The translations under genes were made by a program, and so were the position numbers. Under the pieces are notes generated by a model. The model saw nothing but the letters and a program-made list of their open reading frames with translations, did not search any database and had not been told where the DNA came from. Shown here in pieces: positions 1-64,000 of a stretch of DNA of 64,000 nt (positions are counted from its first letter, which is position 1; every line of letters starts with the position of its first letter). The stretch lies in IMG/VR virus record IMGVR_UViG_3300034073_005389, positions 62,001-126,000 of that record, one strand, 5' to 3'.

Positions 1-235
1 AACCATCTAGAATATCTTTACTAAAATTAGCACTTAAATTAGGCTTTAATATACCTGGAGGTAGTAATAATTGCAGTTTTCCTAATACATCTAATAAATC
101 CTCTGGGAATCCTTCAGGAAAAGTAGTGATATTAGGAATATTTAAAGCAAATGGAACTCCAAACCCCGGAATGGCTGGACCACTAGGCGCGTCTGGAATA
201 GGAATTGATACATCATTAGGAGAGCAAGGGCACAT
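1..235 (-). CDS. Hypothetical baseplate-region protein, N-terminal part (runs off the window's left edge)
   Basis: Read manually: ATG at 235, open frame MCPCSPNDVSIPIPDAPSGPAIPGFGVPF... to the edge. Co-oriented with the operon; not in the ORF track. Confidence 0.7.
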   Translation of the reverse strand, partial: MCPCSPNDVSIPIPDAPSGPAIPGFGVPFALNIPNITTFPEGFPEDLLDVLGKLQLLLPPGILKPNLSANFSKDILDG

Positions 236-256
236 TGTGTTACTTATATATCACTA

Positions 257-616
257 TTATTTAGATTCACCTAACAACTTAGGCTCTTTGGGACCCTTTA
301 CATCTTCTACATCTAAAGCTTCTTCTAAATCTTCAATAAAGTTAGAAACTAAAGAATCAATTACTTTAGATAACTTTTCAACTCTTACATTTTCTACATC
401 ATAATATTTAGCTACTTTAGAAGCTAGTTCCCATAATCCTTGATAAATATCCCTATTCAAATCATCATAAGAATATTGATGCTCATGTTTCTCTAAACTT
501 TCTGGAGCATGTATTGCAAACATAATAGCATCAGCTAAAGCCGTCATCCCTTGTTCTCTAGCTTCTTCTGCTTGCAATAATAAACGATTGTGGGCTATTT
601 TATTTAATTTTGCCAT
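257..616 (-). CDS. Small helical hypothetical virion protein
   Basis: 119 aa with an AGGA RBS. Carries LNKIA and AEEAREQGMTALADAI, resembling the motifs in the head-interior proteins. Confidence 0.6.
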   Translation of the reverse strand: MAKLNKIAHNRLLLQAEEAREQGMTALADAIMFAIHAPESLEKHEHQYSYDDLNRDIYQGLWELASKVAKYYDVENVRVEKLSKVIDSLVSNFIEDLEEALDVEDVKGPKEPKLLGESK

Positions 617-624
617 AATTATCC

Positions 625-2697
625 TTATATTGATCCGCCAAAAACTTTTTTAACTAATCTTCCTTGAATAGTACAATTTTCTACATCTATTTCTAAATCA
701 GAGCCAGCAATTTTTATTTGCTTTGCAGCATATATATTTAAATTACCAGGAGTCATTAAAGTAACTCCATTATTATCTACTCTAAACATAGTTACTGTTT
801 TTCCATCGTTAAATACACGTAAATCTAACACGGCTCCAATCTGACCATTTACTTGTTTAACAAATCTGCTATCTCCAACTACACCTAGCCCGCCAACTTG
901 AATAAATACGTCTCCATTCATAGACATAGCTGCGCTCATATTTTTATTATCTCTACCAATGTTAGCTACAATGCCTCCAGCAGTATCTAACCATAAAGAC
1001 TGTCTATCTATAGTATTAGCTCCAACACTCATTTCAATTGATCCATCAAAATTTATTGAGCCGCTACGACCACCGGCATTTGCAGTAGAACCTCCTACTT
1101 GAATAGTATCTGTCACTACGTTTTTTAGTAGTGGAAATTCTTCTACATTGACAAATGGTTTAGAAGGATCTGTATATTGATATTTAACAAAATTATAACT
1201 TTGATGTGCGTAGCAAGTAGATAAAATATCGTGATAAGCCGTTCCATGCAACATATTTGCATTATATCTTCTATCCTTAGGAGTAGCTTCCGCTAAGCCA
1301 TCTTTTACATTGATAGATCCTGGCAAACTATTATAAACTAGTGTATTTAAATCTAACTTAGGAGCGGCAAAAGAATCTTGTAAAATATCAATTAAATCAT
1401 TATCGGGCAATAATTTATCTGGGTTTTCATTATCATCAGGACTTATATTGCAAAAATTTTCATATCTTGTTAAAAGAGCAATATTTCCTTTTTCTGAAGA
1501 AGCCGGGACATTTAATTTAAATTGCCCTTCTTTATCAATGTCAAAGAAAAATCTACTGCGAAGTCTACCATAGTCTGAGTTTGGAAACTTATTATCATAA
1601 CCAAATACATCTACAATATTGTTAGTTGGCTCATCTTCTCCACCAGAAATAGAGGCGCCCAACACATTGGTATTGCTAAAATCTTTTCTAGCATTTAATT
1701 CAAAATGAAAAGCAATTCCTTTTCTTTGTAATGCTCTTATTTTTTTGTAAGACTCTACTCTATCAATAGATATATTACTGTTAATTGTGTTTTGATCTTG
1801 TCCAATAGGAATTGGATATCGATTTATATCCAGAAAATTACCAAAAATATCTACAGCAGTGCCTTTTACTGTCTCCATCAAATAATTTGGAGATTCTAAT
1901 GTTAAGCTAAAAGTGTCTGCCTTACTTTTTCTTCTATTAGGTAAAGAATAAATAGTATTAGTTCCACCAGAAGAACTATAAATTAAAGATTCAGTAGTCT
2001 CATCTCTTACCTCTGCTAAATCTTGAAATTCATACAATATTTCTCTGCTCTCTACAAATGGAGGGTTTTTATTTGATCCGCCTAATCTAGGAGGTAAAGA
2101 AGGATCTAGAGAGATAACTGTATAATTAGGATCATACTTATCATTAGTAAGCCTACTATTTAAGTCCCAATCTGGATTAGTTCCTTTGTATAAAGTAGGC
2201 TTATCTCTTCTAATAATTCCATTAATATATTTTGAAGCCTGAGTATAATGTTGTTGATCTGCAAAGTTAGTAGTAAATAAACTTCTAACCGCATTTAAAT
2301 GCATTTTATTATTTTCAGAACCAATATAAGTACTAGAACTAATACTATCTAATCTAATTTGATTTTGATTATTGGCTGAAACTAATATTTCATCTTCGTT
2401 AACACTAGGAATTTGTTTTATATTCTCTGGTAAAAAACAAACAAAATAATATTTATTACCTGCTCCTTGACCTAAAATCACAGGAGTTCCTGGTTTAGGT
2501 CTTGCTCCAATAAATAACTTATTGGTCATAGTAAGAGGATAACTAACAGAAACTCTAACTGGCGCACTTTTTGCGCCAATTGATGCACTATTAGCTAATT
2601 CAACATACATTACATTAGTAGCAGGATCAAAGCTAGTAATCGCGCCTCTAATAAATAAACCAACAGGTTGATTAAAAATATGTGGGTTATTAGGCAT
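625..2697 (-). CDS. Putative baseplate central spike protein (gp5/gpV-like)
   Basis: The N-terminus resembles a spike OB-fold (GAITSFDPATN...P.PGTPVILG); the C-terminus is beta-rich. Lies downstream of the hub gene. Confidence 0.5.
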   Translation of the reverse strand: MPNNPHIFNQPVGLFIRGAITSFDPATNVMYVELANSASIGAKSAPVRVSVSYPLTMTNKLFIGARPKPGTPVILGQGAGNKYYFVCFLPENIKQIPSVNEDEILVSANNQNQIRLDSISSSTYIGSENNKMHLNAVRSLFTTNFADQQHYTQASKYINGIIRRDKPTLYKGTNPDWDLNSRLTNDKYDPNYTVISLDPSLPPRLGGSNKNPPFVESREILYEFQDLAEVRDETTESLIYSSSGGTNTIYSLPNRRKSKADTFSLTLESPNYLMETVKGTAVDIFGNFLDINRYPIPIGQDQNTINSNISIDRVESYKKIRALQRKGIAFHFELNARKDFSNTNVLGASISGGEDEPTNNIVDVFGYDNKFPNSDYGRLRSRFFFDIDKEGQFKLNVPASSEKGNIALLTRYENFCNISPDDNENPDKLLPDNDLIDILQDSFAAPKLDLNTLVYNSLPGSINVKDGLAEATPKDRRYNANMLHGTAYHDILSTCYAHQSYNFVKYQYTDPSKPFVNVEEFPLLKNVVTDTIQVGGSTANAGGRSGSINFDGSIEMSVGANTIDRQSLWLDTAGGIVANIGRDNKNMSAAMSMNGDVFIQVGGLGVVGDSRFVKQVNGQIGAVLDLRVFNDGKTVTMFRVDNNGVTLMTPGNLNIYAAKQIKIAGSDLEIDVENCTIQGRLVKKVFGGSI

Positions 2698-2699
2698 GA

Positions 2700-5600
2700 T
2701 TAAGTCCCCGTGGTTGGAGCGGTAGGCTGGGTAGTTGTTTGTGGTGGTTGTACATTTAATTTAACCCAACAATCTACTACATATGAAAATAGTGCTTTTC
2801 TTTGTTTATCTACTTCTACGCTTTTTCTAGGATCTGGGTTAATGGCATTGGCTCCAGCATTTGTATTTTCTTTATATTGTCTGTTGGCTAAAGACTGCTC
2901 TTTTTCTATTAATAATCCAGCTTGAGTGGTCAAATCTCTACTAATTGAAATAGCTTTTGCCGATGGAGAGCGATGATCTTCTTTAGAAGATACATCTACT
3001 TCTATAACTTGTACAGATTCTGGTGGGAACTGTATATTATTAATATTATTGTTAGATGCATCTTGTTGATTGAAAGTTGAATTACCACATAATATATCTT
3101 TAATATAATTAGCAAAGTTAACTAAATTTGTACTAGCAAATTTAGTTTTTTTACTATCATAATAAATTCTTAATTCAATTTTACTATTAACATTAGTTCC
3201 TTTTGCATTTTGAGTATAAATTAAATAAGAAGCATTATTTAATATATTATTTATTATTGTAGCATTAGCTGGACCATAATTAGGACCTCCAATATTTCCA
3301 TCTTTAGGAGGTTGAAAAGTCTCAGACTTATCATTTGGATCATACATAATGGCTCCATAACTAGATTCATTAAATGAGCTATTTTGCCTTTGTACTTGTA
3401 AAGACCCTGTTTCTTTATTATTAAATAATAATTTTCCAACTATATCTAAAGTAGTAGGAATATACTCTCCTGGAGCATGACCATAAGTAAGTGTTAGTGA
3501 AGTAGTAAAGCTTCTTCCTGAAGTATAGTTATGGCTAACAGAATCAACATAAAATAATAAGCCTTTGTCTTCTATAAATACTACTTCACCAGGTTGGTAG
3601 TACTCATTGCCAGATACTGTAACACTTCCTCTAATAATATTATTTCTAGCACGACTTAATAAACTAACAGCATAAGGAGCACATTGAGTATTTGGATCTC
3701 TTAAAAATGGAACAACTACTGGAGAGTTAGTTCCCAATAAACCATAATTTCTCCACAAATCATAATCAATTGCTTTTGCAGTAACTAATGCATTTCCATT
3801 AGCAGGAAATGAATTTAATCCTGAAGGTAAAGCATCAGGAGCCTCGCTAATTAAGGTTCCTTGAACTTCTACTGTTGTATACTCTGGAAAATTTTCTGAA
3901 AAATTATAATTAAGAATCTGACTATTTTTAATTACATATCTTTTACCCGCATCAGGACCATAATCATCATATGTCTCATCCTCAATCATGTGTTCAAAAA
4001 CTTCAGGAATATTATCATTTGCAAAAGCACCAGACACTAATAAACTATTAGTTACGGAAGAATCAGCATCTAGTGACTTATATTCTTTTGCATTTACCAA
4101 AGCACTAGCAAATATTTTAATTAATCTTTGTCTTTCTGATAATTTAGAAGCTAAATCTTTAGTTACTTTAAATACATCTACTTTAATACTAGCATTAGCG
4201 TCGCCTTGATTATTAGTAATATTTAAAGCTCCTGACCCATTAACTATATAAGCTATAGAGCTAAGAGAAACTTTTTGACCCGACTTATTTTCTATTCTAG
4301 TTTTTAACAAACTTAATAAATTGTTAGTTTCAAAATTAACAGAATCATCAATATTAAAAGAGCTATCTGCTAGTGTAGGATTTTTAGTAGTTTTTTCTAA
4401 TACTTGATTGATAAAAGAATATCTTTGTGCATTAGTAAAAATATCTTTAGTACTACTAGCTTGTCGCTGAATGGCATTAAATCCTGGAAATTGTTGACCG
4501 CTTTGACCTAAATTGACATCAGGATCTTTTTGAGTAACTAGTTGAGTGATATCTGCAATAAATCCATCTGAGTTAGATACAAAGGCAAATGCTTCGCCAG
4601 AACCGTTTGCAGATGGTCCATTTATAAATTTTTGAGCAGATACATCATCAAAATATTTTAGTATTGCACAGTCCAAACGAATATAATCTTCTATTATCTC
4701 TAATCGCTCTCGCAATGTAGTTAACTGTTCATTAAACAAATCTTCTAAAAATTGAGGAAAAATTTGTATACCAAAAGCTTTTTTCTGATACATCATCTTA
4801 TAGAAAACAGAGCTTGGCATTCTATTATACTGCGGCGGTCGCACTCTAATATGACCTTGAGAATCACAAAACACTTCTAAATTTAATAAGTTAGCAGCTG
4901 TTTTTATTTTTTGATCTACAGATAAAAATTGATTTTTATATAATTCCATCTGAGAAGCTAAAGCAGAATTAAATGCTGCAATATCATAATCTTTATCATA
5001 AAAATCATCTACAATAAATAAGTTTTTATCTTCGTTAGATCGAACAGCATATGACATTCTTCTAGTCAAAAAATTAACTTGTCTACGCAAAAACCTTCTT
5101 GTTTTTGGCATAACACTTTTTTCATCTTCTTTATAATAAAATTCATCAGAGTTAAAAGAAATAGTATCTCCTACTTGTACAAAAGCTTGAGTATTATCTT
5201 TTTTAACTTGATTCATTAAATCATTAATTTCTTTATTTAACTGCTGTCTAGCATTAGAAATTATTTGAGCTTGGTCAGAATCCACGCCCAATCCTAAAGC
5301 CTTGGCTTGATCAGTAGTAGCATATGTGCCTATTAATACGGCTTTGTCATTTAATTCTGCTAATCTTTTTAATTTTTCATTAACTTGTCGATTTGTATCT
5401 TCAATTCTTGCTAAAGTAAAAATAGCTTGTTTGTATTCAGCCTCATTGACGCTTAATGTTTTAAAAGGAATAAAATTTCCCCATAACATATTTCTTTTTT
5501 GCAAATCATTTTGTAATGAAGTAAAAAATGAGCGAGCAGGATCTTCTTGCGACTGAGGATCTCTACCAAAACCATTTAATTTTGTCACTGCATTCCAATA

Positions 5601-7766
5601 AGTAGCAAAATTATAAGGAACTCCTGTAATTGACAAAGAAATAACATTAATTACATCTTGTCCAGCAAAAGCCTCTTGCGTTAAAGAAGGTATTCCAACA
5701 TTATTTGGACTATTTAAATCAAATGAACTTCCAAATTGAACAAAAGCCCCAATACCTTCTTTCCACTTATAAACCAATCCATCAGGAGCATAAAAAGTTC
5801 TTGTAAATCTTTTTGTAATAGGATCTACAGTTTTGTCTTGTATATAATTATCTTTAGTAACAGTTCTACCCGCATTAGGTCCTGATTTAGCCTTTAAATA
5901 TGAACCTGTACCATCTGATTTAAATCCTAAGATAACTTGATTTTCTTCTAATAGTTCTGGAGTTTCATTTTTAAAATTACTGGAAACAGTATCAAATCTA
6001 CTTTTAAAAGGAGTCAAAGGATCATAAAATATTCCATTCCAAGCATCTACTGACGGGTTAAAATTAACGCTACCTAATGTTAGGTATTTAAAATTGTCTG
6101 AACCATTAATAGAAACATCATATACTCCGCTAGAATAGCTAGAATCTGCCGATTGCACTAAACCAGCAAATACATGAGTTCCTTCTTTTTCCGTAACAAA
6201 TTGAGTTCTAAGTAAAGACCATAAATAGCTGGGAAACTCTGGTCCTACAAATGCAGATTTTTCTACCATGGTAGTTAAATCAGAAGGCTTAAATAACTCT
6301 ACGCCCTGCTTTCTAATATCAGTGAAGGCTCCACCAACAGCTTGTAAAAAGTTTACTCCAGTAAACATAGTTTTTAAGCCGCTCAACAATTTATTATCAT
6401 ATTTAGACTTAGAATTTATATAAATATGAATAGGATCAAAAGGCTGTATTAATAATTTGCCTAAGAAATTAAATCTTAATTTTCTTCTAGCATAATTAGT
6501 ATCTTTGTTACCTTGTTGAAAAGCATTCTGAGAATTTGTATCTAAATCAATTTTAGAATAAATAGTATAAACTAATTGCTGAAATAATTCTAATTCAGAT
6601 ACTGGAAAAAATCTAGGATCTCCATTTACTGTTTTTACTTTTTCAACAGATAATCCATCATATCCTGCAACCGCTCCACCTTGTAAATACTCCTCTGTGA
6701 CAAGAACAGATGGATTTTCAAAAAATTGATACTCAAATCGTAATTCTGTACCAGTACTTTCTATTATTGCTGTCACCCTACGAGACAATAATGTTTCTGG
6801 ATTAATTTTAAATGTAATAGGGCTGGCTTGCCTGGCACTACGTAATGTATTTAATTTTTCATTAAAACCATTAATAGCCTGCTCTGCCGCTTCTTTACCA
6901 AATTGAAATGATTTGTGATTAGCAAACAAATTACTAGCATCACTTATTGCCTTTTCAATATCATACTCTGTAATCACCATCATATTATACGGATCAGTAA
7001 TGCTTAAATTAAAGCTACCGGATCCATTTAAATTAGTAGTAGTCCTTAATCTGGTAAAATTAGTAATTTCAATTACACCAGTACCTTCCCCAAACTGAGA
7101 TTGAAATAAATTAGAGCTATCTGTAATCCAGTTAGTAGTAAATGAGGGAGAATTAAAAGAATATAGTCTTCTTACTCTGCCCATTACTTCTTGAAAAGAT
7201 CCCATAGAAGTATTAGTGCTACCGCCGCTATTTGTAAAATTATTGCTCTCTGTAACCACAGAGTTAGCAGTTGGAGTAGTACTAAACTGGTCTGATAAAG
7301 TAAATAAAATAGGCATTAACTGATCATCTACTTGACCAGTAATAGCACTAATTTTTTGTATTTTTGATAACTTTTCTAAGGCAGCAATTTGTCTACATTT
7401 ATTTTGAAACAATACTTTCATGGACTTATAATATAGTCTTTCATCTTTGTCCATGTATTCAGGTCTATAGTTTTCTCCTAATGAAGAAAGCATTCTTTTT
7501 TTAACTAAAATAGTAGCAGAAGGCTCTTGCATTAGTATTTCAAATTGCTTAGTATCTACATTAGCAGAATCTCTTCTTAAGAACCCGTTTTCTAAATATT
7601 TTCTTTCTGCAGACTGATTTATTTTGGAAGCAAAATCTCCTAATGCACCATATTTAACAGTTTGCCCATCAATTACTTTGTCTAAACTATGAGTAGTATT
7701 CTCCCCTAAAGAGAACTGACTTTGTAATTGATTGGCAAGTGGTCCTAAAAAATCATTTTCTGACAT
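2700..7766 (-). CDS. Putative baseplate hub protein (gp27/late control D-like) with large insertions
   Basis: 1688 aa. Hub-like segments GSFNLSITDP, LEVFCDSQGHIRVRPPQY and GSVTVSGNEYYQPGEVVFI...FYVDSVSHNY; position after the tape measure gene. Confidence 0.6.
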   Translation of the reverse strand: MSENDFLGPLANQLQSQFSLGENTTHSLDKVIDGQTVKYGALGDFASKINQSAERKYLENGFLRRDSANVDTKQFEILMQEPSATILVKKRMLSSLGENYRPEYMDKDERLYYKSMKVLFQNKCRQIAALEKLSKIQKISAITGQVDDQLMPILFTLSDQFSTTPTANSVVTESNNFTNSGGSTNTSMGSFQEVMGRVRRLYSFNSPSFTTNWITDSSNLFQSQFGEGTGVIEITNFTRLRTTTNLNGSGSFNLSITDPYNMMVITEYDIEKAISDASNLFANHKSFQFGKEAAEQAINGFNEKLNTLRSARQASPITFKINPETLLSRRVTAIIESTGTELRFEYQFFENPSVLVTEEYLQGGAVAGYDGLSVEKVKTVNGDPRFFPVSELELFQQLVYTIYSKIDLDTNSQNAFQQGNKDTNYARRKLRFNFLGKLLIQPFDPIHIYINSKSKYDNKLLSGLKTMFTGVNFLQAVGGAFTDIRKQGVELFKPSDLTTMVEKSAFVGPEFPSYLWSLLRTQFVTEKEGTHVFAGLVQSADSSYSSGVYDVSINGSDNFKYLTLGSVNFNPSVDAWNGIFYDPLTPFKSRFDTVSSNFKNETPELLEENQVILGFKSDGTGSYLKAKSGPNAGRTVTKDNYIQDKTVDPITKRFTRTFYAPDGLVYKWKEGIGAFVQFGSSFDLNSPNNVGIPSLTQEAFAGQDVINVISLSITGVPYNFATYWNAVTKLNGFGRDPQSQEDPARSFFTSLQNDLQKRNMLWGNFIPFKTLSVNEAEYKQAIFTLARIEDTNRQVNEKLKRLAELNDKAVLIGTYATTDQAKALGLGVDSDQAQIISNARQQLNKEINDLMNQVKKDNTQAFVQVGDTISFNSDEFYYKEDEKSVMPKTRRFLRRQVNFLTRRMSYAVRSNEDKNLFIVDDFYDKDYDIAAFNSALASQMELYKNQFLSVDQKIKTAANLLNLEVFCDSQGHIRVRPPQYNRMPSSVFYKMMYQKKAFGIQIFPQFLEDLFNEQLTTLRERLEIIEDYIRLDCAILKYFDDVSAQKFINGPSANGSGEAFAFVSNSDGFIADITQLVTQKDPDVNLGQSGQQFPGFNAIQRQASSTKDIFTNAQRYSFINQVLEKTTKNPTLADSSFNIDDSVNFETNNLLSLLKTRIENKSGQKVSLSSIAYIVNGSGALNITNNQGDANASIKVDVFKVTKDLASKLSERQRLIKIFASALVNAKEYKSLDADSSVTNSLLVSGAFANDNIPEVFEHMIEDETYDDYGPDAGKRYVIKNSQILNYNFSENFPEYTTVEVQGTLISEAPDALPSGLNSFPANGNALVTAKAIDYDLWRNYGLLGTNSPVVVPFLRDPNTQCAPYAVSLLSRARNNIIRGSVTVSGNEYYQPGEVVFIEDKGLLFYVDSVSHNYTSGRSFTTSLTLTYGHAPGEYIPTTLDIVGKLLFNNKETGSLQVQRQNSSFNESSYGAIMYDPNDKSETFQPPKDGNIGGPNYGPANATIINNILNNASYLIYTQNAKGTNVNSKIELRIYYDSKKTKFASTNLVNFANYIKDILCGNSTFNQQDASNNNINNIQFPPESVQVIEVDVSSKEDHRSPSAKAISISRDLTTQAGLLIEKEQSLANRQYKENTNAGANAINPDPRKSVEVDKQRKALFSYVVDCWVKLNVQPPQTTTQPTAPTTGT

Positions 7767-7770
7767 ATGA

Positions 7771-8706
7771 TTACCTATTTGTTCTAGTTCCTGGATCTCC
7801 TAATGTGGCGTATCCGGAGAAAGAAGATGGTGTAGTGTATTGGCTGGGTCCATTGGCAGGATTCTTGTGCCATGGGAAGTAATTGGTTCTGTATCCACGA
7901 CGCTGTGTTACAGTAAAACTCATATTATAATTCCAAATAAATTCTGTAGTTTCTGCAAAATCAAAACCAGTAAAGTATCCTCTATATACCCAACCATCAT
8001 AATACATTTCTACAGTAAATGCAAGTTGTGCCAAAGAAGTGTAATTACTAGCTGCCAAAGAATTTGTTGGAGTATTTAATCCAAATAATCCTCCTACTAC
8101 TCCAGCATTTTGTACTGTATTGCCCGCAGATGTTGTAGCCGTACCACCAAACAACAATCCGCCAATGCTACCACCAATTGCGTTTCCAATAGCATTAAAA
8201 CCATCAGTGGCTAAATTTTGAGCAGCGTTATTAGCAGAGATAACTAATCCTGTAGTATCAAAAGCATATTGTTCAGCCCTATATATTTCATATAAAACGT
8301 TAATTCCTTCAACTCCAGCACTGCCAGTGGTACCGCTAATAGATAAAGTAGGAAGCTCTTCTCCCCAATATTGTAATGTATAACCTCCTTTGGTCATAGA
8401 TGTATTAATTAATTTTCTAAAATTATATCTAATTTGATTAGGATTAATATACATTCTAACTGTGCCAAATTCTGGAACAAACCAAGTAATAGTATTTCTT
8501 CTTAATTTAGCATCTCTATAAGTAGGAACTTTTGTGTTAGGAAGACCATTGCCATCGGCTGAAAAAGTAGCAGGAATTAAAAAACCATCTGCTTTAAATT
8601 TTTCTTCTGAATTTTGAGTTAATGGACTAGACTGATTTAATATATCTTGCGCATCTTTAACAAATTGCAAAGCATCTTTTAAATCATTATTAGTATATTC
8701 AGCCAT
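7771..8706 (-). CDS. Putative tail tube initiator / baseplate protein
   Basis: MYINPNQI...QYWGEELPTLSISGTTG...YRGYFTGFDF pattern; directly after the tape measure gene. Confidence 0.55.
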   Translation of the reverse strand: MAEYTNNDLKDALQFVKDAQDILNQSSPLTQNSEEKFKADGFLIPATFSADGNGLPNTKVPTYRDAKLRRNTITWFVPEFGTVRMYINPNQIRYNFRKLINTSMTKGGYTLQYWGEELPTLSISGTTGSAGVEGINVLYEIYRAEQYAFDTTGLVISANNAAQNLATDGFNAIGNAIGGSIGGLLFGGTATTSAGNTVQNAGVVGGLFGLNTPTNSLAASNYTSLAQLAFTVEMYYDGWVYRGYFTGFDFAETTEFIWNYNMSFTVTQRRGYRTNYFPWHKNPANGPSQYTTPSSFSGYATLGDPGTRTNR

Positions 8707-8724
8707 GTGGTTCCTTTAAAATAA

Positions 8725-10821
8725 TTATTGATTTCCAGTATTTACTACTCTAGAGTGACTTGTTTCTAAAGAATTCTTACAATGCATACAAATAGCAGTT
8801 ACTTTTAAATCTACTTTTGATTCTACTGGCTTTGTACGCTGATCTTGTTGAGTGGCGGTTGCCGGTTTAGCGGCTGTAGCAGCAGGAGCTGCAGTAACTC
8901 TAACTGCCTCTCTTGTTTCTTGTTGCAATGTTCTATCTCTTCCTGCTCTAGCTAAATCTCTATTTAATTCTTCTCTTTGTCTTTCTTCACTAATAGCTGG
9001 TTTAGTAAATCCAAAAATACCTTTAACAGTATCAGCCATAGCAGCTCCAAAATTTAATACCGATTTAGGAACGTCTTTAAAATCTTCATATAATTTAAAC
9101 TGCTGCTGTCCAGTAACTGACTCTGCTGGTTTTGTGCTTAATTGTAATTTATTTATATCTGTTGCAAATTCAGAATATCTTTTGCTAAAATCAGTTAAAC
9201 TTCTTCTTTGTTGTTCCTGAGCCTCTGTATCTGCCGTTTCAAATCCTGCAGCTGCAGTCCCAGTTCTTTGCATCATTCCTAGTGATGGTAAATCTCTAGA
9301 AGATTGAGCTTGTTCCATTAAAATTCTCATTTTTTGTAATTCACCAAAAGATTGCATTTGAATATCGTTGCCTTTATTCATAGTATCTTTTAATATTCCT
9401 TCTTTTAATTCAGCAGGAGCGCCTTTACCTTCTTGCATACCCTTTAGTCCTTCTAGTAGCCTCATAGCATCTTGATCTGTTTTTGCCATACCTCCTAAAG
9501 GACCTTGTTTTAAAATCATTATCTGCCTGGTAAGCTGCGCGGCTGCAGCCTCGCTAGAAGCGGCTTCTTGTACTGTTACAATTTTACCTAATTGACCTTC
9601 CATTTGCTTTCTTACTTTATCCATCACGCCTTCAATATCACCTTCTCTCATCATTTGTTCTATTTGAAAAGCGCCACGCAATCCACCTGCGCCACCTGTT
9701 TGGGCAGATAAAAATCCTTTTTGTGCTAATGTTAAATTTTTAACTTGAGTTTCCATATTAGTTAATATGCTAATTGCATCTTGACCAGTTAATCCTGTTT
9801 CTTTTAATGCGCCAACATATTGATTAAAAATTTTAGCTGCTCCTTCTGCCATTCTATTAGCAGCTTCTCCAGTATCTGCTAATCCTTTAAAAGCTTGCGC
9901 TGTAGCTAAAATACCCGCCCTAACATCTTCCATTCTAATTTTAAGATTACTAGATAACTCGCTAATTCTAGCAGTAAAAGTTAAAGCTTTTTCGCCAGTT
10001 AAGCCATAATTTGTAAAAGCTGAATTTAAATCAGTTACTACTCCTGTAAAATCTTGACCAGTACCACGAGCTACATTAATAGCTCCTTGTAACATAGTCA
10101 TACCACGAGCCGTACCATCTAGTCCTGTTACAGTTTCTTTTAATCCACCCGGTAACTTGCCAATTTCCATATAATATTTTTCTACTTCACCAATGCTATG
10201 GTTAGTAGCTGCAGCCACTGAGTCAATCATGGCTCTTTGTTCAGACATAACTGCATTTAAGTTTTTAAATCCATCACCACTTCTAGTAAAAATTTCTCCT
10301 AGCTCACCTGACTTTGCACCAAGACTAAGATAACTTCTTTCTAGCTTAATAGCATTATCAGCATGTTCCATCATAGTCTTACCGACCGATTTAATATGAC
10401 TAGATAGTGCTTGAATTGTAGTAAATTGACTAGGATCTAAATTTATTCCTATTTTTTCTTTAGCAAATTTTAATAATTTACCAAATCCACCTTCACCCTC
10501 ACTAGTTATTTTATTTATTTCAGATTCAATAACAGTAAAAGACTCTTTAAAAGAACCAACTCCTTCAAAAGCAAATCCTTGAAAAGCTTGACGTGCTCCT
10601 AAAACATTAGCTGATAATAAGCTTATTGCTTGTGATTGATTTTCTGTCAGCTGCCTATTTTTATTTATTGAATCATTGGTAGACTCAAGAGCCTTATCTA
10701 CATTAGAAAAAATTCCAATTAAACTTTCAAATCCAGCTTGTAAAAAACCAGTTTTTTCAGTTGTATCTGTTAAAGCTTCAGAAGTTTCTTTTAGTTTTTT
10801 AGGGTCTATTGAATCAACCAT
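8725..10821 (-). CDS. Tape measure protein
   Basis: 698 aa, helical and Ala/Gly/Gln-rich; follows the tube gene and the frameshifted chaperone pair. Confidence 0.7.
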   Translation of the reverse strand: MVDSIDPKKLKETSEALTDTTEKTGFLQAGFESLIGIFSNVDKALESTNDSINKNRQLTENQSQAISLLSANVLGARQAFQGFAFEGVGSFKESFTVIESEINKITSEGEGGFGKLLKFAKEKIGINLDPSQFTTIQALSSHIKSVGKTMMEHADNAIKLERSYLSLGAKSGELGEIFTRSGDGFKNLNAVMSEQRAMIDSVAAATNHSIGEVEKYYMEIGKLPGGLKETVTGLDGTARGMTMLQGAINVARGTGQDFTGVVTDLNSAFTNYGLTGEKALTFTARISELSSNLKIRMEDVRAGILATAQAFKGLADTGEAANRMAEGAAKIFNQYVGALKETGLTGQDAISILTNMETQVKNLTLAQKGFLSAQTGGAGGLRGAFQIEQMMREGDIEGVMDKVRKQMEGQLGKIVTVQEAASSEAAAAQLTRQIMILKQGPLGGMAKTDQDAMRLLEGLKGMQEGKGAPAELKEGILKDTMNKGNDIQMQSFGELQKMRILMEQAQSSRDLPSLGMMQRTGTAAAGFETADTEAQEQQRRSLTDFSKRYSEFATDINKLQLSTKPAESVTGQQQFKLYEDFKDVPKSVLNFGAAMADTVKGIFGFTKPAISEERQREELNRDLARAGRDRTLQQETREAVRVTAAPAATAAKPATATQQDQRTKPVESKVDLKVTAICMHCKNSLETSHSRVVNTGNQ

Positions 10822-10822
10822 A

Positions 10823-11190
10823 TTAGTCCTTTATAATTCTTCTTTTTCTTTTTCTTACTTCTTTATTTTGTGTTAAAATTGGATTTTTTGACAATATACT
10901 AAAAGTTTGCTCTCTTACCATTTTGCTAGACTCTTCAAAATCATCTTCAGTAGAAGTAAATTTGTTACCAGAATCTAATAATTCTTTAACGGCATCTGGA
11001 TTAGTAAATGATCCTATTAGATATGCGTGATTTTTAGCTAATTCTATTTGTTCTTTTTGATCAACTTGCCAATTTTGAAACATCCATATTTTTAGAACCG
11101 GATCCATCTCAGTAATAAATGGATCATCTGGTAAAACTTTATATGTTGTACATAAAAACCAGATAAATCTATGATCCGGTTCATTTTCTA
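10823..11190 (-). CDS. Tail assembly chaperone, -1 frame extension (gpT-like part of a G/GT pair)
   Basis: The frame of ORF 10823..11107 stays open back to the A7 run at 11191-11197, reading IENEPDHRFIWFLCTTYKVLPDDPFITEMDPVLKIW. Confidence 0.8.
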
Positions 11191-11835
11191 TTTTTTTAAG
11201 TCTTCCAAAACCTCTTTCACTTCGTCATCATTTTTAACTGCATATTTGTTTCTAGCTTCGGCTGATAATACAGTGTATTCCATATAAAGTCTAGTTAATA
11301 CTGGATCATCTAACTCATCAATAAAATCTAGCCTGCTTTGTAATGTATTTGAGCTAATAAATTGTTCTATTTCTACACCAGCTACATGCGTCAATGATCT
11401 TGCTAACAATTGTCTTCTAATTTCATATGGAGCTTGTGTAGTCCCATCTACTTTAGAAACTTCAAAAATAGCATCGCTCATTTCTTTTGATTTTAATGTT
11501 CTTAATACAAAAATATTTCCACTAATATCTACATCACGAGTAACTCTTGTCATGCCAAGTAGCATTTCTATTCTGCGTTTGGCTCCATCTGACATTTTTT
11601 CTCTGCCAAGTCTTTTAGCTTCTCTAGCTGCACGAATTTCTTTTTCTATTTCCGCCTCACTTTTCTGAGGTTGCATAAAAGGATCTCTTGCATGATATTC
11701 TCTAGCAAAATTTTCCTCAACAAAATTTTGTTGGGGAAGTCCTGCGTCATATTCTGATTCATCTGGAACTTCAAAATTTCTCATTGTATTAGAAGCAAAT
11801 TTTCTACCACCAATTGGACTTTCAAAATTAGGCAT
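11188..11835 (-). CDS. Tail assembly chaperone (gpG-like)
   Basis: Lies between tube and tape measure. Likely start MPNFES at 11835 (GGAG RBS). Ends TTA AAA AAA TAG. Confidence 0.75.
   Translation of the reverse strand: MPNFESPIGGRKFASNTMRNFEVPDESEYDAGLPQQNFVEENFAREYHARDPFMQPQKSEAEIEKEIRAAREAKRLGREKMSDGAKRRIEMLLGMTRVTRDVDISGNIFVLRTLKSKEMSDAIFEVSKVDGTTQAPYEIRRQLLARSLTHVAGVEIEQFISSNTLQSRLDFIDELDDPVLTRLYMEYTVLSAEARNKYAVKNDDEVKEVLEDLKK
11191..11197 (-). other. Programmed -1 ribosomal frameshift slippery site (A AAA AAA)
   Basis: X XXY YYZ heptamer just before the stop; the -1 frame joins the downstream ORF; canonical position for tail chaperones. Confidence 0.8.
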
Positions 11836-11894
11836 GTTTTCTCCATATATAAAAGTGACTATTTTATATATATCTTTTGTTTTATTTTTAAAAT

Positions 11895-11927
11895 AAAAAA
11901 GCATTTGGCGATAACCAAATGCTTTTT
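11895..11927. terminator. Rho-independent terminator after the tail tube gene
   Basis: AAAAAGCATTTGG-cgataa-CCAAATGCTTTTT hairpin flanked by A/T tracts. Confidence 0.75.
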
Positions 11928-11948
11928 ATAATTATTACTTTACATTGA

Positions 11949-12680
11949 TTAGAACAAGTTGCCGCTATCACCAATATCGATTAAGCCTGCGGCATCAAGT
12001 GATCCTCTTCTACCATTGCTGCCTGTGTCAACCAATTGCTCAATGTTGTTAGCATTACCATTGTCGCCCATGAGAATAGTACCGATACCATTCTTGCCAG
12101 CGCCAAAGTGCTGAATACCACGTTCTCCACCCACTGCAACAGGTACGCCACCAGGAATTGGAGAGCTTCCACCATTAAGAATGCTAAAGATAGTTTCAGC
12201 TTTATAATTCATTTGATCTGAAAGCACCCAATCACCAGCACTGTATGTATAGCTAATAGACTCTATCCATACATTTTTAATAATTGTAGATATTTGATTA
12301 CTTTGATCTCTTTTTTGTTTATCTAAAATAACAATATCAAAAGGATAAACTTGAGAAGCTACGTGAATAAACCCACGACCAAATGCCTCAGCAATTCTTA
12401 AACGATCAAATCTAATTCTAGTGCAGCTGCCACCAATTGTAGTAGAAGCACTTGGAACAGAGTCAATATTACCATCTGTACCAACTTCATTAATCATTTT
12501 AATTTGCCTATTTTCATTTACTGACAAAGATTGTACTGCACCAACAGCAGTACCGTTAACTAAAATTAAAATATTAGTTGATAGCGCAGTGCTGGTTTTG
12601 TTAATACCAGAATTTAACGCTAATGTTGATCCTGTATTGGGGGCTGCTACTGCGCCTGGTGCTACTGGTCCGAAAGCCAT
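11949..12680 (-). CDS. Tail tube protein
   Basis: Follows the sheath. ILVNGTAVGAVQSLSVNE.R...EVG pattern typical of myophage tubes; GGGAG RBS. Confidence 0.75.
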   Translation of the reverse strand: MAFGPVAPGAVAAPNTGSTLALNSGINKTSTALSTNILILVNGTAVGAVQSLSVNENRQIKMINEVGTDGNIDSVPSASTTIGGSCTRIRFDRLRIAEAFGRGFIHVASQVYPFDIVILDKQKRDQSNQISTIIKNVWIESISYTYSAGDWVLSDQMNYKAETIFSILNGGSSPIPGGVPVAVGGERGIQHFGAGKNGIGTILMGDNGNANNIEQLVDTGSNGRRGSLDAAGLIDIGDSGNLF

Positions 12681-12715
12681 GGATATCTCCCTAATTTATA
12701 ACAATATATTAAACA

Positions 12716-13489
12716 TTACTTAATATGCCTGGTTTTACTAACGCCTTCTAATAAATTTTGCTTAGAACTTAAAGGTCTTAAATTTGATAAAGACCAAGAT
12801 AGTAAAAAGTTATTTTCATTCATTGAAGAATATGGCAAAATAGATTGTGGAACTATATGATCTATTTGCCAAGTCCAAGTAGACACATCATTATCATCCC
12901 ACTTGCCTTTTTTATAAGAACCATAATTATCCCATCTCATCCAATAATCAAACTGCTTCTCTAAATGTACTTTTAACTCTTCAATAGAATATGGTAAATA
13001 TTCTAAACAAGATTTATTATTTTTACTATTATTGTTTTTAATTAAAGCTTTGTTTATGGCAGAAGAAACTACAGTTCTTAATGAATAAGCAATATCAAAC
13101 TTTCTTTTATTTTTATTATAAATTTTATGATTATTTATAATCCTATCTTTATTTAAAAGATAATATTGCTTATCATACTCTTTCTTTTTATCTTTATTAT
13201 TTTGATAATAAATTTTTGATTTATTATTTATTTTTTCTTTATTTTTATTTCTATATATTTTGTCTTTTATCTTATTTTTAACAATATTAGAAAGTCTTTT
13301 TAATTTTCTACAATTTTTACATTCTGACCTTAGTCCATCTTTAGATGCTTTGCGCTTGTCAAAATAACAAGCACAAAGCTCTTGACTGCAATTGCAACAA
13401 ACTTTACTTATCAGATTTGACCCAAGGCAACTTTGATATAAATAAAGTTTACTGGATATGTTGGCTGAACTCTTACAGTTATGTTCCAT
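12716..13489 (-). CDS. Free-standing HNH homing endonuclease (start uncertain)
   Basis: CxxC...CKNC zinc ribbon, Lys-rich linker, W.IDHIVPQS...WSLSNLRPL...N. Inserted between sheath and tube. Confidence 0.8.
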   Translation of the reverse strand: MEHNCKSSANISSKLYLYQSCLGSNLISKVCCNCSQELCACYFDKRKASKDGLRSECKNCRKLKRLSNIVKNKIKDKIYRNKNKEKINNKSKIYYQNNKDKKKEYDKQYYLLNKDRIINNHKIYNKNKRKFDIAYSLRTVVSSAINKALIKNNNSKNNKSCLEYLPYSIEELKVHLEKQFDYWMRWDNYGSYKKGKWDDNDVSTWTWQIDHIVPQSILPYSSMNENNFLLSWSLSNLRPLSSKQNLLEGVSKTRHIK

Positions 13490-16188
13490 TGTCTTGGATC
13501 CACTGAATCTCTTACTACTGACAAATCCGCAAAATTAGTGATTAATCCTTGTGAAACCAATGCATTTAACAAGATAACTGCACGAGTGTTAAGAATAGAT
13601 CCAGTGTCAGGTGTTTCGGGTTGACCAATGTAACCTACGAATCCAGCACGAAGTGCTTTTGCTACTCTATCTCTGATAAAGACAATTGATATCTCTTGCT
13701 CTTCAGGGAATCCACTTTGTGAGGTAGTTATACCCCAAACTACTCTACCTCCACCAGCTACTGGCTGCAATGTACAAACACCTGCTGCAGCCAATGACTC
13801 TAGAGTTAATGTAGAAAATTGTTTGTTGCGAAGAATTGTAAATCCACTGATTACTTTATTAGTCAATGGATTTTCAATTCTGGTATCAGCAGATTCATAA
13901 CCTGCCGCTGCTGCTGCTAAGTAGAAACCATCTATTAATAGATTTTGTCCGCTAGCCTGAACTACAATCTGATCAGGGTAGAAGTATACACATCTAAAGG
14001 TATTGCCGAATGAATCAGGTACAGAGTAATTAGCTAAGTCTTCGATATTGCCTGAAAGAACCTCAGTAACGTTATCTCCTTGAATTCCTTCTAGAATACC
14101 AATATCTTCTACTGCAGCTAAGCTAGCACCTGTAACATTATTAGGAGTTAATCCTGAAATAGCTCCTATAAACAATACTCTTTCTTTCTTATTGCGGATA
14201 TTGCTCATGGTCTTACAATGTTGTAATGCATTCTGGAACACTACAGAAATTGTTTGTCTTGGAAGTGGTACTACAATATCACATTCAACAGTTTCTAGTG
14301 AGGCTAGAGCATTGATCCAGCCAGCATCATAGAACGATGCATCTCTTGAATCAATAATGCTTACTCTTAATGCATATCCATTAGGAACTACGTTTTTGTT
14401 GATAACTACATAATTGCTAGTATCAGTAGGATCTAATACTTCATATCTCATGTTGCTTTCATTCACAATTGACATCTGTAATGTTACAGTGTTAGTTAAT
14501 GCATTAAAAGCAACGATATCGTATAAGCCATTGTTATCTAATGTAGACCCGGTTATTTTAACTCTGCGAGTTAAAATATTAGAAATTGTAGAGAAATCTA
14601 CGCCTGTTACTGTGTTGCTGTCAAAGCTGGCAGTAGTGCCTAACCCAGGTACTACGCTACCATCTGTACCGCTAGCAAGTGGTAAATCAGTATCTACATC
14701 AATTACTTGGAAAGCTACGTTACCAGTGTTTTCTAGTGTAAAGTCAGGTAATGGAGGTACATCTAATGTAACTGATAGTTTACCACCAGAAACACCAGTA
14801 ACAGTATAAGTACCTCTGTTACCTCTATTAACAGTATCAATTATTTTTAATTGTTTGCCTACATAAGTAGAATCAAAGACAATTGATGAGCTGAATACAC
14901 CCTGATCATAGAAAGCTAGATTTCTGCCGATATATCCATCAAATCCAGTAGCAATGGTAGCGATACTTTGTATTACTGTATAGTAATAAGAGTATCCACC
15001 AGGAGCAGGAGTATTATCATAAATAAACTGAGAAACAGTTGGGAATCCAGCCGTACCAAGTTTGTAGTACTCTAGTTTATTTGGTAATATCTGAGTTTCT
15101 ACGTTAGTAGCATTATTGGTAATAAAGAAGTGTATATTTGAATTAAAATCAGGCACTACGCCTAATGGAAGTGGGAAGATAAAATCATCATTATCTGTAG
15201 ATATTGCATCTACTGATTCTGCTAATAGATATGATGTTCTTCTTGGTAAGGCAGGAGCAGCTTGTACAGTAATGACTGCAGGGGCATTATTAGCAAAAGC
15301 TAATTGAGCGCCTAATGATAAGTTATTTGTTAAGCTAGGAAACCCATGTCTATTAACTACATCTAACATGCCTTGCATTAATAAAGGATCATTTAAAAAT
15401 GAAGAGGGTATGTAATTAGCTGTTAATGTATCATTTGTTATTAGTACGCCGCTAGAAACAATAATTGTAAATGCATCACCTTCTCTAAATGGAGAGAGTG
15501 TTACGGCTCCTACCTTAGTCTCATATATTGCAAAGCTGAGTACTCCATTGGTAACAGTTTGTCCATTAGCCACCCAGACAATAGGATTACCGTTGGCATC
15601 TAATTTAGCTCCAGATACAGAGCCAATAGCAATAAACTTAGCAGTTCCTGCGATAGGTTGATTTAATGGATTTCTTTGAACGGCAATACATCTAATTGTC
15701 CATATTTCTGGGGGAGTATTAGGATCTTGTAATGTTAAATTGCTTAAATATCCATCACCAACATTGCTAGTTAATGGTACATAAAAAGAACCGCCCTGAT
15801 CTAATAGATGGGCTTGTTGTAATTCTATTCTGCCGTTGGTGATATCAATTCTATAATCATATTTAAAATTAAAAGGATTTCCATCAATAGCGGCTTCTAA
15901 GCCTACTAATGGTATTCCATTTTTAAATAATGTAGTTCTATTAGAAATAAGTGGAAAATTAGTGGTGACGAAATGTCTACCATCTGCGCCGCTAGTTGAT
16001 GTATAACTGGGGTTAAGACCATCTTGTCCTCCACCTAAAGCTTGAGCGACAATAACTTCATCAGTGGAACCCTCGCCAATAATCGCCGCTAACCGAGCGC
16101 CTCCTGGAATTGCGACTCCACGAGTTTGAGTAATTACGTCGGTAAAAACTCCTGGTAAAACATTTGTTGATCCTGGTATATTAGCCAT
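13411..16188 (-). CDS. Tail sheath protein
   Basis: N-terminal PGVFTDV and C-terminal ISIVFIRD...YIGQP...VRVQPTYPVNFIYI are contractile sheath signatures; large central insertion. Confidence 0.9.
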   Translation of the reverse strand: MANIPGSTNVLPGVFTDVITQTRGVAIPGGARLAAIIGEGSTDEVIVAQALGGGQDGLNPSYTSTSGADGRHFVTTNFPLISNRTTLFKNGIPLVGLEAAIDGNPFNFKYDYRIDITNGRIELQQAHLLDQGGSFYVPLTSNVGDGYLSNLTLQDPNTPPEIWTIRCIAVQRNPLNQPIAGTAKFIAIGSVSGAKLDANGNPIVWVANGQTVTNGVLSFAIYETKVGAVTLSPFREGDAFTIIVSSGVLITNDTLTANYIPSSFLNDPLLMQGMLDVVNRHGFPSLTNNLSLGAQLAFANNAPAVITVQAAPALPRRTSYLLAESVDAISTDNDDFIFPLPLGVVPDFNSNIHFFITNNATNVETQILPNKLEYYKLGTAGFPTVSQFIYDNTPAPGGYSYYYTVIQSIATIATGFDGYIGRNLAFYDQGVFSSSIVFDSTYVGKQLKIIDTVNRGNRGTYTVTGVSGGKLSVTLDVPPLPDFTLENTGNVAFQVIDVDTDLPLASGTDGSVVPGLGTTASFDSNTVTGVDFSTISNILTRRVKITGSTLDNNGLYDIVAFNALTNTVTLQMSIVNESNMRYEVLDPTDTSNYVVINKNVVPNGYALRVSIIDSRDASFYDAGWINALASLETVECDIVVPLPRQTISVVFQNALQHCKTMSNIRNKKERVLFIGAISGLTPNNVTGASLAAVEDIGILEGIQGDNVTEVLSGNIEDLANYSVPDSFGNTFRCVYFYPDQIVVQASGQNLLIDGFYLAAAAAGYESADTRIENPLTNKVISGFTILRNKQFSTLTLESLAAAGVCTLQPVAGGGRVVWGITTSQSGFPEEQEISIVFIRDRVAKALRAGFVGYIGQPETPDTGSILNTRAVILLNALVSQGLITNFADLSVVRDSVDPRQWNITVRVQPTYPVNFIYIKVALGQI

Positions 16189-16202
16189 ATAAAATTACTC
16201 CA

Positions 16203-16805
16203 TTAACAATTATTATTTATTTTATGCCGTACTCTAGTTGCTCCATCTAGAATATTTGTCTTAGCATCTAAAGGTCTTAAATTTGAAAGGCACCAACATT
16301 TTTTAAAATTATCATCACTCATACTTGTATATGGTAGGCATGACTGAGGAACTATATGATCGATATGCCAATAAATGCCATAATTTTCCCAGGTCATTTT
16401 ACTATCGAACTGAATTTCTAAATGATTTTTTAGATCATTAATAGAGTACCCTAAAAATTGTAAAATACTTTGATTAAATTTCTGGCTATTATTGTTTTTT
16501 AAAACTTTACTTACTCTACCAGAAATATTTTTTCTGATTCTGAAAACAATATCATTTTTCAGTTTATTTCTATATTTTTCATTTATTTTGTCTCTATTTT
16601 GTTCGATATACTTTTTTTTATATATTTTAAATTTTAATTTTTGTTGTGATGTTAATCCGTGCTCTTTTACACGTTGCATTTGGGCTTGCGACTCACACTT
16701 TTTACATATTGATTTATAATAAATTTTTCCATTTTTATACTTACATTGACGATATTGATCAATTTCTTTATTATAATAGCATTTATTACAACTTTTTAAA
16801 TACAT
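16203..16805 (-). CDS. Free-standing HNH homing endonuclease
   Basis: CNKC...CKKC and WHIDHIVPQS...WCLSNLRPL; paralog of the 12716 ORF. Confidence 0.8.
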   Translation of the reverse strand: MYLKSCNKCYYNKEIDQYRQCKYKNGKIYYKSICKKCESQAQMQRVKEHGLTSQQKLKFKIYKKKYIEQNRDKINEKYRNKLKNDIVFRIRKNISGRVSKVLKNNNSQKFNQSILQFLGYSINDLKNHLEIQFDSKMTWENYGIYWHIDHIVPQSCLPYTSMSDDNFKKCWCLSNLRPLDAKTNILDGATRVRHKINNNC

Positions 16806-16885
16806 ATAAAATGTTACCTAACAAGACAGATTGTATCACTAAAATATATTAATATTGCTATTCAAACACAATATAAAATATTTAT

Positions 16886-17713
16886 TTATATTTGAAGTAA
16901 TAAATCTGTAATACTGACTTCTGTATTAATGGCTAAATTTTGTGGTACAGGGGCGGCAGGATTATCTATGTTTTGGAAAGTAACAGCAAAAACAATTGTA
17001 TCAATCAAATTTCCTACAGGAATCTCTCTTCTCCACTCTGTTCTAATGTCTAAATTAATACTTTGTCTAAATAATTTATCATTTCTATCATCAGATTCTG
17101 AGGGAGCGCCAATACTAATTGGTTTTATTACAATACCTACATCTACTAAAGATTCAAAACTAATTTCTGTTAAACAAATACCAATTAATTCTACTAAATC
17201 ATCTCTGGCACGCAAACTTCTAGATAATACATCAATACTAATTGAAGTATCCCAAACACCTGCAGTAATAAATGAGACAGGTCTTCTAATTAAACTTTGA
17301 TTTCCATACCCATCTTCAAAAATAGTAGTATCATACTGTATACCACCTTTCTCTCTATTAATAGAGATAGGTACGTATTTGCTATTACCACTTTTTATTA
17401 AAATAGCCGGATAATGTATGCCGTCATATCTATAATTTTCACCTATAAATACTCTAGTGCTTAAATTACTAGTTAAGCTAAGGTCTGGATTAGCGCCAGG
17501 ACCATATGGTAAATCCGCTCCTGGAGGCAAATCTGTATGATCTACAGTATTAGCAAATCCCCATTGATCTTTAGAGTAATGATAATAGCTGTCCTTAGAA
17601 AAATAATCACGTAAAGTAGCAATTATTATTTCTTTAGGATACACTAACATCGAAGACTGTATGACGTTATGTATTTTGTATAAATCTGAGGTAAATATAT
17701 TATTAGTTGACAT
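16886..17713 (-). CDS. Putative tail terminator/completion protein
   Basis: Upstream of the sheath; YPAILIK...ISIDVLSRS...RDDLVE pattern. Confidence 0.5.
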   Translation of the reverse strand: MSTNNIFTSDLYKIHNVIQSSMLVYPKEIIIATLRDYFSKDSYYHYSKDQWGFANTVDHTDLPPGADLPYGPGANPDLSLTSNLSTRVFIGENYRYDGIHYPAILIKSGNSKYVPISINREKGGIQYDTTIFEDGYGNQSLIRRPVSFITAGVWDTSISIDVLSRSLRARDDLVELIGICLTEISFESLVDVGIVIKPISIGAPSESDDRNDKLFRQSINLDIRTEWRREIPVGNLIDTIVFAVTFQNIDNPAAPVPQNLAINTEVSITDLLLQI

Positions 17714-17716
17714 ATT

Positions 17717-20700
17717 TTACCATCTATATTTAACTACTATTGGAGATAGTAAAAATTCAAACGGACCACCTGCATTTCTCTGTACAAAAATAAATCCAGA
17801 AACGCTTAATGGATATCTTTGAGATGTTTTATAATTTTTTGTAACATCTGTAGTTCCAGGTCCACCAGTCGTAGTATCAATACTTGTTAAATCAATATCA
17901 AGATATTGGGTAAATGTGCTTGTATTTATATTTGCGGCAGTAATCAAATCAAATGGGGCAGTGTTAGTGCCTCCTGTACCAATTACGTTAGTATCGCCAG
18001 AACCTGCAGTAGCAAAATTATCTAAACTAGGATATGCTGTACTAGAATTAACTTCATTATATTTATTAAGAACTATTTTAACATAACTATTAGGATCTAC
18101 AGTATATCCAAATTTTCTAATACCTAATTTAATATTTATAACTTTTACATTGTTAGGTAAATATTTAGTTAAATTTTCTTGATATGCTATTGCAAATTGA
18201 GTGGCAGCAACTGCATTATCTACAAGTCTTAAAACAAAAGATCTGCCTTCATTTAATAAACCCGGATTCAGTGTGTTTGCTGCAAGCATAGATGCATCTG
18301 TTGGAGTTACAAAATATTGAAAACCAACATTGCTAGATCCATCCCAATAAGGCTGTAAACCATTTGTTAACGGAACTGTGCCATAACCTGTTTGATTTTT
18401 ATTTCTTTCAATTACCCAATCTTTTGCATTTGGGAAAGAAGAAAAATCAATAACACTTTCATCTAATGTAGTGCTATCAATATAAGGAGTATCTAGAATA
18501 TTATCTACAACTAACCCATAAGTTTCTGATCCATCCCAAGCTGGAGATTCAAAATTTCTATAAGCAATATAAGATCCTATTGATGCATCTTTTCTATATA
18601 TTTTGTTACCAGTAATTGTATTAGATAATCCACTAACCATTACCAATCTCTTAAAGGTACTTGAACCAGTTAGACTTATTCCTTTTAATGTATTATTTGA
18701 AATAATACTGCTAGCTTGACAATTAATGTAACCTAAATTATAATAATATATAGAAGGTAAGAAAGTGGTTGGTTGTAGCCAATATCCTGTACATACACTA
18801 TTTCCTTGTATTAGACAAGCAACATCATTTCCTTCTGGTGGGGAAGAGGTTGGAACAATAGCATGTTTGTTAGACCCTACGTAAATTGCATACCCTATAG
18901 TATATATATTTGATATTAAGTAAGTACTTGATACCGAAGTTGAATATGCTGTTAAATAATTATTTATTATTTGTAAATACGAACTCTCTTCATAAGTAAT
19001 AGCTGTTGTAATAAAATTACATTTATTATTCTGTATAGTTACTACGCCAGAAGGATAAGCGCATCTATTTACAGTAGCTCCACCAGAAGTGCCTACAACT
19101 GCAAAGTAAATGCCAGTACTACTAGCGGAATAAATTAGATGACAATTATTTCCAGTAATATTTAATCCAGATTCCTTATCAGAATATTGGTTTACAACAG
19201 TAGAATTATCTATTTTATTTGGAGTAGCAGTCCAATAACCAATTGCGCCACAAGTATTGTTATTTACAAAACAATTTTGTGGTACTAAACCTGGATAAAC
19301 CATATTTCCAGAACTAGTTTGTGATGTTATTGCAAATAATTGCTTACTATTGCAATAATTATTGCTAATATTTACATTAAACAATGTAGGTTGTGGCTGT
19401 GAAGATATGCCTGCAGCAGAACTATTAATAATACCAATAGCAGCTCTTACATCTAAAACAGTTGAAGCTAAAGTATGATTAAAATTACAATTAGTAATTT
19501 TTAAATTTTTAAGAGCACTATTGCTAGTAGATAATTGGAAGTTAATAAAGCTAAATCTATTATCACTAGAAGTAGTAGGACTATAATTAAAAATACAATT
19601 ATCAATTGTAAAATTAGATAAAGTCCCTGGAACAATAGAGTAAATATAGCCTCTACCCGTATTCACATAATCTGATACAGAATAGGTAACAACTGGTAAA
19701 CCATCAGCTATGCCTAATGGATCAGTAGTAGCGTCATACACATCTGGAGATAAAGCAGAAAATGGATCATAACTAGAAGTTATTGACAAATTTTGTAAAA
19801 AAGTACCATCAGAATTGGTATTTCTTAAAAATTGATTGTAATAACCTGTAAAAGTAGAATTGGTAATATTTACATTGGGGCAGTTATTAATTGTAAAAAT
19901 ATCTCCTGGCACATAACCATCTATGGCTGGAGAATTGTATGTAACAGTAAAATTACTCTCTGTTACATCAAAGTTAGTGGCATTTGCTAATCTAAATACT
20001 GCCCCACCAGTAGCCGTAGGAGAAGTAGTATAGTCAACAGTTAAAGAACAATTGTTTATTTTAAAATTATCTGAAGAAGCAACGTTAAAAATAACATTGT
20101 TAGCTGGAGACGCTACAGTTGGTGTATTAATGGTAATATCACAATTATCAAACATAACATTATTTAATGTTGTATTGCAAGCAATTCCTCCATTAAATTC
20201 TAATGTAACATTTTTAAATGTAATATTAGACCCAAAAGTTACCAAACCATTAAAAGTAAGCAATGCACTATTTAAACCATCAATTATTACATTTGAATTA
20301 AAATCTAATAAAATATTTTGATTTATAACTCCAGTAATTGCATCTGCACCCTTAACAACTGCCGTTCCATTAAAAGAATTATTATATTTAATCCAATTAA
20401 ATATTGAACTAATATTTTTAAAATTACCTTGAGCATTAGCAGAAGTTAATTTTAAAATTAAGTTAGTATCTACATCATTTACATATCTACGAGCATCATT
20501 TGCTTGTAAAGTAATTGTTACTGGAACTAGTGTAACTGTAGATGCTACAACGTACAGTATAGCTAAGTCTTTACGATTATTTATAATATTTGAAAATGTA
20601 ACTGCATCTAAATTATATGTAGTGGCATTTACAGGATTATATGCTGTAAATATTCTATTAGGATTAGAAGGAGTATTCAATACTGGGTCATAGTCTAATA

Positions 20701-23700
20701 AAGGAATTGTCTCATATTCTCCTTTATCATTTACACACAACGCCCAATTTATATTGCTAGCAGGTGATTCTTTTAGCGTAGGTACAACTACAGTTGTATC
20801 ATTCATGGCAATAAACTTACCATTTACTAATGCTAAGCCACCAGTTAAATATATTTGACCATCATTAGGATTAGGATCTACTCCTTTATCTTCTAAATCA
20901 AATCCTCTAATTACTCCATTACCATGTAAATACTTCTCTCCTAAAGCAATATAATTAAGAGCTGAAGTAGTTAAATCTTTTTCACTAGTATTTCCAAATT
21001 GCCTTTCATCTCGTAAATGAGTTACTTTGTTGGTAACACCATTAACTTGACATGTGCCTAATAACATAATCTCTTGATCTAGAGATAATGTAGGGAATAA
21101 TTGAAAATCAATTAAACCGTCTACTACAGGTGATACTGTCAAGTTAACATCAAAAATAATGTCTATGTAATCTACGTTTGTTTCATCATAGAATCTAACA
21201 ACATCACCTAGCCTGCCAAAAGTAAGAGGTCCTTGTTGTGTATAATTAGATCCGTCATAAGAACATAAATATCCGTTAAATAAACCATTTGCGGTTACAC
21301 TTAACATTCTTAATGTTATTTTGTTTACTGTACCAAATTGATAGCCTCTTAATTTAGGAGATATTTTAATAATATTAAGCTTAGCTAATTCAGTATTAGT
21401 AAATAAAGTGGTAGCTCCATTTACAGTAAAATTTCCTCCACTAATATTAATTCTGCCACGCTCTTGTGTAAATGTTTTACCATTTTGGTCTACATATACT
21501 TCAAAATGACGTTTGAATGGTCCCACTACAGAGAAATCTGAGGCATTTTCTCCATTAAAAGTAACAGAATCAGAGTTAAAGTAAATTGCTACTTGATATC
21601 CATCATAGCCATCTAATGATACTGGTGGCGATAAGCCATTACCATGAATAGCATCATATACAGTAATTTCAGTAGATGGATTTGGAGGGCAAGTAACGCA
21701 TAAACTTTCAATAATAAATCTACCATAATTTATTAAACCTAAATTTTCAATAGGCTGAACTACAAGAGTTTTACCTACTGCCAATCCAGAAGTTTCTAAA
21801 TCATATGGTATACGATATGTAGTTTGAACTCTTCCATTGGGACCTGGGACTATATTTCTGTTTACAATCGTAGCTGTCCAATATCCATCACCATAAGTAT
21901 CTAGTACTTGATCTGGCTCTAGTGCTAGTTTGTCTTTTTCAACTCCATTTACATAATAATTATTTCTTTTTAATGGAACAAATAATTTTGTAGGTAATTG
22001 TGCAGATTCTGGAGAGGCATAAGTTGCGGAATATGGGGGGCTAGCTATATTTGATCCTCCTACACCAAAACCCAAGGGATCTACAGGAGAAAATGTGGCA
22101 GCCGCAAATAAACCTACTACGTTATTAGGAAAATTTAAAGCTGTAGCTGCTGGATCGTATACTCCTATAGAATCTACAATCCCACTAAGTATAGAGAAAG
22201 ATGCATTATTATAAGGATCTGCTAAAGCAATTCCAAATTCTCCTTGATATTGGAAAGCTACAAATCTATAATTATATCCATTTTGTCTAAATGCGTTATT
22301 TGTTGCCTCTACAATAGAATCTAAGGTATATTTACCAGGACTAGCACCTGCATTACCAGTCACGTCAATAGCTGGTAGAATAGTATATCCATCATCTGGA
22401 TTACCAGTAGGATACAAAGCTAAATAAAGAGAGTAGTGAGAGTTATCAAAAACGTCTGGATTAAATCCTAAACCTAATGCCATTGCCCCTGTAGGATTAG
22501 AAACAATTAAACTAGGCATGGCATTAAATTGATTATTAGCAGCAGAAAGTGCCAATGCCCCATATTTATTTATGTTAAATAAAGGCTTGTCAATTCTAGC
22601 ATAACCATCAGTAGTATACTTTAAGTTCTTACCATTAACTCTCACTACATATTTTTTATTGCCAACGCTTTGAATATATTTCTTTTCTTTGATAATAAAC
22701 GGAACTTCTACTGTTCCATAGTTAACTCTAACTATATCTCCTATTTTAACTGCCGCAAACTGAGCATCAAAAGCATTTGAGCTAACTAAATTTGATGCTG
22801 GAGTAAATTCAATAATATCATCACCATTATTAATATTATCTACTGGTGCGCTAGCAGTTCCATTATTAAGCAAATATGTAGTAACTTGAGTAACAGGAAC
22901 AATAGGCTGACCATAACCATCTTGTAATAAGCTAGAAGATCTAGAAACCCTAGAAATACCATTAGAATATAAATTCTGTATTCTAGTCCCTAATAAGAAA
23001 ATACTAGCACTATCAATATACTCCGCAAACTGCTGTAAATCCGTGGCTGTTTGTGGAATTGTTGAAAATCTAGTAGTATTTAAATAAATACCGCTAGAAA
23101 CGTGAGCATGAGTAGCTGGATAAGTAGAGCCGTCATTAGTAATTACTAATGTGGCTGGAACTGTAGGAGATCCATCAGCAAATTGATGCTCCAACAATTC
23201 AGTGTTCATGTCATTAATAACGGCATAACCGCTAGCATTATTTCTATCTGTTCTAAATTTATTTTTTAATAATTGAGCAGGATCATTTGTTACATCAATT
23301 TGGCTTAAAGTGTGGCGATAAATCATGCCAAGTAAATGTGGCTCTAGTTTAGAACCGGAAACTCCAATCCATCCTAAAGCACTATTCACCCCATTAGATA
23401 AGTCAGTAATATAGTTAAATAAATCTTGAGTTCTATGATCTAGTCTTAATTTAGACTCTGGAATCTCTGCATTAACAGAAATTTGGTCATTAGTAATAGG
23501 TAAAGTAACTAATCCTAAGCTAGTTAATGCTGATGACTTTATAGTCCCATCTGGATTTAAAGAAATACCTAGCCTGGCAGATATAGATGAAGTGGTTCCA
23601 TCTCCATCTAATCCTAGATATTGCTCAATATTAAAAACCGCATCTCTAACTGCATTAATTGCCTCTCCGCCAATTTCTGTTAAATTGTCATTAACAATTG

Positions 23701-23743
23701 GCAAAGTAGCATCATCATCAAAAGATATAGGAAAGTTACTCAT
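17717..23743 (-). CDS. Large virion appendage protein with C-terminal parallel beta-helix (tailspike/fibre-like)
   Basis: 2008 aa; N-terminal MSNFPISFDD anchor; Asn/Cys-ladder repeats (NITGNNC, IQNNKC, ISNNTL, ITGNKI); 7 DGY motifs. Confidence 0.6.
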   Translation of the reverse strand: MSNFPISFDDDATLPIVNDNLTEIGGEAINAVRDAVFNIEQYLGLDGDGTTSSISARLGISLNPDGTIKSSALTSLGLVTLPITNDQISVNAEIPESKLRLDHRTQDLFNYITDLSNGVNSALGWIGVSGSKLEPHLLGMIYRHTLSQIDVTNDPAQLLKNKFRTDRNNASGYAVINDMNTELLEHQFADGSPTVPATLVITNDGSTYPATHAHVSSGIYLNTTRFSTIPQTATDLQQFAEYIDSASIFLLGTRIQNLYSNGISRVSRSSSLLQDGYGQPIVPVTQVTTYLLNNGTASAPVDNINNGDDIIEFTPASNLVSSNAFDAQFAAVKIGDIVRVNYGTVEVPFIIKEKKYIQSVGNKKYVVRVNGKNLKYTTDGYARIDKPLFNINKYGALALSAANNQFNAMPSLIVSNPTGAMALGLGFNPDVFDNSHYSLYLALYPTGNPDDGYTILPAIDVTGNAGASPGKYTLDSIVEATNNAFRQNGYNYRFVAFQYQGEFGIALADPYNNASFSILSGIVDSIGVYDPAATALNFPNNVVGLFAAATFSPVDPLGFGVGGSNIASPPYSATYASPESAQLPTKLFVPLKRNNYYVNGVEKDKLALEPDQVLDTYGDGYWTATIVNRNIVPGPNGRVQTTYRIPYDLETSGLAVGKTLVVQPIENLGLINYGRFIIESLCVTCPPNPSTEITVYDAIHGNGLSPPVSLDGYDGYQVAIYFNSDSVTFNGENASDFSVVGPFKRHFEVYVDQNGKTFTQERGRINISGGNFTVNGATTLFTNTELAKLNIIKISPKLRGYQFGTVNKITLRMLSVTANGLFNGYLCSYDGSNYTQQGPLTFGRLGDVVRFYDETNVDYIDIIFDVNLTVSPVVDGLIDFQLFPTLSLDQEIMLLGTCQVNGVTNKVTHLRDERQFGNTSEKDLTTSALNYIALGEKYLHGNGVIRGFDLEDKGVDPNPNDGQIYLTGGLALVNGKFIAMNDTTVVVPTLKESPASNINWALCVNDKGEYETIPLLDYDPVLNTPSNPNRIFTAYNPVNATTYNLDAVTFSNIINNRKDLAILYVVASTVTLVPVTITLQANDARRYVNDVDTNLILKLTSANAQGNFKNISSIFNWIKYNNSFNGTAVVKGADAITGVINQNILLDFNSNVIIDGLNSALLTFNGLVTFGSNITFKNVTLEFNGGIACNTTLNNVMFDNCDITINTPTVASPANNVIFNVASSDNFKINNCSLTVDYTTSPTATGGAVFRLANATNFDVTESNFTVTYNSPAIDGYVPGDIFTINNCPNVNITNSTFTGYYNQFLRNTNSDGTFLQNLSITSSYDPFSALSPDVYDATTDPLGIADGLPVVTYSVSDYVNTGRGYIYSIVPGTLSNFTIDNCIFNYSPTTSSDNRFSFINFQLSTSNSALKNLKITNCNFNHTLASTVLDVRAAIGIINSSAAGISSQPQPTLFNVNISNNYCNSKQLFAITSQTSSGNMVYPGLVPQNCFVNNNTCGAIGYWTATPNKIDNSTVVNQYSDKESGLNITGNNCHLIYSASSTGIYFAVVGTSGGATVNRCAYPSGVVTIQNNKCNFITTAITYEESSYLQIINNYLTAYSTSVSSTYLISNIYTIGYAIYVGSNKHAIVPTSSPPEGNDVACLIQGNSVCTGYWLQPTTFLPSIYYYNLGYINCQASSIISNNTLKGISLTGSSTFKRLVMVSGLSNTITGNKIYRKDASIGSYIAYRNFESPAWDGSETYGLVVDNILDTPYIDSTTLDESVIDFSSFPNAKDWVIERNKNQTGYGTVPLTNGLQPYWDGSSNVGFQYFVTPTDASMLAANTLNPGLLNEGRSFVLRLVDNAVAATQFAIAYQENLTKYLPNNVKVINIKLGIRKFGYTVDPNSYVKIVLNKYNEVNSSTAYPSLDNFATAGSGDTNVIGTGGTNTAPFDLITAANINTSTFTQYLDIDLTSIDTTTGGPGTTDVTKNYKTSQRYPLSVSGFIFVQRNAGGPFEFLLSPIVVKYRW

Positions 23744-23784
23744 TATTTCACCGTTATATTATATACCTATTATTTACTATTTAA

Positions 23785-24150
23785 TTATTCTTTGTTTTTT
23801 TCGTTTAATGATGACAATTTACTAGCCACCAAAGACTTGATTATTCTATAAAATAATCCTGACATTAAACCAGCTACTAAACCAAAAACAAATCTACTAC
23901 CAGCTGTAGTTAAATCATTAGGATAAGGAAAAGTTGATATTAATAAAGCTCCACCTGAACCTAATAACATAGGCAAAATAGGAAGTATTAAATCTGACCA
24001 CAATTTATATGTTTTAGATTCTTTATCTAATTTAAAATAAGTATTTAAAAAATATTCTATAAATTTTCTAAATACAAACAAAGCTGCCGCAACAGCTAAA
24101 CCAAATACAATAAATTGCCAACTTAAAAGCGTATTTAATATGGGTTCCAT
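23785..24150 (-). CDS. Membrane protein, holin-like
   Basis: 121 aa, three hydrophobic segments and a charged C-terminus; GGAG RBS. Confidence 0.5.
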   Translation of the reverse strand: MEPILNTLLSWQFIVFGLAVAAALFVFRKFIEYFLNTYFKLDKESKTYKLWSDLILPILPMLLGSGGALLISTFPYPNDLTTAGSRFVFGLVAGLMSGLFYRIIKSLVASKLSSLNEKNKE

Positions 24151-24223
24151 ATTATCTCCTTTTAATTAATATGAAGAGTCAATATATTGCTTTTTTATGC
24201 AGTCTTAATTTAATAAATATTTA

Positions 24224-25219
24224 CTATGTAGGAGTTATAGCGATAGAATCTTGTAAACTGGTAGCGTAACATTCACCATCTGTAAAGTATTGTGCATATA
24301 ACATCCACCTACCACCAACCGTAAATGTATTACCTGGTACATATAAAGATGCTACCCCATTTATTGGAATAGCAGTTCCTAAACTAAATACATAGCCATC
24401 TTCTGCCAGAAACTCTACATATCCGTCTGACGGATTATCTAAATTAGTGGCAGTAACTGTACCTACAACCATAATTGGATCTTCTTCTGGAAATACTGTA
24501 CCTCCATCTACACTAATTACAATGCTAGTCGGATCATTTTCAGTAGGAAAAACTAATAAACCAGACATTCCAGTAGGAGTTCGGCTAATATTATAACACT
24601 CAAACCCTTCATAAGTAGCTTGCAAATAATTAGATCTAGTTGCCAATGTAGTATAAGGAGGTATTTGTCCAACTGCCATACCATAACCGTCTAAAGGCTC
24701 AGATCCTAAATCTATGTATTCTGTATTGCTAGTATACAATTTAAAATTTACACTTCCTACAGTTACTGGAACAGCCCTACCAGTAGTAACTTCGGCTGTT
24801 ACTCTTTGAGTATACGCATAACAATAATATGAACCAATAGTAGGAGAAATAATATTAATTGATGTATTTTCTGGTTGTAAACCATATCTGATACTAGATG
24901 TTTGACTGGGAGCAAAAGAATTACTTACTCCTAAATATCTAGCAAATAATCTAACTGGACCAAATACCAAAGTAGCTACTGCAATTCCGACTCCTCTAGC
25001 TCCCAATGTGCCTGTGGCTAAAATATTATTTGTATTTTGGTCTACTATTTCAAAATCTCCAGTAGGATCTGGACCTCCAACAGTATTATTAGTTACTGTA
25101 ACTGAAAAAGTAACTACATCTCCGCAATAAGCAGGAGAAGGAGAAATGCTATCTAGCACAATTGTTGTGCTAGATAAATTTACTGGAGGAACTAACATTA
25201 ATCCAAAACCAATTGGCAT
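24224..25219 (-). CDS. Ig-like repeat (Big_3-like) virion protein
   Basis: Three ~100-aa beta repeats (VTFSVTVT...PTG.F..; VTAEVT...GSVNF; VGTVTA...GYVEF), each ending A.Y; 3 DGY motifs. Confidence 0.65.
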   Translation of the reverse strand: MPIGFGLMLVPPVNLSSTTIVLDSISPSPAYCGDVVTFSVTVTNNTVGGPDPTGDFEIVDQNTNNILATGTLGARGVGIAVATLVFGPVRLFARYLGVSNSFAPSQTSSIRYGLQPENTSINIISPTIGSYYCYAYTQRVTAEVTTGRAVPVTVGSVNFKLYTSNTEYIDLGSEPLDGYGMAVGQIPPYTTLATRSNYLQATYEGFECYNISRTPTGMSGLLVFPTENDPTSIVISVDGGTVFPEEDPIMVVGTVTATNLDNPSDGYVEFLAEDGYVFSLGTAIPINGVASLYVPGNTFTVGGRWMLYAQYFTDGECYATSLQDSIAITPT

Positions 25220-25220
25220 A

Positions 25221-26552
25221 TTACCCACAAACAGTTAATTGAACTACTACTAACCAGTTAATATTTGTCGCTGCAAGCGCTCCAGTATTAATAGAAAGAG
25301 TAGTACCTACGTTAGTAATACTGGGCGGAGTAATACCTCCTAAACCAGCACTTTGAGTATCAAAATACTGAGTAGCGCTCAATGCAGCTACTGTTCCAGT
25401 AGAATCAATAGTAAAACCTCTAGACATATTTGTTTGGTATGCTTCATTCACAGCTGGATTAGTATTTTTACCAACAATTAATATATCTGCTTTTACAATT
25501 GTACTGTTAGGCATTACATAGCTAAAAGCTACTGCCGGAGTAGCATTTGTAGTTAAAGTTGTTGCCCTATAGCTATAAACATATCTAGTGCCTCCACCCC
25601 AAATACTTGGATTTGGAATACTTCCAATAGCAAAATTATCACCATCTGATTGTTTTATATATAATTTTCCAGTACTAGCATAAAGTATAGCTCCGCCAGA
25701 TGGAACTCCTGCTCCTGGGTCAGTGGCTGCATTTTTAATATAAATAACACCGCTTCCAGTATTAGCAGGCATTTGTATATTAGTAATAGGAACAGTATTA
25801 CATAAACTTAATACTAATTGATTTTGAACTACTTCTGCTAATTCTACTAATGTAGTATTAACCCCGCCAGTAGATAACTGAACAGCTCCTTTTAATCCAG
25901 TGCCTCCTCCAGCATTCCCTCCTGAAAGAACTAAAGCTGCGCCATTAAAATTTACATCTGTAGTTGATTGGGCTGTAATATAAAATGAGCCAGCCGGACC
26001 AACATCCATATCATCTTGGGTAATAAACGCTTGTTGAGTTTTTTCAAAAGTTAATTTAGGTCCAAGTATTGTAACATAATTAAAAATTGGATCTCCAGAT
26101 AAATTTTGTACAAATTGATTTGTACTAGTCCCATATAAATCACTACCAGCTGTAAAGGCATTAGTTGCATTATCAGGATACCACCCAATACCATCCCAGG
26201 TTAATACTTGACCTACGGCTGAAGGAATAATTGGCTGTATAGGACTTCCCTGTAGTGCACTAACGGTAACGCTAGTCGCTGTACCAGAAATATCTCCAGA
26301 TAATTGTATAATACCTTTACTAGTAGTAGTAGCATCTGGTACGACAGGCGCTGTTACATAAGTGCTTAATATTTGTAAAGCACTTTGTACTGTAGTTTCT
26401 GTATATCCGTCAAAAGTTATGGCAGGGGACAAATCAATCTGAGTAGCATCATGTCTAAAGCTATATCCATCAATATGGTCTTGAAAATCATATCGATCTG
26501 TAACTAATCTACCTACACCTTTTACATAATTTGGTACTAAAGGATTACTCAT
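25221..26552 (-). CDS. Putative tail/neck fibre protein
   Basis: Fibre-type motifs PDATTTSKGIIQLSGD and GQVLTWDG; Gly/Thr-rich. Confidence 0.6.
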   Translation of the reverse strand: MSNPLVPNYVKGVGRLVTDRYDFQDHIDGYSFRHDATQIDLSPAITFDGYTETTVQSALQILSTYVTAPVVPDATTTSKGIIQLSGDISGTATSVTVSALQGSPIQPIIPSAVGQVLTWDGIGWYPDNATNAFTAGSDLYGTSTNQFVQNLSGDPIFNYVTILGPKLTFEKTQQAFITQDDMDVGPAGSFYITAQSTTDVNFNGAALVLSGGNAGGGTGLKGAVQLSTGGVNTTLVELAEVVQNQLVLSLCNTVPITNIQMPANTGSGVIYIKNAATDPGAGVPSGGAILYASTGKLYIKQSDGDNFAIGSIPNPSIWGGGTRYVYSYRATTLTTNATPAVAFSYVMPNSTIVKADILIVGKNTNPAVNEAYQTNMSRGFTIDSTGTVAALSATQYFDTQSAGLGGITPPSITNVGTTLSINTGALAATNINWLVVVQLTVCG

Positions 26553-26588
26553 ATTATTCTCTCAACATAGTATGCAGGTTTATTAGCT

Positions 26589-28196
26589 TTATAATAAAAC
26601 GATCTCATGGGTATGCCCTAAAGCTTCCATTACTACTAACTGACCATTCTGAACAATTACTGGATGATTATGACCCTGCGAAACAGCGGTAGTTTGAGAC
26701 CAAGTTCCAGGATCTTTTTCGTTTCTAGTAACAGTATGTGTATGTGGGGGAATACCAGTAGTCATTCCAATTGTAGTATTTATTTTACTTGGGAACATAG
26801 ATGTATTTCTAAACACTCTAATTTGATAAGCTGGGTCAAATTTTCTAATTCTTTGTACCCTTAGTTTTTGACCACCTTGCAATTCTACAACTGTATTATT
26901 TCTAGTAACGCCTGCCACCTCATACCTAAACTCTTCATTATCATCCATATCAAACATAACAATAATATCTCTATTTTTAATAGTAGGTACTGTTAATGTC
27001 CATAAATCCATATTGAACTCAGACTCTAATCCAGCTTCTTGCATCTTTAAATTTTCTTCAGCAGGTCCAGGACGAACCATAATTCTTCCATCTGATCTTC
27101 TTGGATTAAAAAACTGCTGATAACCATACACAAATCCAGATCCATAACAATATGGACATCTATCTTGCTGATATTCTCTAGATGGAAGATAGCAATTACA
27201 ACGAATACCTGTTCTCATTCTTTGTATTAAAACAGCAGGTCTACCTGTCACACTTAATAATATTTCTTGTCTTTGATTATTATGGTCTTGTAAATTTAAA
27301 CCACGTAAAATATTCATATTTCCGTAGCCATCTATACATCCCATCTCCCCGCCAATGTAACTACCTACACAAGCTCCTGTTAATAATAATACTGGGTCAG
27401 TTCTATGATACCCGGCATAGTCATACATAGGAAATCCAGTATTAAATTGATCGCTAGCTGCTAAATCAGTGCTCAATAAATCTTTAGTTACTTGTTTGTA
27501 ACCATCTAATAATGTAGATGAGTAATTTGGATATTCAAATCTACATTGACCCATAAAAATACGATCAAATTCTGCTGACTCATATGGAGTAAAAAATACT
27601 ACTTCTGGATTCCAATTATAATATCCATCATATCCACCAACTGTATGACTTCTTGCATCAGTACCTAAAAACCCACGCTGATTAATATCCATTAATACTA
27701 AATTTTTATTTATAGTATCTATAAAAGAATACTCTACTAGCTCTACGCCTATTTTTACAATTCCATAAGAAGGGAAACCTTCTACATCCAATAATGGTAT
27801 TATTAAATCTGTCGAAGAAATATCTTGTCTTAAAATACTGTAAGGATAGGCACGCAAATCATCGTACGCAACTGGTAAAATACTATCTAAATTTAATAAA
27901 TTTGGATTATATTCTACAGGTCTAATTGAGAAAAAATATAACTGTCCAGGTATTAAATCAATAATGTTTGCCTGAGTGCTGCCGTTCAATGAAACGTATT
28001 TAACCCCCTCGGTAAATACATTTTCTTTTATTGTAGAGTAATATATATGATACGCAATCTTGTACCCATCGGCGTACCCATCTGTGTACGCCGGAAACCA
28101 TTTTAAATTAATGGTATAGCCATCTCCTAATGCCGTCACAGCATCGAGACCAACTCTTACTGGGTTAGTATAATTAATATTTGCATAATTAATCAT
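26589..28196 (-). CDS. Putative neck/head-closure protein with FN3-like N-terminus, Zn finger and His-rich tip
   Basis: LKW...YHIYY...YFFSIRP (FN3-like); CNC...CPYCYGSG; C-terminal HTH/HNH/HTH; 6 DGY motifs. Confidence 0.5.
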   Translation of the reverse strand: MINYANINYTNPVRVGLDAVTALGDGYTINLKWFPAYTDGYADGYKIAYHIYYSTIKENVFTEGVKYVSLNGSTQANIIDLIPGQLYFFSIRPVEYNPNLLNLDSILPVAYDDLRAYPYSILRQDISSTDLIIPLLDVEGFPSYGIVKIGVELVEYSFIDTINKNLVLMDINQRGFLGTDARSHTVGGYDGYYNWNPEVVFFTPYESAEFDRIFMGQCRFEYPNYSSTLLDGYKQVTKDLLSTDLAASDQFNTGFPMYDYAGYHRTDPVLLLTGACVGSYIGGEMGCIDGYGNMNILRGLNLQDHNNQRQEILLSVTGRPAVLIQRMRTGIRCNCYLPSREYQQDRCPYCYGSGFVYGYQQFFNPRRSDGRIMVRPGPAEENLKMQEAGLESEFNMDLWTLTVPTIKNRDIIVMFDMDDNEEFRYEVAGVTRNNTVVELQGGQKLRVQRIRKFDPAYQIRVFRNTSMFPSKINTTIGMTTGIPPHTHTVTRNEKDPGTWSQTTAVSQGHNHPVIVQNGQLVVMEALGHTHEIVLL

Positions 28197-28314
28197 ACTA
28201 TAATTAGTATTTATTAGCTTCTTTCTAATTAAATATTATAGAAAATATTTTTAAGTACAGATCTCGACAAATTGGAGAGGATATATTATAGGAGTAGTAT
28301 CTACTATGATCTTA

Positions 28315-28842
28315 TTACTCTACTTTCTTAAGTAGTACAGACTCTAGTTCATCTTGTTTAGATTTGCTTTTTATGTCATGATGCTCTAATAAACCTTCTA
28401 CATATTCTTCAGCATCATCTTCTCCAAAATGATGAGCAATATACTCTAATTGATTTTGAAATCCTTCTTGCTCATATTTATTATCTAAATAACTTCCATT
28501 ATCTGAACTTTGTGTTGGTTTTTCTCCAAAACATTGCTGAAACCAATGAGTGTATTCATGAATTAAATATGAATAATCTGTAAAAAATTCTCCATCAGAT
28601 AAAACTTTGTAATTTATAATTACAACTCCATGATGAGTTTTGGCGCTAACGTCTAAATCACTAAACATAGTAGGAATATGATCAATAATATCTGGTTTGT
28701 GACCAAAGTCTTGACAAACCTTTTTCCATATCTTATCTTTTTTTAAATATTTTTTAGCTCTATCTATTAATTTTAATAATACAGATGGAGAAGTAGCTTT
28801 TACCCTAGATAAAGGTATCTTTTTTGTTTTTTTATGATGCAT
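28315..28842 (-). CDS. Putative zinc metallopeptidase (HExxH)
   Basis: LIHEYTHWFQ followed by YLDNKYEQEGF (third-ligand Glu). Confidence 0.6.
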   Translation of the reverse strand: MHHKKTKKIPLSRVKATSPSVLLKLIDRAKKYLKKDKIWKKVCQDFGHKPDIIDHIPTMFSDLDVSAKTHHGVVIINYKVLSDGEFFTDYSYLIHEYTHWFQQCFGEKPTQSSDNGSYLDNKYEQEGFQNQLEYIAHHFGEDDAEEYVEGLLEHHDIKSKSKQDELESVLLKKVE

Positions 28843-28883
28843 ACTTTTATAAGTAAATAGTCATATTTATATATTTTACGTAT

Positions 28884-29246
28884 ATGAAAAAATATTATGT
28901 CTCTAAATCAAAAATTCATGGATTAGGTATTCATGCGGCAGAAGATTTTAAAAAAGATGAAGAAATTGGTCATGTAGTAGATGCTGTTTCTAAAAAAAAG
29001 AAAAATCATGAGTATTTTACTACAAAAATGTCTAAACAATTAGGCACTTTTATAGAAAGAACAGAATTAGAAAGATATTTAAATCACAGTAAAAAACCAA
29101 ACGCCGTCTGCATAGCAAAAGATAATAAAGTTTATTTATACGCCCTTAAAAATATAGATGAAGGTGAAGAAATAACCGTAAATTATAAAGATGCCTACAA
29201 TACTTTAGATGAGGCTCAAATTATTGCTAATGTAGAAAAAAGATGA
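28884..29246 (+). CDS. SET domain protein (putative lysine methyltransferase)
   Basis: SKIHGLGIHA (GxG), RYLNHSKKPN (RFxNHSxxPN) and ALKNIDEGEEITVNY (EELxxDY) are all present. Confidence 0.9.
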   Translation: MKKYYVSKSKIHGLGIHAAEDFKKDEEIGHVVDAVSKKKKNHEYFTTKMSKQLGTFIERTELERYLNHSKKPNAVCIAKDNKVYLYALKNIDEGEEITVNYKDAYNTLDEAQIIANVEKR

Positions 29247-29261
29247 GCCTAGACAGTAAAA

Positions 29262-30161
29262 TCAGATGAGTCTGCGAGCCCGCAAATGTCTGAGCCTAGC
29301 AAAAGCCGGGTTTATTGCACTGTTCATGCTAAAGACACCAAGTCCTTTAGGAGCAGGGCGCAATGAGTTCTTAATATATTTTAATTTATCATAATATTGT
29401 GTTAATAAACCAGAATATTGAGTATTCATTAAATCGCTGACAGTAGGAGGATTAAAACTTAATCCGTTATCAGTAATTTGAAACTCTCTACCACGCTCAA
29501 TTAAAGCTTTAGAGGCTAAAGAATAGAGAGTGGCTCCTTCTACCAATATTTCTCCAAATTGTTCTACGAAATTATCATCATCAAATTGAAAAAAAGTAAA
29601 GTATGGAACTTGATTAAAATCCCACAATGCTGTAGCAATAAAAGTCACTAACATGTCTACTGAGAAAATATCACAGTCTACATAAATTACGTTTCCATAA
29701 CCATCTACTGATTTAGCTTTACCAGCACTGTTTAATCTTCCGCGTAATGATTTAATTAATTTATTAATATTTTTAATTGCAGCTTGTGAATAATTAAACC
29801 CAGGATCGTCTCCAAGAGCAACATAGCCATCTGTATTAATAGCTGGCATTTGAGTATGAGCCACCACAAAATTAAAAGTAGTTTCTACTCTAAACCCATT
29901 AATATATCCAGTCCAAACATCATTAAATACCCCATAAGGACCGTTATAAGGAACTGTAAAAATATAAGAGTATTTACCATCAGCTACTTGAGCCACACCT
30001 ACAGAAGTAGGCGCTAGTAATACTAATCCGCTTGGTTGTATGATAGATATTTGGGGGTATGAGTCGGTGTTGACAGGGTTACCAGATCCATCTTTAAACT
30101 GGACAACTAAATTTATTTGTTCTGTAACATCAACAAATTCGCCTCTAGCTTTTATAGTCAT
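29262..30161 (-). CDS. Putative head-tail adaptor with Ig-like N-terminal domain
   Basis: Beta-sandwich N-terminus and a helical C-terminus ending in a basic tail; synteny. Confidence 0.45.
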   Translation of the reverse strand: MTIKARGEFVDVTEQINLVVQFKDGSGNPVNTDSYPQISIIQPSGLVLLAPTSVGVAQVADGKYSYIFTVPYNGPYGVFNDVWTGYINGFRVETTFNFVVAHTQMPAINTDGYVALGDDPGFNYSQAAIKNINKLIKSLRGRLNSAGKAKSVDGYGNVIYVDCDIFSVDMLVTFIATALWDFNQVPYFTFFQFDDDNFVEQFGEILVEGATLYSLASKALIERGREFQITDNGLSFNPPTVSDLMNTQYSGLLTQYYDKLKYIKNSLRPAPKGLGVFSMNSAINPAFARLRHLRARRLI

Positions 30162-30202
30162 GGATTATCCTTTGTACTAACACCATTATGGTATTGATTA
30201 TT

Positions 30203-31033
30203 ATGAACAAAATAAATTTAAAAAAATTATCTAAAGAAATACTAGAATATGAATATAAAAGCTGTGGAAGTATGCAAAAAATGGCTGATAAACTAAATGT
30301 GTCAATTGATAGTATTTATAAATATATGAAACTATATAATGTAGATTATGAAATAAAGTATAAAGGAATTTATTATTGCAATAATAATTTTTTTAAAAAT
30401 GAATCTCCAGAATCTTTCTATTTAGCTGGGTTTATTGCCGCCGATGGGTCTGTTCAATATAGGAAATATTCTAAAATATTAAAGATAACATTATCTAAAA
30501 AAGATTTAGAACATCTGGAAAAAATAAAAAAACTATTAGAAAGTAATCATCCTATAAAAGAATATCAAGTTAAAAAAAATAAATTAGTTACTTCTGACAA
30601 AGAATGCGTAGAATTACAAATAGCAAATAAAAATATAGTAGATGATTTAAAAAAATTTAATATTATTCCAAATAAAACGAAAACATATGAAATGCCGGAA
30701 TGGCTGTTATCTCATAAATTTTTAAATCATTTTATGAGAGGATATTTTGATGGCGACGGAACAATTACTCATTGTGGTTTAAATAAAGGCAGAAAAATAA
30801 TACAGTTAAATTTTTCTATTTTAGGTACAAAAAAATTTATACAACAATATAAAGATATTTTATTAAAAAATTGTAAAACAAATGATGCCAAAGTAATAGA
30901 TCATCATTCTATTTACAAAATAAGTTATAGTGGAAATAATGTAGTTAAAAATATATATGATTTTTTATATAAAAATCAAAATATATGCTTGCAAAGAAAA
31001 TATGCAAAATTTAAAACATTATATGGCGACTGA
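30203..31033 (+). CDS. Free-standing LAGLIDADG homing endonuclease
   Basis: N-terminal HTH, YLAGFIAADGS and FMRGYFDGDGT; antisense to its neighbours. Confidence 0.85.
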   Translation: MNKINLKKLSKEILEYEYKSCGSMQKMADKLNVSIDSIYKYMKLYNVDYEIKYKGIYYCNNNFFKNESPESFYLAGFIAADGSVQYRKYSKILKITLSKKDLEHLEKIKKLLESNHPIKEYQVKKNKLVTSDKECVELQIANKNIVDDLKKFNIIPNKTKTYEMPEWLLSHKFLNHFMRGYFDGDGTITHCGLNKGRKIIQLNFSILGTKKFIQQYKDILLKNCKTNDAKVIDHHSIYKISYSGNNVVKNIYDFLYKNQNICLQRKYAKFKTLYGD

Positions 31034-31360
31034 AGCAGAGTAATTACCAAAGGGAGCAGAAACAATAATTTGGTATATTTCTGAATTAACTGCATTGTTT
31101 ACTGGGTTGATATAGCTTACATCAGCTAAGTAGCTGCCTACTGCCGTAGCTCCAGAAGGAAGAATAAATTCATAGTAATATAATCCAGTATCTAGTTTAA
31201 CCATAGGTTGTGGATATCCTGCAGCTAGAGTAAGAGATGGAAAAATAATTCTAGACACAAAGGGAATGGATGGAGAATCAGTTCTGGTACCATAACCATC
31301 TTTTGTTTCTAAGAAGAAACTAGCTTTTTGACCTGGAAAAAAATTTAGTGTTTGTGCCAT
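31019..31360 (-). CDS. Small Ig-like virion protein
   Basis: Resembles the N-terminal domain of 29262..30161 (KDG.G...S.P...G.Y.Y.F..P). Confidence 0.5.
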   Translation of the reverse strand: MAQTLNFFPGQKASFFLETKDGYGTRTDSPSIPFVSRIIFPSLTLAAGYPQPMVKLDTGLYYYEFILPSGATAVGSYLADVSYINPVNNAVNSEIYQIIVSAPFGNYSASVAI

Positions 31361-31400
31361 ACTATTATATATAATTATGCTAATTTAATTATATTAATTT

Positions 31401-31754
31401 GTGGCAAAGAAAAAATGTTTTTGGATAACTAATATGTGTAACAGAAATGTTAGTTTATCTGATTTAAATTTAACAGTAAAAGCTTTTTCTTCTATTAATT
31501 TATTAGATAAAAAGCATTATTACTATACTTTATCACAACTAGAAAAGTCTGCCAAAAGTGGATCTTTATATAAAAAAAGACATTTAATTTCAGTAAGAGT
31601 TGTAGAGCCAATTGTTTTAAAAATGGACATTCCTTTTAGGAAAGAAACTTATATTGATTCTAGAGAAAGATCAGTATTAGAGATTAAAGAAGAAAGTTAC
31701 GAGGAATTAAATTTAAGTGATGAGCAATTTGCCGCTGAAAATTCTGAACTATAG
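31401..31754 (+). CDS. Hypothetical protein
   Basis: 117-aa ORF; weakly resembles the N-terminal domain of the collagen fibre gene. Confidence 0.55.
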   Translation: MAKKKCFWITNMCNRNVSLSDLNLTVKAFSSINLLDKKHYYYTLSQLEKSAKSGSLYKKRHLISVRVVEPIVLKMDIPFRKETYIDSRERSVLEIKEESYEELNLSDEQFAAENSEL

Positions 31755-31762
31755 GAATAAAT

Positions 31763-31936
31763 ATGACAAACAATATTAATAAAAATATTAATAATGAAAA
31801 AATTGCCAAATCAGAAGTTTCAGAGGAAATAATAGATCCTGAAACAATTATTAAATATAATCAATTAAATGAAAAATGTGATAAAGTTATTTGGAAAGTA
31901 AAAGTTAGAAAATCTAAAATTAAAAATGTAGCATGA
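31763..31936 (+). CDS. Small hypothetical protein (57 aa)
   Basis: Read manually: AGGA RBS, MTNNINKN...KIKNVA*. Fills the gap in the plus-strand operon. Confidence 0.5.
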   Translation: MTNNINKNINNEKIAKSEVSEEIIDPETIIKYNQLNEKCDKVIWKVKVRKSKIKNVA

Positions 31937-31943
31937 GGTTAAA

Positions 31944-32237
31944 ATGGCTGAAAGAGTCTCTCTTAATGACATAGTAAATAAGAAAGACCTAGACTTAATA
32001 TTAGAAGTTAATAGAAAAGCTATTGAAATTGAAACTACTGTAGCAGAACAAAACGAAGAAATGACTGGTCTGCTAAATAAATGTAGAGAAAAACAAGATA
32101 AAACAGACGAAAAAGTAGATAAAATATTAAGACAAACTGAAGATTTAAATAAAGATATATTTAAATTACAAGTATTGTTTATATCTGGACTACTAAGTTT
32201 AGTAATCCAGATAGTACAAATTTTTATAAAAAAATAA
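31944..32237 (+). CDS. Coiled-coil protein with C-terminal transmembrane helix (XhlA/holin-like)
   Basis: Heptad-rich region followed by LQVLFISGLLSLVIQIVQIFI; GAGG RBS. Confidence 0.5.
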   Translation: MAERVSLNDIVNKKDLDLILEVNRKAIEIETTVAEQNEEMTGLLNKCREKQDKTDEKVDKILRQTEDLNKDIFKLQVLFISGLLSLVIQIVQIFIKK

Positions 32238-32238
32238 A

Positions 32239-32472
32239 TTAAGCCACTACGATTGGAGCTACCTCTGTTGCCTTAGGTACTCCATTTTTATTTTGACCTA
32301 AAGAAAATTCTACTTTTTGACCTTTATTAACAGTTTTAAATCCTTCTACGCTAATATCTGAAAAATGTAAAAATAAATCTTTTTGCTTTACCCCATTTTT
32401 ATCCCAAGAAATAAAACCATATCCGCGACGGGCGTCAAACCAAACTACTTCACCTACAAATTTATCTGACAT
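32239..32472 (-). CDS. csp: Cold-shock domain protein
   Basis: GEVVWFDARRGYGFI (RNP1), DLFLHFSDI (RNP2), GQKVEF, GVPKATEV. Confidence 0.92.
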   Translation of the reverse strand: MSDKFVGEVVWFDARRGYGFISWDKNGVKQKDLFLHFSDISVEGFKTVNKGQKVEFSLGQNKNGVPKATEVAPIVVA

Positions 32473-32481
32473 AATTTTTCC

Positions 32482-32808
32482 TTATCTATCTTTGCAAACT
32501 AATTGACCATCTACGTAAAGTTCTCCCCCACCACCTAAAAGACGATATGTCTCATACGCCCCCAGTTTTCCAATATCAGATCTTTCTTTTTCATTAGTAC
32601 AATTTCTTAATAAATTATCATATTTTTTAAATAATAATAACATATCTTTTTCGCAACCAACTAGCCTAGCATGGCTTAGTAGCCTGCGACGAGTCTCTTG
32701 CTCAGGTAATACCTTATTACTAAGATTATCTGGATTAGTCGCATCAATAGAAATATCACCTATTGACAGGCTTTTAATAATCTCTATATTCTCATCATTC
32801 TTGCTCAT
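32482..32808 (-). CDS. Hypothetical protein
   Basis: Likely start MSKNDE at 32808 with an AAGGA RBS. Confidence 0.55.
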   Translation of the reverse strand: MSKNDENIEIIKSLSIGDISIDATNPDNLSNKVLPEQETRRRLLSHARLVGCEKDMLLLFKKYDNLLRNCTNEKERSDIGKLGAYETYRLLGGGGELYVDGQLVCKDR

Positions 32809-33136
32809 GTCTTCCTTTATGAATTTTAAATGCCTTATTTTTAAAATTAAAATATGAAGTATCAATACCCTCTATATTTCTTTTGCCATCTAACTCATAT
32901 ACTAAAATTCTTTTGTTAGGTAATTTAGTAGATGGATAAACTCCAATAATCTTTAACTTGTTACTATGAGTCAATGCATGACAATTGGCACATAATATTG
33001 CTAAATTATAATCATGATTATTGGTATTTACTTCTGTTCTCTCTATAATATGATGTAAATGTAATAGATTAGGGTCAGTTATGTTGCAAGTTTCTATTTC
33101 ACATTTATTTTTAATTAACTTACTTTTTTTCATCAA
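32795..33136 (-). CDS. Small HNH endonuclease
   Basis: C..C, HLHHII...NLAILCANCH...H. Confidence 0.75.
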   Translation of the reverse strand: MMKKSKLIKNKCEIETCNITDPNLLHLHHIIERTEVNTNNHDYNLAILCANCHALTHSNKLKIIGVYPSTKLPNKRILVYELDGKRNIEGIDTSYFNFKNKAFKIHKGRHEQE

Positions 33137-35136
33137 CTAAATTCTTTCCAAACGAACGAAGCAATAAAGTTATCAGTACCATTTCCTATTTTTTGTACTG
33201 CTAATACCAACTCATCTCTTGTCCCCGTAATAGATGCTCCTAGAGAATAAGTTCCTTGAATAATACTGCTAATTGGAGCTGCTTTTTGATTTCCATACCC
33301 TGAAGCAATAATATATCCTCCAGTTAAATAATTTGTTAATGTTCTAGAAACATCATATTCAGCATCACTACCAGTAATAGGTGTCCAAGATGCGGCATCT
33401 ACTCCATTAATGGTGGGATTTACAACTAATGCCCACCTAAAGTTAGAATTTGAGCTAGTGCATAAAATATCAATAGCTTCTGGTCTAATTACTACGCCAT
33501 CACTTGTAGATATCGTTCTTAAAGAAATTAAAGGATATAATTGAAGATTATTTACACCAGTTAATGAAGTAACCCCTCTGTCTGCGGCATAGGAAAGTCC
33601 TGGATTTTCATACCCTCCTTCTGACAGAATTGAACAGCAAATTTGCTCTAAAGATGATGCTCCTCCAGAAATATTCTCTATTTCTGCTCTTATTGGCAAA
33701 TTAGGAGTTGACATATAAACTGAATTAATGATGTTTGCATGATCAAATTTATGAACATAGTAAAAAGCACCATTAATTACAAATCCACAACGAACAGTTC
33801 CTACTCCTAACCACTCCACATCAATAACAAATATTTGAGCTTTTGTTACATCTAAAGTAAGTCCGCTAGGACCAGTACCATCTAAACGATCAATATTCCA
33901 GTTAGCTTGTAAAGCTGTATTTTCAACTACTACTCCAGTTACCTTGCTTCTAATAACGATACTGTTGGTAGAACCATTATTTTGAAAATAAATGCCGTTA
34001 TCTTCATCAAAATAACCTATTTTTTTAGAAACTCCAGCAGAAGGAGTTCCCATAACAAAAGTATTTAATATTAAAAAGCTAAGACCAGCTTGATAATTAA
34101 ATCTAGTTCTAGTTTGATGAATAGCTTTATCACCAGGATTAGTTACCGTTAAAGTAGTAGATGCTCTATTTTGAGAATAAGTAGATCCACCACCTGCTGT
34201 TAAAGCAGTGTCCCAAATAAGTACTTGAGCATTATGTATTTGCTTACTTTCAAAGATAGTAAATGGAGTAGATACTCTAATTCTACCAAAAGCATCTAAT
34301 GCAGCATATCCATCTAAAGAAAGTGGAGCGCTTCCATTTGCATTTAAAATATTTACGTCTAATGCTTGATGATTTGCATTTATGCTAGTACTAGTCACAT
34401 CAGCAGCAGTTGTAGTTCCTTTTGCGCCGCCTCTTACAATAGCTTTTTGTGTACCACCAGTTAAAGTAGCATCTAACGCTAATCCATTAGTAGTACCAAT
34501 ATTAGCAGTAACTGTACCATCTACAGTTAGAGATCCACCATTATCAGTTACTGGTTGAGCGGTGGTGCCTGTAGGGTCAATACGTAATGGTCTAGCAGCT
34601 ATACCAGTCTCTACTGAGCCTCCAGGCGCACTGGCTCTTAATACGGTTCCTAATACATATTGTGCGCCGCCATTGGTATCTGCATCAAAGACCCTGGCAC
34701 CTTGCATATTGGTGCCATCATTGAATCCAGCAGCTGTGCCTAAGGCTGGAAAAAAATCATTAAAAGTAGAAGATGTTCCACCAATAGATCCTACATTTAA
34801 AGTAACAGCATTACTGGTTGTGACAGCATCATTTTGCACGCTAATAGTAGATGGTGCACCTGCCTTTAATCTAAACCAAACTTTTACAATACTAGGATCA
34901 GTAACAACAAGATTACTAGTTCCGGTGTTAATATTTAATTCTGCGTGTACAGAAATACCATTAAATGAGAGTTCTACTACACCTGGACCTTGATTAACAA
35001 ATAATAAAGAATTTTTACTTGTTAAAGTAACGGCTATATCTGCATTAGTTCCGAAATTTGGTGCAGAAACTACTAATTTTTGAAAAAAGAATTTTTCTTT
35101 ACCAAAATTAATAGGTCCTAATGGATTACTAATCAT
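33133..35136 (-). CDS. Virion fibre/appendage protein with C-terminal lectin-like domain
   Basis: N-terminal domain paralogous to the 119-aa neighbour; fibre-like stalk (QPVTDNGGSLTVDGTV); DAFGRIRVS...WLGVG head domain. Confidence 0.55.
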   Translation of the reverse strand: MISNPLGPINFGKEKFFFQKLVVSAPNFGTNADIAVTLTSKNSLLFVNQGPGVVELSFNGISVHAELNINTGTSNLVVTDPSIVKVWFRLKAGAPSTISVQNDAVTTSNAVTLNVGSIGGTSSTFNDFFPALGTAAGFNDGTNMQGARVFDADTNGGAQYVLGTVLRASAPGGSVETGIAARPLRIDPTGTTAQPVTDNGGSLTVDGTVTANIGTTNGLALDATLTGGTQKAIVRGGAKGTTTAADVTSTSINANHQALDVNILNANGSAPLSLDGYAALDAFGRIRVSTPFTIFESKQIHNAQVLIWDTALTAGGGSTYSQNRASTTLTVTNPGDKAIHQTRTRFNYQAGLSFLILNTFVMGTPSAGVSKKIGYFDEDNGIYFQNNGSTNSIVIRSKVTGVVVENTALQANWNIDRLDGTGPSGLTLDVTKAQIFVIDVEWLGVGTVRCGFVINGAFYYVHKFDHANIINSVYMSTPNLPIRAEIENISGGASSLEQICCSILSEGGYENPGLSYAADRGVTSLTGVNNLQLYPLISLRTISTSDGVVIRPEAIDILCTSSNSNFRWALVVNPTINGVDAASWTPITGSDAEYDVSRTLTNYLTGGYIIASGYGNQKAAPISSIIQGTYSLGASITGTRDELVLAVQKIGNGTDNFIASFVWKEFS

Positions 35137-35144
35137 AATTTCCC

Positions 35145-35504
35145 CTAGTCTTTACCCCATGCCTCTATTCTGATATCAACTGGACCAGTAGATCCAGCTT
35201 TTAATCTAAACCATATTAAACATACAGTTCTAAAATCAAAAACTAAGGCAGATGAGGCAGTGCCTGGAATCATTTCTCCGTGCACTGTAGTGCCGTTAAA
35301 AGAATATTCTATTGAATTAGTAGCACCAGTACCGTAATTAATAAATGATACGCCCTGAGTTGGGAAAGTAATAACAACATCAGGACCATATCCGTTTTGT
35401 ATAGTATATCCGTCAGGAGCGCCAAAATGCGTCCAATTCACAGGTAAAACTTGGAAAAAATTGAAATCTCTTCCTTGTTTTTTAGTAATATTTTTATAAG
35501 CCAT
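35145..35504 (-). CDS. Small beta-sandwich virion protein
   Basis: 119 aa with FFQ...EYSFNG..VHGE...WFRLKAG; GGAG RBS. Confidence 0.55.
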   Translation of the reverse strand: MAYKNITKKQGRDFNFFQVLPVNWTHFGAPDGYTIQNGYGPDVVITFPTQGVSFINYGTGATNSIEYSFNGTTVHGEMIPGTASSALVFDFRTVCLIWFRLKAGSTGPVDIRIEAWGKD

Positions 35505-35546
35505 ATTTTGCTCCTGAAATAATGATATTTTATTATTATATAAAAT

Positions 35547-35574
35547 AAAAAAAGCCAGAATAAATTCTGGCTTT
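35547..35574 (-). terminator. Rho-independent terminator
   Basis: AAAGCCAGAAT-aa-ATTCTGGCTTT with a U-tract on the minus strand. Confidence 0.7.
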
Positions 35575-35599
35575 AAAATAATACTATAATAATTGTATT

Positions 35600-36904
35600 C
35601 TACACTGCTTGTACTCGAAGGCGTCGAAACGTCATGGTGCCGCCGCCGCCGTGCGCCGCGACCAGCGAGAGGGGGCGCCCGAGAGGGTTAGATCCCTGCG
35701 TAAATGGAGCCTCGTAGCCGGTAGGCTTCAGCGCACTGTACAGCCATCGCAAGGTAGAGGTCCACGCAGAACTGTACGTTCCGAAATACTGACTAATCAT
35801 GCCAGAGGCAGTCAGACAGCCCACCGCCACATCGTTTCCGCTTCTGGCCAGGTAACGAGCAGCCCCTCCGCTGGATTGGGATTGCTCGGCAACACACAGA
35901 TCGCTTTGAGACTGTATGTAAGTATTCGCTACTCCACCTGTTCCGGCTAGATTGACGGTGCTCGGAAATCCGTTTTGACCGACGATCGGTCCTTCCGTAT
36001 CCCACCGAAAGTAGAAGCCGACCTGCGGGTTGCCGCTTCCGCTGAAGGTGCATTGAGCCCAGAAGATGAGGGTTTGGAAAGGGTTGGTGATGCCGAGCTG
36101 AGCAAACGTGGCGTATAGCTGCATGGTGCCAAAGCCGGAGCCTGTGAACACGAGCCCCGTTCCATTGACGATTGACAAAGTGGTCTGCGTCGGCTGGTTC
36201 AGGTTGCTCGTGAAGGTGGCGCTCCCGGTCGAACCGGCGAACGTGACCGTCTGCCCGGTCGTGATGGACTGGGTTGGAAGGCTCGCGAAGTCCACCTCGT
36301 ACACGGTTTGAGGACCGCCGCCGCTTGCGATCAGCGTACTCGAAGAAAGCGTCAATCCAGAGCCTACTGTAACCGCTGAACCATCTCCAGCAGTCAATTG
36401 AGAAGATGTACCAGAAAAAGTAGCTGCTGGTCCTGTAGCGCCTGTAGGTCCAATATCACCTGTAGCTCCTGTAGGTCCTGTAGGTCCAGTTATACCTATA
36501 GAACCTCTAGCGCCTGTAGCGCCTGTAGGTCCAGTGGCGCCAGTAGCGCCCGTAGGTCCTTGAGGTCCAGTAGGTCCAGGTTCAGGTAATATGCCAGGAG
36601 GAGGCAATGCCGGACTTTCTAAAGCTCCAACAATAAATGATTCTTGTTGAGGATCAAATTGCTCTAAATCTATGGAGCTAGATACTATTCTGATATCTCC
36701 CACTCTTATCTTATTAGCTACTTCTCCTTTTATTAAAGAACTTCTAATATCAGACTCCCCAATTCCTTCTATATTTAATAAATCGTATGTTTGCAAATAT
36801 TCTATTGGAGTATTAAATATAGTAATACGTTTTCTTTGTCTAGATATATTTTGAACAGTAAAATTAATAGATGTAAGTTTAGGATATAAATCAGTAGCTG
36901 CCAT
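35600..36904 (-). CDS. Collagen-like fibre protein with a high-GC C-terminal domain
   Basis: About 17 Gly-X-Y triplets (GPT/GAT); abrupt GC increase over the last ~250 codons; GGAG RBS. Confidence 0.75.
36425..36582 (-). repeat. Collagen Gly-X-Y coding repeat
   Basis: 9-nt periodic units such as GGACCTACA and GGCGCTACA. Confidence 0.85.
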
Positions 36905-36971
36905 ATAATCTCCTATATTATTTATATTATAAATAATTTATAATACTATGTAAAAATATTAACTTAATTAT

Positions 36972-36997
36972 AAAAAAGCCAGGCATCAACCTGGCTT
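36972..36997 (-). terminator. Rho-independent terminator
   Basis: AAGCCAGG-catcaa-CCTGGCTT with a U-tract on the minus strand. Confidence 0.7.
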
Positions 36998-37024
36998 CAT
37001 TAGTTTGTATATCTAAAAATATTT

Positions 37025-38206
37025 TTATAATTTTTTATTAATCTCTATCCATTCATTTTCCCAAATAAAAACAAAATTGTATCCATTAGATCTAAATATT
37101 TTTTCTTTTTCAATTGTTCTACTATATAATTCTTTAAATGTTTTTTTACAAGTTTTATTATAATCATCTAAATTATAAATTTTAGGATTTCCATGATAAT
37201 AATCTCCCCAAAACTCATAAATTGTATTCGTCTCAGGAACATATGCATCTACTAAATATCTTTTTCCATTAATATATATTTTATGTTGTCGATATTTTTC
37301 ATCTATCTTTAGATAATTCAGCCACTCTATCTCTACTTTAGATATTCTATGAGAACAATAAGGACAATCACTACCCTTACTCCTAGCCCTCATATTAATC
37401 GATGCACTCCAACTATGACCCCTATTCTTACATATCCACCAAACTTTGTACCTACTACCACTTCCCGCAGTATACTCCTCCGGTCTTTTAACGTTTTTAC
37501 TATAATCCCATTCTACACATATCTCAGGATGAGTTACCAATAAATTATTCCTACTGTTTACACGCTTCCCAGCACAAAATGGACATCCTGTCTTACCATC
37601 TTTATAACTATTAACTACTCGATAAATTCTAGAATTAAAAACCTCATCACATTTTTTACATCTCCACTTCCCAATTTTAGCACTATAACTGCTTACCTGA
37701 TAAGCAAAAGGATGTAATAAATATCTAGATAACTCCGGATAATTTGACTCTAAACTATTTATCAAACTTACTTTTTTACTAGTACAATATGGACACCCTA
37801 TCTTATAAATAGTGCGGTTACATATTTTTTGATTAAAAAATAAATTGCACTTAGAACACTTCCACTCTACAACCTTGTCACTACCATAATTTAATAAATT
37901 ATAATCTTCTATGTTATTCTTTGACCACTCTAATATTAAATCAGGAGAATGCTGCGCTAAACTAGTTTTTAACTTAGCACTCCTAACTTGATTGGCAGGA
38001 TAATGCCTACATATCTTGGATTCATGAGATTTACGACGAAACCAATCCTTTAAAGAAATATAATACTCCTTCCCATTACATCGATTGCAATTAAAATAAT
38101 ATTTAATTTTTGAATATAATGTAATATTATCAGGAATAGGTCCGTTTTTAATAACATCCCACTCCAACTCCAATAAAGGATATTTAGCTAATAACTCACT
38201 TTTCAT
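37025..38206 (-). CDS. Zn-ribbon repeat protein with C-terminal PD-(D/E)xK / Vsr-like nuclease
   Basis: Repeated P.L..EW...N...W.C..C...CPYC units; C-terminal YLVDAY...IYEFWGDYYHGNP...IWENEW. Confidence 0.75.
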   Translation of the reverse strand: MKSELLAKYPLLELEWDVIKNGPIPDNITLYSKIKYYFNCNRCNGKEYYISLKDWFRRKSHESKICRHYPANQVRSAKLKTSLAQHSPDLILEWSKNNIEDYNLLNYGSDKVVEWKCSKCNLFFNQKICNRTIYKIGCPYCTSKKVSLINSLESNYPELSRYLLHPFAYQVSSYSAKIGKWRCKKCDEVFNSRIYRVVNSYKDGKTGCPFCAGKRVNSRNNLLVTHPEICVEWDYSKNVKRPEEYTAGSGSRYKVWWICKNRGHSWSASINMRARSKGSDCPYCSHRISKVEIEWLNYLKIDEKYRQHKIYINGKRYLVDAYVPETNTIYEFWGDYYHGNPKIYNLDDYNKTCKKTFKELYSRTIEKEKIFRSNGYNFVFIWENEWIEINKKL

Positions 38207-40340
38207 TTTTAAATATATAAACTAATTCACTCTTGGTGACCCCAGCCGTCTTAGTCAAATGCGACCTAACAGTCCTTAGGCTCACTTCTTCTACCACATT
38301 TCCAAATACCTCTGCCGCCATATTTACCATTCTAGGATAATTCTTCACGTTCAATCCAAAGTATTTCCCAGCTTTTAACATATATTTCGCATTCTCTAAG
38401 GTATTCTTCCAATATACATTGTAAAAATAATCCTCTCCCTTACTATACGCTTGACGATTATCTAAACAATAGACCTCTTGGGAATAATATGGTGGCGAAC
38501 TAAATACAAAATCTACACTATTCTCCCCTAACTTTACATTCTCCGATCCATCATTAATCAATGTCACATTCTCTAAACCTAATCCATCTTTCATCACTTC
38601 TAACTCATCTGTGGTCCATGGATCAACTCCAATATACTTTCTTCCACAACTAGCTGCCCCTAACATTCTACCTCCCCAACCAGCCGAGTAATCAAATACT
38701 GTCTCTCCCTTTCCGCTGTATTTCATATACAGGTATTTTGCAATTCCTGGCTTAAAAATAGAAATGCTAGGAACTACTCTAGATGATCTCATTCCCTGAA
38801 TTAACATCCTAAATGAAATATTAAATGTCTCTGTATTGTTAGGATCCTTCCAATCTAATCCTAACCTATTTTGAATAAGTTTGCGTAACTTATCATCATT
38901 ATTAAATATGTCTTTCATAGTAGGTTGCTTGTATTCTGTAGCATCATAAAACTTATGACAATAATATTTGCAAATATCTGTAGCCAATGAATCATTGTTA
39001 AATAACTCATTTACCGATAAATCAGGAGCATACTCTACTAGTTCTTTCCAACTTTTCTTTACTTCTGATAAATTATTTGGATACTGCCAGCCCAATGCCC
39101 TAAAGTGCTGAAATAATGGCTCAATTAATTCAAATCGCTCATCTCTGCTCAATGTCTTAACATAACTAGCTGTCAACAATTTTCCATTTATTTCTACAAT
39201 TTTATCGTAGTTAGTTCTATTATTGTTAGTGGTGCTTTTAATAGGATGATATTTATTATCACTGACTATTTTAGATACTGTTCTAGGATGTACTTGATGT
39301 TGTTTAGCTACTTCAACCAATTTAGCTCCATCCTCTACTTTATTAAGTATACTAATTTTAGCATCTTCTGATACTTTGTATTCTGTTCTAGAGAATCTAC
39401 GATTACCTTGTTGCTCTGCTAACTCTAGCATTCTTGTATATTTACGATCTAATCTAGTACTTTCTGTAGAGTCTTGGTATAGCCAAGTAGCTAATTTTAG
39501 TACTTTCTCATTGCCATTAGACTCTAATTCATAAGTATTATTGCCTGTTTTAGAAATACAACTTAAATTAACAATTAAATCTAATTCTTTTAAGATGATA
39601 CGTTGAATGGCTTCTCCACATTCTTTGGTGGTAGCTAAAGACCATTTCCATTCATTGTTGGAGCGATGTGCTAAACTACCATCTCCATCAAACATACCTC
39701 TTATAAATGGAACTGTAAATTGATTATCTAGCCATTGGGGATAGGTGATAATAAAGCTTTTGGCTCTAGGAACGCCCAAAGTTTTCATTTTTTCACATAA
39801 ATGTTTGCTGTATAGTCTAATACAACAAGTAGGATATTTTTTATCATTTAAATCAGATAAATATCTTTTTACTTTAGAATTTGGCAACCCAACAAAATTT
39901 GATAATTTAATTAAATGATTATAATCTTCGTCTTTTAAAGTAACACTAAAAGTACTTGTAATATCAGAATTATACGCATCTGCATAAAAAAAGCCTAACC
40001 AGTATGCTTTTTCTTGCGTATCAATAATGTCAAAAATATTCTCATTAAATTGAGTAAATCTGTGAGAAGAAGACTTGTCTCTCAATGCTCCCTTTTGATC
40101 TACCCATTTTTGAACTCGTCTTTTGTCAATATTGTATTTCATACCAAGAGATTTGGCGCTTACTCCTTGTTGATAAAGATCAACAATAAAAGGTATTTTA
40201 TCTTCAGTAAATTCCTCTCTAACTAAACAATAATTATTATCTTTAATTATTTGTTTTACTTCTTTTTCTTCCATATTTAATAATATAGAAATTCTTTTTG
40301 CCGCCAATCCATTCTCTGCCATCTCTTTTATTGTATTCAT
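38196..40340 (-). CDS. HTH-LAGLIDADG-HTH-amino-DNA methyltransferase fusion
   Basis: YWLGFFYADA and FIRGMFDGDGS; C-terminal VFDYSAGWGGR (SAM-binding motif I) and VFSSPPY (motif IV). Confidence 0.8.
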   Translation of the reverse strand: MNTIKEMAENGLAAKRISILLNMEEKEVKQIIKDNNYCLVREEFTEDKIPFIVDLYQQGVSAKSLGMKYNIDKRRVQKWVDQKGALRDKSSSHRFTQFNENIFDIIDTQEKAYWLGFFYADAYNSDITSTFSVTLKDEDYNHLIKLSNFVGLPNSKVKRYLSDLNDKKYPTCCIRLYSKHLCEKMKTLGVPRAKSFIITYPQWLDNQFTVPFIRGMFDGDGSLAHRSNNEWKWSLATTKECGEAIQRIILKELDLIVNLSCISKTGNNTYELESNGNEKVLKLATWLYQDSTESTRLDRKYTRMLELAEQQGNRRFSRTEYKVSEDAKISILNKVEDGAKLVEVAKQHQVHPRTVSKIVSDNKYHPIKSTTNNNRTNYDKIVEINGKLLTASYVKTLSRDERFELIEPLFQHFRALGWQYPNNLSEVKKSWKELVEYAPDLSVNELFNNDSLATDICKYYCHKFYDATEYKQPTMKDIFNNDDKLRKLIQNRLGLDWKDPNNTETFNISFRMLIQGMRSSRVVPSISIFKPGIAKYLYMKYSGKGETVFDYSAGWGGRMLGAASCGRKYIGVDPWTTDELEVMKDGLGLENVTLINDGSENVKLGENSVDFVFSSPPYYSQEVYCLDNRQAYSKGEDYFYNVYWKNTLENAKYMLKAGKYFGLNVKNYPRMVNMAAEVFGNVVEEVSLRTVRSHLTKTAGVTKSELVYIFKNEK

Positions 40341-40374
40341 ATTTTATAACCTTTGTAACAGTGAGTCCATCTCT

Positions 40375-40402
40375 AATATAGAGATATATCACATATTGTC
40401 AA
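40375..40402 (-). promoter_or_regulatory. Sigma70-like promoter upstream of the LAGLIDADG-MTase gene
   Basis: TTGACA-N16-TATATT on the minus strand, 35 nt upstream of the ATG. Confidence 0.5.
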
Positions 40403-40967
40403 GGTTCATTTTTAATTTTATATTTAAATATATTTTTTCTATAAAATTTATAAATTGATCATGGCTCATGGTTCTTTTGCACATATTACATGTTTTGCAG
40501 CAAACAACTACATTATCGATGGTATGAGGTTTAAATTGATTTATTCTATCTAGACCATTATAAATAAAGAATCCATTTTCTTTTGCATCTTTAGATCTTC
40601 GCGCGTCATAAAAAGATTCATTATATTTACCATTGGGTTCACTATTGCAATAATAACAATTTAAAGAAGATAATGTTAAAAACATTTCAAAAGAAATATC
40701 TCCATCTGAATATCTATTTTTATATATTTTTCTAGCAGAAGCTTCTTGTGGAGAATATTTTTTCCTAGCTTGTGTCATTTTTTTAATTCTATTTTTTCTT
40801 TGCTCTATATTTAAACATCCACAAGATTTAACTCTACCAGATCTTAATTTGTTAGTTGTTACTATTTTGTTTGTACCACAATCACATCGACAAAGCCACT
40901 TTGATTTAGCTTCTTCTATTACTTCTAATCTAGTAAATTTTATTCCAATAAGATTAATTTTTTTCAT
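40389..40967 (-). CDS. HNH homing endonuclease
   Basis: WLCRCDCG...KSCGC N-terminal module; CYYC...NGLDRI...NVVVCCKTCNMCK. Confidence 0.8.
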   Translation of the reverse strand: MKKINLIGIKFTRLEVIEEAKSKWLCRCDCGTNKIVTTNKLRSGRVKSCGCLNIEQRKNRIKKMTQARKKYSPQEASARKIYKNRYSDGDISFEMFLTLSSLNCYYCNSEPNGKYNESFYDARRSKDAKENGFFIYNGLDRINQFKPHTIDNVVVCCKTCNMCKRTMSHDQFINFIEKIYLNIKLKMNLDNM

Positions 40968-41089
40968 ATTATTATAATATACCAGTACTCAAAACAAAAT
41001 AAATTTAAAATTTTAACAAAATACTGTCTTGGCTCACATAAAATGCTGACAAGGTTCATGTATAAAAATACATGTTGTACAGGTAAAAT

Positions 41090-41120
41090 AAAAAGAGCTG
41101 CGATTGCTCGCAGCTCTTTT
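41090..41120 (-). terminator. Terminator after the major capsid gene
   Basis: AAAAGAGCTGCGA-ttgc-TCGCAGCTCTTTT; GCAA tetraloop on the minus strand. Confidence 0.85.
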
Positions 41121-41145
41121 ACAAGCTTTTTAAGCTGTTTTAGTA

Positions 41146-43349
41146 TCAGGCGCCGATTACTACTGACTTGCGACCAGCAGCAACACCACGAGGATTGACG
41201 ATACCGATACCGATGATTTCGCTAACTACCCATCCTAATTTAAGCTGTTTTGGTTCGTCAGCAGGAAGTACTTCGATGTCTTGGCGCACGGGCATGACAC
41301 CGACGAATTCAGGATCAGCACAACCATAGATAGTGCCTGGGGGAACGATCTTTGATACCATGATATCGGTGCCCCAGATATGAGCGTAGAGACCGGTTTG
41401 TAGTACTTCACGCATGGTGACGGGATCGAAATCACCGCCGCCTACGCCTTGACCACCACCTGAACCCCACTTGAGGATATCGGTAAATTCATTGATGTTC
41501 ATGAAGTATTTGGTGGTTACGAGGTCCCAGCGATCAATTTGTTGTTTGATTTCTACTAAGTCTCTCTTGAGTAGACCAGCGTCAGCAATATCTGTTACGG
41601 TGTTTTCTACTGAAGCGGCGGCATCGAGGGCGGCGAAGACGTTGGCATCTTCTTGAGCCATGATTTCTTGACGAGCCTTCTGGACTGCACGGTCGATGAC
41701 GTTGAAGCGGCGACGCTTAACTTCAGCGATACGTACTGTGGGGTTGGCGTAGATTTCGAATTCAGGAACTACAACGCGATCACCGAATACGCGGCTTTCA
41801 GGACCGGTACCGTTGCTGCTGATTACTACAGCGGCAACATCGATATCACGATCATAGGTGGGCATGGTGCCTTGGGGTACATAGGCAGTTGTTAAAATTA
41901 ACGTTAGTTAATTTGATAAGTCATTTCTGCTTATCTCTTCATATCTCTATGAAGGTCAGACTGTATCACCATCACTTTTTTGTGACGATTGGCATTCTAG
42001 TCGTTGAGGATTGTGGCATTAATTTATACTGCATACATTCTACGACATGGGGTCTAATGATGTCGCTGAGTTTTTGAGTATTTTCTTTATTTATATTTAT
42101 CTGAGAGTATTCTTTATTTTTATAAGTATATTTCATAACATTTGAATTAATGTCAAAACATCTTTTTAAATAATCTCTTAAAATATAATTTTCTTCTTCT
42201 GTAAAGCCCATTGTTGCTAACCTGGCATTAACACCAGATTTTAAATTTCCATCATCTTGAAACCAAACAGCTAAACAAAGCGGAGTCATATATATGTCTA
42301 AATTTTTTGGCACATGTTTAACTCTTGAAGAGTCATAAAACATATTTGCAAAATAATTTAAATCTTTATGACAAATTGTTGCGGTTTGTAGCATGGTAGA
42401 ATTACCTCTTTTATCTTCATACTCTCTATGAGTATTGATAAAAGGATCTAACATAGCTATTTTCCAAAAAAAATATGGAGATTGTGCTTTACAGTGGCTG
42501 AAAGATAATTTAAAATTTCCATTAGGACTATCTTTATGTAAACAACCATCTCCTAACAGTGTACCAACAATAATTTGTTTTTGTATACTATTAATAGGCG
42601 TTTCTCTTAAGATATCATATTTTCTGGAAGATGAGACTGGTTCTCTATTATTTGCTTTTAATATCCTAGATATTGCGGGAGCAGATATCTCATACCAATT
42701 AGCAATATTTTTAATAGTTTCGCCATTATCAAATTTATTAACTATATCTTTTATTTGATCTTGAGTAAAATCAGAAACATATTTTTTTCTAAATTTTACT
42801 TTTTGATTTTTTAAAATTTGCCTTGTTTTTTCATAAGAAATATGAAGCTTTTCGGCAATTTCTTTAATAGTTAATCCAGATTCATAGAAATTAGAAATCT
42901 CTTTTTCCATTATGCCACTCTTTCCTGCTGATTGTCTATATCATCTTAATTCTGTTACTATAACTATTTTGAAATTAACTTCTGTGTATAATTTATAGAG
43001 TGTTATAGTGATTAAGCTTTTAGAGTTTCCAGCATATAGCCAATTTTTAGATCCACTACCCTCAGTTTAATGGATCGACTACAAGGGCGCGACGTGCAAT
43101 TCCATGATAGTCTAAGTTTCTGCGGATAGGATTGGCCATTGCTTGAGCCAAAGCAATTTTGCCGTCTTGTGTCTGGATGGCGCGAGAAATTAATTCGTCG
43201 CGTTTTTCATCTGACAATGAGGGTTGACCAGCTAATCCCATGTTTGAGGGGGTGTTTTCTTCTAAAATACTAGCGTATTTTACTAATGTATGAAGCGCAT
43301 CCTTTAGCGATGATGCGTTCATTTCGCCTTTGCTATTGAACATATTCAT
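41146..43349 (-). CDS. Major capsid protein, spliced: exon 1 43349..43070, exon 2 41879..41146, 337 aa
   Basis: GGAG RBS at 43357-43360. The join restores ARRALVVDPL-PQGTMPTYDRD. PEFEIYANP...RRFNVIDRA..KA..EIMAQED is HK97-fold-like. Raised GC/codon bias and a strong terminator. Confidence 0.85.
41880..43069 (-). mobile_element. Group I intron (1190 nt) in the major capsid gene
   Basis: P1: exon GAUCCAU pairs with GUGGAUC, giving a U-G wobble at the splice site. P10: GGGUA/UACCC. Core elements P AUGCUGGAAA, Q AAUCAGCAGG, R CUCAACGACUA, S GAUACAGUC; P3 UUGGC/GCCAA; terminal G at 41880. Confidence 0.92.
41972..42910 (-). CDS. Intron-encoded LAGLIDADG homing endonuclease
   Basis: Two HTH segments, IVGTLLGDGC and LAVWFQDDG. 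Starts just after element Q; its 3' end overlaps R/P3. Confidence 0.9.
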   Translation of the reverse strand: MEKEISNFYESGLTIKEIAEKLHISYEKTRQILKNQKVKFRKKYVSDFTQDQIKDIVNKFDNGETIKNIANWYEISAPAISRILKANNREPVSSSRKYDILRETPINSIQKQIIVGTLLGDGCLHKDSPNGNFKLSFSHCKAQSPYFFWKIAMLDPFINTHREYEDKRGNSTMLQTATICHKDLNYFANMFYDSSRVKHVPKNLDIYMTPLCLAVWFQDDGNLKSGVNARLATMGFTEEENYILRDYLKRCFDINSNVMKYTYKNKEYSQININKENTQKLSDIIRPHVVECMQYKLMPQSSTTRMPIVTKK

Positions 43350-43508
43350 TCGAGATCTCCGAGTTGTAAAAGAATTGTTTGCCAGCATTCGCCAGCTGAC
43401 ATGCAAAAATGCATGTTCTTATATCTAATAATTTAATATTACTTATATTAATTTCTATTATAAAAATGCATATTACGATATATGCTTGACAGCATCTTTG
43501 AGGAAATA

Positions 43509-44678
43509 ATGAATAATAAAGATCTTATTGGGATAAAATTTAATAAATTAACAGTACAGTCTAAAGCAGAGAGTATACTTGGAGGAAAGAAAGTAAAAAG
43601 ATATTGGACAGCATATAATTGTAATTGTGAATGTGGGAATAAAATTATTGTAAAAACAGCTCATTTATTAAGAGGGCAAGTTAAATCATGTGGCTGTATA
43701 AATAAGAATGGTAGGTCTATTAAGCCTGGAGATAAATACAATAAATTAACTGCCTTAACATATAAAAAAGGAAGTAAATGGTTATGTCAATGTGATTGTG
43801 GAGAAATAGTAGAAATTAATACAGAAAGTATAATTAATGGCAATACAAAATCTTGTGGATGTTTAAAGTCTGAAATATCTTCTAAAAATTCTAATAAGTT
43901 AATAGAAGGTAGGAGAAAAAATGATCCTAGAATAGCTTCAGCTAGAAGAATTTGGCAAAGTTATTGTTACAATGACAAGATGTGCGAGATAGATTTTGAA
44001 AATTTTTATAAATTATCTCAACAAGATTGTTATTATTGTGGATTGAAGCCCAATAGAGAGTACAATTATTTTTTAACTAAATCATCTAATAGTTCTGAGA
44101 AGGCTAAAAAAGAAGGATTATTTATTTATAATGGGTTAGACAGAATAGATAGTAATAAATATCATACAATAGAAAATGTAGTATCATGTTGCAATGATTG
44201 TAATAGATGTAAGAATAATAGACCGGTTAATGATTTTTTAATTTGGATACAGAATATAAAAGAGAATAATAATAAAATAATAATTAGTAGTAGAGAAATA
44301 CCTAAAGGATCATTAGGAACATCGATTAAATGTATATTTTATAATTACAAGAAAGATACAGATTTAAAGATTGAGGAGTTTTATAATATTTCGCAGATGA
44401 ATTGTTATTATTGTGGATCATTACCGAACAATGTATTTAATAGGGCGAAGACAGATAAAAAAGCTTCTAAGAAAGCAAAGTTAGAAGGAGATTATATTTA
44501 TAATGGATTGGACAGGATTGATTCTAATTTAGGTCATGTTCGTGGGAATGTAGTACCATGTTGTAAGTATTGTAATTTTGGTAAGAGCAAATTAAGTATA
44601 GTTGAGTTTTATAATTGGGCTAATAGAGTTAAAAAGTATCAAAAAAAAGAGTCGGGAAAAAATCCCGACTCTTTATAG
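43509..44678 (+). CDS. Free-standing HNH endonuclease with duplicated domains
   Basis: Two CxCxCG...KSCGC modules and two CYYCG...YNGLDRIDS...NVV.CC..CN domains; GAGG RBS before 43509. Confidence 0.8.
   Translation: MNNKDLIGIKFNKLTVQSKAESILGGKKVKRYWTAYNCNCECGNKIIVKTAHLLRGQVKSCGCINKNGRSIKPGDKYNKLTALTYKKGSKWLCQCDCGEIVEINTESIINGNTKSCGCLKSEISSKNSNKLIEGRRKNDPRIASARRIWQSYCYNDKMCEIDFENFYKLSQQDCYYCGLKPNREYNYFLTKSSNSSEKAKKEGLFIYNGLDRIDSNKYHTIENVVSCCNDCNRCKNNRPVNDFLIWIQNIKENNNKIIISSREIPKGSLGTSIKCIFYNYKKDTDLKIEEFYNISQMNCYYCGSLPNNVFNRAKTDKKASKKAKLEGDYIYNGLDRIDSNLGHVRGNVVPCCKYCNFGKSKLSIVEFYNWANRVKKYQKKESGKNPDSL
44641..44674. terminator. Bidirectional terminator
   Basis: AAAGAGTCGGGA-aaaaa-TCCCGACTCTTT between convergent genes. 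Confidence 0.75.
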
Positions 44679-44699
44679 AGTACGTAATGCTAGATACTA

Positions 44700-45383
44700 T
44701 CAGGGTCCAACGGGTGGGTTGAAATAGAAGGTAACGAAGGTAAATTGACGTGGTGAAGCGCCTAAGCCTGAGGGGCTGTTTAGAGCGCTGACGAGGTAGC
44801 TAGGAGTATTGACTAATGAGCCATTGGTCTCGAAGTCAATTAAAGTAGCTACTACTGGAGCGCCACCTACTGCAGCAGGTGAGCCTACTGGAGTTAATTG
44901 TCCTGTTGAGGTATAGGTAAGGGGAGCGCCAGCTGATAGACCTACGTTGGTGGGTTGTAGACCGGTAGCAACAGCGGTATCAACTGCATCAAGTGATACA
45001 GCGTATACGCCGGGTTGGTGCCAGCAGGTTACTTTGCCTGAACCTGTAGCGGTGTTTGGTCCTAATACAACGCCTGAGGTAACTTTACCAACTGTACCAC
45101 CTACTACTGAACCGAAGAGGGTGCCGTAACCAGCAATACCTTCGTCAGCTAACATAAGAGGACGTGAAGTTGAAAGAAGATCAAAAGTTACAACTGTGCG
45201 CTTAGCAGTGCCTGATGGATTGACGTAACCGTCAAATACGTCAGCTGCAGCTAAATCAGGTGAGCTTAGGTTTAATGAAACAAAAGTTACTACTTCGCCA
45301 CCGAGGTAGCTGTTGATTTGTGTATCGTAACCGTCGAATTGACCGAGTGGGTTACCAGCTTGATTTACTAGTTTAAGAGCCAT
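44700..45383 (-). CDS. Putative capsid decoration/cement protein
   Basis: Upstream of the MCP gene with similar codon bias; TATGSGKVTCW motif; 2 DGY motifs. Confidence 0.55.
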   Translation of the reverse strand: MALKLVNQAGNPLGQFDGYDTQINSYLGGEVVTFVSLNLSSPDLAAADVFDGYVNPSGTAKRTVVTFDLLSTSRPLMLADEGIAGYGTLFGSVVGGTVGKVTSGVVLGPNTATGSGKVTCWHQPGVYAVSLDAVDTAVATGLQPTNVGLSAGAPLTYTSTGQLTPVGSPAAVGGAPVVATLIDFETNGSLVNTPSYLVSALNSPSGLGASPRQFTFVTFYFNPPVGP

Positions 45384-45489
45384 TGTGATTTCCTTTTTTT
45401 ATGCTACTATGAGCATGTCTTACATCTTAACTTACTTTTATACCTAATTAAGGTATAATCTTATAATTTATTATTAGTAGGTTAGTATA

Positions 45490-46716
45490 TTAAATTTCTG
45501 GAAGATCTGAAGATTGAGGGATTGTTGGTTTAACTTCTTGTTTAGGCTGTTCTTGTCTTCTTGACATACGTTCATTTACTTTATTTTTAACTTCTTGACC
45601 TTTTTCTAATAATTTAATAATTCTTTCTACTGAAGCTATATATGGATCCATTAATCTAATAATATTTTCTACTGCGGAATTAAATGGTGCCCAGCCACCT
45701 TCAATTGGCAATAGATCTGTAACTGAAGATCCAAGTCCTTTGTCTTCAAAACTTCTTTTTTCTGTATCAAATATTTCTATTCTTGTTTTGCCGCCAGCTG
45801 AAGTATATGTCTTTTCAAGAGATTTTTTAATATCTTTTATATCTAATAATTTTGCAAAAATTTCTTTTGCAGCTTCATCTCTGCCTCTAATATCTTCAAC
45901 ATTTTGATTTTTAGCAGCATCAACAGGATTTGTTTTTATTTGCGCTTGATCAATATTTTCTATTAATTTTTTAAATTTTAAATAAGATTCATCTAGCTCA
46001 ACAACCTTATCTGCTAAATAATTTAATTGTTCTTTAAATTGCAAACTTGGTTTTGCAGCAAAAAAAGATTGAAGCCAGCTTGGATTTGTCAATTTATTAA
46101 GCTCATCCATTAGTGCGCTATAATTTTTTTCATATCCTTCATCAGCAGCTGGTAATTTATTGGCTACATAAGCAGCACCCACTAAAGAAGCCAGTAATCC
46201 TGATATAACTTTTGTTCTTAATTTAAGAGCTTCTTTTTTAAGAGATTTTTTAGATTCTACTTCTTGTGCAACTGATTGTAAACAATTATCTGCTAATTTT
46301 CTTAATTTTTCTTTATTTCTATTATCTAAATCATTAGCTACTCTAACCAAAGATAATAAAAATTGTTTTTCAGCATATTTGCGTTGAGTTAGTAATCCAT
46401 CTGGATTTTTATTTACAATGCGTAAATTAATATTTTGTCTTTCAATGTTGTTTTCAACTAATCCATTTAATCTATCATAAGCAGGAGAAAGTACTACAGG
46501 CTCTTTATGAGCAATTTCCATAATATTATTTTTATATTTCATATCTGGAATTGTTTCTGGTTTTACTCCATACAATGCAGCTATAGCAGAAACATCTAAA
46601 GAATCTGCTCTAGGATTGTTTTCTAATGCTTTGAAACTTTTTTCAGAATCATTTGAAATAAGTTTTCTATCTTGAGCAATTTTAACAAATTCTTCAAAAA
46701 TGTCACTGCGTCTCAT
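45490..46716 (-). CDS. Putative internal head protein
   Basis: Helical; FVKIA and LKKEA motifs; one hydrophobic segment. Confidence 0.45.
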   Translation of the reverse strand: MRRSDIFEEFVKIAQDRKLISNDSEKSFKALENNPRADSLDVSAIAALYGVKPETIPDMKYKNNIMEIAHKEPVVLSPAYDRLNGLVENNIERQNINLRIVNKNPDGLLTQRKYAEKQFLLSLVRVANDLDNRNKEKLRKLADNCLQSVAQEVESKKSLKKEALKLRTKVISGLLASLVGAAYVANKLPAADEGYEKNYSALMDELNKLTNPSWLQSFFAAKPSLQFKEQLNYLADKVVELDESYLKFKKLIENIDQAQIKTNPVDAAKNQNVEDIRGRDEAAKEIFAKLLDIKDIKKSLEKTYTSAGGKTRIEIFDTEKRSFEDKGLGSSVTDLLPIEGGWAPFNSAVENIIRLMDPYIASVERIIKLLEKGQEVKNKVNERMSRRQEQPKQEVKPTIPQSSDLPEI

Positions 46717-46773
46717 AGGTTTTCCATTGTATAATTAAATTGTTACTATAAGTATAGCATAATATACTTATAT

Positions 46774-47862
46774 TCATGCTTCTTTAGCTACATCATCAAT
46801 AAATTGATCTACTATTTCTTTTTTAGAATGATACATGCTTGGTATTAGTAATACATTACTACCTAAATTTCCCTGATTATAATTTAATATATTTTCTGCA
46901 ATAATATTAAATTTAGGAGATCTTCTTATAATAAAGTCTAAATTCTCTAATCCATTATATGTTTCTTTTGCAAATTCTACTAACAAATCTTTTATAGTAG
47001 AATCTGTAACATATATTCCTTTTATAGTCCAACTACTAGTAGAAGTATTGTATATATCTTTATCATAGTTAGGATTTAAAGGAAACTTCTTTTGAGTAGA
47101 AGTACTTGTAGCAGGAGTAGTAGATATATGCCTTTTTAAACTTTTATCTAATTCGTTTGGTTTACCCACTAATTTGCTAACTACACTACCAGCCGTTAGT
47201 AAACCAGCAGTAGTTAAAATAGTTTTAATTAACCAAGTTATTATTTTAATAACAGATCCAATAAATTTTCCTTGTTTAGGAACTAAAGCAGCCGCAGCAG
47301 CTGCTGCTGCCCCTGCCGCCCCTGCCGCCCCTGCCGGACCTGCTACTTTAATTAAACTTGTTTCATTGCGATATTGTATAAAAGCAAGCTTCATCATTCT
47401 AGCATCAAGTAAGGTAAATGATTCTGTTGCTAAAGATGAGGGATCTGATCCTGTCATAGCTTGTGTACTATCTTTTACTGCAGATGTAACTCTACTTTCA
47501 ATAGAATCCATTGAAATTTCTTTATTATCTTTAATATCTCCTATAATAGAAGATGATACTTTGTCTAATGCATTTTTAATATCAACTTTAAATACAGCAG
47601 CCCCAATAGATAAAATCCATTTTAACCATTTAAACCCCATACCATCTAAAATTTTATAGAGTGCGGCAGGTGCTAGCATAGAAATTACGCTAGTAGTTTT
47701 ATTATTAGGATCTATGTTTTGATCTACAAAATCTTTTACATATCCAATTAAAGAAGATAATAAAGCTCCTTGAGCCGATTTTTTAATCGGCTTATCTGTG
47801 ATTAATGATTCTACAATTAATCCATCCATGTAATATTTAATTTGACTGTTTCTTTTTTTCAT
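46774..47862 (-). CDS. Putative internal/ejection protein with hydrophobic segments
   Basis: Start MKKRNSQ at 47862; IKKSA and LIKVA motifs; amphipathic/TM-like helices and an Ala/Gly linker. Confidence 0.45.
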   Translation of the reverse strand: MKKRNSQIKYYMDGLIVESLITDKPIKKSAQGALLSSLIGYVKDFVDQNIDPNNKTTSVISMLAPAALYKILDGMGFKWLKWILSIGAAVFKVDIKNALDKVSSSIIGDIKDNKEISMDSIESRVTSAVKDSTQAMTGSDPSSLATESFTLLDARMMKLAFIQYRNETSLIKVAGPAGAAGAAGAAAAAAAALVPKQGKFIGSVIKIITWLIKTILTTAGLLTAGSVVSKLVGKPNELDKSLKRHISTTPATSTSTQKKFPLNPNYDKDIYNTSTSSWTIKGIYVTDSTIKDLLVEFAKETYNGLENLDFIIRRSPKFNIIAENILNYNQGNLGSNVLLIPSMYHSKKEIVDQFIDDVAKEA

Positions 47863-47863
47863 A

Positions 47864-49606
47864 TTACCTTGCTGGAGGTTTAGATTCTGCTTTCCAATTG
47901 CTAATTGCATTGGTTAATAAACTGTCGTTTGTTCTAGCAAAACTAATTTGACCCTTCATAGCATTATCTGAATCCCTATTAACAGGATCTTCAAAATATG
48001 AATTATATACTTCCATAATTCTATAAATTAAATCAGATAAATGTTTATTTAGTTTTTTCAAGGCGTAAAAGTAATTAAATAAGTTAGATTGAACATTCTT
48101 AATATCTGTCTTAAAATTATCCAAATCCACTCTTAAATTAAAGTTTTTCTTTGCAGGATCTAATAATAGTTTTTCTAAATTATTTATCGATTCTTCAATC
48201 TTAGGATTAGAATAAGCATACTCGTTTGGTAGTAATTTTTCTACTACGTCTAAAAAGTTTGCTATAGCAATTAAATCAATGGTCCCAGGTCTTAATGGTC
48301 TAGCACGAATTAATTCTGTTATACCAGCACCACCAACTCCCATAGCGCCACCAGCACCTCTACCGCCCCTTCCTCCTGCTCCTCCTGCACCACCGGGACC
48401 ACCACCGGCACCACCGGCACCACCACCGGCACCACCGGCACCACCACCGGCACCACCGGCTCCTGCTCCAGCACCACCACCACCGCCAGCACCTACTCCA
48501 ACACCAGTTTGCCCAACTGCACCTGTAGTAGTGCCTGGACCTGTAACAGAACAAGGCTTGTCATCAGCTCCCATAATCTGAGAGCCATATTGTTGAATAG
48601 ATTTTAAATATAAATCTACAATTTTATCATAATCTGGAGCTATTCTCTTATCATACATCGCTGCTTTGTTTTTTAAATAAGAAGCCCTTTTGTACAAAAT
48701 ATGTACTGCTAAGCAAGGATCCGATTTAGGAGCTAACACTGGAGAAGTTACAATCATTTTATCAGGAGTCTTATATTTAATCATCATATCCTTTAACCAA
48801 TTGAAAAAGGCTGATTGATCTGCTAAATCTTTAACAGTTAATTGTACAGGTAAACCAGTAAAAGTAGGCGCTCTCTCTAATCCATTTTCCCAAGTCTCTA
48901 TAGATAATTCTTTAGATGGGAAAGCATCTACCAATGCATCTTGATTTAAAGTAGATTTAGCCGCTTCAGGACCTGCTTTAGATGCAATTGGCTCTCCAGT
49001 TAATTTGCTGTTAATTTCTTCAATAATTGCTTTTAACATGACCTCTAGTACTTTATTACTACGAGCATCATTGTCTCTTAAATATGATAAATATCCTTTT
49101 AATGGATCTTTTAAAGCATATACATCTATTTTATTAATATCCCTACTAACAGGATCTCTGTCTTTTCTATCTCTAGGAAAACTATTAAACTCTAAAGCAC
49201 CAGCATCAATAGCCGCTTGTTTTTCATCGGCTTTCCAAGCAAAACGATTTCCTTGCCAAGTTAATTTGTTCTCTGCTGCCCATTGAATAAAATCACCTAA
49301 TGTTCTAAAATCTTGCACATTGGCAACTGGAGCAGGCTTAGTAGGATCTGTTCCTAATGGAATTCCTTTGAACTCTGGAGGTGCGTTTTTAGGATCAATT
49401 ATTCTTTGTAAATTAACTAATAATGGCTTAGCTGCACGATAAGCATTTAAATCTACAGCCGGTCCTGTAGTAGTGGTTTGAGTAAAAGATGTTACTGCAG
49501 GGGCTGCCGCAGGAGGTTGTGCTAGAGCTGATTTTTTTAATTGATCACCACCAGCTATATTGAATAATTGTTCTAATAAATTTCGATCTCTATATAAAAA
49601 AGACAT
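47864..49606 (-). CDS. Putative internal head protein with poly-Gly/Ala linker
   Basis: LKKSA motif followed by a Pro/Ala stretch; long GGAGG tract. Confidence 0.5.
   Translation of the reverse strand: MSFLYRDRNLLEQLFNIAGGDQLKKSALAQPPAAAPAVTSFTQTTTTGPAVDLNAYRAAKPLLVNLQRIIDPKNAPPEFKGIPLGTDPTKPAPVANVQDFRTLGDFIQWAAENKLTWQGNRFAWKADEKQAAIDAGALEFNSFPRDRKDRDPVSRDINKIDVYALKDPLKGYLSYLRDNDARSNKVLEVMLKAIIEEINSKLTGEPIASKAGPEAAKSTLNQDALVDAFPSKELSIETWENGLERAPTFTGLPVQLTVKDLADQSAFFNWLKDMMIKYKTPDKMIVTSPVLAPKSDPCLAVHILYKRASYLKNKAAMYDKRIAPDYDKIVDLYLKSIQQYGSQIMGADDKPCSVTGPGTTTGAVGQTGVGVGAGGGGGAGAGAGGAGGGAGGAGGGAGGAGGGPGGAGGAGGRGGRGAGGAMGVGGAGITELIRARPLRPGTIDLIAIANFLDVVEKLLPNEYAYSNPKIEESINNLEKLLLDPAKKNFNLRVDLDNFKTDIKNVQSNLFNYFYALKKLNKHLSDLIYRIMEVYNSYFEDPVNRDSDNAMKGQISFARTNDSLLTNAISNWKAESKPPAR
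48330..48510 (-). repeat. GC-rich tandem repeat encoding (G/A)n
   Basis: Alternating ccaccggca / ccaccaccggca units. Confidence 0.85.
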
Positions 49607-49614
49607 ATAAATCC

Positions 49615-50619
49615 TTAAGCATTAGGAGATACTGCATTAACGTGAGCTAAAAAGGCTTGCAATACTACATTTTGTTTTTCTTTGTTTTGAGCATCTTGTA
49701 TTGGATAGCCTAAAAATAACATTAGCTTTTCTAATTCTCCCACACTCTTTAATGCATCAATAGATACTGGAGAAAATAATTTTGGACCAGTAGGAGTGGG
49801 TAATGTTACATTTATGAGAGCTAACGCATGAGGCTTCTTTAATATATCTACTAAATCATCAGGTACTTTTCCTGGATCTACTCCGCCTGGTTTAGCAGTT
49901 AATAAAGGCTTGTCTTGCTTAATATAAGAAGCATATTCAGGAGATTGAATAATTGAATTATAGTAAGCTGAATAAAAACGATCTAATTTTTCTACCAATG
50001 GAGCAATTTTCTTAGCATGCTCAATTTTCTTTTTTTGATCATATTTAGCTATGTCATTAGTCTTAGGAATTTCATTGGCTAATTCTTGTAAATCAGATCT
50101 AGTAAAATTGTCTCTTAATTTAGAACCAAAGTCTTCAGTTACTCTTACTAATGCATCGGCTACTGCCCATACGTTTTTAACTGCATTTTGAGTGCGCCAA
50201 TCCCACATACCATCTTGCATGGCTTCTGAACTGCCTGGTCCAATTCTGCGTAATCCATCAATTACGTTGTCTAACTCAATAATGCCAGTTGGTAACTTTT
50301 GTTCTTTTTTAGTGGCTTTTACGTCAGTGGTCCATTCTTCTCCACGAATAGATGAACCAGCAGAATATTGCTCCGCTAAGAAATCATTAAAGTCTTTTCT
50401 TTTATCAGTTACATCTACGACTTCTTTAAATTTACCAGGAGCTGATGGATCTGGAACTCTTTTGGTATTGTACTTAGCCATGTTGCTAGCAAAATTCTTA
50501 ATGGCTCGCTGCATGTTGACAATATCAGGCTGTGGTGGAGCTACTGGATCTTTATCAGACAAAACATCAGCATATTTTTTAATATAGTCAACTAAATATT
50601 TATTACGATAGTTTATCAT
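49615..50619 (-). CDS. Putative internal head protein
   Basis: IKKYA motif near the N-terminus; DGMWDWRTQNAV resembles a peptidoglycan-binding-domain remnant. Confidence 0.45.
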   Translation of the reverse strand: MINYRNKYLVDYIKKYADVLSDKDPVAPPQPDIVNMQRAIKNFASNMAKYNTKRVPDPSAPGKFKEVVDVTDKRKDFNDFLAEQYSAGSSIRGEEWTTDVKATKKEQKLPTGIIELDNVIDGLRRIGPGSSEAMQDGMWDWRTQNAVKNVWAVADALVRVTEDFGSKLRDNFTRSDLQELANEIPKTNDIAKYDQKKKIEHAKKIAPLVEKLDRFYSAYYNSIIQSPEYASYIKQDKPLLTAKPGGVDPGKVPDDLVDILKKPHALALINVTLPTPTGPKLFSPVSIDALKSVGELEKLMLFLGYPIQDAQNKEKQNVVLQAFLAHVNAVSPNA

Positions 50620-50641
50620 TTTATTTCCTATATTCTATGCC

Positions 50642-52192
50642 TTATTTAGGTGTGCTAGCGCCCGATTTTTTATTTTTTATTTCTTGATTATGTCTTAGAA
50701 CGTTAGCTTTAGATGCTTCAAAATCAGATTGAATACTTGTTATTGTAGCTGCTAAATTAGTGTTAATTTGTTTTGCCTCTTCTATAAGGTCATTAATTTC
50801 ACTTTCAGTAGATTCATCAGTTACTCTAGAAGTTATTTTTAATAATTCAGATTTTGCTTTTGCAATTTCAGAATTAATTTTTGCCATTTGCCCATTAAAA
50901 TATCCTCGCCTCATACTTTGTTTTGCAATAAAATCTTCACCCATAATATTAGGAGATTTATTAAAAGAATCAATCTCATCTTTTAATGCATTCATTCTTG
51001 AAATGTTAGACGTTAAAATATTATTTAATGCATTTTTCTTTTTAATAATTTTTCTTTTTTTAGATTCTTCTATTGCTGCAGGATTGCCTTGGACTGTGTA
51101 GCCATATAATTCTTTATCTGTAGCAACAGAAAAATCATTATTTTCAAGTTTCTCTAATCTTGCATCTTCTGCAGTTTCTTTTCTTTCCTCTTCAGCCTCT
51201 TCTCTTTCCCGTTTTTTTTCATTTCTTAAAGTTTTTCTTTCTTCTCTTTTTAATTGTCTTTCCTTTTGTCTTATTTCAGCCGCTCTATCTGCAGTTAATG
51301 GAACCTTTTTAATTGCAGTATCTGGGACTTCTCCCGTAAGCTCTACTGCCTTAATTGCATTTAATTTTTCTATTGCAGAACTAATAATTGCAACACAAGC
51401 GTCATATTCTGACTTATATTTATCCCAATCTTCAGAACTAAACCCTGAATACAATGACAAAAAACCCAGACTACTTGGTCGAGCCTCTTCTTTAGCATCC
51501 ATAACCTCCTCTTTAAGAGTATATAATGCTTCTACTGTCGGATTTGCCGAATCTACCCCCGAAACTGCTGTTTGAAGCCTTGTATGATCACTAGATCCGG
51601 TCAAGAGTGTTTTCCCTCTATCAGCTATAACGGTAGCTCTTGCTTTTGCATCTTTTGTAAATTTTATAGCCTCATTTTTTAAAGAAGCCACATACTCATT
51701 TAGATTCATCTTTATGATCTCTTCAGCAGCAAATATTCTCTTCACCGCTTGTATCGCCTCCGCCACCGATAACTTGCCAGTAGGCTCCTTGCTTAAAGTC
51801 CTCTTAATCGCTTCCTGACGCTCTGTTACCGTCATCACCTTGTGCTTGCCCTCCACATCCTTAAGCACATGACCACCTTCAGGATGAGCAAAATCAATTA
51901 AATCCTCTCCAGTCTCCTTAGATGTCTCATACAATGTCTGAGCCTTCTTATAATGTACATAATTCTTCTCAATGTCCTCTGCGTGCTTGTGCAATCCCTC
52001 TCTGCGTAATCCCGCACATAATTTAATTATGCTCTCCGATAAATTAACGCCAGGTGTTAAATCACGCCCCATCATTAAATGCTCCGCAGATTTAATAGTA
52101 GGTGATCCCTTAACTAATCCCTTGTCAATTGCGATCTTCTCCAAAGAACGAAGTACTGCTGAATCATCAAATTTGCCATGTTTAAAAGTCAT
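50642..52192 (-). CDS. Putative internal head protein, coiled-coil
   Basis: Start MTFKHG at 52192; LEKIA and FTKDA motifs; charged coiled coils. Confidence 0.45.
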   Translation of the reverse strand: MTFKHGKFDDSAVLRSLEKIAIDKGLVKGSPTIKSAEHLMMGRDLTPGVNLSESIIKLCAGLRREGLHKHAEDIEKNYVHYKKAQTLYETSKETGEDLIDFAHPEGGHVLKDVEGKHKVMTVTERQEAIKRTLSKEPTGKLSVAEAIQAVKRIFAAEEIIKMNLNEYVASLKNEAIKFTKDAKARATVIADRGKTLLTGSSDHTRLQTAVSGVDSANPTVEALYTLKEEVMDAKEEARPSSLGFLSLYSGFSSEDWDKYKSEYDACVAIISSAIEKLNAIKAVELTGEVPDTAIKKVPLTADRAAEIRQKERQLKREERKTLRNEKKREREEAEEERKETAEDARLEKLENNDFSVATDKELYGYTVQGNPAAIEESKKRKIIKKKNALNNILTSNISRMNALKDEIDSFNKSPNIMGEDFIAKQSMRRGYFNGQMAKINSEIAKAKSELLKITSRVTDESTESEINDLIEEAKQINTNLAATITSIQSDFEASKANVLRHNQEIKNKKSGASTPK

Positions 52193-52262
52193 TACACGCC
52201 TCAATAAGTTAAATTATTTCTATAATATACCAAATTATAGAAAGAGTCTATTAAATAAATGT

Positions 52263-53435
52263 TTATGCAGATAATTTATTTTTATATTCTTTTCTTATCC
52301 TACATATTACTTTTCTTCCTATCCCCATCACCCTGCTCAACTCCATAATAGATCTACTATCATTTACTATCATATCCATCTGCTCTTGCGTTAAACTCGC
52401 TTTGTTGTGCGGTATCCTGCCACAACCCTTACCCTTTCTATTCTCACTTATCTTTTTCCTAGTCTCATCCGTCACCAATACCGGCTTCTTCGGTAATACC
52501 TCTAATATCCCATTTCTAAGCAATCTAGATCCATGTACGGTACAATATCTAACATTATTAACAATCTTATATTTTGCTCTTCCAGCTACCATGCAACCAT
52601 CAGCATGACAATAAATTTCTTCTGTTGCATACCTAATTGCAGCCTTCTTTTCCCAAGTAGCCTTAATCCCAGCTGCCATTTTTTCCAATTGCTCTTTAGG
52701 TATTTTTTTTCCTTTATGAGATTCTGACATCTTCTTGCGAACCTCTTCCGTATAAATAGAATCTTTATTCAAAGAAGATCTCCATTTAGAATATCTTTCC
52801 TTCTGCTCATCAGTCCATTTGTGACCCTGCGCCGGATGACCCTTTGTCATAATTTGCTTTTTAGTCGCCTCAGATAACTTTCTTTTTAATTCTTGTCGCT
52901 GCTCGTCAGATAGTGATTTCCAACGATTGCTTAAATTTTTTTTCCAAGCTTCAGATTTAGGAGCGTTATATCCTCCCAATGTAGCATTGTATCCCTTACC
53001 ATTTTGGATATAACTATCATATTTAGTAACAAATTTTGTTTCTAATTCATTGGCAGCATCTGTATTATTGCAAGAATCTATAATATCAAATTTAAAATTA
53101 TTTGCCCCATGTTTTTTTATAGCTAAATGAAATGGTAAGTCAGAATTTTCAGAACTTTTTATATGAGCCTGCCACCTAGCAATAGGATTTACAGATTGAC
53201 CAATATAAATTTTGTTGTTTATTAAACATTTTGCACGATAAATATAAATTGTTCTATCTTCTTTATTAGTATTAGATCTTTTTTCTTCTCTAATTTTTTT
53301 TGCCACATCTTTAGGACTAATTAAAATTACATCCTCTATTGCAGCAACTTCTACTGCGTTAATTTCTAATGAATTAACCTCTGCGTTTTGATTTTCTAAA
53401 TTTTTATTATCAGTTGGTTGAATTTCTTGAGTCAT
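52263..53435 (-). CDS. GIY-YIG homing endonuclease with NUMOD3-like repeats
   Basis: IYIYRAKCLINNKIYIGQS...ARW..H...E...GYN; EEVRKKMSESHKGKK; GGAGG RBS before 53435. Confidence 0.85.
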   Translation of the reverse strand: MTQEIQPTDNKNLENQNAEVNSLEINAVEVAAIEDVILISPKDVAKKIREEKRSNTNKEDRTIYIYRAKCLINNKIYIGQSVNPIARWQAHIKSSENSDLPFHLAIKKHGANNFKFDIIDSCNNTDAANELETKFVTKYDSYIQNGKGYNATLGGYNAPKSEAWKKNLSNRWKSLSDEQRQELKRKLSEATKKQIMTKGHPAQGHKWTDEQKERYSKWRSSLNKDSIYTEEVRKKMSESHKGKKIPKEQLEKMAAGIKATWEKKAAIRYATEEIYCHADGCMVAGRAKYKIVNNVRYCTVHGSRLLRNGILEVLPKKPVLVTDETRKKISENRKGKGCGRIPHNKASLTQEQMDMIVNDSRSIMELSRVMGIGRKVICRIRKEYKNKLSA

Positions 53436-53475
53436 ATGTTCCTCCAACTTCATATATATCATCAAAATCAAAATT

Positions 53476-54165
53476 CTAAAGCCATAAAAATTCTAGAGAT
53501 ACATTGAGCGGAGAAGGTGGGGCGGTAACCATAGCTACAGCTGGGTGGATACTACTAGGTCTTCTAGTGGTTAAGAAGCCATATTCGCTGACGTACAAAT
53601 TAGCTCTAACGGGATATTGTTGATTTGTTTCGTACTGATCGGTTTGGGCGAACATTCTATTAAACCACACGGTCATTCTACCGGATCCTTGGGTACTATC
53701 ATCACCTGGGATATTGGCGACTTGGTAGGTATAGTTAACGATAGTACGGATGGCATTAGGTTTACCTGAGCCGGTGAGGTCGAAGTTAAGAGGAGTACCT
53801 GCGACGAAGGTAATTACGCCATTTACGGGGTTAAGGACAACGTTAACGGTGGAGGTAAAGCTATTGGCTATGATATTAGGTTTACGCAATTCTGCTTTAA
53901 TATCTATGGGTGTGACGAGATATCCATCTGGACCTGGGACACCGACAGCGGGAACAATAACGACTTCGTTCCAGGAGACGTTGGTGAAGGCACGAGTTTT
54001 GATATCATCGATAATACCTAAAGGTGCGGTACCATTGGAGACGGTTGCCATAACTTGATTACCGATGACGGTGAGTTCGGCTATCATGCCAGGTTGAAAT
54101 TCTGCCGAAGGGTCACAAATAAAGCTGGCTGGCAAGGCATTAGAGACTTGTACTAAGCGTAACAT
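53476..54165 (-). CDS. Putative capsid decoration protein, paralog of 44700..45383
   Basis: MLRLVQ start and STQGSGRMTVW motif; 1 DGY motif. Confidence 0.5.
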   Translation of the reverse strand: MLRLVQVSNALPASFICDPSAEFQPGMIAELTVIGNQVMATVSNGTAPLGIIDDIKTRAFTNVSWNEVVIVPAVGVPGPDGYLVTPIDIKAELRKPNIIANSFTSTVNVVLNPVNGVITFVAGTPLNFDLTGSGKPNAIRTIVNYTYQVANIPGDDSTQGSGRMTVWFNRMFAQTDQYETNQQYPVRANLYVSEYGFLTTRRPSSIHPAVAMVTAPPSPLNVSLEFLWL

Positions 54166-54212
54166 TCTAGCTCCAAAAAATAATAGACGACGTTCTTGTT
54201 ATATATAAATTT

Positions 54213-55040
54213 ATGCAGAAAACAAAAAGAAACCACCAAATTGATCAAGAAATAATTTCTTTGTACAATAGTGGTTTAACGACATATGAGGTTGGAGAAA
54301 AAGTAAAATGTTCTCAAACATGTGTTTTAAATTGTTTGAAAGAGAATAACATTTGTAGAAGATCTACTTCTTCATATAATACTAAGTATATAACCAACTT
54401 ATATTTTTTTAATAAAATAGATAATGAGGCGAAGGCATATTTTCTTGGATTATTATATGCAGATGGAAATAATTATGTGAGGAGGAAGCATAGTTATGAG
54501 GTATCTATTAAGTTAAAGGCAGAAGATAAATACATATTAGAAAAGTTAAGAGATTATTTATGTCCTGAGATGAGTTTAAAAGAAGTAGTAGATAAGAGAA
54601 CGGGCAATTTGCATTATTTATTAAAAATAAATAGCAAAGAATTATCTGAGCAATTATTTAAATTAGGGTGTATACCGAATAAAAGTTTGATATTAAAATT
54701 TCCTATGATTGAGGAGGATTTAATATCTCATTTTGTACGTGGATATTTTGATGGGGATGGGAGTTTATATAGTAGAAAGGCTAATAAGAGTGGGCATATA
54801 AATTATATTTGGCAGATTACATCTACTAGATTTTTTTGTGAATATTTAAAAAATTATTTATTGAATAAATATAAAATAAATGGGACTATGAAATTGGCGT
54901 GTAGGAAAAGTAATTTAATAACTACGACATTATCGGTGGGAGGCAATAAGCAGGTAGAAAAGTTATTAGTTTGGATGTATGGTGGGGCGAGTTTGTATTT
55001 AGATAGAAAATATAAAAAGCCTCTGTTAAGAGGCTTTTAA
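54213..55040 (+). CDS. Free-standing LAGLIDADG homing endonuclease
   Basis: HTH, YFLGLLYADGN and FVRGYFDGDGS. Confidence 0.85.
   Translation: MQKTKRNHQIDQEIISLYNSGLTTYEVGEKVKCSQTCVLNCLKENNICRRSTSSYNTKYITNLYFFNKIDNEAKAYFLGLLYADGNNYVRRKHSYEVSIKLKAEDKYILEKLRDYLCPEMSLKEVVDKRTGNLHYLLKINSKELSEQLFKLGCIPNKSLILKFPMIEEDLISHFVRGYFDGDGSLYSRKANKSGHINYIWQITSTRFFCEYLKNYLLNKYKINGTMKLACRKSNLITTTLSVGGNKQVEKLLVWMYGGASLYLDRKYKKPLLRGF
55014..55038. terminator. Bidirectional terminator
   Basis: AAAAGCCTCT-gtta-AGAGGCTTTT. Confidence 0.7.
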
Positions 55041-55067
55041 AGTAAAGTAAGTTAAGATAAGTTAAGA

Positions 55068-55445
55068 TCAAGGTTCTTCTTCGAAGACTTCTTGGAAGAC
55101 ATCTTCGACTAAAATATCATCTGCCATATTTATGTCTGGCATATTAAATACGGTTCCATGATTTTTTAAATTTTTAACCATTTTATCAGAAGTTAATTTT
55201 TTAGTATGACTATCTGATACTTTGGTGGGATTTTTAGGTTTACGGTGTTTGGTGGCAATTTTGTGTAAAATATGTAGTAATTGATCTGCATGAGCGGTGA
55301 AGCCACTGGTTTCTAGCACATCGATAGCAGAGTTAACATAATCTACAGCTTGAGTAATGTCAGATAAATCTTGATTACTGGCTTTTTTAACTAATTGTTG
55401 ATGCATGAGTTCAACAATTTCATTTTCTAATTTTGGTTTTAGCAT
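55068..55445 (-). CDS. Small putative prohead core/internal protein
   Basis: LVKKA and LHKIA; helical module AIDVLETSGFTAHADQL. Confidence 0.5.
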   Translation of the reverse strand: MLKPKLENEIVELMHQQLVKKASNQDLSDITQAVDYVNSAIDVLETSGFTAHADQLLHILHKIATKHRKPKNPTKVSDSHTKKLTSDKMVKNLKNHGTVFNMPDINMADDILVEDVFQEVFEEEP

Positions 55446-55465
55446 ATTACCTTTATTTTTAATAA

Positions 55466-55693
55466 TTAAAACTTTTTTAATTTAGAAGCAAAGCTAGTTA
55501 TTACTTGAGTAATTTCATTTGCTTCTTGGTTCATTCCGGCTTTGTCAAAAATATCGGCAGCTTTATGCAAATAATCAATTGTTCTGGCAAATTTATTAAA
55601 AGCATATTTATTTTCTAGTTGGTTATTAACTAGTTGTTTTTCCATTGTGCGATAAAGTTCGTTGGAAATATCTTTTTCATCATCGTAAAACAT
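55466..55693 (-). CDS. Small putative prohead core/internal protein
   Basis: FNKFA; AADIFDKAGMNQEANEI; paralogous to the 125-aa neighbour. Confidence 0.5.
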   Translation of the reverse strand: MFYDDEKDISNELYRTMEKQLVNNQLENKYAFNKFARTIDYLHKAADIFDKAGMNQEANEITQVITSFASKLKKF

Positions 55694-55732
55694 AAAACCT
55701 CAGTATTATGTAATAATAAACATAGAAAAAAC

Positions 55733-55770
55733 AAAAGTGCTATAAGAAATATTTCTTATAGCACTTTTTT
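55733..55770. terminator. 36-bp perfect palindrome / terminator
   Basis: AAAAGTGCTATAAGAAAT|ATTTCTTATAGCACTTTT. Confidence 0.7.
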
Positions 55771-55871
55771 TATACTACATCATTTTTTAAATTGAGCTTT
55801 AAAATCGACTGCAGTAATTTTATTGTCTCCGCCTACATTTCTTTCATGCATTTGTTTAAAATCTTTAGACG

Positions 55872-56534
55872 TTAGACTTTTTTTTTACCGTTTGAGCTAC
55901 CTGAGCCATTTGATTTGCCTTTCATAGCAGGCTTACCCTTCATGGCTGGTTTTTTCTTAGATTTTTCTTCTTCTTCTTTTTCTTCTTGTTTTTTAGCTTT
56001 TTTAGCTTCAACAATTAAGGATGCTAATTTTAAGCTAACGCTAGAGCTATTTTCCATTCCAACTGCATCTAAAGCTGCTGAAGCGGTTAATAAGCTGTCA
56101 ATGGCTACATCAAAAGCGGCGGTAGCTGATAAATCTTCTACCATATCTGTGTCTAATTCATCAAGATCAAGATCAAGATCAAGATCATCTGACATTCCAT
56201 AATCATCTGACATAGCATCATCGCTTGACATGCCGTCGTATGACATAAGATCATCATATACTAATCCAGTGTCTTGCATACCCATATCTTCAGTATGCAT
56301 CTTGTCTTTGGAATGCATCTTGTCTTTGGCATACATTTTATCACCACATTGACAGCTATCCATCATGGCTGAATCCATGACTTTATTGCAATCTGGGCAT
56401 TTTTGTTTGCCTTTAGCTTGATTCATATCTTGAGCATATTTATAGTGACCATTAAATAATGATTTGTGTTCTTTGCTGTTTAACACTGCATCCATTGTTG
56501 CAGCAACAAAATCTGATACGCTTTTATTATTCAT
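55872..56534 (-). CDS. Putative core protein with acidic Met/Asp tract and basic tail
   Basis: YKYA motif, CPDC...CQC, DKM repeats, (DL)n and a KPAMKG repeat. Confidence 0.55.
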   Translation of the reverse strand: MNNKSVSDFVAATMDAVLNSKEHKSLFNGHYKYAQDMNQAKGKQKCPDCNKVMDSAMMDSCQCGDKMYAKDKMHSKDKMHTEDMGMQDTGLVYDDLMSYDGMSSDDAMSDDYGMSDDLDLDLDLDELDTDMVEDLSATAAFDVAIDSLLTASAALDAVGMENSSSVSLKLASLIVEAKKAKKQEEKEEEEKSKKKPAMKGKPAMKGKSNGSGSSNGKKKV

Positions 56535-56553
56535 AATATCCCTCTATGTAAGA

Positions 56554-59500
56554 TCAGAACATTCTCTTTGAAGTCTTAGCGAATGCTGCAGACAATTGTG
56601 ACCAATCATCAGATTGTGCGGTGTTGACTTCACCTGAACCAATCATACCTACTTGTGGCATACGTCCAGCTTCTTTTTGTAGAGTTGGTGCATGTTTAGC
56701 TACTACTCTCTTTAATGACTGGAATGACTCATCATTAAACTTCATGATTTCGTCTACTTGAGCTGAGACAGCATAGCTATCATTGACGCAAAGACCACGA
56801 TCTACCATTTCATGAGCTAATTCATAGGCTCTAGCTAATTTAACACGATAACCATTTAATTCATCTTCTACTTGAGCTTTGACGTGTTCTTTTACTAATT
56901 CGCTAGCAAATTCTGAACCACCGTCTACTTGACCGTAGTATTGCTTGTAGTACTTAACTGCGGCAGGATCTAAGCCTTCTGCTACTAAAGCGGGGAAGTC
57001 AGCAGTATCAAGCTTGCCTTCGCTAACTAAACGAGCAATTGCTTCTGCTTCTTTGCGAACTTTAACTGGAGCAGTAGCAACGTCCATCATCTTACGGCTT
57101 CTTTGTTCGACTGTTTCTACTAGACCTAATTCATCGCTAGGCTTGACATCAAGTTTAGTTTGACCATTGGTAAGTCTGTGTGCTTGATCTAACATATCGC
57201 TAAATTCTGCTTTTGACATATCGTGTAATTCTCCATCATCCATCTTACCAAGGGCGTCTGCAGCAAGTTTGGCGCGAAGAGCAGAGCGACCACTCTTGGT
57301 GTCAAATGCAGTGGCTTTCTTAACTGCAACTGTTTTGCCAGGATTTGCACTCATTGCATCATTTACCTTTGATGCATCATCTACATAAACCATATCGCTA
57401 TCCATATCGTTAGTATCACCGTCATCATCGTATGACATGAGGTCATCGGCGCTGCTTTCATCTGACGTGAATAAATTTTCATTTAAGCCAGAACCCAATG
57501 GCATATTTAATAAGTCTGCAAGATCTGATTCGGAACCTTGAGCAGATTTCTTTAGAGCTGCTTTTCTACGTTGTGCTGTCTTTTTCAATGAAGCCTCCAT
57601 TTGTGCACGTTTGACAAGAGCCTTGGTGCCACGAGCATATTTAACAAAGGCTGTCATTAATTTTAAACCATCAGCGATAGCTGTTTTAGCTTCTGCAAAA
57701 GCATCTGAAGCTAATGTATTTACTAATTCTTTATTAGCTCTGTTTACGCTACCATTTTTGTGAATAGTAGATAGCATGCCTAATTCTTGATAGTGATCAT
57801 TTAATTCTGCAATTGATTCTTTCATAGCGCGAGTTAATGCGCCATTTAATTCTTTGCGAAGTGTGTTGAGAGTAGATACGCTAAAGCTAGATGCTGCTGT
57901 AGCTAATTCTCCACCAGCTTCTGCACCGGCTTCAGGAACTTCTGCGCCAGCTTCAGGGGCTTCTTTGCCTAATTCTTCAATGGCTCCCATTTCAGCTTTT
58001 TCACCAGTAAGGGCTCTTACTGCCTCTACTAGATCTGAGCTAAGGTCTCTTACCTTTTCAGATAGTCTAAGAGCTGTTTCTTTAGGATCACCTTTCATAC
58101 CCTCATCTTCTACATCCTCTTCGCCAGCAGCTGGTGCGGCAGGAGCAGCTGCGCCCATATCAGCAGGTGGTGCAGCAGGAGCAGCAGCAGCAGGAGGAGC
58201 GGCTGGGGCAGGAGGAGCAGGAAGAGCAGGAGGAGCAGCTTGAGCTTGTCTTACTAGTGTGCGAACTCCATCAGGACCATATGATTTTACTTTATCAAGT
58301 AATCTGGCTCCAAAGTCTTTTGTAGCAATAGAATCATACATCATATTAGTATTGCCACCAGATAATTCACGAACTGATGCTGTAAGTAATAGTTTATCTC
58401 CAAGAAGAACTTGCCAACCGCTGTTTTCAAAATTAGTAGTACCGTCTAAGTTAGCTGCTTTTACAAATCTTGCTTTTAGACCTGCGCGAGCTAACATCTG
58501 CTTGCGCTTTAGTTCATTTGCCTCATCAGAAGAAGCAGGTGAAGGGTGTAAACTATTTACATCACCAACGCCAGGAAATGGCTTCTGTCCTACCATTTGC
58601 TTGTCTTCTGAACGAGCATCCATATTTAATGAATCAACTGGATATTTAACTTTTCCAGGGGTGGGTTCATTTACACCACCGCCACCTTGATAATAAGCTC
58701 TTTTATCTTCTAATGCTTGTTTTGCCATGTTGACAATAGCAGTACGACGCATAGCGCGCTCTTCAGCTTCTGCACGAGCTAACATCTTTTTACGCTGTAA
58801 CTCATCAGACTCATCAGATGAAGCAGGTGATGGATGTAATCCTGTTACGTCGCCAACTCCAGGGAATGGTGATTGACCTACCATTTGCTTGTCACCATTC
58901 ATTCTCATATCCTCATTTAAAGGATCTTTTGTATACTTGGCTTGACCTGGGGTAGGCTCATTAACGCCACCGCCACCTTGAAAATAACCTCTTTTATCAA
59001 AATTTGATCCAGACATATGTTGTTCCTCTTGTATGTTTGATGTATTTGCTAACTTATTCAATTTGTTTTTCATTAATTGTAACTTCGTTTCAATAGCAGC
59101 GGTAACTTCACGAAGTTCATTAATAGAATTTAAATCTGTAATGTCTTCTAAATTATTAGAAGCATATCTTGCATTTTGCGGGATACCCGGAGGCATCATG
59201 TTGTTAGAATCTTGAGTATCTGTTTTTAATGCTCCATTATTAGCATTTTCTTTCATTTGTTTTACTTGAGATAAAATATTCTGTATTTCTTGCTCAAAAC
59301 CATCTAAAGTATTTGACTCACATGTGAAATTAGCTGTATCACCAGGCTGATCTCCTTGAGTGGAAATACTAGCATGGAATACATCGGCAAATTTATTTAA
59401 CTCATTAGATTTATTTTCTACATAAGTATTTAATGTGTTAGCTGCTGCAATAATATGCTTTATATGAGCTTTTGGATCTGCCCCATTAACTACAATTGAT

Positions 59501-61302
59501 AATTCAATTGGAGCCAAATCAATATTAATTTCTCCGTAACAAGTTTTTTTGCGCATATGGTCACAAAAATCATGTTCTGCTTTAGCTACTCTTCCACAGT
59601 CGCTACAAATGGCTCGACCTACTGCCGTACCCATTGACACACTGGTTTGCATCATAGATGCGACCTTCTTAGCTAAATCTGGATAATTTGCCTTGTCTAG
59701 GGCGCATAAAGCAACTACTCTTTTTAAATTGCGATCATAATATGTATCTACAATAAAACCACGAGTATGATCTACTGAACTAGATTTATGATCAATGCAC
59801 AATGGCTTATGTACCCATTTTTTATGGGCTTTTATTAGCTCTTCTTCAGGGAAAATATCGCCGTTGCAGTTAGAAACTACAATCCAGTTAGCTACATAAG
59901 AATTGTCTTCCTCTACTTCTAAATTATAAACATCGCCACTATAAAATACTTTTTCTACTCCTAAAATAGAGTGAATACAGTATTGATCAATAAATTTATT
60001 TAAATTTTTATTTTTAGAAGTTTTATTAAGATTTAATTTTTCTGAGTTTTTAATGATCTTTTGACCATTAGTAGAATTAATTCTTATTCTAAATACATTA
60101 TGCTTACCATTTATCTCTCTTCCATTAATTTGAGAAGATGAGGGAGGTGTTTCATAAATAGTATTATGAACTCCTAAGCTATATAACATTAATCTAACTT
60201 GAGAAGCTAAATTAGGAGAAATAGTAGTTCCAGTGATTCTAGCGGTATCTTTTCCTATGCTTCCATCACCTTCTAACCAGCCTAAAATAAATTGTTGTTT
60301 TACTTCATCTGAACCGAATACTAATTCAGGGCTGAGTGTCTTAGTAAGGCTATATTCTCCTACATGATTTAAAAAGAACTTATAAATATCTTTTTGATAA
60401 GCAGTTACTGTACATTTATGATTTTTCTCATCTACCTTAACAGTAACATTTACATTATTAAATTCTGACTGTAATAGTTGCTTAGTAAGTAAACCAAGTG
60501 TATTGTATTCATCAGCCGAATATGTAAAACAAACAACATTTCTGTGTTTGTTATGAGTTTTGTTTAAACTACCTTCTGCGGCGTATAAGCCTAATAATCT
60601 AGCTTGATTCGGCGTAAGATCTGAATCTACTTTTTTATTTAAATTAATAGATAATAGAAAATCTTTTAAATTTAAATCTTTGGCGGAAACAAATGAAAAT
60701 TCTTTATTTGTATTTTTTTGATTCCATATTCTAAATTTAGAAGTAGTAGATTTCCATTTATTGTTAGAAACTTGTAAACGATAAAGTGGATGATTATCAG
60801 TAGTAGACAATTTAATATTGTTATTAACATTAAATTGAAGTAAGTTGTCATGATGAGGAGTAATAAACTTTCTTAATACTTTTTTGGCTCTACCTTTATG
60901 GGTAATAACCATATCTCCTGGCTCTACATCTTCTATGTTTTTAACTGCTCCATTTTCTAAAAGAATTTTGGTTCTTGGAGGAAAACAATTTTTATATGGT
61001 TTGATATTTGGATCATTTGTTTGCCAACGCCAAGTATTACCAGTTTTATCCCAACCTACTTGAACTGCTTCTCCTTTAACATTTAATTTAGGAGTGCCAT
61101 CTTCATTTAAAGCAGCAGCTTCGGCAGCATGCATCATAACAGCTGAGAAATAAAGAAAATCATTTGCTTTAGGAGCAATCTTTTTTAAAGCAGATGCAGT
61201 TTTTTTAAAACTATCAAGCATTTCTTGATTTACAGCAGGAATACAAGAATCTGCATTCTCGATTCTGCTAATTTCGTGAGTTTCGCCTATTTTGATAAAC
61301 AT
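56554..61302 (-). CDS. Prohead protease-scaffold polyprotein containing an intein
   Basis: The extein reads KN-CNGDIFP..EL...KPLCIDH...RGFIVD...VSMGT...CSDC...CDH...ELSIV..GADP, the His/Ser order of phage maturation proteases. Long coiled-coil C-terminus. Confidence 0.75.
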   Translation of the reverse strand: MFIKIGETHEISRIENADSCIPAVNQEMLDSFKKTASALKKIAPKANDFLYFSAVMMHAAEAAALNEDGTPKLNVKGEAVQVGWDKTGNTWRWQTNDPNIKPYKNCFPPRTKILLENGAVKNIEDVEPGDMVITHKGRAKKVLRKFITPHHDNLLQFNVNNNIKLSTTDNHPLYRLQVSNNKWKSTTSKFRIWNQKNTNKEFSFVSAKDLNLKDFLLSINLNKKVDSDLTPNQARLLGLYAAEGSLNKTHNKHRNVVCFTYSADEYNTLGLLTKQLLQSEFNNVNVTVKVDEKNHKCTVTAYQKDIYKFFLNHVGEYSLTKTLSPELVFGSDEVKQQFILGWLEGDGSIGKDTARITGTTISPNLASQVRLMLYSLGVHNTIYETPPSSSQINGREINGKHNVFRIRINSTNGQKIIKNSEKLNLNKTSKNKNLNKFIDQYCIHSILGVEKVFYSGDVYNLEVEEDNSYVANWIVVSNCNGDIFPEEELIKAHKKWVHKPLCIDHKSSSVDHTRGFIVDTYYDRNLKRVVALCALDKANYPDLAKKVASMMQTSVSMGTAVGRAICSDCGRVAKAEHDFCDHMRKKTCYGEINIDLAPIELSIVVNGADPKAHIKHIIAAANTLNTYVENKSNELNKFADVFHASISTQGDQPGDTANFTCESNTLDGFEQEIQNILSQVKQMKENANNGALKTDTQDSNNMMPPGIPQNARYASNNLEDITDLNSINELREVTAAIETKLQLMKNKLNKLANTSNIQEEQHMSGSNFDKRGYFQGGGGVNEPTPGQAKYTKDPLNEDMRMNGDKQMVGQSPFPGVGDVTGLHPSPASSDESDELQRKKMLARAEAEERAMRRTAIVNMAKQALEDKRAYYQGGGGVNEPTPGKVKYPVDSLNMDARSEDKQMVGQKPFPGVGDVNSLHPSPASSDEANELKRKQMLARAGLKARFVKAANLDGTTNFENSGWQVLLGDKLLLTASVRELSGGNTNMMYDSIATKDFGARLLDKVKSYGPDGVRTLVRQAQAAPPALPAPPAPAAPPAAAAPAAPPADMGAAAPAAPAAGEEDVEDEGMKGDPKETALRLSEKVRDLSSDLVEAVRALTGEKAEMGAIEELGKEAPEAGAEVPEAGAEAGGELATAASSFSVSTLNTLRKELNGALTRAMKESIAELNDHYQELGMLSTIHKNGSVNRANKELVNTLASDAFAEAKTAIADGLKLMTAFVKYARGTKALVKRAQMEASLKKTAQRRKAALKKSAQGSESDLADLLNMPLGSGLNENLFTSDESSADDLMSYDDDGDTNDMDSDMVYVDDASKVNDAMSANPGKTVAVKKATAFDTKSGRSALRAKLAADALGKMDDGELHDMSKAEFSDMLDQAHRLTNGQTKLDVKPSDELGLVETVEQRSRKMMDVATAPVKVRKEAEAIARLVSEGKLDTADFPALVAEGLDPAAVKYYKQYYGQVDGGSEFASELVKEHVKAQVEDELNGYRVKLARAYELAHEMVDRGLCVNDSYAVSAQVDEIMKFNDESFQSLKRVVAKHAPTLQKEAGRMPQVGMIGSGEVNTAQSDDWSQLSAAFAKTSKRMF
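58483..58995 (-). repeat. Two ~75-aa internal repeats in the protease polyprotein
   Basis: KR[GA]Y[FY]QGGGGVNEPTPG...DKQMVGQ.PFPGVGDV..LHPSPASSDE..EL.RK.MLARA at 58771-58995 and 58483-58704. Confidence 0.9.
59869..60987 (-). mobile_element. Intein (373 aa) with LAGLIDADG endonuclease
   Basis: Block A CFPPRTKILL; block B TTDNHP; LLGLYAAEGS and FILGWLEGDGS; block F VYNLEVEEDNSYVAN; ends VSN/C(+1). Confidence 0.92.
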
Positions 61303-61309
61303 TATTCAC

Positions 61310-61909
61310 CTATAATATGAGGTTTCTATTTATAATAGATAAAAATTCTTCTGAAGTTTTAGTGCCTTTTTGTAAATTGCAAGAGGCGCAAGATGGCACT
61401 AAATTACTAATACAATGATTTCCGCCTCTACTTAATGGAACTTTATGATCTAAATGCAGATTTATTCCTCGTTTAACAAAAATTTTACAATAAAAACATT
61501 GATTGTTATTATTAATTAATAAATTATTAATTTCTATTTGACTGATATTTTCTGCATTAATTAACTTTTTTCTTTTATTATTTTTTAATAAAATATATTC
61601 TTTATTATTTTCTCTATACTTTTTGTTTTTATTTTTAAAATATTCTTTATTGTTTTGATAATAAATTCTTTGTTTTTGCAATCTTTCTTCTCTATGTAAA
61701 GCATGTGATTTCTTACAACTATCTCTACATTTATCTATATTTTTTATATATTGTTGTTTGCGCAATTGCTTAATATGTTCTTTATTTTTTTGAGCATATT
61801 CTTTTACACATTGCTTGCATCTTATTGCATGATCATCTAAATAAGATTTATTTTTAGAAAATTCTTGTAATTGTTTTAATAAATTACAAGTGCAACATAT
61901 TTTTTGCAT
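61310..61909 (-). CDS. HNH homing endonuclease
   Basis: CFYC...LHLDHKVPLSRGG.H..SNLVPSCASCNLQK. Confidence 0.85.
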   Translation of the reverse strand: MQKICCTCNLLKQLQEFSKNKSYLDDHAIRCKQCVKEYAQKNKEHIKQLRKQQYIKNIDKCRDSCKKSHALHREERLQKQRIYYQNNKEYFKNKNKKYRENNKEYILLKNNKRKKLINAENISQIEINNLLINNNNQCFYCKIFVKRGINLHLDHKVPLSRGGNHCISNLVPSCASCNLQKGTKTSEEFLSIINRNLIL

Positions 61910-62061
61910 TAGTTTTTTAAATTTTTAGAGTTATTTTCTGATTCTTTTGATTTTTCAGCAAGCAAAGAAGCTTCTTTTAAAGCTTTCTTTTGTTCTTCTG
62001 TTAATTGTTCTGGTTCAACTACTGAGAGTATTTTACCATCGCCATGTTTAATAAAAGCCAT
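61909..62061 (-). CDS. Small protein (50 aa) MAFIKHGDGKI...
   Basis: Read manually: GAGG RBS; the TAA overlaps the next ATG (TAATG). Confidence 0.65.
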   Translation of the reverse strand: MAFIKHGDGKILSVVEPEQLTEEQKKALKEASLLAEKSKESENNSKNLKN

Positions 62062-62072
62062 ATAAACCTCGA

Positions 62073-62726
62073 CTATCCTTGCACTAAGTTATTACGTTCT
62101 TTAATAGTATCATTTAATTGATCTTCTCTTCTATTAAATAATTCTAATATTAATGGTTTTTTGTGTTCTAATTTCATATTTAATTCATCGCCAACGGCAT
62201 CTACCCAGCTGCTAGCTAAAATGTTTTCTTGAACATATGAAATAATTCTTTCTTCTACTAATTTATCTATTTCTTCAGATTTGTCTTGAATTTTTTCAAT
62301 GGAAGAGACAATGTTTTTAGTAAATTCTTTAGAATTTAAATCATCAAATAAATCTACGAAATCATTTACAGCTTCTTCTAGTTCATCTACTGAATTAATA
62401 TATGATTTCATTATTTTAATAATTTGAGTATCAGAGCCGAAAGTTTGCATAACTTTTACACATTTAAAAGCGACTTGTTTAAAGTCGTTAAAGTTTTTAA
62501 CAGACTCATCACGATATCTTCTAATAGCGGCTCTGGTTTTAATAATTTCTTCAGTAGGAACTTCTGGGTTATCTTTAAAAGATGTTTTCATGATATTCAA
62601 ATGATCACTTGCTTTTTTCAATTTTTTATTAGCATAATTAAAGCAAATAATAGCATTTTTTGCCTGATGCTTTTCAGCAACAGTCACGTCATAGCTCATT
62701 TGAACAGAAGCGGCATTTTTTTTCAT
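62073..62726 (-). CDS. Helical hypothetical head-associated protein
   Basis: 217 aa, coiled-coil; starts MKKNA. Confidence 0.5.
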   Translation of the reverse strand: MKKNAASVQMSYDVTVAEKHQAKNAIICFNYANKKLKKASDHLNIMKTSFKDNPEVPTEEIIKTRAAIRRYRDESVKNFNDFKQVAFKCVKVMQTFGSDTQIIKIMKSYINSVDELEEAVNDFVDLFDDLNSKEFTKNIVSSIEKIQDKSEEIDKLVEERIISYVQENILASSWVDAVGDELNMKLEHKKPLILELFNRREDQLNDTIKERNNLVQG

Positions 62727-62746
62727 AATAATATTGTGTTTTATGC

Positions 62747-63520
62747 CTAATCATAAAAGAAGCCAGAGTAGTTTTCTACTGGACCTACTCCACGAATTCC
62801 TGCATCGTTATTAAATAATCCTACTAAAGGTACTATATCTTTGTTTTCAGCAGGTTGTACAGGTCTATTATAATTTTCTCTAGTAGGAGATTGATCATTT
62901 ATATACACATACAATGCATCCATAGGATATTGCCTTGTAGGAGTTAAATATGGGGCGAATGATCCTCGTCTGCCTTCATCTAAAAAAGTGTCTCTATTAT
63001 CTGAAATATATTCTCTTTGATTAGATACAATATTAGATCCATCTAATTTAGACATTAAATTATCTTTTTCTAATTTAGAGTTTCTAATTAATTTTTTAAA
63101 CAAAGTAACGACTTTAGGATCTAAACCAACTCCAAATCCTAATGAAACGGCTTCATTAATAGCATCTTCTGGGTCCATTCCTAAATATTTTGTTTTAAAT
63201 AATCCAATTAATAATCCAGTGCGGTCTTTTCCTGCATGACAATGTACGAAAGTAGGAGCATTATCTAATAAAAGTTCTTTTAGATTAAATTTTAATAATT
63301 TGAAAATATCTTCATATAAAGAATCAAATTCAATTGGAATAATAACTTGTTCAATATCTAATAGTTTACAAGCTCTTGAAATTCTATCAGCATCTAGTTG
63401 ATCTAAGCTAATAATTTTATTAATTTTTAACTTTTCTTTTAATAAACGAACATCGTCAGGGCTAGGAGCACTGCCTCGAAATAATAAATTAGGGATTACT
63501 TCTACAAAGCGATGTATCAT
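62747..63520 (-). CDS. Protein tyrosine / dual-specificity phosphatase
   Basis: LFRGSAP and the P-loop VHCHAGKDRTG (CX5R). Confidence 0.88.
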   Translation of the reverse strand: MIHRFVEVIPNLLFRGSAPSPDDVRLLKEKLKINKIISLDQLDADRISRACKLLDIEQVIIPIEFDSLYEDIFKLLKFNLKELLLDNAPTFVHCHAGKDRTGLLIGLFKTKYLGMDPEDAINEAVSLGFGVGLDPKVVTLFKKLIRNSKLEKDNLMSKLDGSNIVSNQREYISDNRDTFLDEGRRGSFAPYLTPTRQYPMDALYVYINDQSPTRENYNRPVQPAENKDIVPLVGLFNNDAGIRGVGPVENYSGFFYD

Positions 63521-64000
63521 AAATACCTAACTAAGTTGTTAAGTACTTCTCTAATATACCTAGGATTATGGTTGAAAAGTACAGTTTTAACGAAGGTGAT
63601 TGATTGCCCTAAAGAAGATGAGGCGGGCATTTTTTTAGAACCTAGCTCATTTTCATTTAAATAATAAAATTTTTGTTTTAGTCTATTAATAGATTTTTGT
63701 CTTTTTGCTGGAGAGATTCTATTTAGGATAAATTTAACAATATTAGCTAAATAGTTGCCAACTGTTTTTGGATCACCTAAACTAGGTAGGGAGGCGGCTA
63801 CTTTGACTAATTTATTTTTTATTTTAATTTTATATAATTTTTTAAACTTTTTTAAAGCATGATCTAAGGCAACATTAGGAACATTCTTCATTTTGCTTTT
63901 AACAGCTTGATCAAAATAAAATTTATATTCTTTTATAAACTCATTAGCAATATCGGGATCAATTTTGTTTAATTCTCTCATGATAGCAGATAAAGAAAAG
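63517..64000 (-). CDS. Hypothetical protein (probably begins beyond the window's right edge)
   Basis: The frame is open upstream of ATG 63981 to the edge; LVKVA motif; overlaps the phosphatase start. Confidence 0.55.
   Translation of the reverse strand, partial: FSLSAIMRELNKIDPDIANEFIKEYKFYFDQAVKSKMKNVPNVALDHALKKFKKLYKIKIKNKLVKVAASLPSLGDPKTVGNYLANIVKFILNRISPAKRQKSINRLKQKFYYLNENELGSKKMPASSSLGQSITFVKTVLFNHNPRYIREVLNNLVRYL

What the first reader, a model, noticed from the sequence alone, without database searches (positions are those of the whole stretch)
13411..54165. A D-G-Y tripeptide recurs across outer virion proteins: candidate virion-wide modification or docking tag
Seen, by manual count: about 29 DGY in 12 mostly unrelated proteins. 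Counts are sheath 2, terminator 1, 2008-aa appendage 7 (including LDGYDGY), Ig protein 3, fibre 2, neck 6 (including DGYADGY), adaptor 2, 113-aa 1, 667-aa 1, 119-aa 1, and the two decoration-like proteins 2+1. With rough frequencies (D 6%, G 8%, Y 5%) only 1-2 would be expected in these ~6200 residues. I found none in the MCP, protease/scaffold, internal proteins, tape measure, tube, hub, spike or nucleases. Codons vary (GATGGTTAT, GACGGTTAC, GATGGCTAT, GATGGATAT, GATGGGTAC), so selection is on the peptide. One site was doubled by a 12-nt tandem duplication (28062-28082). Inference: a surface-loop sequon for a Tyr/Asp-directed modification (glycosylation, phosphorylation, crosslinking) or a common docking site for a decorating protein. 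The sites lack the DxDx prefix of Ca-binding DxDxDG loops.
Basis: partly seen in the sequence, partly recalled or inferred. Interest (0 to 1): 0.88.

Follow-up and report, generated by a model that had tools for sequence, protein, structure and literature searches.

The report
DGY tripeptide recurring on phage virion surface
Asp-Gly-Tyr occurs about ten times too often, and has been gained again and again, in surface loops of the tail, neck and decoration proteins of a large clade of 350-480 kb phages; it looks like a recognition tag for an unknown modifying enzyme or binding partner, which nobody has described.

Summary
There are 29 DGY in 12 ORFs and none in the other 47 (20,751 aa). Composition predicts 3.1 (Poisson p 1e-18), and DGY is by far the most extreme of all 8,000 tripeptides. 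Codons at the sites follow normal usage and the DNA pattern is in frame, so selection acts on the peptide.

The effect is clade-wide. The window is part of a 361-kb IMG/VR phage contig. In 80 related loci DGY occurs 514 times against 57 expected.

In alignments of the 12 families, DGY occupies 90 columns: 9 conserved and 64 sporadic (11.6 expected). That corresponds to 169 inferred gain/loss events, 6-7 times more per unit of composition than DGF, NGY, DGT, DGS and 12 other controls. Gains cluster at indel-prone loops. They often arrive as loop insertions or tandem doublets. In the sheath they lie only in the non-core decoration part.

Permutations of D, G and Y, known sequons and DxDxDG loops are not enriched.

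Distant sheaths of 1,000 aa or more show the same enrichment (14x). Ordinary sheaths and T4 show about 3x.

Function is unproven. I found no writer enzyme in about 95 kb of the structural module and no literature. My best reading is a surface motif read in trans, probably a Tyr-modification sequon. The main rival is a purely structural turn module.

The parts
13411..16188 (-). Tail sheath, 925 aa, with 2 DGY: residue 145 (DNA 15748-15756) and residue 417 (DNA 14932-14940).
   Evidence: PHROG sheath hits; homologues carry PF04984 and PF17482; Foldseek matches the phi812, T4 gp18 and KP1 sheaths. Site 417 is DGY in 67 of 72 homologues. Site 145 is DGY in 13 of 72, needing at least 6 changes on the tree. 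All 18 DGY columns of the family lie at reference residues 59-603, outside the conserved C-terminal core.
16886..17713 (-).
   Evidence: DGY(GN) is kept in 54 of 58 homologues. No Pfam, PHROG or PDB sequence match.
17717..23743 (-). 2008-aa giant tail-associated protein with 7 DGY at residues 275, 379, 451, 619, 711, 714 and 1275 (DNA 22913-22921, 22601-22609, 22385-22393, 21881-21889, 21605-21613, 21596-21604, 19913-19921).
   Evidence: The family has 33 DGY columns; residues 275, 451 and 619 are conserved in 25-26 of 29 homologues and the rest are sporadic. In 6 of 29 a hairpin tip carries an inserted (G)DGY(N).
24224..25228 (-). 334-aa Ig-like protein with 3 DGY at residues 180, 268 and 277 (DNA 24683-24691, 24419-24427, 24392-24400).
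   Evidence: Pfam Big_3_5, E 1.5e-14; 8 DGY columns among 5 homologues.
25221..26552 (-). 443-aa fibre-like protein with 2 DGY at residues 28 and 48 (DNA 26463-26471, 26403-26411).
   Evidence: Pfam DUF5907 repeat; both sites are sporadic, in 5 of 18 and 3 of 18 homologues.
26589..28196 (-).
   Evidence: The N-terminus is FN3-like. Residue 231 is DGY in 19 of 19 homologues and residue 289 in 16 of 19. The FN3 loop reads KTN in most relatives, DGY in two, and DGYADGY here. The AF2 model is poor, pLDDT 52.
29262..30161 (-).
   Evidence: Residue 111 is DGY in 11 of 11 homologues; residue 153 is DGY in 3 of 11 and DSY in most others. No PDB sequence match.
31019..31360 (-). 113-aa protein with 1 DGY at residue 21 (DNA 31292-31300).
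   Evidence: 5 DGY columns among 13 homologues.
33133..35136 (-). 667-aa virion structural protein with 1 DGY at residue 275 (DNA 34306-34314).
   Evidence: PHROG 1645 'virion structural protein', E 2e-106. Its N-terminus is paralogous to the 119-aa ORF.
35145..35504 (-). 119-aa protein with 1 DGY at residue 31 (DNA 35406-35414).
   Evidence: The site lies in a 4-residue loop insertion (APDG / ALDG) found in 3 of 11 sequences; one relative (L094) then reads DGYTPTDGYGPD.
44700..45383 (-).
   Evidence: Residue 51 is DGY in 17 of 18 homologues; residue 17 is DGY in 5 of 18 and DGL in the others.
53476..54165 (-). 229-aa head-region protein with 1 DGY at residue 80 (DNA 53920-53928).
   Evidence: Sporadic site, DGY in 2 of 13 homologues.

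Best explanation
DGY is a real short linear motif under selection as a peptide. It is displayed on indel-prone loops and hairpin tips of the outward-facing parts of a fixed subset of virion proteins: the sheath decoration domains, the 2008-aa tail-associated giant protein, Ig/FN3-bearing fibre-like proteins, several neck-region proteins and two small head-region proteins.

Shown: the motif is order-specific and residue-specific, clade-wide, repeatedly gained, inserted and duplicated, and absent from the capsid, tube, tape-measure, hub and enzyme genes.

Inferred: one trans-acting factor reads the tripeptide. Most likely this is a phage-encoded cytoplasmic enzyme that modifies the Tyr, with Asp at position -2 as the specificity determinant. 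Each gained DGY would then add one more modified site to the virion surface, the way sequons build a glycan coat on other viruses. The chemistry (sugar, phosphate, nucleotide or crosslink) and the writer are unknown.
For: - Enrichment: 29 against 3.1 expected, p 1e-18, the top tripeptide.
- Peptide level: codon usage is normal and 29 of 30 DNA matches are in frame.
- Clade-wide: 514 against 57 expected in 80 related loci. Homologues of the carrier families have 463 against 30.6; homologues of the non-carrier families have 2 against 22.8.
- Turnover: 90 DGY columns, 64 of them sporadic against 11.6 expected (p 1e-26). DGY is also the most frequent conserved tripeptide.
- Events on trees: 169 gain/loss events, or 88.7 per unit of composition frequency, against 3-16 for 16 control tripeptides. 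The same sheath positions were gained 4-7 times.
- Specificity: 38% of all DG are followed by Y, 48% of all GY are preceded by D, and 63% of all DxY have G. DGY occurs 491 times against 9-97 for the other five orders.
- Location: sporadic sites lie next to indels in 80% of cases against 50% for random residues, p 1e-6.
- Mode of gain: loop insertions that carry DGY, and tandem doublets.
- Sheath: all DGY columns lie outside the conserved core.
- Wider reach: mutually distant sheaths of 1,000 aa or more have 30 against 2.2 expected, again the top tripeptide.
Against: - There is no direct evidence of any modification.
- No glycosyltransferase, kinase or similar writer appeared in the 64-kb window or in the flanking contig stretches read. 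The only protein-modification genes seen are a SET-domain ORF that is absent from relatives' loci and a PTP-family phosphatase.
- At some conserved sites D and G are invariant while Y varies (sheath residue 417), which looks structural.
- Ordinary sheaths and the T4 structural region already show about 3x enrichment, so part of the signal may reflect a general preference of tail folds.
- Exposure is inferred, not measured.
- DGY load in the sheath and in the giant protein does not co-vary among genomes.
- The capsid protein is exposed yet has no DGY.
Confidence: 0.4

Rival explanations
1. DGY is a purely structural module. Asp-Gly makes a tight turn and the Tyr starts or caps the returning strand. 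This lineage favours it for fast folding or stability of exposed beta-hairpins in decoration domains. Nothing reads it in trans.
For: DG is a classic turn dipeptide (established knowledge). Gains occur mostly where a Gly already exists, such as LGS, NGQ, DGT and TGT. In the AF2 sheath model DGY 145 sits at a loop-to-strand boundary. At sheath residue 417 D and G are invariant while Y is replaced by T, E, I, V or G in 5 sequences. Baseline enrichment is about 3x in ordinary sheaths and in T4.
Against: NGY should be at least as good a turn, and DGF should pack as well, yet neither is enriched: they have 0.9x sporadic columns and 12-13 events per unit against 88.7 for DGY. Doublets such as DGYDGY, DGYADGY and DGYGDGY cannot both be two-residue hairpin tips. 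Homologues fold without the inserted DGY loops. The beta-rich tube, hub and capsid families have none in dozens of homologues.
Confidence: 0.3
2. DGY is a non-covalent contact point. It could be a common docking epitope for a coating or decorating protein of the virion. It could instead be a minimal ligand site, with Asp plus Tyr binding a glycan or a metal ion, that makes the particle surface adhesive.
For: The same evidence for a surface-displayed, order-specific, repeatedly gained motif applies. Asp and Tyr are typical sugar-binding and Fe(III)-binding residues (established knowledge). The clade carries conserved small ORFs of unknown function among the carrier genes, for example the 121-aa ORF at 23785-24150, which has 30 homologues and no DGY.
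Against: A tripeptide in many different structural contexts is a poor stable docking site. No partner was identified. No Pfam lectin or cell-wall-binding repeat is found in the carriers. The invariance of the motif across phages that presumably infect different hosts argues against host-glycan specificity.
Confidence: 0.2
3. The count is a chance, compositional or DNA-level artefact, or is inherited from one shared domain.
For: None beyond the fact that homologues are not independent samples.
Against: Shuffles never exceed 10. Markov correction still leaves 29 against 8.5. Codons vary and the other five reading frames have 0-1 matches. The 12 carriers share no BLAST similarity except the 667-aa and 119-aa pair. 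Tree-aware event counts with identical treatment of controls still single out DGY.
Confidence: 0.02

Closest known systems
N-X-S/T sequons and the glycan shield of enveloped viruses; atypical sequons of chlorovirus PBCV-1 Vp54, which is glycosylated by virus-encoded cytoplasmic enzymes (review PMC9614988)
   Same: A three-residue motif on exposed parts of virion proteins, gained, lost and duplicated during evolution. In chloroviruses the machinery is virus-encoded and works without the ER.
   Different: Here the candidate acceptor is Tyr (or Asp), not Asn. No enzyme or glycan is known. The viruses are tailed phages. N-X-S/T itself is not enriched in the window: 199 against 209 expected.
General O-glycosylation motif D-(S/T)-(A/I/L/V/M/T) of Bacteroidota (PMC8550257, PMC12871550)
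   Same: A three-residue motif that begins with Asp and marks many unrelated surface proteins.
   Different: The acceptor is Ser or Thr, and the modification happens outside the cytoplasm on host proteins. That motif is not enriched here: 61 against 61.4 expected.
Glycosylated mycobacteriophage virions (own knowledge: Freeman et al. 2023, Cell Host Microbe) and Tyr-linked S-layer glycans of Paenibacillus and Thermoanaerobacter (own knowledge)
   Same: They set precedents for phage-encoded glycosylation of capsid and tail subunits, and for O-glycosylation of Tyr in bacteria.
   Different: The mycobacteriophage sites are Ser/Thr-rich C-terminal tails. S-layer Tyr glycosylation is extracytoplasmic and has no DGY sequon.
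Asx-Gly beta-turns (type I' hairpins) and the tyrosine corner (LxPGxY)
   Same: A turn-forming Asp-Gly followed by an aromatic residue at the start of a strand. Many sites lie at loop/strand boundaries.
   Different: NGY and DGF are not enriched. The tyrosine corner needs Gly at position Y-2, whereas here Gly is at Y-1. Tandem doublets do not fit.
DxDxDG calcium-binding loops; YG / cell-wall-binding repeats (consensus NDGYYF...)
   Same: Both contain DG or DGY.
   Different: No D.D.DG occurs anywhere in the window. No roughly 20-aa periodic repeat and no Pfam CW_binding hit is found in any carrier.

Membership tests
Post-translational modification sequon (glycosylation-type) | A short motif over-represented on exposed parts of target proteins, with evolutionary gain and loss. 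| tested here: met
Post-translational modification sequon (glycosylation-type) | A covalent modification present on the motif residue. | not testable with these tools
   Needs mass spectrometry or cryo-EM of virions.
Post-translational modification sequon (glycosylation-type) | A cognate writer enzyme encoded by the phage or the host. | tested here: inconclusive
   None found in the window plus about 31 kb of flanks, about 95 kb of a 366-kb genome. The rest of the genome was not read.
Type I' Asx-Gly beta-hairpin / structural turn motif | The motif sits at a tight turn between two antiparallel strands. | tested here: inconclusive
   In the AF2 sheath model residue 145 lies at a loop-to-strand boundary and residue 417 lies inside a long strand call. 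The model of the 535-aa protein is too poor to use. No coordinates were available.
Type I' Asx-Gly beta-hairpin / structural turn motif | Equivalent turn formers (NG) and equivalent aromatics (F) should be similarly favoured. | tested here: not met
   NGY, DGF and NGF are at 0.9-1.2x in sporadic columns, against 5.5x for DGY. Events per unit are 10-13 against 88.7.
Tyrosine corner | Gly at position Y-2, with consensus LxPGxY. | tested here: not met
   Gly is at Y-1. DG.Y occurs only 3 times in the window.
DxDxDG calcium-binding loop | Asp at positions -4 and -2 before DG. | tested here: not met
   0 of 29 sites, and no D.D.DG anywhere in the window.
YG / cell-wall-binding repeats | Tandem repeats of about 20 aa recognised by Pfam CW_binding models. 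| tested here: not met
   No such Pfam hit in any carrier protein. The flank logo is nearly flat.
Bacteroidota O-glycosylation motif | D-(S/T)-(A/I/L/V/M/T) enriched in the target proteins. | tested here: not met
   61 observed against 61.4 expected.

The most novel reading that the evidence does not exclude
Huge phages with decorated tails carry a dedicated, so far unknown protein-modification system. It recognises D-G-Y and modifies the tyrosine, for example by O-glycosylation, on dozens of surface loops of the sheath, tail appendages, neck and head decoration. This would give the virion an enzymatically written coat whose density evolves through gain and loss of a tripeptide.
Probability: 0.3. 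Interest if true: 0.9.

Novelty: new variant of a known kind. Interest (0 to 1): 0.7.

Why it matters
If DGY is a sequon or docking tag, it would be the first virion-wide short linear motif described in tailed phages. It would point to an unknown tyrosine-directed modification or coating system in a very large, uncultured clade: more than 700 sheath homologues, on contigs of up to 480 kb.

It would also give a simple sequence handle. Counting DGY could predict which phage proteins are surface-exposed, and profiling genes against DGY load could find the writer or reader.

If it proves purely structural, it is still an unusual case of strong, lineage-specific convergent selection for one exact tripeptide.

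Tried and rejected
- DNA-level motif: rejected. Codons follow normal usage and the other five reading frames are empty.
- Composition or chance: rejected.
- One shared domain: rejected. There is no BLAST similarity among the carriers except the 667-aa and 119-aa pair.
- Sticky loops rich in D, G and Y in any order: rejected. The other five orders are not enriched.
- Extended motif: the flanks are nearly flat. Position -1 favours L or V about 2x, +1 favours G or A about 2x, and +3 favours P 2.4x. Conserved sites tend to read DGYG(N).
- Avoidance in non-carrier families: 2 against 22.9 expected. About 15 other tripeptides are equally depleted because homologues are not independent, so I do not claim avoidance.
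- Co-variation of DGY load between the sheath and the giant protein across 40 genomes: none, rho 0.06.
- PDB sequence searches with family profiles for the sheath and the 535-, 275-, 299- and 227-aa proteins gave nothing useful beyond a weak FN3 match.
- The AF2 model of the 535-aa protein was too poor to use.
- Contigs that carry two distant DGY-rich sheaths were too short to give context.
- Walking the source contig left and right found more large structural ORFs and the terminase, but no candidate writer.
- Literature searches for a DGY or Asp-Gly-Tyr motif in phages, and for Tyr glycosylation of virions, found nothing relevant.
- Cluster look-up gave no names for the relatives.


Full report
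**1. The observation**

I took the longest non-overlapping ORFs of the window: 59 ORFs, 20,751 aa. The other 47 ORFs hold none.

- Per-protein composition predicts 3.13 overall and 1.36 in the 12 carriers. A first-order Markov model predicts 8.45.
- DGY is the most extreme of all tripeptides (Poisson p 1e-18). The runner-up has p 2e-5.
- Within-protein shuffles give a mean of 3.12 and never more than 10 in 5,000 trials.
- DGF, NGY, DGT, DGS, EGY, SGY and DxY with other middle residues are near expectation.
- Codons at the sites follow general usage: GAT 23 and GAC 6; GGA 12, GGT 9, GGC 5 and GGG 3; TAT 23 and TAC 6.
- GAYGGNTAY occurs 30 times on the coding strand, 29 of them in frame, and never on the other strand. 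The signal is therefore in the peptide, not the DNA.
- The doublet at 28062-28082 is GATGGGTAC-GCC-GATGGGTAC. Both copies share two rare codons, which fits a recent 12-nt duplication. The DGYDGY doublet in the 2008-aa protein uses different codons.
- No D.D.DG exists in the window.

**2. Where the window comes from and what the genes are**

The window is positions 62,001-126,000 of IMGVR_UViG_3300034073_005389 (361 kb). This is the same genome as JGI contig Ga0310130_0000007 (366 kb).

- GenBank phages hold no close relative. The best sheath match is 28-31% identical over part of the protein.
- Metagenomes hold a very large clade: more than 700 sheath homologues, on contigs of up to 480 kb.
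- The 925-aa ORF is a sheath by PHROG, by the Pfam domains of its homologues and by Foldseek.
- Pfam confirms the Ig (Big_3_5), FN3 and collagen assignments.
- The major capsid protein is a split gene: 43062-43406 plus 41146-41865, interrupted by a LAGLIDADG endonuclease gene. It has no DGY.
- The labels 'terminator', 'neck', 'adaptor' and 'decoration' could not be verified.
- The 12 carriers are unrelated by BLAST, except that the N-terminus of the 667-aa protein is a paralogue of the 119-aa ORF.

**3. The enrichment is clade-wide and family-specific**

- In 80 loci around related sheath genes (51-83% identity), DGY occurs 514 times against 57 expected.
- With 117 loci covering most of the DGY region, homologues of the 12 carrier families have 463 against 30.6 expected. 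Homologues of the non-carrier families have 2 against 22.8.
- I do not count that depletion as evidence. About 15 other tripeptides are equally depleted in that set, which was chosen because DGY was absent from the window's copy.

**4. Turnover of the motif**

- Alignments of the 12 families contain 90 DGY columns.
- Nine are conserved in at least 75% of sequences: sheath residue 417; 275-aa residue 134; 2008-aa residues 275, 451 and 619; 535-aa residues 231 and 289; 299-aa residue 111; 227-aa residue 51.
- DGY is the most frequent conserved tripeptide. It is followed by the overlapping GYG and YGN, because conserved sites often read DGYG(N).
- Sixty-four columns are sporadic (at most 25% of sequences), against 11.6 expected (p 1e-26). 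DGF, NGY, NGF and DGS lie at 0.9-1.2x.
- On family trees DGY needs 169 changes. That is 88.7 per unit of composition frequency, against 3-16 for 16 control tripeptides treated identically.
- In the sheath the same positions were hit repeatedly. NGQ became DGY 5 times, and TAT or TGT became DGY 4 times. At reference residue 509, DGT or DGV versus DGY needs 7 changes on the tree. LGS versus DGY needs 6 changes for 13 sequences. Part of this may be recombination rather than mutation.
- D and Y tend to appear together, without DGS-type or LGY-type intermediates.
- In the carrier families 38% of DG are followed by Y, 48% of GY are preceded by D, and 63% of DxY have G.
- Only the order D-G-Y is enriched: 491, against 9-97 for the other five permutations.

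**5. Structural context**

- Sporadic sites lie within 6 columns of an indel in 80% of cases, against 50% for random residues (p 1e-6).
- Many gains are loop insertions at hairpin tips. In the giant protein NYG--TVEV becomes NYAGDGYNIEV. In the sheath ILT---RR becomes IGTDGYY. One inserted sheath loop carries two DGY. An FN3 loop goes from KTN to DGY to DGYADGY. One relative of the 119-aa ORF reads DGYTPTDGYGPD.
- All 18 DGY columns of the sheath family map to reference residues 59-603. This is the part inserted between the conserved terminal core segments, which faces outward in solved sheaths such as T4 gp18 and phi812 (the orientation is established knowledge of those structures).
- In the AF2 sheath model (pLDDT 66 overall, 70-90 over residues 70-610), DGY 145 lies at a loop-to-strand boundary and DGY 417 lies inside a long strand call.
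- No model coordinates were available, so I could not compute solvent exposure.

**6. Phyletic reach and background**

- Among representatives of the sheath family clustered at 50% identity, distant members of 1,000 aa or more have 30 DGY against 2.2 expected. DGY is the top tripeptide there, and all sites I inspected (five such sheaths) lie in the N-terminal extra domains.
- Members under 700 aa have 19 against 6.1. Part of that comes from a core DG(F/Y)Y motif.
- Controls: 40 kb of Bacillus phage G gives 3 against 2.3, and 50 kb of the T4 structural region gives 10 against 2.75.
- So a mild excess of about 1.3-3.6x may be general in myovirus proteins. The 9-20x excess seen here is particular to phages with heavily decorated tails.

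**7. Search for a cause**

- The known three-residue sequons are not enriched: D(S/T)(AILVMT) 61 against 61.4, and N-x-S/T 199 against 209.
- The window holds no glycosyltransferase, kinase or radical-SAM gene.
- It does hold a 120-aa SET-domain ORF (28884-29246, plus strand). This ORF is absent from the relatives' loci, so it is unlikely to write a clade-wide mark.
- It also holds a PTP-family phosphatase (62747-63520). That is a weak lead towards tyrosine phosphorylation.
- Flanking contig stretches contain further large structural ORFs with a few more DGY: 2 in a 728-aa ORF, 1 in a 1363-aa ORF and 1 in a 1526-aa ORF. They also contain the terminase.
- The literature search found nothing on such a motif.

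**8. Interpretation**

The data establish motif-level positive selection for an exact, ordered tripeptide on variable surface loops of a fixed set of virion proteins.

A structural turn explanation accounts for DG. It also accounts for conserved sites where Y is dispensable (sheath residue 417) and for the general 3x background. It does not explain:
- the exclusion of NGY and DGF;
- the tandem doublets;
- the inserted DGY loops;
- the absence of the motif from the beta-rich tube, hub and capsid families.

Recognition in trans explains these points. An enzyme reading a three-residue sequon is the commonest known way for such a pattern to arise. A docking epitope or a ligand micro-site is less likely but not excluded.

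I therefore favour a Tyr-directed modification sequon (confidence about 0.4 for a trans-read motif with modification as the preferred form). The structural module comes next (0.3), then non-covalent docking or ligand binding (0.2).

**9. Caveats**

- ORFs were called mechanically.
- Homologues are not independent samples.
- Alignment errors in variable regions inflate column and event counts, but the controls were processed the same way.
- Exposure is inferred.
- Only about a quarter of the genome was inspected for enzymes.

Noticed in passing
window 41146-43406 (minus strand): The major capsid protein gene appears to be split. A conserved 114-aa ORF (43062-43406) and a 239-aa ORF (41146-41865) are separated by a LAGLIDADG_2 homing-endonuclease ORF (41972-42910). 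The 239-aa ORF matches the C-terminal two thirds of PHROG 2522 'major head protein' (E 2e-59). The arrangement suggests an intron with its endonuclease.
   Followed up: partly
window 56554-61302 (minus strand): A 1582-aa ORF carries an intein (Hint / Intein_splicing plus LAGLIDADG_3, residues about 103-480). It is followed by a stretch similar to a head maturation protease (PHROG 18299, residues 477-586).
   Followed up: partly
window 28884-29246 (plus strand): A 120-aa SET-domain (lysine methyltransferase-like) ORF lies on the opposite strand inside the tail/neck gene block (Pfam SET, E 9e-15). No homologue occurs in the relatives' loci. A recent paper reports that methylation of a phage tail protein matters for infectivity (PMC13445384).
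   Followed up: partly
window 62747-63520 (minus strand): A 257-aa protein of the protein-tyrosine-phosphatase superfamily (Y_phosphatase3 31.5 bits, Y_phosphatase2 30.8 bits, both above the Pfam cut-offs). The pattern scan of IMG/VR found only the source contig itself.
   Followed up: partly
window 12716-13489, 16203-16805, 30188-31033, 37025-38206, 38196-40340, 41972-42910, 43482-44678, 52263-53471, 54213-55040, 61310-61909: Homing-endonuclease-type genes (HNH, LAGLIDADG, GIY-YIG, endonuclease VII-like) are unusually dense among the structural genes. The HNH-like ORF 12716-13489 overlaps the 3' end of the sheath gene by 79 nt.
   Followed up: no
window 26589-28196 (minus strand): The 535-aa 'neck' protein has an FN3-like N-terminus. 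It has an invariant Cys cluster (C333, C335, C347, C350). It also has three invariant C-terminal H-x-H pairs (H485/H487, H509/H511, H528/H530). H-x-H pairs are typical of metal-binding fibre or needle tips, so it may be a fibre-like protein rather than a neck protein.
   Followed up: no
window 35600-36904 (minus strand): A 434-aa collagen-repeat tail-fibre-like ORF has no homologue in any related locus fetched and no DGY. It is probably a recently acquired or exchanged fibre gene.
   Followed up: no
L123 (phage T4, 76000-125999): The T4 structural region has 10 DGY against 2.75 expected. They lie in gp7, gp8, gp12, gp18, gp27 and gp28, in three Seg endonucleases and in UvsW. DGY may therefore be mildly over-represented in myovirus proteins in general.
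   Followed up: partly
P0207, P0211, P0212, P0227, P0255 (distant long sheaths): These sheaths share a recurring context in an N-terminal extra domain: ...NNQ.L.L.IS.. DGYGN....Y.K.LVNK. This is a conserved DGY hairpin in a domain family I did not identify.
   Followed up: no

What the first reader, a model, noticed from the sequence alone, without database searches (positions are those of the whole stretch)
37025..40402. LAGLIDADG-DNA methyltransferase fusion coupled to a Zn-ribbon nuclease
Seen: one 714-aa ORF joins HTH, a two-motif LAGLIDADG domain, another HTH and an amino-MTase (FDYSAGWGGR, SPPY), with no intein motifs. The first LAGLIDADG motif is atypical (FYADAY). The ORF overlaps by 11 nt the start of a Zn-ribbon/PD-(D/E)xK gene. 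The pair has its own sigma70-like promoter and terminator inside the late region. Inference: a self-contained restriction-modification-like or homing-immunity cassette built from homing-endonuclease parts, possibly a long-site-targeted methyltransferase.
Basis: partly seen in the sequence, partly recalled or inferred. Interest (0 to 1): 0.68.

Follow-up and report, generated by a model that had tools for sequence, protein, structure and literature searches.

The report
Homing endonuclease fused to phage methyltransferase
A jumbo phage carries a gene that joins a seemingly intact LAGLIDADG DNA-cutting enzyme to a complete methyltransferase; the join recurs in dozens of related phages, but it looks like a mobile selfish-gene cassette rather than a restriction-modification pair with the nuclease gene next door.

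Summary
ORF 38196..40340 (-) encodes 714 aa: two HTHs, a two-motif LAGLIDADG core, an optional HTH, and a complete SPPY amino-methyltransferase module. It overlaps by 11 nt a 393-aa gene with four DUF4379 zinc ribbons and a Vsr-like PD-(D/E)xK domain.

The fusion is not an artefact. About 75 full-length homologues (35-90% identity) exist in metagenomic jumbo-phage contigs. Both LAGLIDADG aspartates are kept in 71-73 of 76, and the methyltransferase motifs in 75-76 of 76.

The restriction-modification reading is weakly supported.
- The methyltransferase is an accessory gene in a variable, endonuclease-rich slot between the major capsid gene and a collagen-like fibre gene. Only 8 of 49 capsid-matched relatives carry it.
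- It occurs fused or standalone, with at least 4-8 switches on its tree.
- It is also fused to HNH, NUMOD3 and zinc-finger/Vsr modules.
- Only one sub-lineage of the 393-aa nuclease abuts the methyltransferase 3' end. It is absent from the nearest relatives, and the wider family is multi-copy beside unrelated phage genes.

Best reading: a self-contained mobile homing-endonuclease/methyltransferase cassette with a further homing endonuclease stacked behind it. Methylation-based immunity is not excluded.

The parts
40375..40409 (-). Cassette-specific upstream box (ATGAACC-TTGACA-16 nt-TATATT); promoter-like 5' end of the cassette
   Evidence: Best sigma-70-like match of the region, 11 of 12. The TGAACC...TATATT element aligns in 10 relatives. 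It is present downstream of the capsid gene in 9 of 9 methyltransferase-bearing loci against 3 of 66 others. It occurs once in the window, with 0.02 expected by chance.
38196..40340 (-). 714-aa LAGLIDADG homing endonuclease / amino-methyltransferase fusion ORF
40056..40340 (-). N-terminal HTH pair (aa 1-95) of the endonuclease module
   Evidence: HTH_28 at aa 52-82. phrog_4645 covers aa 15-307.
39420..40043 (-). Two-motif LAGLIDADG core (aa ~100-307). Motif 1 at 39975..40001 (D121), motif 2 at 39678..39707 (D220).
   Evidence: phrog_4645 at E 7e-45 over the full profile. Profile hits to the VMA intein endonuclease domain and to I-Tsp061I. D121 is kept in 73 of 76 and D220 in 71 of 76 fused homologues. 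dN/dS is 0.15-0.23.
39261..39374 (-). Optional middle HTH_23 (aa 323-360) inside a fast-evolving linker
   Evidence: HTH_23 at E 2e-7. Absent in many homologues. Linker dN/dS is 0.4-0.9.
38199..39218 (-). Complete methyltransferase module (aa 375-714): N-terminal helical domain plus Rossmann domain. Motif I at 38667..38696, SSPPY at 38487..38501.
   Evidence: Standalone homologues of 344-352 aa start exactly here. AF2 pLDDT is 91.8. Trm11/TrmN/Trm14 match at Z 16-18. Whole-module matches to giant-virus 'N4-cytosine DNA methyltransferases'. PADLOC mad2 at E 1.3e-11. Motifs are invariant.
37025..38206 (-). 393-aa free-standing homing-endonuclease-like gene: four DUF4379 zinc ribbons plus a Vsr-like PD-(D/E)xK nuclease (nuclease domain at 37028..37357)
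   Evidence: Its start lies inside the last codons of the methyltransferase.
36975..36998 (-). Terminator-like hairpin plus T-run ending the cassette
40389..40967 (-). 192-aa HNH/EndoVII-like homing endonuclease gene inserted between the capsid gene and the cassette, flanked by two copies of the ATGAACCTTG(T/A)CA box (41046..41059 and 40396..40409)
   Evidence: phrog_374 and phrog_1035. Absent in L005, L003 and L002. Box copies.

Best explanation
The region is a stack of selfish homing endonuclease genes built around an accessory phage methyltransferase. It sits in the variable slot downstream of the major capsid gene of a phage-G-like jumbo phage (361-kb IMG/VR contig).

The 714-aa protein is a stable translational fusion of two parts. 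The first is a monomeric two-motif LAGLIDADG homing endonuclease that is probably still catalytically active. The second is a complete SPPY amino-methyltransferase, most likely a DNA m4C or m6A enzyme.

The cassette is transcribed from its own conserved upstream box. The fusion is translated from the endonuclease start codon, so the methyltransferase is made only as the fusion.

Inferred mechanism:
- In mixed infections the endonuclease cuts the corresponding slot, or the capsid-gene 3' region, of relatives that lack the cassette.
- Repair copies endonuclease and methyltransferase together.
- The methyltransferase modifies phage DNA late in infection, for example against host restriction. This gives the cassette a selectable payload.
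- The in-frame join ties the endonuclease's survival to that payload.

The 393-aa gene is a second, independent homing endonuclease (zinc-ribbon array plus Vsr-like nuclease). Its lineage homes to the 3' end of the methyltransferase gene and is translationally coupled to it. The coupling between the genes is evolutionary and at the level of expression, not a restriction-modification partnership.

Shown: the architecture, its recurrence, residue conservation, sporadic distribution, and the cassette-specific upstream box.

Inferred: nuclease activity, DNA as the methylation substrate, the homing targets, and the benefit.
For: Recurrence of the fusion:
- About 75 full-length homologues at 35-90% identity, on contigs up to 394 kb.
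- Only 2 full-length hits in 185k species genomes, both probably mis-binned phage contigs.

Selection on both halves:
- D121 is kept in 73 of 76 and D220 in 71 of 76. Methyltransferase motifs are kept in 75-76 of 76.
- dN/dS is 0.15-0.23 for LAGLIDADG, 0.03-0.15 for the methyltransferase and 0.4-0.9 for the linker.

Modularity:
- Standalone methyltransferases start exactly at the junction.
- Fused and standalone forms interleave on the methyltransferase tree: 8 changes, at least 4 of them forced.
- The LAGLIDADG module also occurs free-standing or fused to a PF09924-like domain.
- The methyltransferase is also fused to zinc-finger/Vsr, HNH and NUMOD3 modules.

Accessory and mobile behaviour:
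- Only 8 of 49 capsid-matched loci carry the methyltransferase. The slot otherwise holds a CCA-adding enzyme, a RelA/SpoT-like gene or other homing endonuclease genes.
- The upstream box is cassette-specific: 9 of 9 against 3 of 66.

The 393-aa gene as an independent homing endonuclease:
- It is absent in the nearest relatives. Window 35574..38179 is an indel relative to L005.
- 73 of 77 family loci lack this methyltransferase. The family is multi-copy within single contigs, with neighbours such as terminase and PhoH.
- Its fold matches Vsr, DUF559 and I-Bth0305I.
- The capsid gene itself is split by a LAGLIDADG-bearing insertion, and an HNH gene lies alongside.
Against: - No activity has been measured.
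- The 46-78%-identical sub-lineage of the 393-aa nuclease is always found directly behind a methyltransferase gene, with an 11-nt or 4-nt overlap, in the loci examined. A functional methyltransferase-nuclease pair would look the same.
- At least four nuclease families have independently become fused to, or abut, this fast-evolving accessory methyltransferase. That is more than simple proximity predicts and hints at a functional link.
- The closest solved folds of the catalytic domain are tRNA m2G methyltransferases, not DNA methyltransferases. The DNA substrate is therefore inferred from weaker sequence matches.
- dS is saturated, so the dN/dS values are rough.
Confidence: 0.55

Rival explanations
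1. Homing-immunity or restriction-modification-like cassette. The methyltransferase methylates the recognition site(s) of the fused LAGLIDADG nuclease and/or the downstream Vsr-like nuclease in the phage's own DNA. The nucleases then cut only unmethylated DNA of competitors or the host.
For: - The nuclease is fused to, or overlaps, the methyltransferase in every member of the close sub-lineage examined.
- Recurrent independent fusions of LAGLIDADG, HNH and zinc-finger/Vsr nucleases to this methyltransferase.
- Nuclease and methyltransferase catalytic residues are both conserved.
- The cassette is self-contained, with its own upstream box.
- The idea that homing endonucleases and restriction-modification systems are two versions of one strategy has been raised before (PMC1564403).
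Against: - The methyltransferase occurs without either nuclease domain fused, and the 393-aa nuclease is absent from most methyltransferase loci.
- The wider nuclease family is not linked to this methyltransferase: 73 of 77 loci lack it, and sampled neighbours of ten family members (nine of them in loci lacking it) are not methyltransferases.
- Zinc-ribbon arrays and LAGLIDADG domains recognise long sites, so a homing endonuclease normally needs no methylation for self-immunity.
- The linker is variable and under relaxed selection.
Confidence: 0.22
2. Domesticated LAGLIDADG. The endonuclease fold serves only as a long-site DNA-binding or targeting domain for the methyltransferase, giving a long-site-targeted methyltransferase with no cleavage.
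For: - The methyltransferase module has no recognisable target-recognition domain after motif IV.
- Many family members carry HTH-only N-terminal extensions: HTH_23 in 40 of 92 extensions.
- LAGLIDADG folds have been domesticated elsewhere (WhiA, maturases; established knowledge).
Against: - Both catalytic aspartates are kept in more than 93% of fused proteins, unlike domesticated LAGLIDADG proteins.
- Standalone methyltransferases are common in sister lineages.
- The same LAGLIDADG lineage occurs free-standing.
Confidence: 0.08
3. The C-terminal module is not a DNA methyltransferase. Instead it is an RNA (m2G/m6A) or protein-glutamine amino-methyltransferase, and the fusion has no bearing on DNA modification.
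For: - The best solved-structure matches are Trm11, TrmN and Trm14 tRNA m2G methyltransferases at Z 16-18.
- PF01555 scores below its cut-off.
- A GIY-YIG/N-methyltransferase fusion once read as restriction-modification-like involved COG4123 (PMC1564403). I recall this as a tRNA methyltransferase family; that is from my own knowledge and was not checked here.
Against: - Sequence matches are to DNA methyltransferase families: phrog_498, PADLOC mad2 and Type II methyltransferase models, and a PDB N4-cytosine methyltransferase motif I.
- Whole-module structural matches are to viral proteins annotated as N4-cytosine DNA methyltransferases.
- A standalone homologue in a Vibrio phage sits among dCMP deaminase, ThyA and DHFR genes.
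- The invariant SPPY motif is typical of m4C enzymes (established knowledge).
Confidence: 0.1
4. The 393-aa protein is a Vsr-type mismatch-repair nickase coupled to the methyltransferase, as vsr overlaps dcm in E. coli.
For: - Vsr-like fold at Z 8.5 over 103 residues.
- The gene overlaps the 3' end of a methyltransferase gene.
Against: - The methyltransferase is an amino (SPPY) enzyme, not a C5 enzyme, so no T:G deamination problem arises (established knowledge).
- The protein has four zinc-ribbon DNA-binding modules.
- The family is multi-copy and sporadic.
Confidence: 0.03

Closest known systems
Free-standing and intron-borne phage homing endonucleases (T4 seg/mob genes; I-Bth0305I of Bacillus phage 0305phi8-36; the PhiPA3 intron endonuclease, PMC11620839)
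   Same: - Sporadic presence or absence among relatives.
- Location beside or inside highly conserved genes; here the capsid gene.
- Modular HTH or zinc-finger DNA-binding modules joined to a nuclease.
- Several families stacked in one locus.
- A Vsr-like catalytic fold, as in I-Bth0305I.
   Different: Here the LAGLIDADG endonuclease is translationally fused to a full enzyme, a methyltransferase, and the fusion has been kept across about 60% sequence divergence. The methyltransferase, not only a core gene, is the recurrent neighbour.
Type IIG/IIC/IIB restriction-modification fusion enzymes (MmeI, BcgI, BsaXI)
   Same: A single polypeptide with an N-terminal nuclease followed by an amino-methyltransferase whose motifs run I then IV.
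   Different: - The nuclease is LAGLIDADG, not PD-(D/E)xK.
- There is no C-terminal target-recognition domain or S subunit.
- The methyltransferase is functional as a standalone gene in sister phages.
- The linker is variable.
- There is no evidence that both activities read one site.
GIY-YIG (Slx1-like)/N-methyltransferase fusions and operons (Dunin-Horkawicz et al. 2006, PMC1564403)
   Same: A nuclease domain of a superfamily that also includes homing endonucleases is recurrently fused to, or adjacent to, an (N/D/S)PPY amino-methyltransferase. The same question arises: functional link or a by-product of mobility.
   Different: - A different nuclease fold and a different methyltransferase family.
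- Bacterial chromosomes there, a jumbo-phage accessory slot here.
- In the fusions described there the methyltransferase is N-terminal to the nuclease.
Inteins with LAGLIDADG endonuclease domains
   Same: A LAGLIDADG endonuclease translated in-frame with a host protein.
   Different: There is no Hint splicing domain and no N-extein. The endonuclease stays attached at the N-terminus of the methyltransferase.
E. coli dcm-vsr overlapping gene pair
   Same: A Vsr-fold nuclease gene whose start overlaps the 3' end of a methyltransferase gene.
   Different: An amino-methyltransferase instead of a C5 enzyme. The nuclease carries four DUF4379 zinc ribbons and belongs to a multi-copy, sporadic phage family.

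Membership tests
LAGLIDADG homing endonucleases (monomeric, two-motif) | Two LAGLIDADG helices, each ending in a catalytic acidic residue | tested here: met
   WLGFFYADA (D121) and FIRGMFDGDG (D220). Kept in 73 of 76 and 71 of 76 homologues.
LAGLIDADG homing endonucleases (monomeric, two-motif) | Significant match to family profiles or fold | tested here: met
   - phrog_4645 at E 7e-45 over the full length.
- PF14528 reaches only 20.2 bits against a cut-off of 22.5 in the window protein, but matches 29 N-terminal extensions of relatives down to E 5.8e-15.
- Profile hits to the VMA intein endonuclease domain (E 0.0016) and to I-Tsp061I.
- The fold itself was not modelled.
LAGLIDADG homing endonucleases (monomeric, two-motif) | Site-specific DNA cleavage and homing | not testable with these tools
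   Only indirect evidence: purifying selection and sporadic distribution.
Inteins | Hint splicing blocks flanking the endonuclease, with N- and C-exteins | tested here: not met
   No intein or Hint Pfam hit. The endonuclease module starts at residue 1, so there is no N-extein.
Amino (N6-A / N4-C) DNA methyltransferases | SAM-binding motif I (FxGxG-like) and catalytic motif IV (D/N/S)PP(Y/F) on a Rossmann fold | tested here: met
   DYSAGWGGR and SSPPY are invariant. AF2 pLDDT is 91.8, with Z 16-18 to amino-methyltransferases.
Amino (N6-A / N4-C) DNA methyltransferases | Pfam N6_N4_Mtase (PF01555) above its gathering score | tested here: not met
   16.5 bits against a cut-off of 26.7. The motif order is I then IV, permuted relative to the beta-class model. 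Some relatives do pass (L103, 41.9 bits).
Amino (N6-A / N4-C) DNA methyltransferases | DNA as substrate and a defined target motif | not testable with these tools
   Indirect evidence only: phrog_498, PADLOC mad2 and Type II methyltransferase models, and BFVD annotations. The top PDB folds are tRNA methyltransferases.
Type II restriction-modification system (separate R and M genes) | Nuclease and methyltransferase genes consistently co-occur | tested here: not met
   - The nuclease adjoins the methyltransferase in only six distinct lineages (window, L008, L084, L086, L088, L103). That is a small minority of the 38 distinct methyltransferase modules found in the first IMG/VR set.
- It is absent from the nearest relatives L005/L006.
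- 73 of 77 nuclease-family loci lack this methyltransferase.
Type IIG/IIC fused restriction-modification enzymes | PD-(D/E)xK nuclease plus gamma-type methyltransferase plus a shared target-recognition domain in one chain | tested here: not met
   The nuclease is LAGLIDADG. The chain ends about 96 aa after motif IV with only Rossmann elements, so there is no target-recognition domain.
Vsr / DUF559 / I-Bth0305I-like PD-(D/E)xK nucleases (393-aa protein) | Vsr-like fold with a conserved Asp and a G-x-x-x-H motif | tested here: met
   - AF2 pLDDT is 95.
- 1cw0 at Z 8.5 with 103 residues aligned; 3hrl at Z 7.1; 3r3p at Z 6.8 with 21% identity.
- D320, G334, H338, G339 and P341 are invariant.
DUF4379 treble-clef zinc-ribbon proteins (393-aa protein) | PF14311 above its cut-off | tested here: met
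   121 bits, E 2e-35, four repeats.
Vsr mismatch-repair nickases linked to C5 methyltransferases | Partner is a cytosine-C5 methyltransferase | tested here: not met
   The partner carries the SPPY amino-methyltransferase motif and has no C5-methyltransferase hits.

The most novel reading that the evidence does not exclude
The cassette is a hybrid between a homing endonuclease and a restriction-modification system. A long-site nuclease (LAGLIDADG, and separately the zinc-ribbon/Vsr enzyme) would have its self-immunity supplied by the physically fused or translationally coupled methyltransferase rather than by disruption of its target site. The phage could then keep the target sequence, cut unmethylated co-infecting relatives, and spread nuclease and methyltransferase as one unit. 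The repeated capture of this methyltransferase by at least four nuclease families would then be functional convergence.
Probability: 0.2. Interest if true: 0.85.

Novelty: new variant of a known kind. Interest (0 to 1): 0.55.

Why it matters
Homing endonucleases and restriction-modification systems are the two classic selfish nuclease strategies, and natural intermediates between them are essentially unknown. This is a conserved family in which an apparently active LAGLIDADG enzyme is covalently joined to a complete methyltransferase. The same methyltransferase has also been captured by HNH, NUMOD3 and zinc-finger/Vsr modules.

Two outcomes are possible, and both are testable with a methylome and a cleavage assay.
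- If the link is only evolutionary, it is a clear case of a homing endonuclease carrying a selectable cargo and tying its own survival to that cargo's reading frame.
- If methylation controls cleavage, it would be a new kind of single-chain, long-site restriction-modification or competition system.

Either way, natural LAGLIDADG-methyltransferase chimeras could serve as scaffolds for targeted DNA methylation. The locus also shows how densely the capsid-gene neighbourhood of phage-G-like jumbo phages is colonised by mobile nucleases.

Tried and rejected
- Megablast of the region against 50,697 phage records found no match.
- An Rfam scan of 36000..46000 found no group I intron or other credible RNA family, only two sub-threshold sRNA hits.
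- A single-protein related-locus search with the 393-aa protein found only the source contig. An alignment was needed.
- PADLOC gave nothing for the 393-aa or HNH proteins. NCBIfam gave nothing useful.
- My interim conclusion was that the methyltransferase is a conserved core neighbour of the capsid gene and therefore a natural homing target. That came from loci seeded with the fusion itself. A capsid-seeded census overturned it: only 8 of 49 loci carry the methyltransferase.
- Assembly artefact or one-off fusion: rejected.
- Separately initiated methyltransferase: rejected for ATG starts, since there are none between codons 305 and 474. A TTG at codon 341 with GGAG 5 nt upstream lies inside the HTH and its position is not conserved.
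- The TGAACC box as a general late promoter: rejected. It is locus-specific in the window.
- Complex prediction was not used, because no protein-protein binding is claimed.


Full report
**What is there.**
The window comes from a 361,490-bp IMG/VR contig (IMGVR_UViG_3300034073_005389). Its major capsid protein is 51% identical to gp27 of Bacillus phage G, so this is a phage-G-like jumbo phage.

On the minus strand, ORF 38196..40340 encodes 714 aa and ORF 37025..38206 encodes 393 aa. They overlap by 11 nt.

The 714-aa protein has these parts:
- An HTH pair, aa 1-95.
- A two-motif LAGLIDADG core: WLGFFYADA at aa 114-122 and FIRGMFDGDG at aa 212-221. phrog_4645 covers the whole endonuclease at E 7e-45.
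- An HTH_23, aa 323-360.
- An amino-methyltransferase with motif I (FDYSAGWGGR, aa 549-558) before motif IV (SSPPY, aa 614-618).

There is no intein or Hint signal and no N-extein.

The 393-aa protein has four DUF4379 zinc ribbons (E 2e-35). Its C-terminal domain modelled at pLDDT 95. That domain matches Vsr (1cw0, Z 8.5, 103 residues aligned), a DUF559 protein (3hrl, Z 7.1) and the catalytic domain of homing endonuclease I-Bth0305I (3r3p, Z 6.8, 21% identity). D320, G334, H338, G339 and P341 are invariant in its family.

A TTGACA-16-TATATT match lies at 40402..40375 and a hairpin plus T-run at 36998..36975.

**The fusion is real and old.**
A full-length search returned about 80 proteins covering 100% of the query, down to about 35% identity, on contigs up to 394 kb.

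In 76 aligned fused proteins:
- The two LAGLIDADG catalytic aspartates are kept in 73 and 71.
- The methyltransferase motifs (D550, S552, G554, G556, R558, D573, S599, E600, SSPPY) are kept in 75-76.

dN/dS is 0.15-0.23 for the LAGLIDADG half, 0.03-0.15 for the methyltransferase and 0.4-0.9 for the linker with its optional HTH. dS is about 1 or more, so these values are rough.

Pairwise identities of the two halves correlate (Spearman 0.75). There are clear module swaps in P0063 and P0081.

Standalone methyltransferases of 344-352 aa begin M-K-Y/F-D-E-I-I-x-I-N-G. This aligns to the internal N-Y-D-K-I-V-E-I-N-G of the window protein. There is no ATG between codons 305 and 474. The methyltransferase is therefore made only as the fusion.

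Among one genome for each of 185,579 species, only two contigs carry the full fusion. One is a 4.9-kb contig and the other a 383-kb contig, and both are probably phage DNA binned into MAGs.

**What the methyltransferase module is.**
AF2 gives a confident two-domain model of aa 375-714, with pLDDT 91.8. It has an N-terminal helical domain and a Rossmann domain that ends without a target-recognition domain.

- Against solved structures, the catalytic domain is closest to the amino-methyltransferases Trm11, TrmN and Trm14 (Z 16-18).
- Against predicted viral structures, the whole module matches giant-virus proteins annotated as N4-cytosine DNA methyltransferases (TM 0.66-0.74).
- Sequence-level links are to DNA methyltransferases. 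These are phrog_498, a Vibrio-phage 'N-4 cytosine methylase' sitting among dCMP deaminase, ThyA and DHFR genes, a PDB N4-cytosine methyltransferase motif I, and PADLOC mad2 (E 1.3e-11) plus Type II methyltransferase models.

A DNA m4C or m6A activity is therefore likely but inferred.

The family is large: 1,349 clusters at 50% identity score E <= 1e-30. Of the 145 best-matching representatives tabulated from the 150 listed, 50 are standalone and 92 have N-terminal extensions of 100 aa or more. Among those extensions, 40 carry HTH_23, 29 LAGLIDADG_3, 6 HNH repeats, 5 GNAT and 4 TnsA-like domains.

**Genomic context.**
Loci seeded with the fusion all place the methyltransferase beside the capsid gene. 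In that set 19 modules are fused to LAGLIDADG, 14 are standalone and 5 have other extensions. On the methyltransferase tree, fused and standalone forms interleave: 8 changes, at least 4 of them forced by well-supported branches.

That sample was biased by its seed. A census seeded with the capsid protein (94-100% amino-acid identity) gave a different picture. Only 8 of 49 evaluable loci carry the methyltransferase: 7 fused, and 1 with both a fused and a standalone copy.

The general order is capsid gene, then a variable slot of 0.9-3.7 kb, then a collagen-like fibre gene. In methyltransferase-less relatives the slot holds a CCA-adding enzyme, a RelA/SpoT-like gene, a 234-aa ORF, HNH genes or other LAGLIDADG genes.

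The methyltransferase is therefore an accessory gene in a variable, endonuclease-rich slot.

The cassette has a conserved 5' element, (A/G)TGAACC-N4-CA ... TATATT, between the capsid terminator and the fusion start. This element is present in 9 of 9 methyltransferase-bearing loci against 3 of 66 others. One of those three is a truncated L005-like contig.

**Other fusions.**
The methyltransferase module is also fused to other homing-endonuclease-type modules:
- HTH plus zinc-finger repeats plus a Vsr-like nuclease in P0082 and P0085, whose nuclease motif resembles that of the 393-aa protein.
- HNH in P0097 and P0098.
- NUMOD3 in P0094.

The LAGLIDADG module occurs free-standing (L020/L021, L023, L027, L035) or fused to a PF09924-like domain (P0086, P0089, P0092, P0093). 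These are still in the capsid-adjacent locus. In L015 and L084, a divergent LAGLIDADG-methyltransferase fusion sits directly upstream of a second, standalone methyltransferase.

**The 393-aa neighbour.**
Its close relatives (46-78% identity) all lie directly behind a methyltransferase gene. The overlap is 11 nt in L084 and L086 and 4 nt in L088. In L008 the nuclease also directly abuts the methyltransferase. This holds whether the methyltransferase is fused or standalone.

It is nevertheless absent from the nearest relatives. Window 35574..38179, holding the nuclease and the collagen-like gene, is an indel relative to L005/L006. It is also absent from most other methyltransferase loci.

In the wider family, 73 of 77 IMG/VR loci have no such methyltransferase within 5 kb. 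Copies are multiple within single contigs, with four in one 71-kb contig. Sampled neighbours are terminase, an intein-bearing PhoH, a PD-(D/E)xK nuclease and an M24 peptidase.

That is the behaviour of a homing endonuclease family in which one lineage has a fixed homing position at the methyltransferase 3' end. It is not the behaviour of an obligate restriction partner. The pattern still cannot formally exclude a functional pair.

**Conclusion.**
The best-supported reading (about 0.55) is a mobile, self-contained homing-endonuclease/methyltransferase cassette, with a second homing endonuclease stacked at its 3' end and an HNH gene at its 5' end.

Under this reading the LAGLIDADG enzyme drives spread among co-infecting relatives. 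The methyltransferase is the selectable cargo. The in-frame join ties the endonuclease to that cargo.

The main rival (about 0.2) is that methylation provides immunity against one or both nucleases. The recurrent capture of this methyltransferase by at least four nuclease families, and the fixed methyltransferase-nuclease junction, keep that possibility alive.

My literature searches found no description of natural LAGLIDADG-methyltransferase fusions. The nearest precedent is the GIY-YIG/N-methyltransferase association discussed in PMC1564403. Heavy homing-endonuclease and intron loads in jumbo phages are documented in PMC12880540, and PMC11620839 was retrieved in the same literature search.

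Noticed in passing
window 41878..43067 (-), flanked by capsid exons ~43068..43346 and 41146..41877: The major capsid gene is split by a 1.19-kb insertion carrying a 312-aa LAGLIDADG_2 ORF (41972..42910). The uninterrupted gene in L005 fixes the junction at ...D-P-L | P-Q-G-T-M-P.... The boundaries allow a U before the 5' splice site and a G as the last intron base, as in group I introns, but Rfam gives no hit. Relatives carry zero to two (possibly three) such insertions at different capsid positions (L032, L036, L038, L039, L044).
   Followed up: partly
window 40389..40967 (-), with repeats at 41046..41059 and 40396..40409: The 192-aa HNH/EndoVII-like gene is bracketed by two copies of ATGAACCTTG(T/A)CA, the 5' box of the methyltransferase cassette. 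Relatives without the HNH gene have one copy. It looks like an insertion into, or duplication of, that box.
   Followed up: partly
window 43482..44678 (+): A 398-aa ORF made of tandem partial copies of the HNH192-type protein (phrog_374 and phrog_1035 each match two stretches). It lies on the opposite strand just upstream of the capsid gene. This is another homing-endonuclease-like gene in the same neighbourhood.
   Followed up: no
window 35551..35574 and 36975..36998 (-): Two terminator hairpins with nearly the same stem (AAGCCAG...CTGGCTT) bracket the collagen-like gene. The 2.6-kb block 35574..38179 (nuclease plus collagen-like gene) is missing in L005/L006, so the repeated hairpins may have mediated the indel.
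   Followed up: partly
window 33000..45000: Strong GC mosaic. Capsid exons and the collagen-like gene are 45-58% GC, while the homing endonuclease genes, the methyltransferase and most other DNA are 20-35% GC. The capsid protein stays 94-99% identical while its DNA is only about 79% identical between relatives.
   Followed up: no
L261 7807..10385, L253 5500..6843, L293 7766..8383: In methyltransferase-less relatives the same slot downstream of the capsid gene holds a CCA-adding enzyme/poly(A) polymerase-family gene, a RelA/SpoT-like ORF and a conserved 234-aa ORF. The slot is a general accessory-gene hotspot.
   Followed up: partly
P0086, P0089, P0092, P0093 (loci L089..L092): The same LAGLIDADG lineage is fused to a ~270-aa C-terminal domain weakly similar to PF09924 (LPG_synthase_C). 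It lies next to a standalone or HTH-fused methyltransferase.
   Followed up: partly
L106, L108, L110, L111 (IMGVR_UViG_3300015370_000014, 71 kb): At least four paralogues of the DUF4379/Vsr-like nuclease occur in one 71-kb viral contig. Other contigs carry two. The fold search also matched RAP-domain mitoribosomal proteins (Z 9.2), and DUF4379 proteins of kinetoplastid mitoribosomes matched by sequence.
   Followed up: no
L173 (JAIXLO010000160.1, 383,427-bp contig in a Chitinophagales MAG): A 383-kb contig binned as a bacterial MAG carries a 27%-identical full-length LAGLIDADG-methyltransferase fusion. It is probably a jumbo-phage genome inside a MAG, and a weak hint at a Bacteroidota host.
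   Followed up: no

What the first reader, a model, noticed from the sequence alone, without database searches (positions are those of the whole stretch)
41146..64000. Hydrophobic-x-K-x-A motif marks head-interior proteins: probable maturation-protease cleavage code
Seen: about 30 matches to [FILVM]-x-K-x-A, concentrated in the head module. Examples: MCP LVKYA (residues ~22-26); FVKIA, LKKEA, IKKSA, LIKVA, LKKSA, IKKYA, LEKIA, LVKKA, LHKIA, FNKFA, MKKNA, LVKVA; and about 11 in the protease polyprotein (FKKTA, LKKIA, LNKFA, LNKLA, FVKAA, FVKYA, LVKRA, LKKTA, LKKSA, VRKEA, LQKEA). Many sit near N-termini or at sharp composition switches (LKKSA|LAQPPAAAP, LIKVA|GPAGAAG). Established: T4 gp21 and phiKZ gp175 cleave many head proteins at short motifs ending in Glu. 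Inference: this phage uses a Lys-x-Ala specificity. Its distribution is nearly mutually exclusive with DGY, suggesting an inside/outside two-tag code.
Basis: partly seen in the sequence, partly recalled or inferred. Interest (0 to 1): 0.72.

Follow-up and report, generated by a model that had tools for sequence, protein, structure and literature searches.

The report
Conserved Leu-x-Lys-x-Ala tag in phage head proteins
The head-assembly genes of this uncultivated 361-kb freshwater/subsurface jumbo phage carry a real, conserved five-residue tag ([Leu/Phe/Met]-x-Lys-x-Ala) that most likely marks where the phage's own head protease cuts, but no cutting has been observed.

Summary
[FILVM]-x-K-x-A occurs 38 times in genes at window 43-64 kb and 10 times in the other 41 kb.

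- **Enrichment.** Genome-wide, the head module holds 60 matches against 24.8 expected from composition. The tail module is at chance (11 vs 11.9) and the rest of the genome about 1.2x.
- **Refined motif.** It is [L/F/M]-x-K-x-A: 49 observed against about 12 in local shuffles (z about 11). No other residue is comparably enriched at any of the three positions.
- **Placement.** It lies within 50 residues of the N-terminus in 14 of 24 head ORFs, including the major capsid protein (residues 22-26). It flanks the catalytic domain of a T4-gp21-fold prohead protease. It also marks linker junctions in the roughly 1,000-residue extension fused to that protease.
- **Conservation.** Sites are retained three times more often than control motifs in orthologues. 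The motif recurs in phage G and in 134 metagenomic polyproteins.

The best reading is a prohead-protease recognition and cleavage motif (confidence about 0.6). Cleavage itself and the scissile bond are inferred, not shown. The "DGY inside/outside code" is over-read: DGY simply marks tail and shell-accessory proteins. This is a new variant of a known kind and can be tested by mass spectrometry on cultivable phage G.

The parts
56554..61302 (-). 1,582-aa prohead protease polyprotein: N-extein, intein, protease core, then a roughly 1,000-aa helical and low-complexity (scaffold-like) extension. It holds 14 motif matches.
   Evidence: phrog_18299 head maturation protease on residues 477-586. Pfam intein/LAGLIDADG_3 on residues 103-478. 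Family alignment A1 with invariant D-H and S-M-G. AF2 model best matches T4 gp21 (Z 7.5), then herpesvirus proteases. Motif count 12 vs 2.0 expected for [LFM].K.A.
59869..60987 (-). Intein (residues 106-478) with a LAGLIDADG endonuclease domain, inserted in the conserved K-P-Y-K-N / [C/S]-N-G-D-I-F stretch of the protease. It contains no motif match.
   Evidence: The orthologue L003 lacks it and L005 has a shorter insert at the same point.
61174..61209 (-). Double N-terminal site of the protease, FKKTA (residues 32-36) and LKKIA (39-43, followed by Pro), just before the first beta-strand. It is a candidate self-activation site.
   Evidence: F32, K34, A36, A43 and P44 are at least 90% conserved in 26 homologues of 46-73% identity. 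First site present in 94 of 112 polyproteins. Same arrangement in phage G gp19. T4 gp21 is activated by N-terminal self-cleavage (PMC9958956).
59386..59400 (-). LNKFA (residues 635-639), directly after the protease catalytic domain. It is a candidate release site.
   Evidence: Retained as FKKLA in L005. L-x-K-[LFI]-[AST] is conserved at this point across alignment A1. Phage G gp19 has LEKVA and LLKIA after its domain.
59047..59061 (-). LNKLA (residues 748-752), before the twice-repeated Gly/Pro-rich module.
   Evidence: Retained in L003 and L005. L-[DN]-K-L-A is conserved in long homologues in A1.
58453..58467 (-). FVKAA (residues 946-950), at the junction between the repeat modules and the next folded-looking domain.
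   Evidence: Present in 82 of 112 polyproteins at the homologous place. It is FVRAS in L005.
57541..57648 (-). Tandem array of four sites about 10 residues apart: FVKYA, LVKRA, LKKTA, LKKSA (residues 1219-1254).
   Evidence: The first two are retained in L005 and in 95 and 90 of 112 polyproteins.
56668..56703 (-). VAKHA and LQKEA (residues 1534-1545), 37 residues from the C-terminus. It is a candidate site that releases a C-terminal tail.
   Evidence: ILKQA at the same place in L005. Site present in 91 of 112 polyproteins. Among the 134 polyproteins, the distance from the last site to the C-terminus has a 10th-25th percentile of 36-40 residues.
43068..43349 (-). Major capsid protein exon 1. 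Motif LVKYA (residues 22-26) is at 43272-43286.
   Evidence: phrog_2522. 51% identity to phage G gp27. Exon limits come from the uninterrupted orthologue L003. The site is LTKYA in L006. Phage G's MCP starts about 37 residues downstream of the site (16 residues lie between the Ala and the first aligned residue, which matches G residue 4) and lacks it.
41146..41879 (-). Major capsid protein exon 2 (mature HK97-fold body). It has no motif match.
45490..46716 (-). 408-aa head protein. N-terminal site FVKIA (residues 10-14) is at 46675-46689.
   Evidence: Retained as FAKIA, FLKIA and FVKLA in L003, L006 and L005 at 29-52% overall identity.
46774..47910 (-). 378-aa head protein. Sites are IKKSA (47773-47787), MMKLA (47383-47397), and LIKVA directly before a Gly/Ala tract (47341-47355).
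   Evidence: IKKSA is retained in L003 and L006, and MMKLA in L003 and L005.
47864..49606 (-). 580-aa head protein. N-terminal site LKKSA (residues 23-27, 49526-49540) lies directly before a Pro/Ala tract.
   Evidence: LYKSA in L003 and LVKKA in L006.
49615..50619 (-). 334-aa head protein. N-terminal site IKKYA (residues 13-17) is at 50569-50583.
   Evidence: IKKYA in L006, IKKTA in L010, LLKRA in L005.
50642..52204 (-). About 516-aa head protein. Sites are LEKIA (52130-52144) and LHKHA (51980-51994).
   Evidence: Both are retained in several of five lineages, with K-to-R changes in two.
55068..55445 (-). 125-aa head protein. Sites are LVKKA (55380-55394) and LHKIA (55254-55268).
   Evidence: LHKIA is retained in L003, L005 and L010.
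55466..55693 (-). 75-aa head protein. Sites are FNKFA (55586-55600) and LHKAA (55556-55570).
62073..62726 (-). 217-aa protein whose first five residues are the motif (MKKNA, 62712-62726).
   Evidence: MIKRA at residue 1 in L005. The same Met-first form occurs in one paralogue (MYKVA) and in L010 (MDKTA, MFKQA).
63517..64000 (-). 245-aa protein that runs past the window end. LVKVA is at 63796-63810. A second site, IVKSA, lies just outside the window.
44700..45383 (-). 227-aa protein in the position of phage G's decoration protein. It has no K-x-A and two DGY.
53476..54165 (-). 229-aa, highly conserved (61-96% identity) shell-accessory-like protein. It has no K-x-A and one DGY.

Best explanation
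**What the region is.** Window 41-64 kb, continuing to about 79 kb of window numbering, is the head-morphogenesis module of a 361-kb jumbo phage. The phage comes from subsurface and freshwater metagenomes and is distantly related to phage G.

**What the motif most likely does.** [L/F/M]-x-K-x-A (Arg sometimes replaces Lys in relatives) is most likely the recognition and cleavage motif of the phage's own prohead protease. That protease is a His/Ser enzyme of the T4 gp21 / herpesvirus assemblin fold. It is made as a 1,582-aa polyprotein that also carries an intein.

**Inferred sequence of events:**
1. The intein splices out.
2. Head proteins enter the prohead, guided by short conserved amphipathic N-terminal leaders.
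3. The protease activates itself at the near-invariant F-x-K-x-A before its first strand.
4. It frees itself from the fused scaffold-like extension and cuts that extension at linker junctions.
5. It removes the leaders of the capsid protein and of about a dozen other head proteins.

**Shown:** the motif's specificity, its restriction to the head module, its placement, its conservation, and the protease fold.

**Inferred:** that the motif is cut, and by this enzyme. The scissile bond cannot be read from sequence. I lean to cleavage after Ala, because Ala is the best-conserved position and the next residue is mostly Q/G/S/N, as with the herpesvirus P1 Ala. Cleavage after Lys (T4-like, hydrophobic P3 and charged P1) remains open.
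For: **Enrichment and specificity**
- Head module 60 vs 24.8 expected; tail 11 vs 11.9.
- Local shuffles give z about 8; the refined motif gives 49 vs 11.7, z about 11.
- Only L/F/M, K and A are enriched at their positions, 4.05x.
- The excess holds separately in the polyprotein (12 vs 2.0), the paralogue family (15 vs 4.2) and the 19 other head ORFs (22 vs 5.9).

**Placement**
- 14 of 24 non-endonuclease head ORFs have a site in the first 50 residues, vs 46 of 450 elsewhere (P=4.6e-8).
- Sites lie on both sides of the protease domain and 37 residues from the polyprotein end.
- Four paralogues have variable leaders ending at an invariant Ala-Gln junction, plus an invariant internal F-x-K-x-A after an indel-rich linker.

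**Conservation**
- 30 of 64 site-orthologue pairs are retained, vs 47 of 300 for 14 control motifs (P=2.9e-7).
- Per-position identity is 0.78 / 0.72 / 0.72 at the three motif positions, vs 0.17-0.39 for their neighbours.

**Replication**
- L003 35 vs 10.1, L005 18 vs 8.8, L006 9 vs 4.5.
- Phage G gp4-gp21 22 vs 6.8, with sites in the protease gp19 and at the N-termini of gp9, gp13, gp20 and the portal.
- 134 polyproteins of clusters at 50% identity: 867 vs 228.

**Enzyme**
- phrog_18299.
- Invariant D-H and S-M-G.
- Best structural matches are T4 gp21 (Z 7.5), then about 30 herpesvirus protease entries.

**Precedent**
- T4, phiKZ and SPN3US proteases cut head proteins at short motifs, remove N-terminal propeptides and process themselves (PMC5694885; PMC9958956).
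Against: - No proteomic, N-terminal or structural datum shows any of these bonds to be cut. No RNA or protein data exist for this phage.
- The complex prediction of the protease with the capsid-protein leader gave no answer.
- The fold match is in the middling range (Z 7.5; model pLDDT 68).
- Several matches sit in predicted helices, and the leaders have a conserved 3-4-residue periodicity. That fits a docking helix at least as well as an extended protease substrate.
- Three sites, one of them invariant, are followed by Pro, which argues against cutting after Ala at those sites.
- Some matches are not conserved and are probably chance.
- The relatives are homologous, so counts across them are not independent.
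- The genome also encodes two ClpP-like proteins elsewhere.
Confidence: 0.6

Rival explanations
1. The motif is part of a capsid-targeting or scaffold-docking helix. It directs proteins into the prohead, as a T4 CTS-like signal does, and is not itself a cleavage site.
For: Leaders show conserved hydrophobic positions at -20, -17, -13, -10 and -4 relative to the Ala, i.e. an amphipathic helix. The protease N-terminal sites are predicted helical. A few matches lie at extreme C-termini, where nothing could be removed after Ala.
Against: It does not explain several observations. Sites bracket the protease domain. Sites occur in tandem in linkers. Sites occur at the very first residue with no upstream helix (MKKNA, MYKVA, MDKTA). 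Only three alternating positions are conserved, with non-conserved residues between them. In T4, targeting and cleavage coincide, so this rival is not exclusive.
Confidence: 0.2
2. The motif is cut, but by another protease: the phage's ClpP-like proteins or a host enzyme.
For: Two ClpP-family genes lie at genome 197.4-198.6 kb. [quoted passage not shown]
Against: The ClpP genes are far from the head module. The motif flanks the gp21-fold protease's own domain and is near-invariant in that protein family. ClpP does not use short internal cleavage motifs (own knowledge).
Confidence: 0.07
3. It is a by-product of helix-favouring composition (Leu, Lys, Ala) or of shared ancestry among duplicated head genes, with no function of its own.
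For: Head proteins are richer in Lys and Ala. A mild excess (O/E about 1.2-1.4) exists genome-wide. Four paralogues and the internal repeats inflate the counts.
Against: Local-composition shuffles do not reproduce it (z 8-11). Equally helical controls (L-x-E-x-A, L-x-Q-x-A, A-x-K-x-L) are at or below expectation. It occurs in unrelated proteins. The three positions are conservation peaks in orthologues.
Confidence: 0.05

Closest known systems
T4 gp21 prohead protease system (cuts at [L/I]-x-E; capsid-targeting leaders on internal proteins)
   Same: Closest solved fold to the protease here. One enzyme, a short motif, N-terminal leaders on many head proteins, scaffold degraded to pieces, and N-terminal self-activation (PMC9958956). 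Hydrophobic residue two positions before a charged one.
   Different: T4 cuts after Glu. Here [LFM]-x-E-x-A is not enriched (O/E 0.8-1.0), the charged residue is Lys/Arg, and an Ala two residues later is the best-conserved position. Here the protease is fused to the scaffold-like region and carries an intein.
phiKZ gp175 / SPN3US gp245 giant-phage prohead proteases ([S/A/G]-x-E motif)
   Same: Jumbo phages in which many head proteins and paralogue families are processed at a short motif. There are extra motif copies inside propeptides and C-terminal self-cleavage of the protease (PMC5694885; PMC10052503).
   Different: Different motif chemistry (Glu at P1). No detectable sequence relation to this protease family beyond the fold. 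In those phages cleavage is demonstrated by mass spectrometry, which is lacking here.
Herpesvirus assemblin / pUL26 protease-scaffold polyprotein (release and maturation sites, [V/L/I]-x-A then Ser; own knowledge)
   Same: Same fold class (Z 5-6). Protease fused N-terminally to a scaffold, one site directly after the protease domain and one a few tens of residues from the C-terminus. A strictly conserved Ala in the site.
   Different: In herpesviruses the hydrophobic residue is two, not four, positions before the Ala, and Ser follows it. Here Lys sits two positions before the Ala, and Q/G/S/N follow. The scaffold role of the extension is inferred only.
Phage G (Donellivirus gee) gp19 protease and neighbouring head genes
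   Same: Nearest cultivated relative: MCP 51% and protease core about 33% identical. Same double site before the first strand. Motif after the protease domain and at N-termini of small head proteins.
   Different: In G the protease is a separate 300-aa protein, its MCP lacks the leader and the site, and there are no inteins or introns here. I could not read the phage G virion mass-spectrometry paper.

Membership tests
Prohead (capsid maturation) serine protease of the T4 gp21 / herpesvirus assemblin fold | The characteristic fold | tested here: met
   AF2 model of the intein-free orthologue (pLDDT 68). Best VIA-align match is T4 gp21 5jbl, Z 7.5, 133 residues, rmsd 3.2 A. Ranks 2-31 are all herpesvirus proteases at Z 4.3-6.1. 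Z is in the range the tool calls middling, so this is moderate support, strengthened by the uniform list of matches.
Prohead (capsid maturation) serine protease of the T4 gp21 / herpesvirus assemblin fold | Conserved catalytic His and Ser | tested here: inconclusive
   D131-H132 and S183-M184-G185 are invariant in 26 homologues and present in phage G gp19. I could not superpose them on the gp21 active site because no coordinates are returned.
Prohead (capsid maturation) serine protease of the T4 gp21 / herpesvirus assemblin fold | Encoded in the head module between the portal and the major capsid protein | tested here: met
   Gene order is portal (window numbering 78963-81971), paralogues, protease 56554-61302, head proteins, MCP 41146-43349. 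The order matches phage G.
Prohead-protease cleavage-motif systems (T4, phiKZ, SPN3US type) | Short motif over-represented in head proteins, at N-terminal propeptides and in the scaffold | tested here: met
Prohead-protease cleavage-motif systems (T4, phiKZ, SPN3US type) | Motif copies flanking the protease's own catalytic domain (self-processing) | tested here: met
   Sites at residues 32-43 and 635-639. They are conserved family-wide and in phage G. This is sequence-level only.
Prohead-protease cleavage-motif systems (T4, phiKZ, SPN3US type) | Cleavage C-terminal to Glu | tested here: not met
   Hydrophobic-x-E-x-A and related Glu motifs are at or below expectation in the head proteins. The enriched motif has Lys/Arg and Ala.
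Prohead-protease cleavage-motif systems (T4, phiKZ, SPN3US type) | Mature virion proteins that begin or end at the motif | not testable with these tools
   There are no proteomic data for this phage. The runs holding it are DNA metagenomes. The phage G mass-spectrometry paper is not held.
Herpesvirus pUL26-type protease-scaffold polyprotein | Protease fused to a scaffold, with a site after the protease and a site near the C-terminus | tested here: inconclusive
   The architecture and site positions fit. The fusion is the rule in the clade: 134 of the best 150 representatives are at least 1,000 aa. The scaffold function of the extension is inferred only from its composition and position.
Herpesvirus pUL26-type protease-scaffold polyprotein | [V/L/I]-x-A followed by Ser consensus | tested here: not met
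   The hydrophobic residue is at -4, not -2. Position -2 is Lys/Arg. Position +1 is mostly Q/G/S/N.
T4-type capsid targeting sequence | Homologous N-terminal leader of about 10 residues, shared by several internal proteins and ending in a cleavage site | tested here: inconclusive
   N-terminal placement and a conserved amphipathic pattern are seen. The leaders differ in length (0-45 residues) and are not alike beyond the motif. Targeting cannot be tested here.

The most novel reading that the evidence does not exclude
A large, uncharacterised clade of jumbo phages, reaching from phage G to this Bacteroidota-associated environmental lineage, would use a gp21-fold prohead protease. The clade gave about 2,300 profile hits, and protease-scaffold polyproteins are the rule among the best 150. 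Its processing code would be hydrophobic-x-[K/R]-x-A, cut after an obligatory Ala as in herpesvirus assemblin, and the protease is fused to its scaffold as in herpesviruses. That would make the clade a mechanistic bridge between phage and herpesvirus capsid maturation. It would also let the packaged, processed proteome of uncultivated relatives be predicted from sequence alone.
Probability: 0.25. Interest if true: 0.65.

Novelty: new variant of a known kind. Interest (0 to 1): 0.5.

Why it matters
Processing motifs of prohead proteases are known for only a few model phages, and all of the giant-phage examples cut after Glu. A Lys/Ala-type motif would be a new variant of a known kind. If it is confirmed, three things follow:
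- It would give a sequence-only way to recognise head-internal and processed proteins, propeptide boundaries and scaffold segments in a large clade of uncultivated jumbo phages whose head genes have no annotation.
- It would broaden the known specificity range of the gp21/assemblin fold.
- It would sharpen the comparison between phage and herpesvirus maturation, which share a protease-scaffold fusion and an Ala-containing site.

The hypothesis is directly testable, because the same motif occurs in cultivable phage G.

Tried and rejected
- **Complex prediction.** The protease core with the capsid-protein leader gave 'no answer' (score 0.01). It is not evidence either way.
- **Natural gene fissions.** In L010 and L011 the polyprotein appears split into 3-4 genes. 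The piece ends diverge in the way frameshifts do, and one contig is labelled 3x coverage. The best 150 representatives are almost all full-length fusions, so I did not use the gene boundaries as evidence.
- **More relatives of the upstream paralogue family.** Two collection scans and one protein search found only near-identical copies.
- **'Jug' gut phage identity.** I first suspected it from genome size, introns and inteins. I rejected it because the sequence is held by subsurface and freshwater metagenomes.
- **Phage G virion mass-spectrometry paper.** It is not held in the library. Other phage G papers give no cleavage sites.
- **Family searches.** Pfam and PDB sequence searches of the protease found no family. 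Megablast against phage records found nothing.
- **More distant MCP relatives.** The uncultured 485-kb phage LR745208 shows several N-terminal matches. Tunturi_5 has one, in its MCP. PaBG has no pattern. So the motif does not extend to the whole MCP family.
- **DNA-level explanation.** Rejected on codon usage.
- **Rfam.** No intron at gathering score in 40-64 kb.

Full report
**What the region is**

The window is bases 62,001-126,000 of a single 361,490-bp, 33% G+C virus record. Window 1-41 kb encodes large tail, baseplate and fibre-type proteins. From 41 kb onward, on the minus strand, lies the head module.

- **Major capsid protein (MCP).** It is 51% identical to phage G gp27. The gene is split by a 1.19-kb intervening sequence that carries a LAGLIDADG endonuclease ORF. 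Exon 1 is 43068-43349 and exon 2 is 41146-41879.
- **Protease.** The 1,582-aa ORF at 56554-61302 matches a head-maturation-protease PHROG on residues 477-586. It holds an intein with a LAGLIDADG domain at residues 106-478.
- **Homing endonucleases.** Several free-standing genes interrupt the module.
- **Beyond the window end.** There follow a four-member paralogue family (729-1,526 aa) and the portal.
- **Source and host.** The sequence is held by subsurface and freshwater metagenomes. Protease homologues come from bins labelled Cytophagaceae and Flammeovirgaceae.

**Checking the observation**

With a non-overlapping ORF set, the window has 48 matches to [FILVM]-x-K-x-A. Of these, 38 are in genes at 43-64 kb, and 14 of those are in the protease ORF.

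On a whole-genome ORF set of 479 ORFs:

| Region | Observed | Expected from each protein's composition |
|---|---|---|
| Head module (window 41-79 kb) | 60 | 24.8 (P=1.7e-9) |
| Tail module | 11 | 11.9 |
| Rest of genome | O/E about 1.2 | |

Shuffling residues within 15- or 30-residue blocks keeps local composition. It gives about 21.5 matches against 57 observed (z about 8).

The hydrophobic position is really L/F/M: 49 observed against 11.7 (z about 11). I/V at that position is at chance, 8 against about 10. Scanning all 20 residues at each of the three positions shows that only L/F/M, K and A are enriched, at 4.05x. Equally helix-favouring variants are at or below expectation: E, Q or R for K; S, E or L for A; reversed order; shifted spacing.

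The excess holds separately in three subsets:
- the polyprotein, 12 against 2.0;
- the paralogues, 15 against 4.2;
- the 19 remaining head ORFs, 22 against 5.9.

Codon usage at the sites equals background, so the signal is at the protein level.

**Where the sites are**

Fourteen of 24 non-endonuclease head ORFs have a match in their first 50 residues. Elsewhere the figure is 46 of 450 ORFs (P=4.6e-8).

In the polyprotein the sites lie at:
- residues 32-36 and 39-43, just before the first strand of the protease;
- 635-639, just after the catalytic domain;
- 748 and 946, at junctions of repeat modules;
- 1219-1254, four copies about ten residues apart;
- 1534-1545, which is 37 residues from the end.

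The intein has none.

In the four paralogues, leaders of 0-29 residues end at an invariant Ala-Gln junction, preceded by LLKVA, FNKLA, MYKVA or IIVTA. An invariant F-x-K-x-A follows an indel-rich linker.

Several proteins start with the motif itself (MKKNA, MYKVA; MDKTA and MFKQA in a relative). So nothing upstream of the hydrophobic residue is required.

**Conservation**

Related head modules were fetched from viral and metagenome contigs (L002-L006, L010, L011). Per-protein identity to the window ranges from 25% to 99%.

- The N-terminal sites of the MCP and of the 408-, 378-, 580-, 334-, 516- and 125-aa proteins are retained in lineages where the surrounding sequence has diverged. So are most polyprotein sites.
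- In the distant lineages, 30 of 64 site-orthologue pairs keep the strict motif. For 14 control motifs the figure is 47 of 300 (P=2.9e-7).
- Around eight N-terminal sites, per-position identity is 0.78, 0.72 and 0.72 at the three motif positions. Their immediate neighbours score 0.17-0.39.
- Further peaks lie at -10, -13, -17 and -20, indicating an amphipathic leader. Conservation is low for 20 residues after the site.
- Ala is the best-kept position, 68% against 37% background (P=8e-5). Lys is often replaced by Arg.

**Replication in relatives**

| Sequence set | Observed | Expected |
|---|---|---|
| L003 | 35 | 10.1 |
| L005 | 18 | 8.8 |
| L006 | 9 | 4.5 |
| Phage G gp4-gp21 | 22 | 6.8 |
| 134 polyproteins (at least 1,000 aa), [LFM]-x-K-x-A | 867 | 228 |
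| Same polyproteins, Arg form | 248 | 85 |

- Phage G's protease gp19 has the same double site before its first strand and two sites after its domain. Its gp9, gp13, gp20 and portal carry N-terminal sites.
- The profile search of 1.8 billion representatives found 2,307 relatives of the protease. Of the best 150, 134 are at least 1,000 aa long, so the protease-extension fusion is the rule.
- In those polyproteins the Glu, Ser and reversed controls are at about 0.8-1.2x.
- In an alignment of 112 of those sequences, the N-terminal, 946-type, 1219/1229-type and C-terminal sites are present in 82-95 sequences.
- These sequences are related, so the counts are not independent. The controls were measured on the same sequences.

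**The enzyme**

The protease has no Pfam or PDB sequence match. In 26 homologues of 46-73% identity, D-H and S-M-G are invariant, as are F32, K34 and A36 (at least 90%) and A43-P44.

An AlphaFold2 model of the intein-free orthologue has pLDDT 68. It aligns best with T4 gp21 (Z 7.5, 133 residues). About thirty herpesvirus protease entries follow, at Z 4.3-6.1. That Z range is only moderate, but the list of matches is uniform.

T4 gp21 is activated by self-cleavage of an N-terminal segment that blocks its active site (PMC9958956). T4, phiKZ, 201phi2-1 and SPN3US proteases all cut after Glu at short motifs. They remove N-terminal propeptides and process themselves (PMC5694885).

**Interpretation**

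The most economical reading is that [L/F/M]-x-[K/R]-x-A is the processing motif of this protease family. Under this reading the protease:
- activates itself N-terminally;
- frees itself from the fused scaffold-like extension;
- cuts that extension at linker junctions and releases a C-terminal tail;
- removes leaders from the MCP and about a dozen other head proteins.

The overall plan resembles both T4 (leaders plus a motif) and herpesvirus pUL26 (protease fused to a scaffold, one site after the protease and one near the C-terminus). None of the cuts is shown.

The scissile bond is open.
- **For cutting after Ala:** Ala is the most conserved position. The following residue is mostly Q, G, S or N. 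Ala-Gln is invariant at two family-wide sites. Herpesvirus enzymes require Ala at P1 (own knowledge).
- **For cutting after Lys:** this register puts the hydrophobic residue at P3 and a charged residue at P1, as in T4. Three sites, one of them invariant, have Pro after the Ala.

The main rival is that the leaders are docking or targeting helices. It is supported by their periodic conservation. It does not explain the sites that bracket the protease domain, the tandem linker sites, or the sites at residue 1. It may well coexist with cleavage, as in T4.

**The DGY claim**

DGY is over-represented genome-wide, 72 against 15.7 expected. It is concentrated in tail and fibre proteins and in two shell-accessory-like proteins (44700-45383 and 53476-54165) that lack K-x-A. 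The exclusivity is real but follows protein class. Nothing indicates that DGY is a sorting tag.

**Verdict**

The finding is a new variant of a known kind of system, and it awaits one straightforward proteomic test in phage G.

Noticed in passing
window 41880-43067 (-): The MCP gene is interrupted by a 1.19-kb intervening sequence carrying a LAGLIDADG homing-endonuclease ORF (41972-42910). There is only a sub-threshold group I intron match (RF00028, 25.6 bits, E=4e-4) at 41937-42069. Orthologues L003, L004 and L006 have an uninterrupted MCP.
   Followed up: partly
window 59869-60987 (-): An intein with a LAGLIDADG domain sits inside the protease at a conserved K-P-Y-K-N / [C/S]-N-G-D stretch. 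It is absent in L003, and L005 has a shorter insert at the same point. Many of the 150 best family representatives also carry an insert of about 370 aa there.
   Followed up: partly
window 40389-40967, 43482-44678 (+), 52263-53471, 54213-55040 (+), 61310-61909: Five free-standing homing-endonuclease-type genes (HNH, GIY-YIG, endonuclease VII-like) are scattered through the head module, two of them on the opposite strand.
   Followed up: no
window 62747-63520 (-): A protein-tyrosine / dual-specificity phosphatase-like protein (Pfam Y_phosphatase3 and Y_phosphatase2, E about 2e-7) is encoded inside the head module. It is conserved in L005, L010 (there fused to the next gene's product) and L011. 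It may be a packaged enzyme.
   Followed up: no
whole window, mainly 13-36 kb, plus 44700-45383 and 53476-54165: The tripeptide DGY occurs 72 times genome-wide against 15.7 expected. It is concentrated in tail and fibre proteins and two shell-accessory-like proteins. The cause is unknown; it may be a recurring beta-structure element.
   Followed up: partly
beyond the window end: L009 14963-17971 (window numbering 78963-81971): The portal protein (1,002 aa) has an insertion of about 420 aa relative to phage G gp14. The insertion gives weak hits to families known for intein-bearing members. A triple K-x-A cluster at residues 525-543 lies inside that insertion.
   Followed up: partly
genome 152-157.5 kb (L015) and 286-289 kb (L016), outside the window: There are secondary clusters of K-x-A-rich ORFs (10 vs 3.0 expected at 152-157.5 kb). 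The 837-aa ORF at 286,179-288,692 has sites at residues 6 and 90. No PHROG match. These could be further packaged proteins encoded away from the head module.
   Followed up: partly
L001 (phage G) gp5, gp8-gp10, gp12, gp13, gp17, gp20: Several small phage G head-region proteins begin with similar basic leaders of the form x-R-L-K-K-[T/I/V]-[A/K/S]. This suggests a shared N-terminal signal in that phage.
   Followed up: no
window 47864-49606 and 46774-47910 (-): Long Gly/Ala and Pro/Ala low-complexity tracts sit inside two head proteins, directly after or between motif sites. The polyprotein has similar tracts near residues 1030-1130.
   Followed up: no
L010 and L011: In two metagenome contigs the polyprotein appears broken into 3-4 ORFs whose ends look frameshifted. 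This is probably assembly error in low-coverage contigs, not real gene fission.
   Followed up: yes
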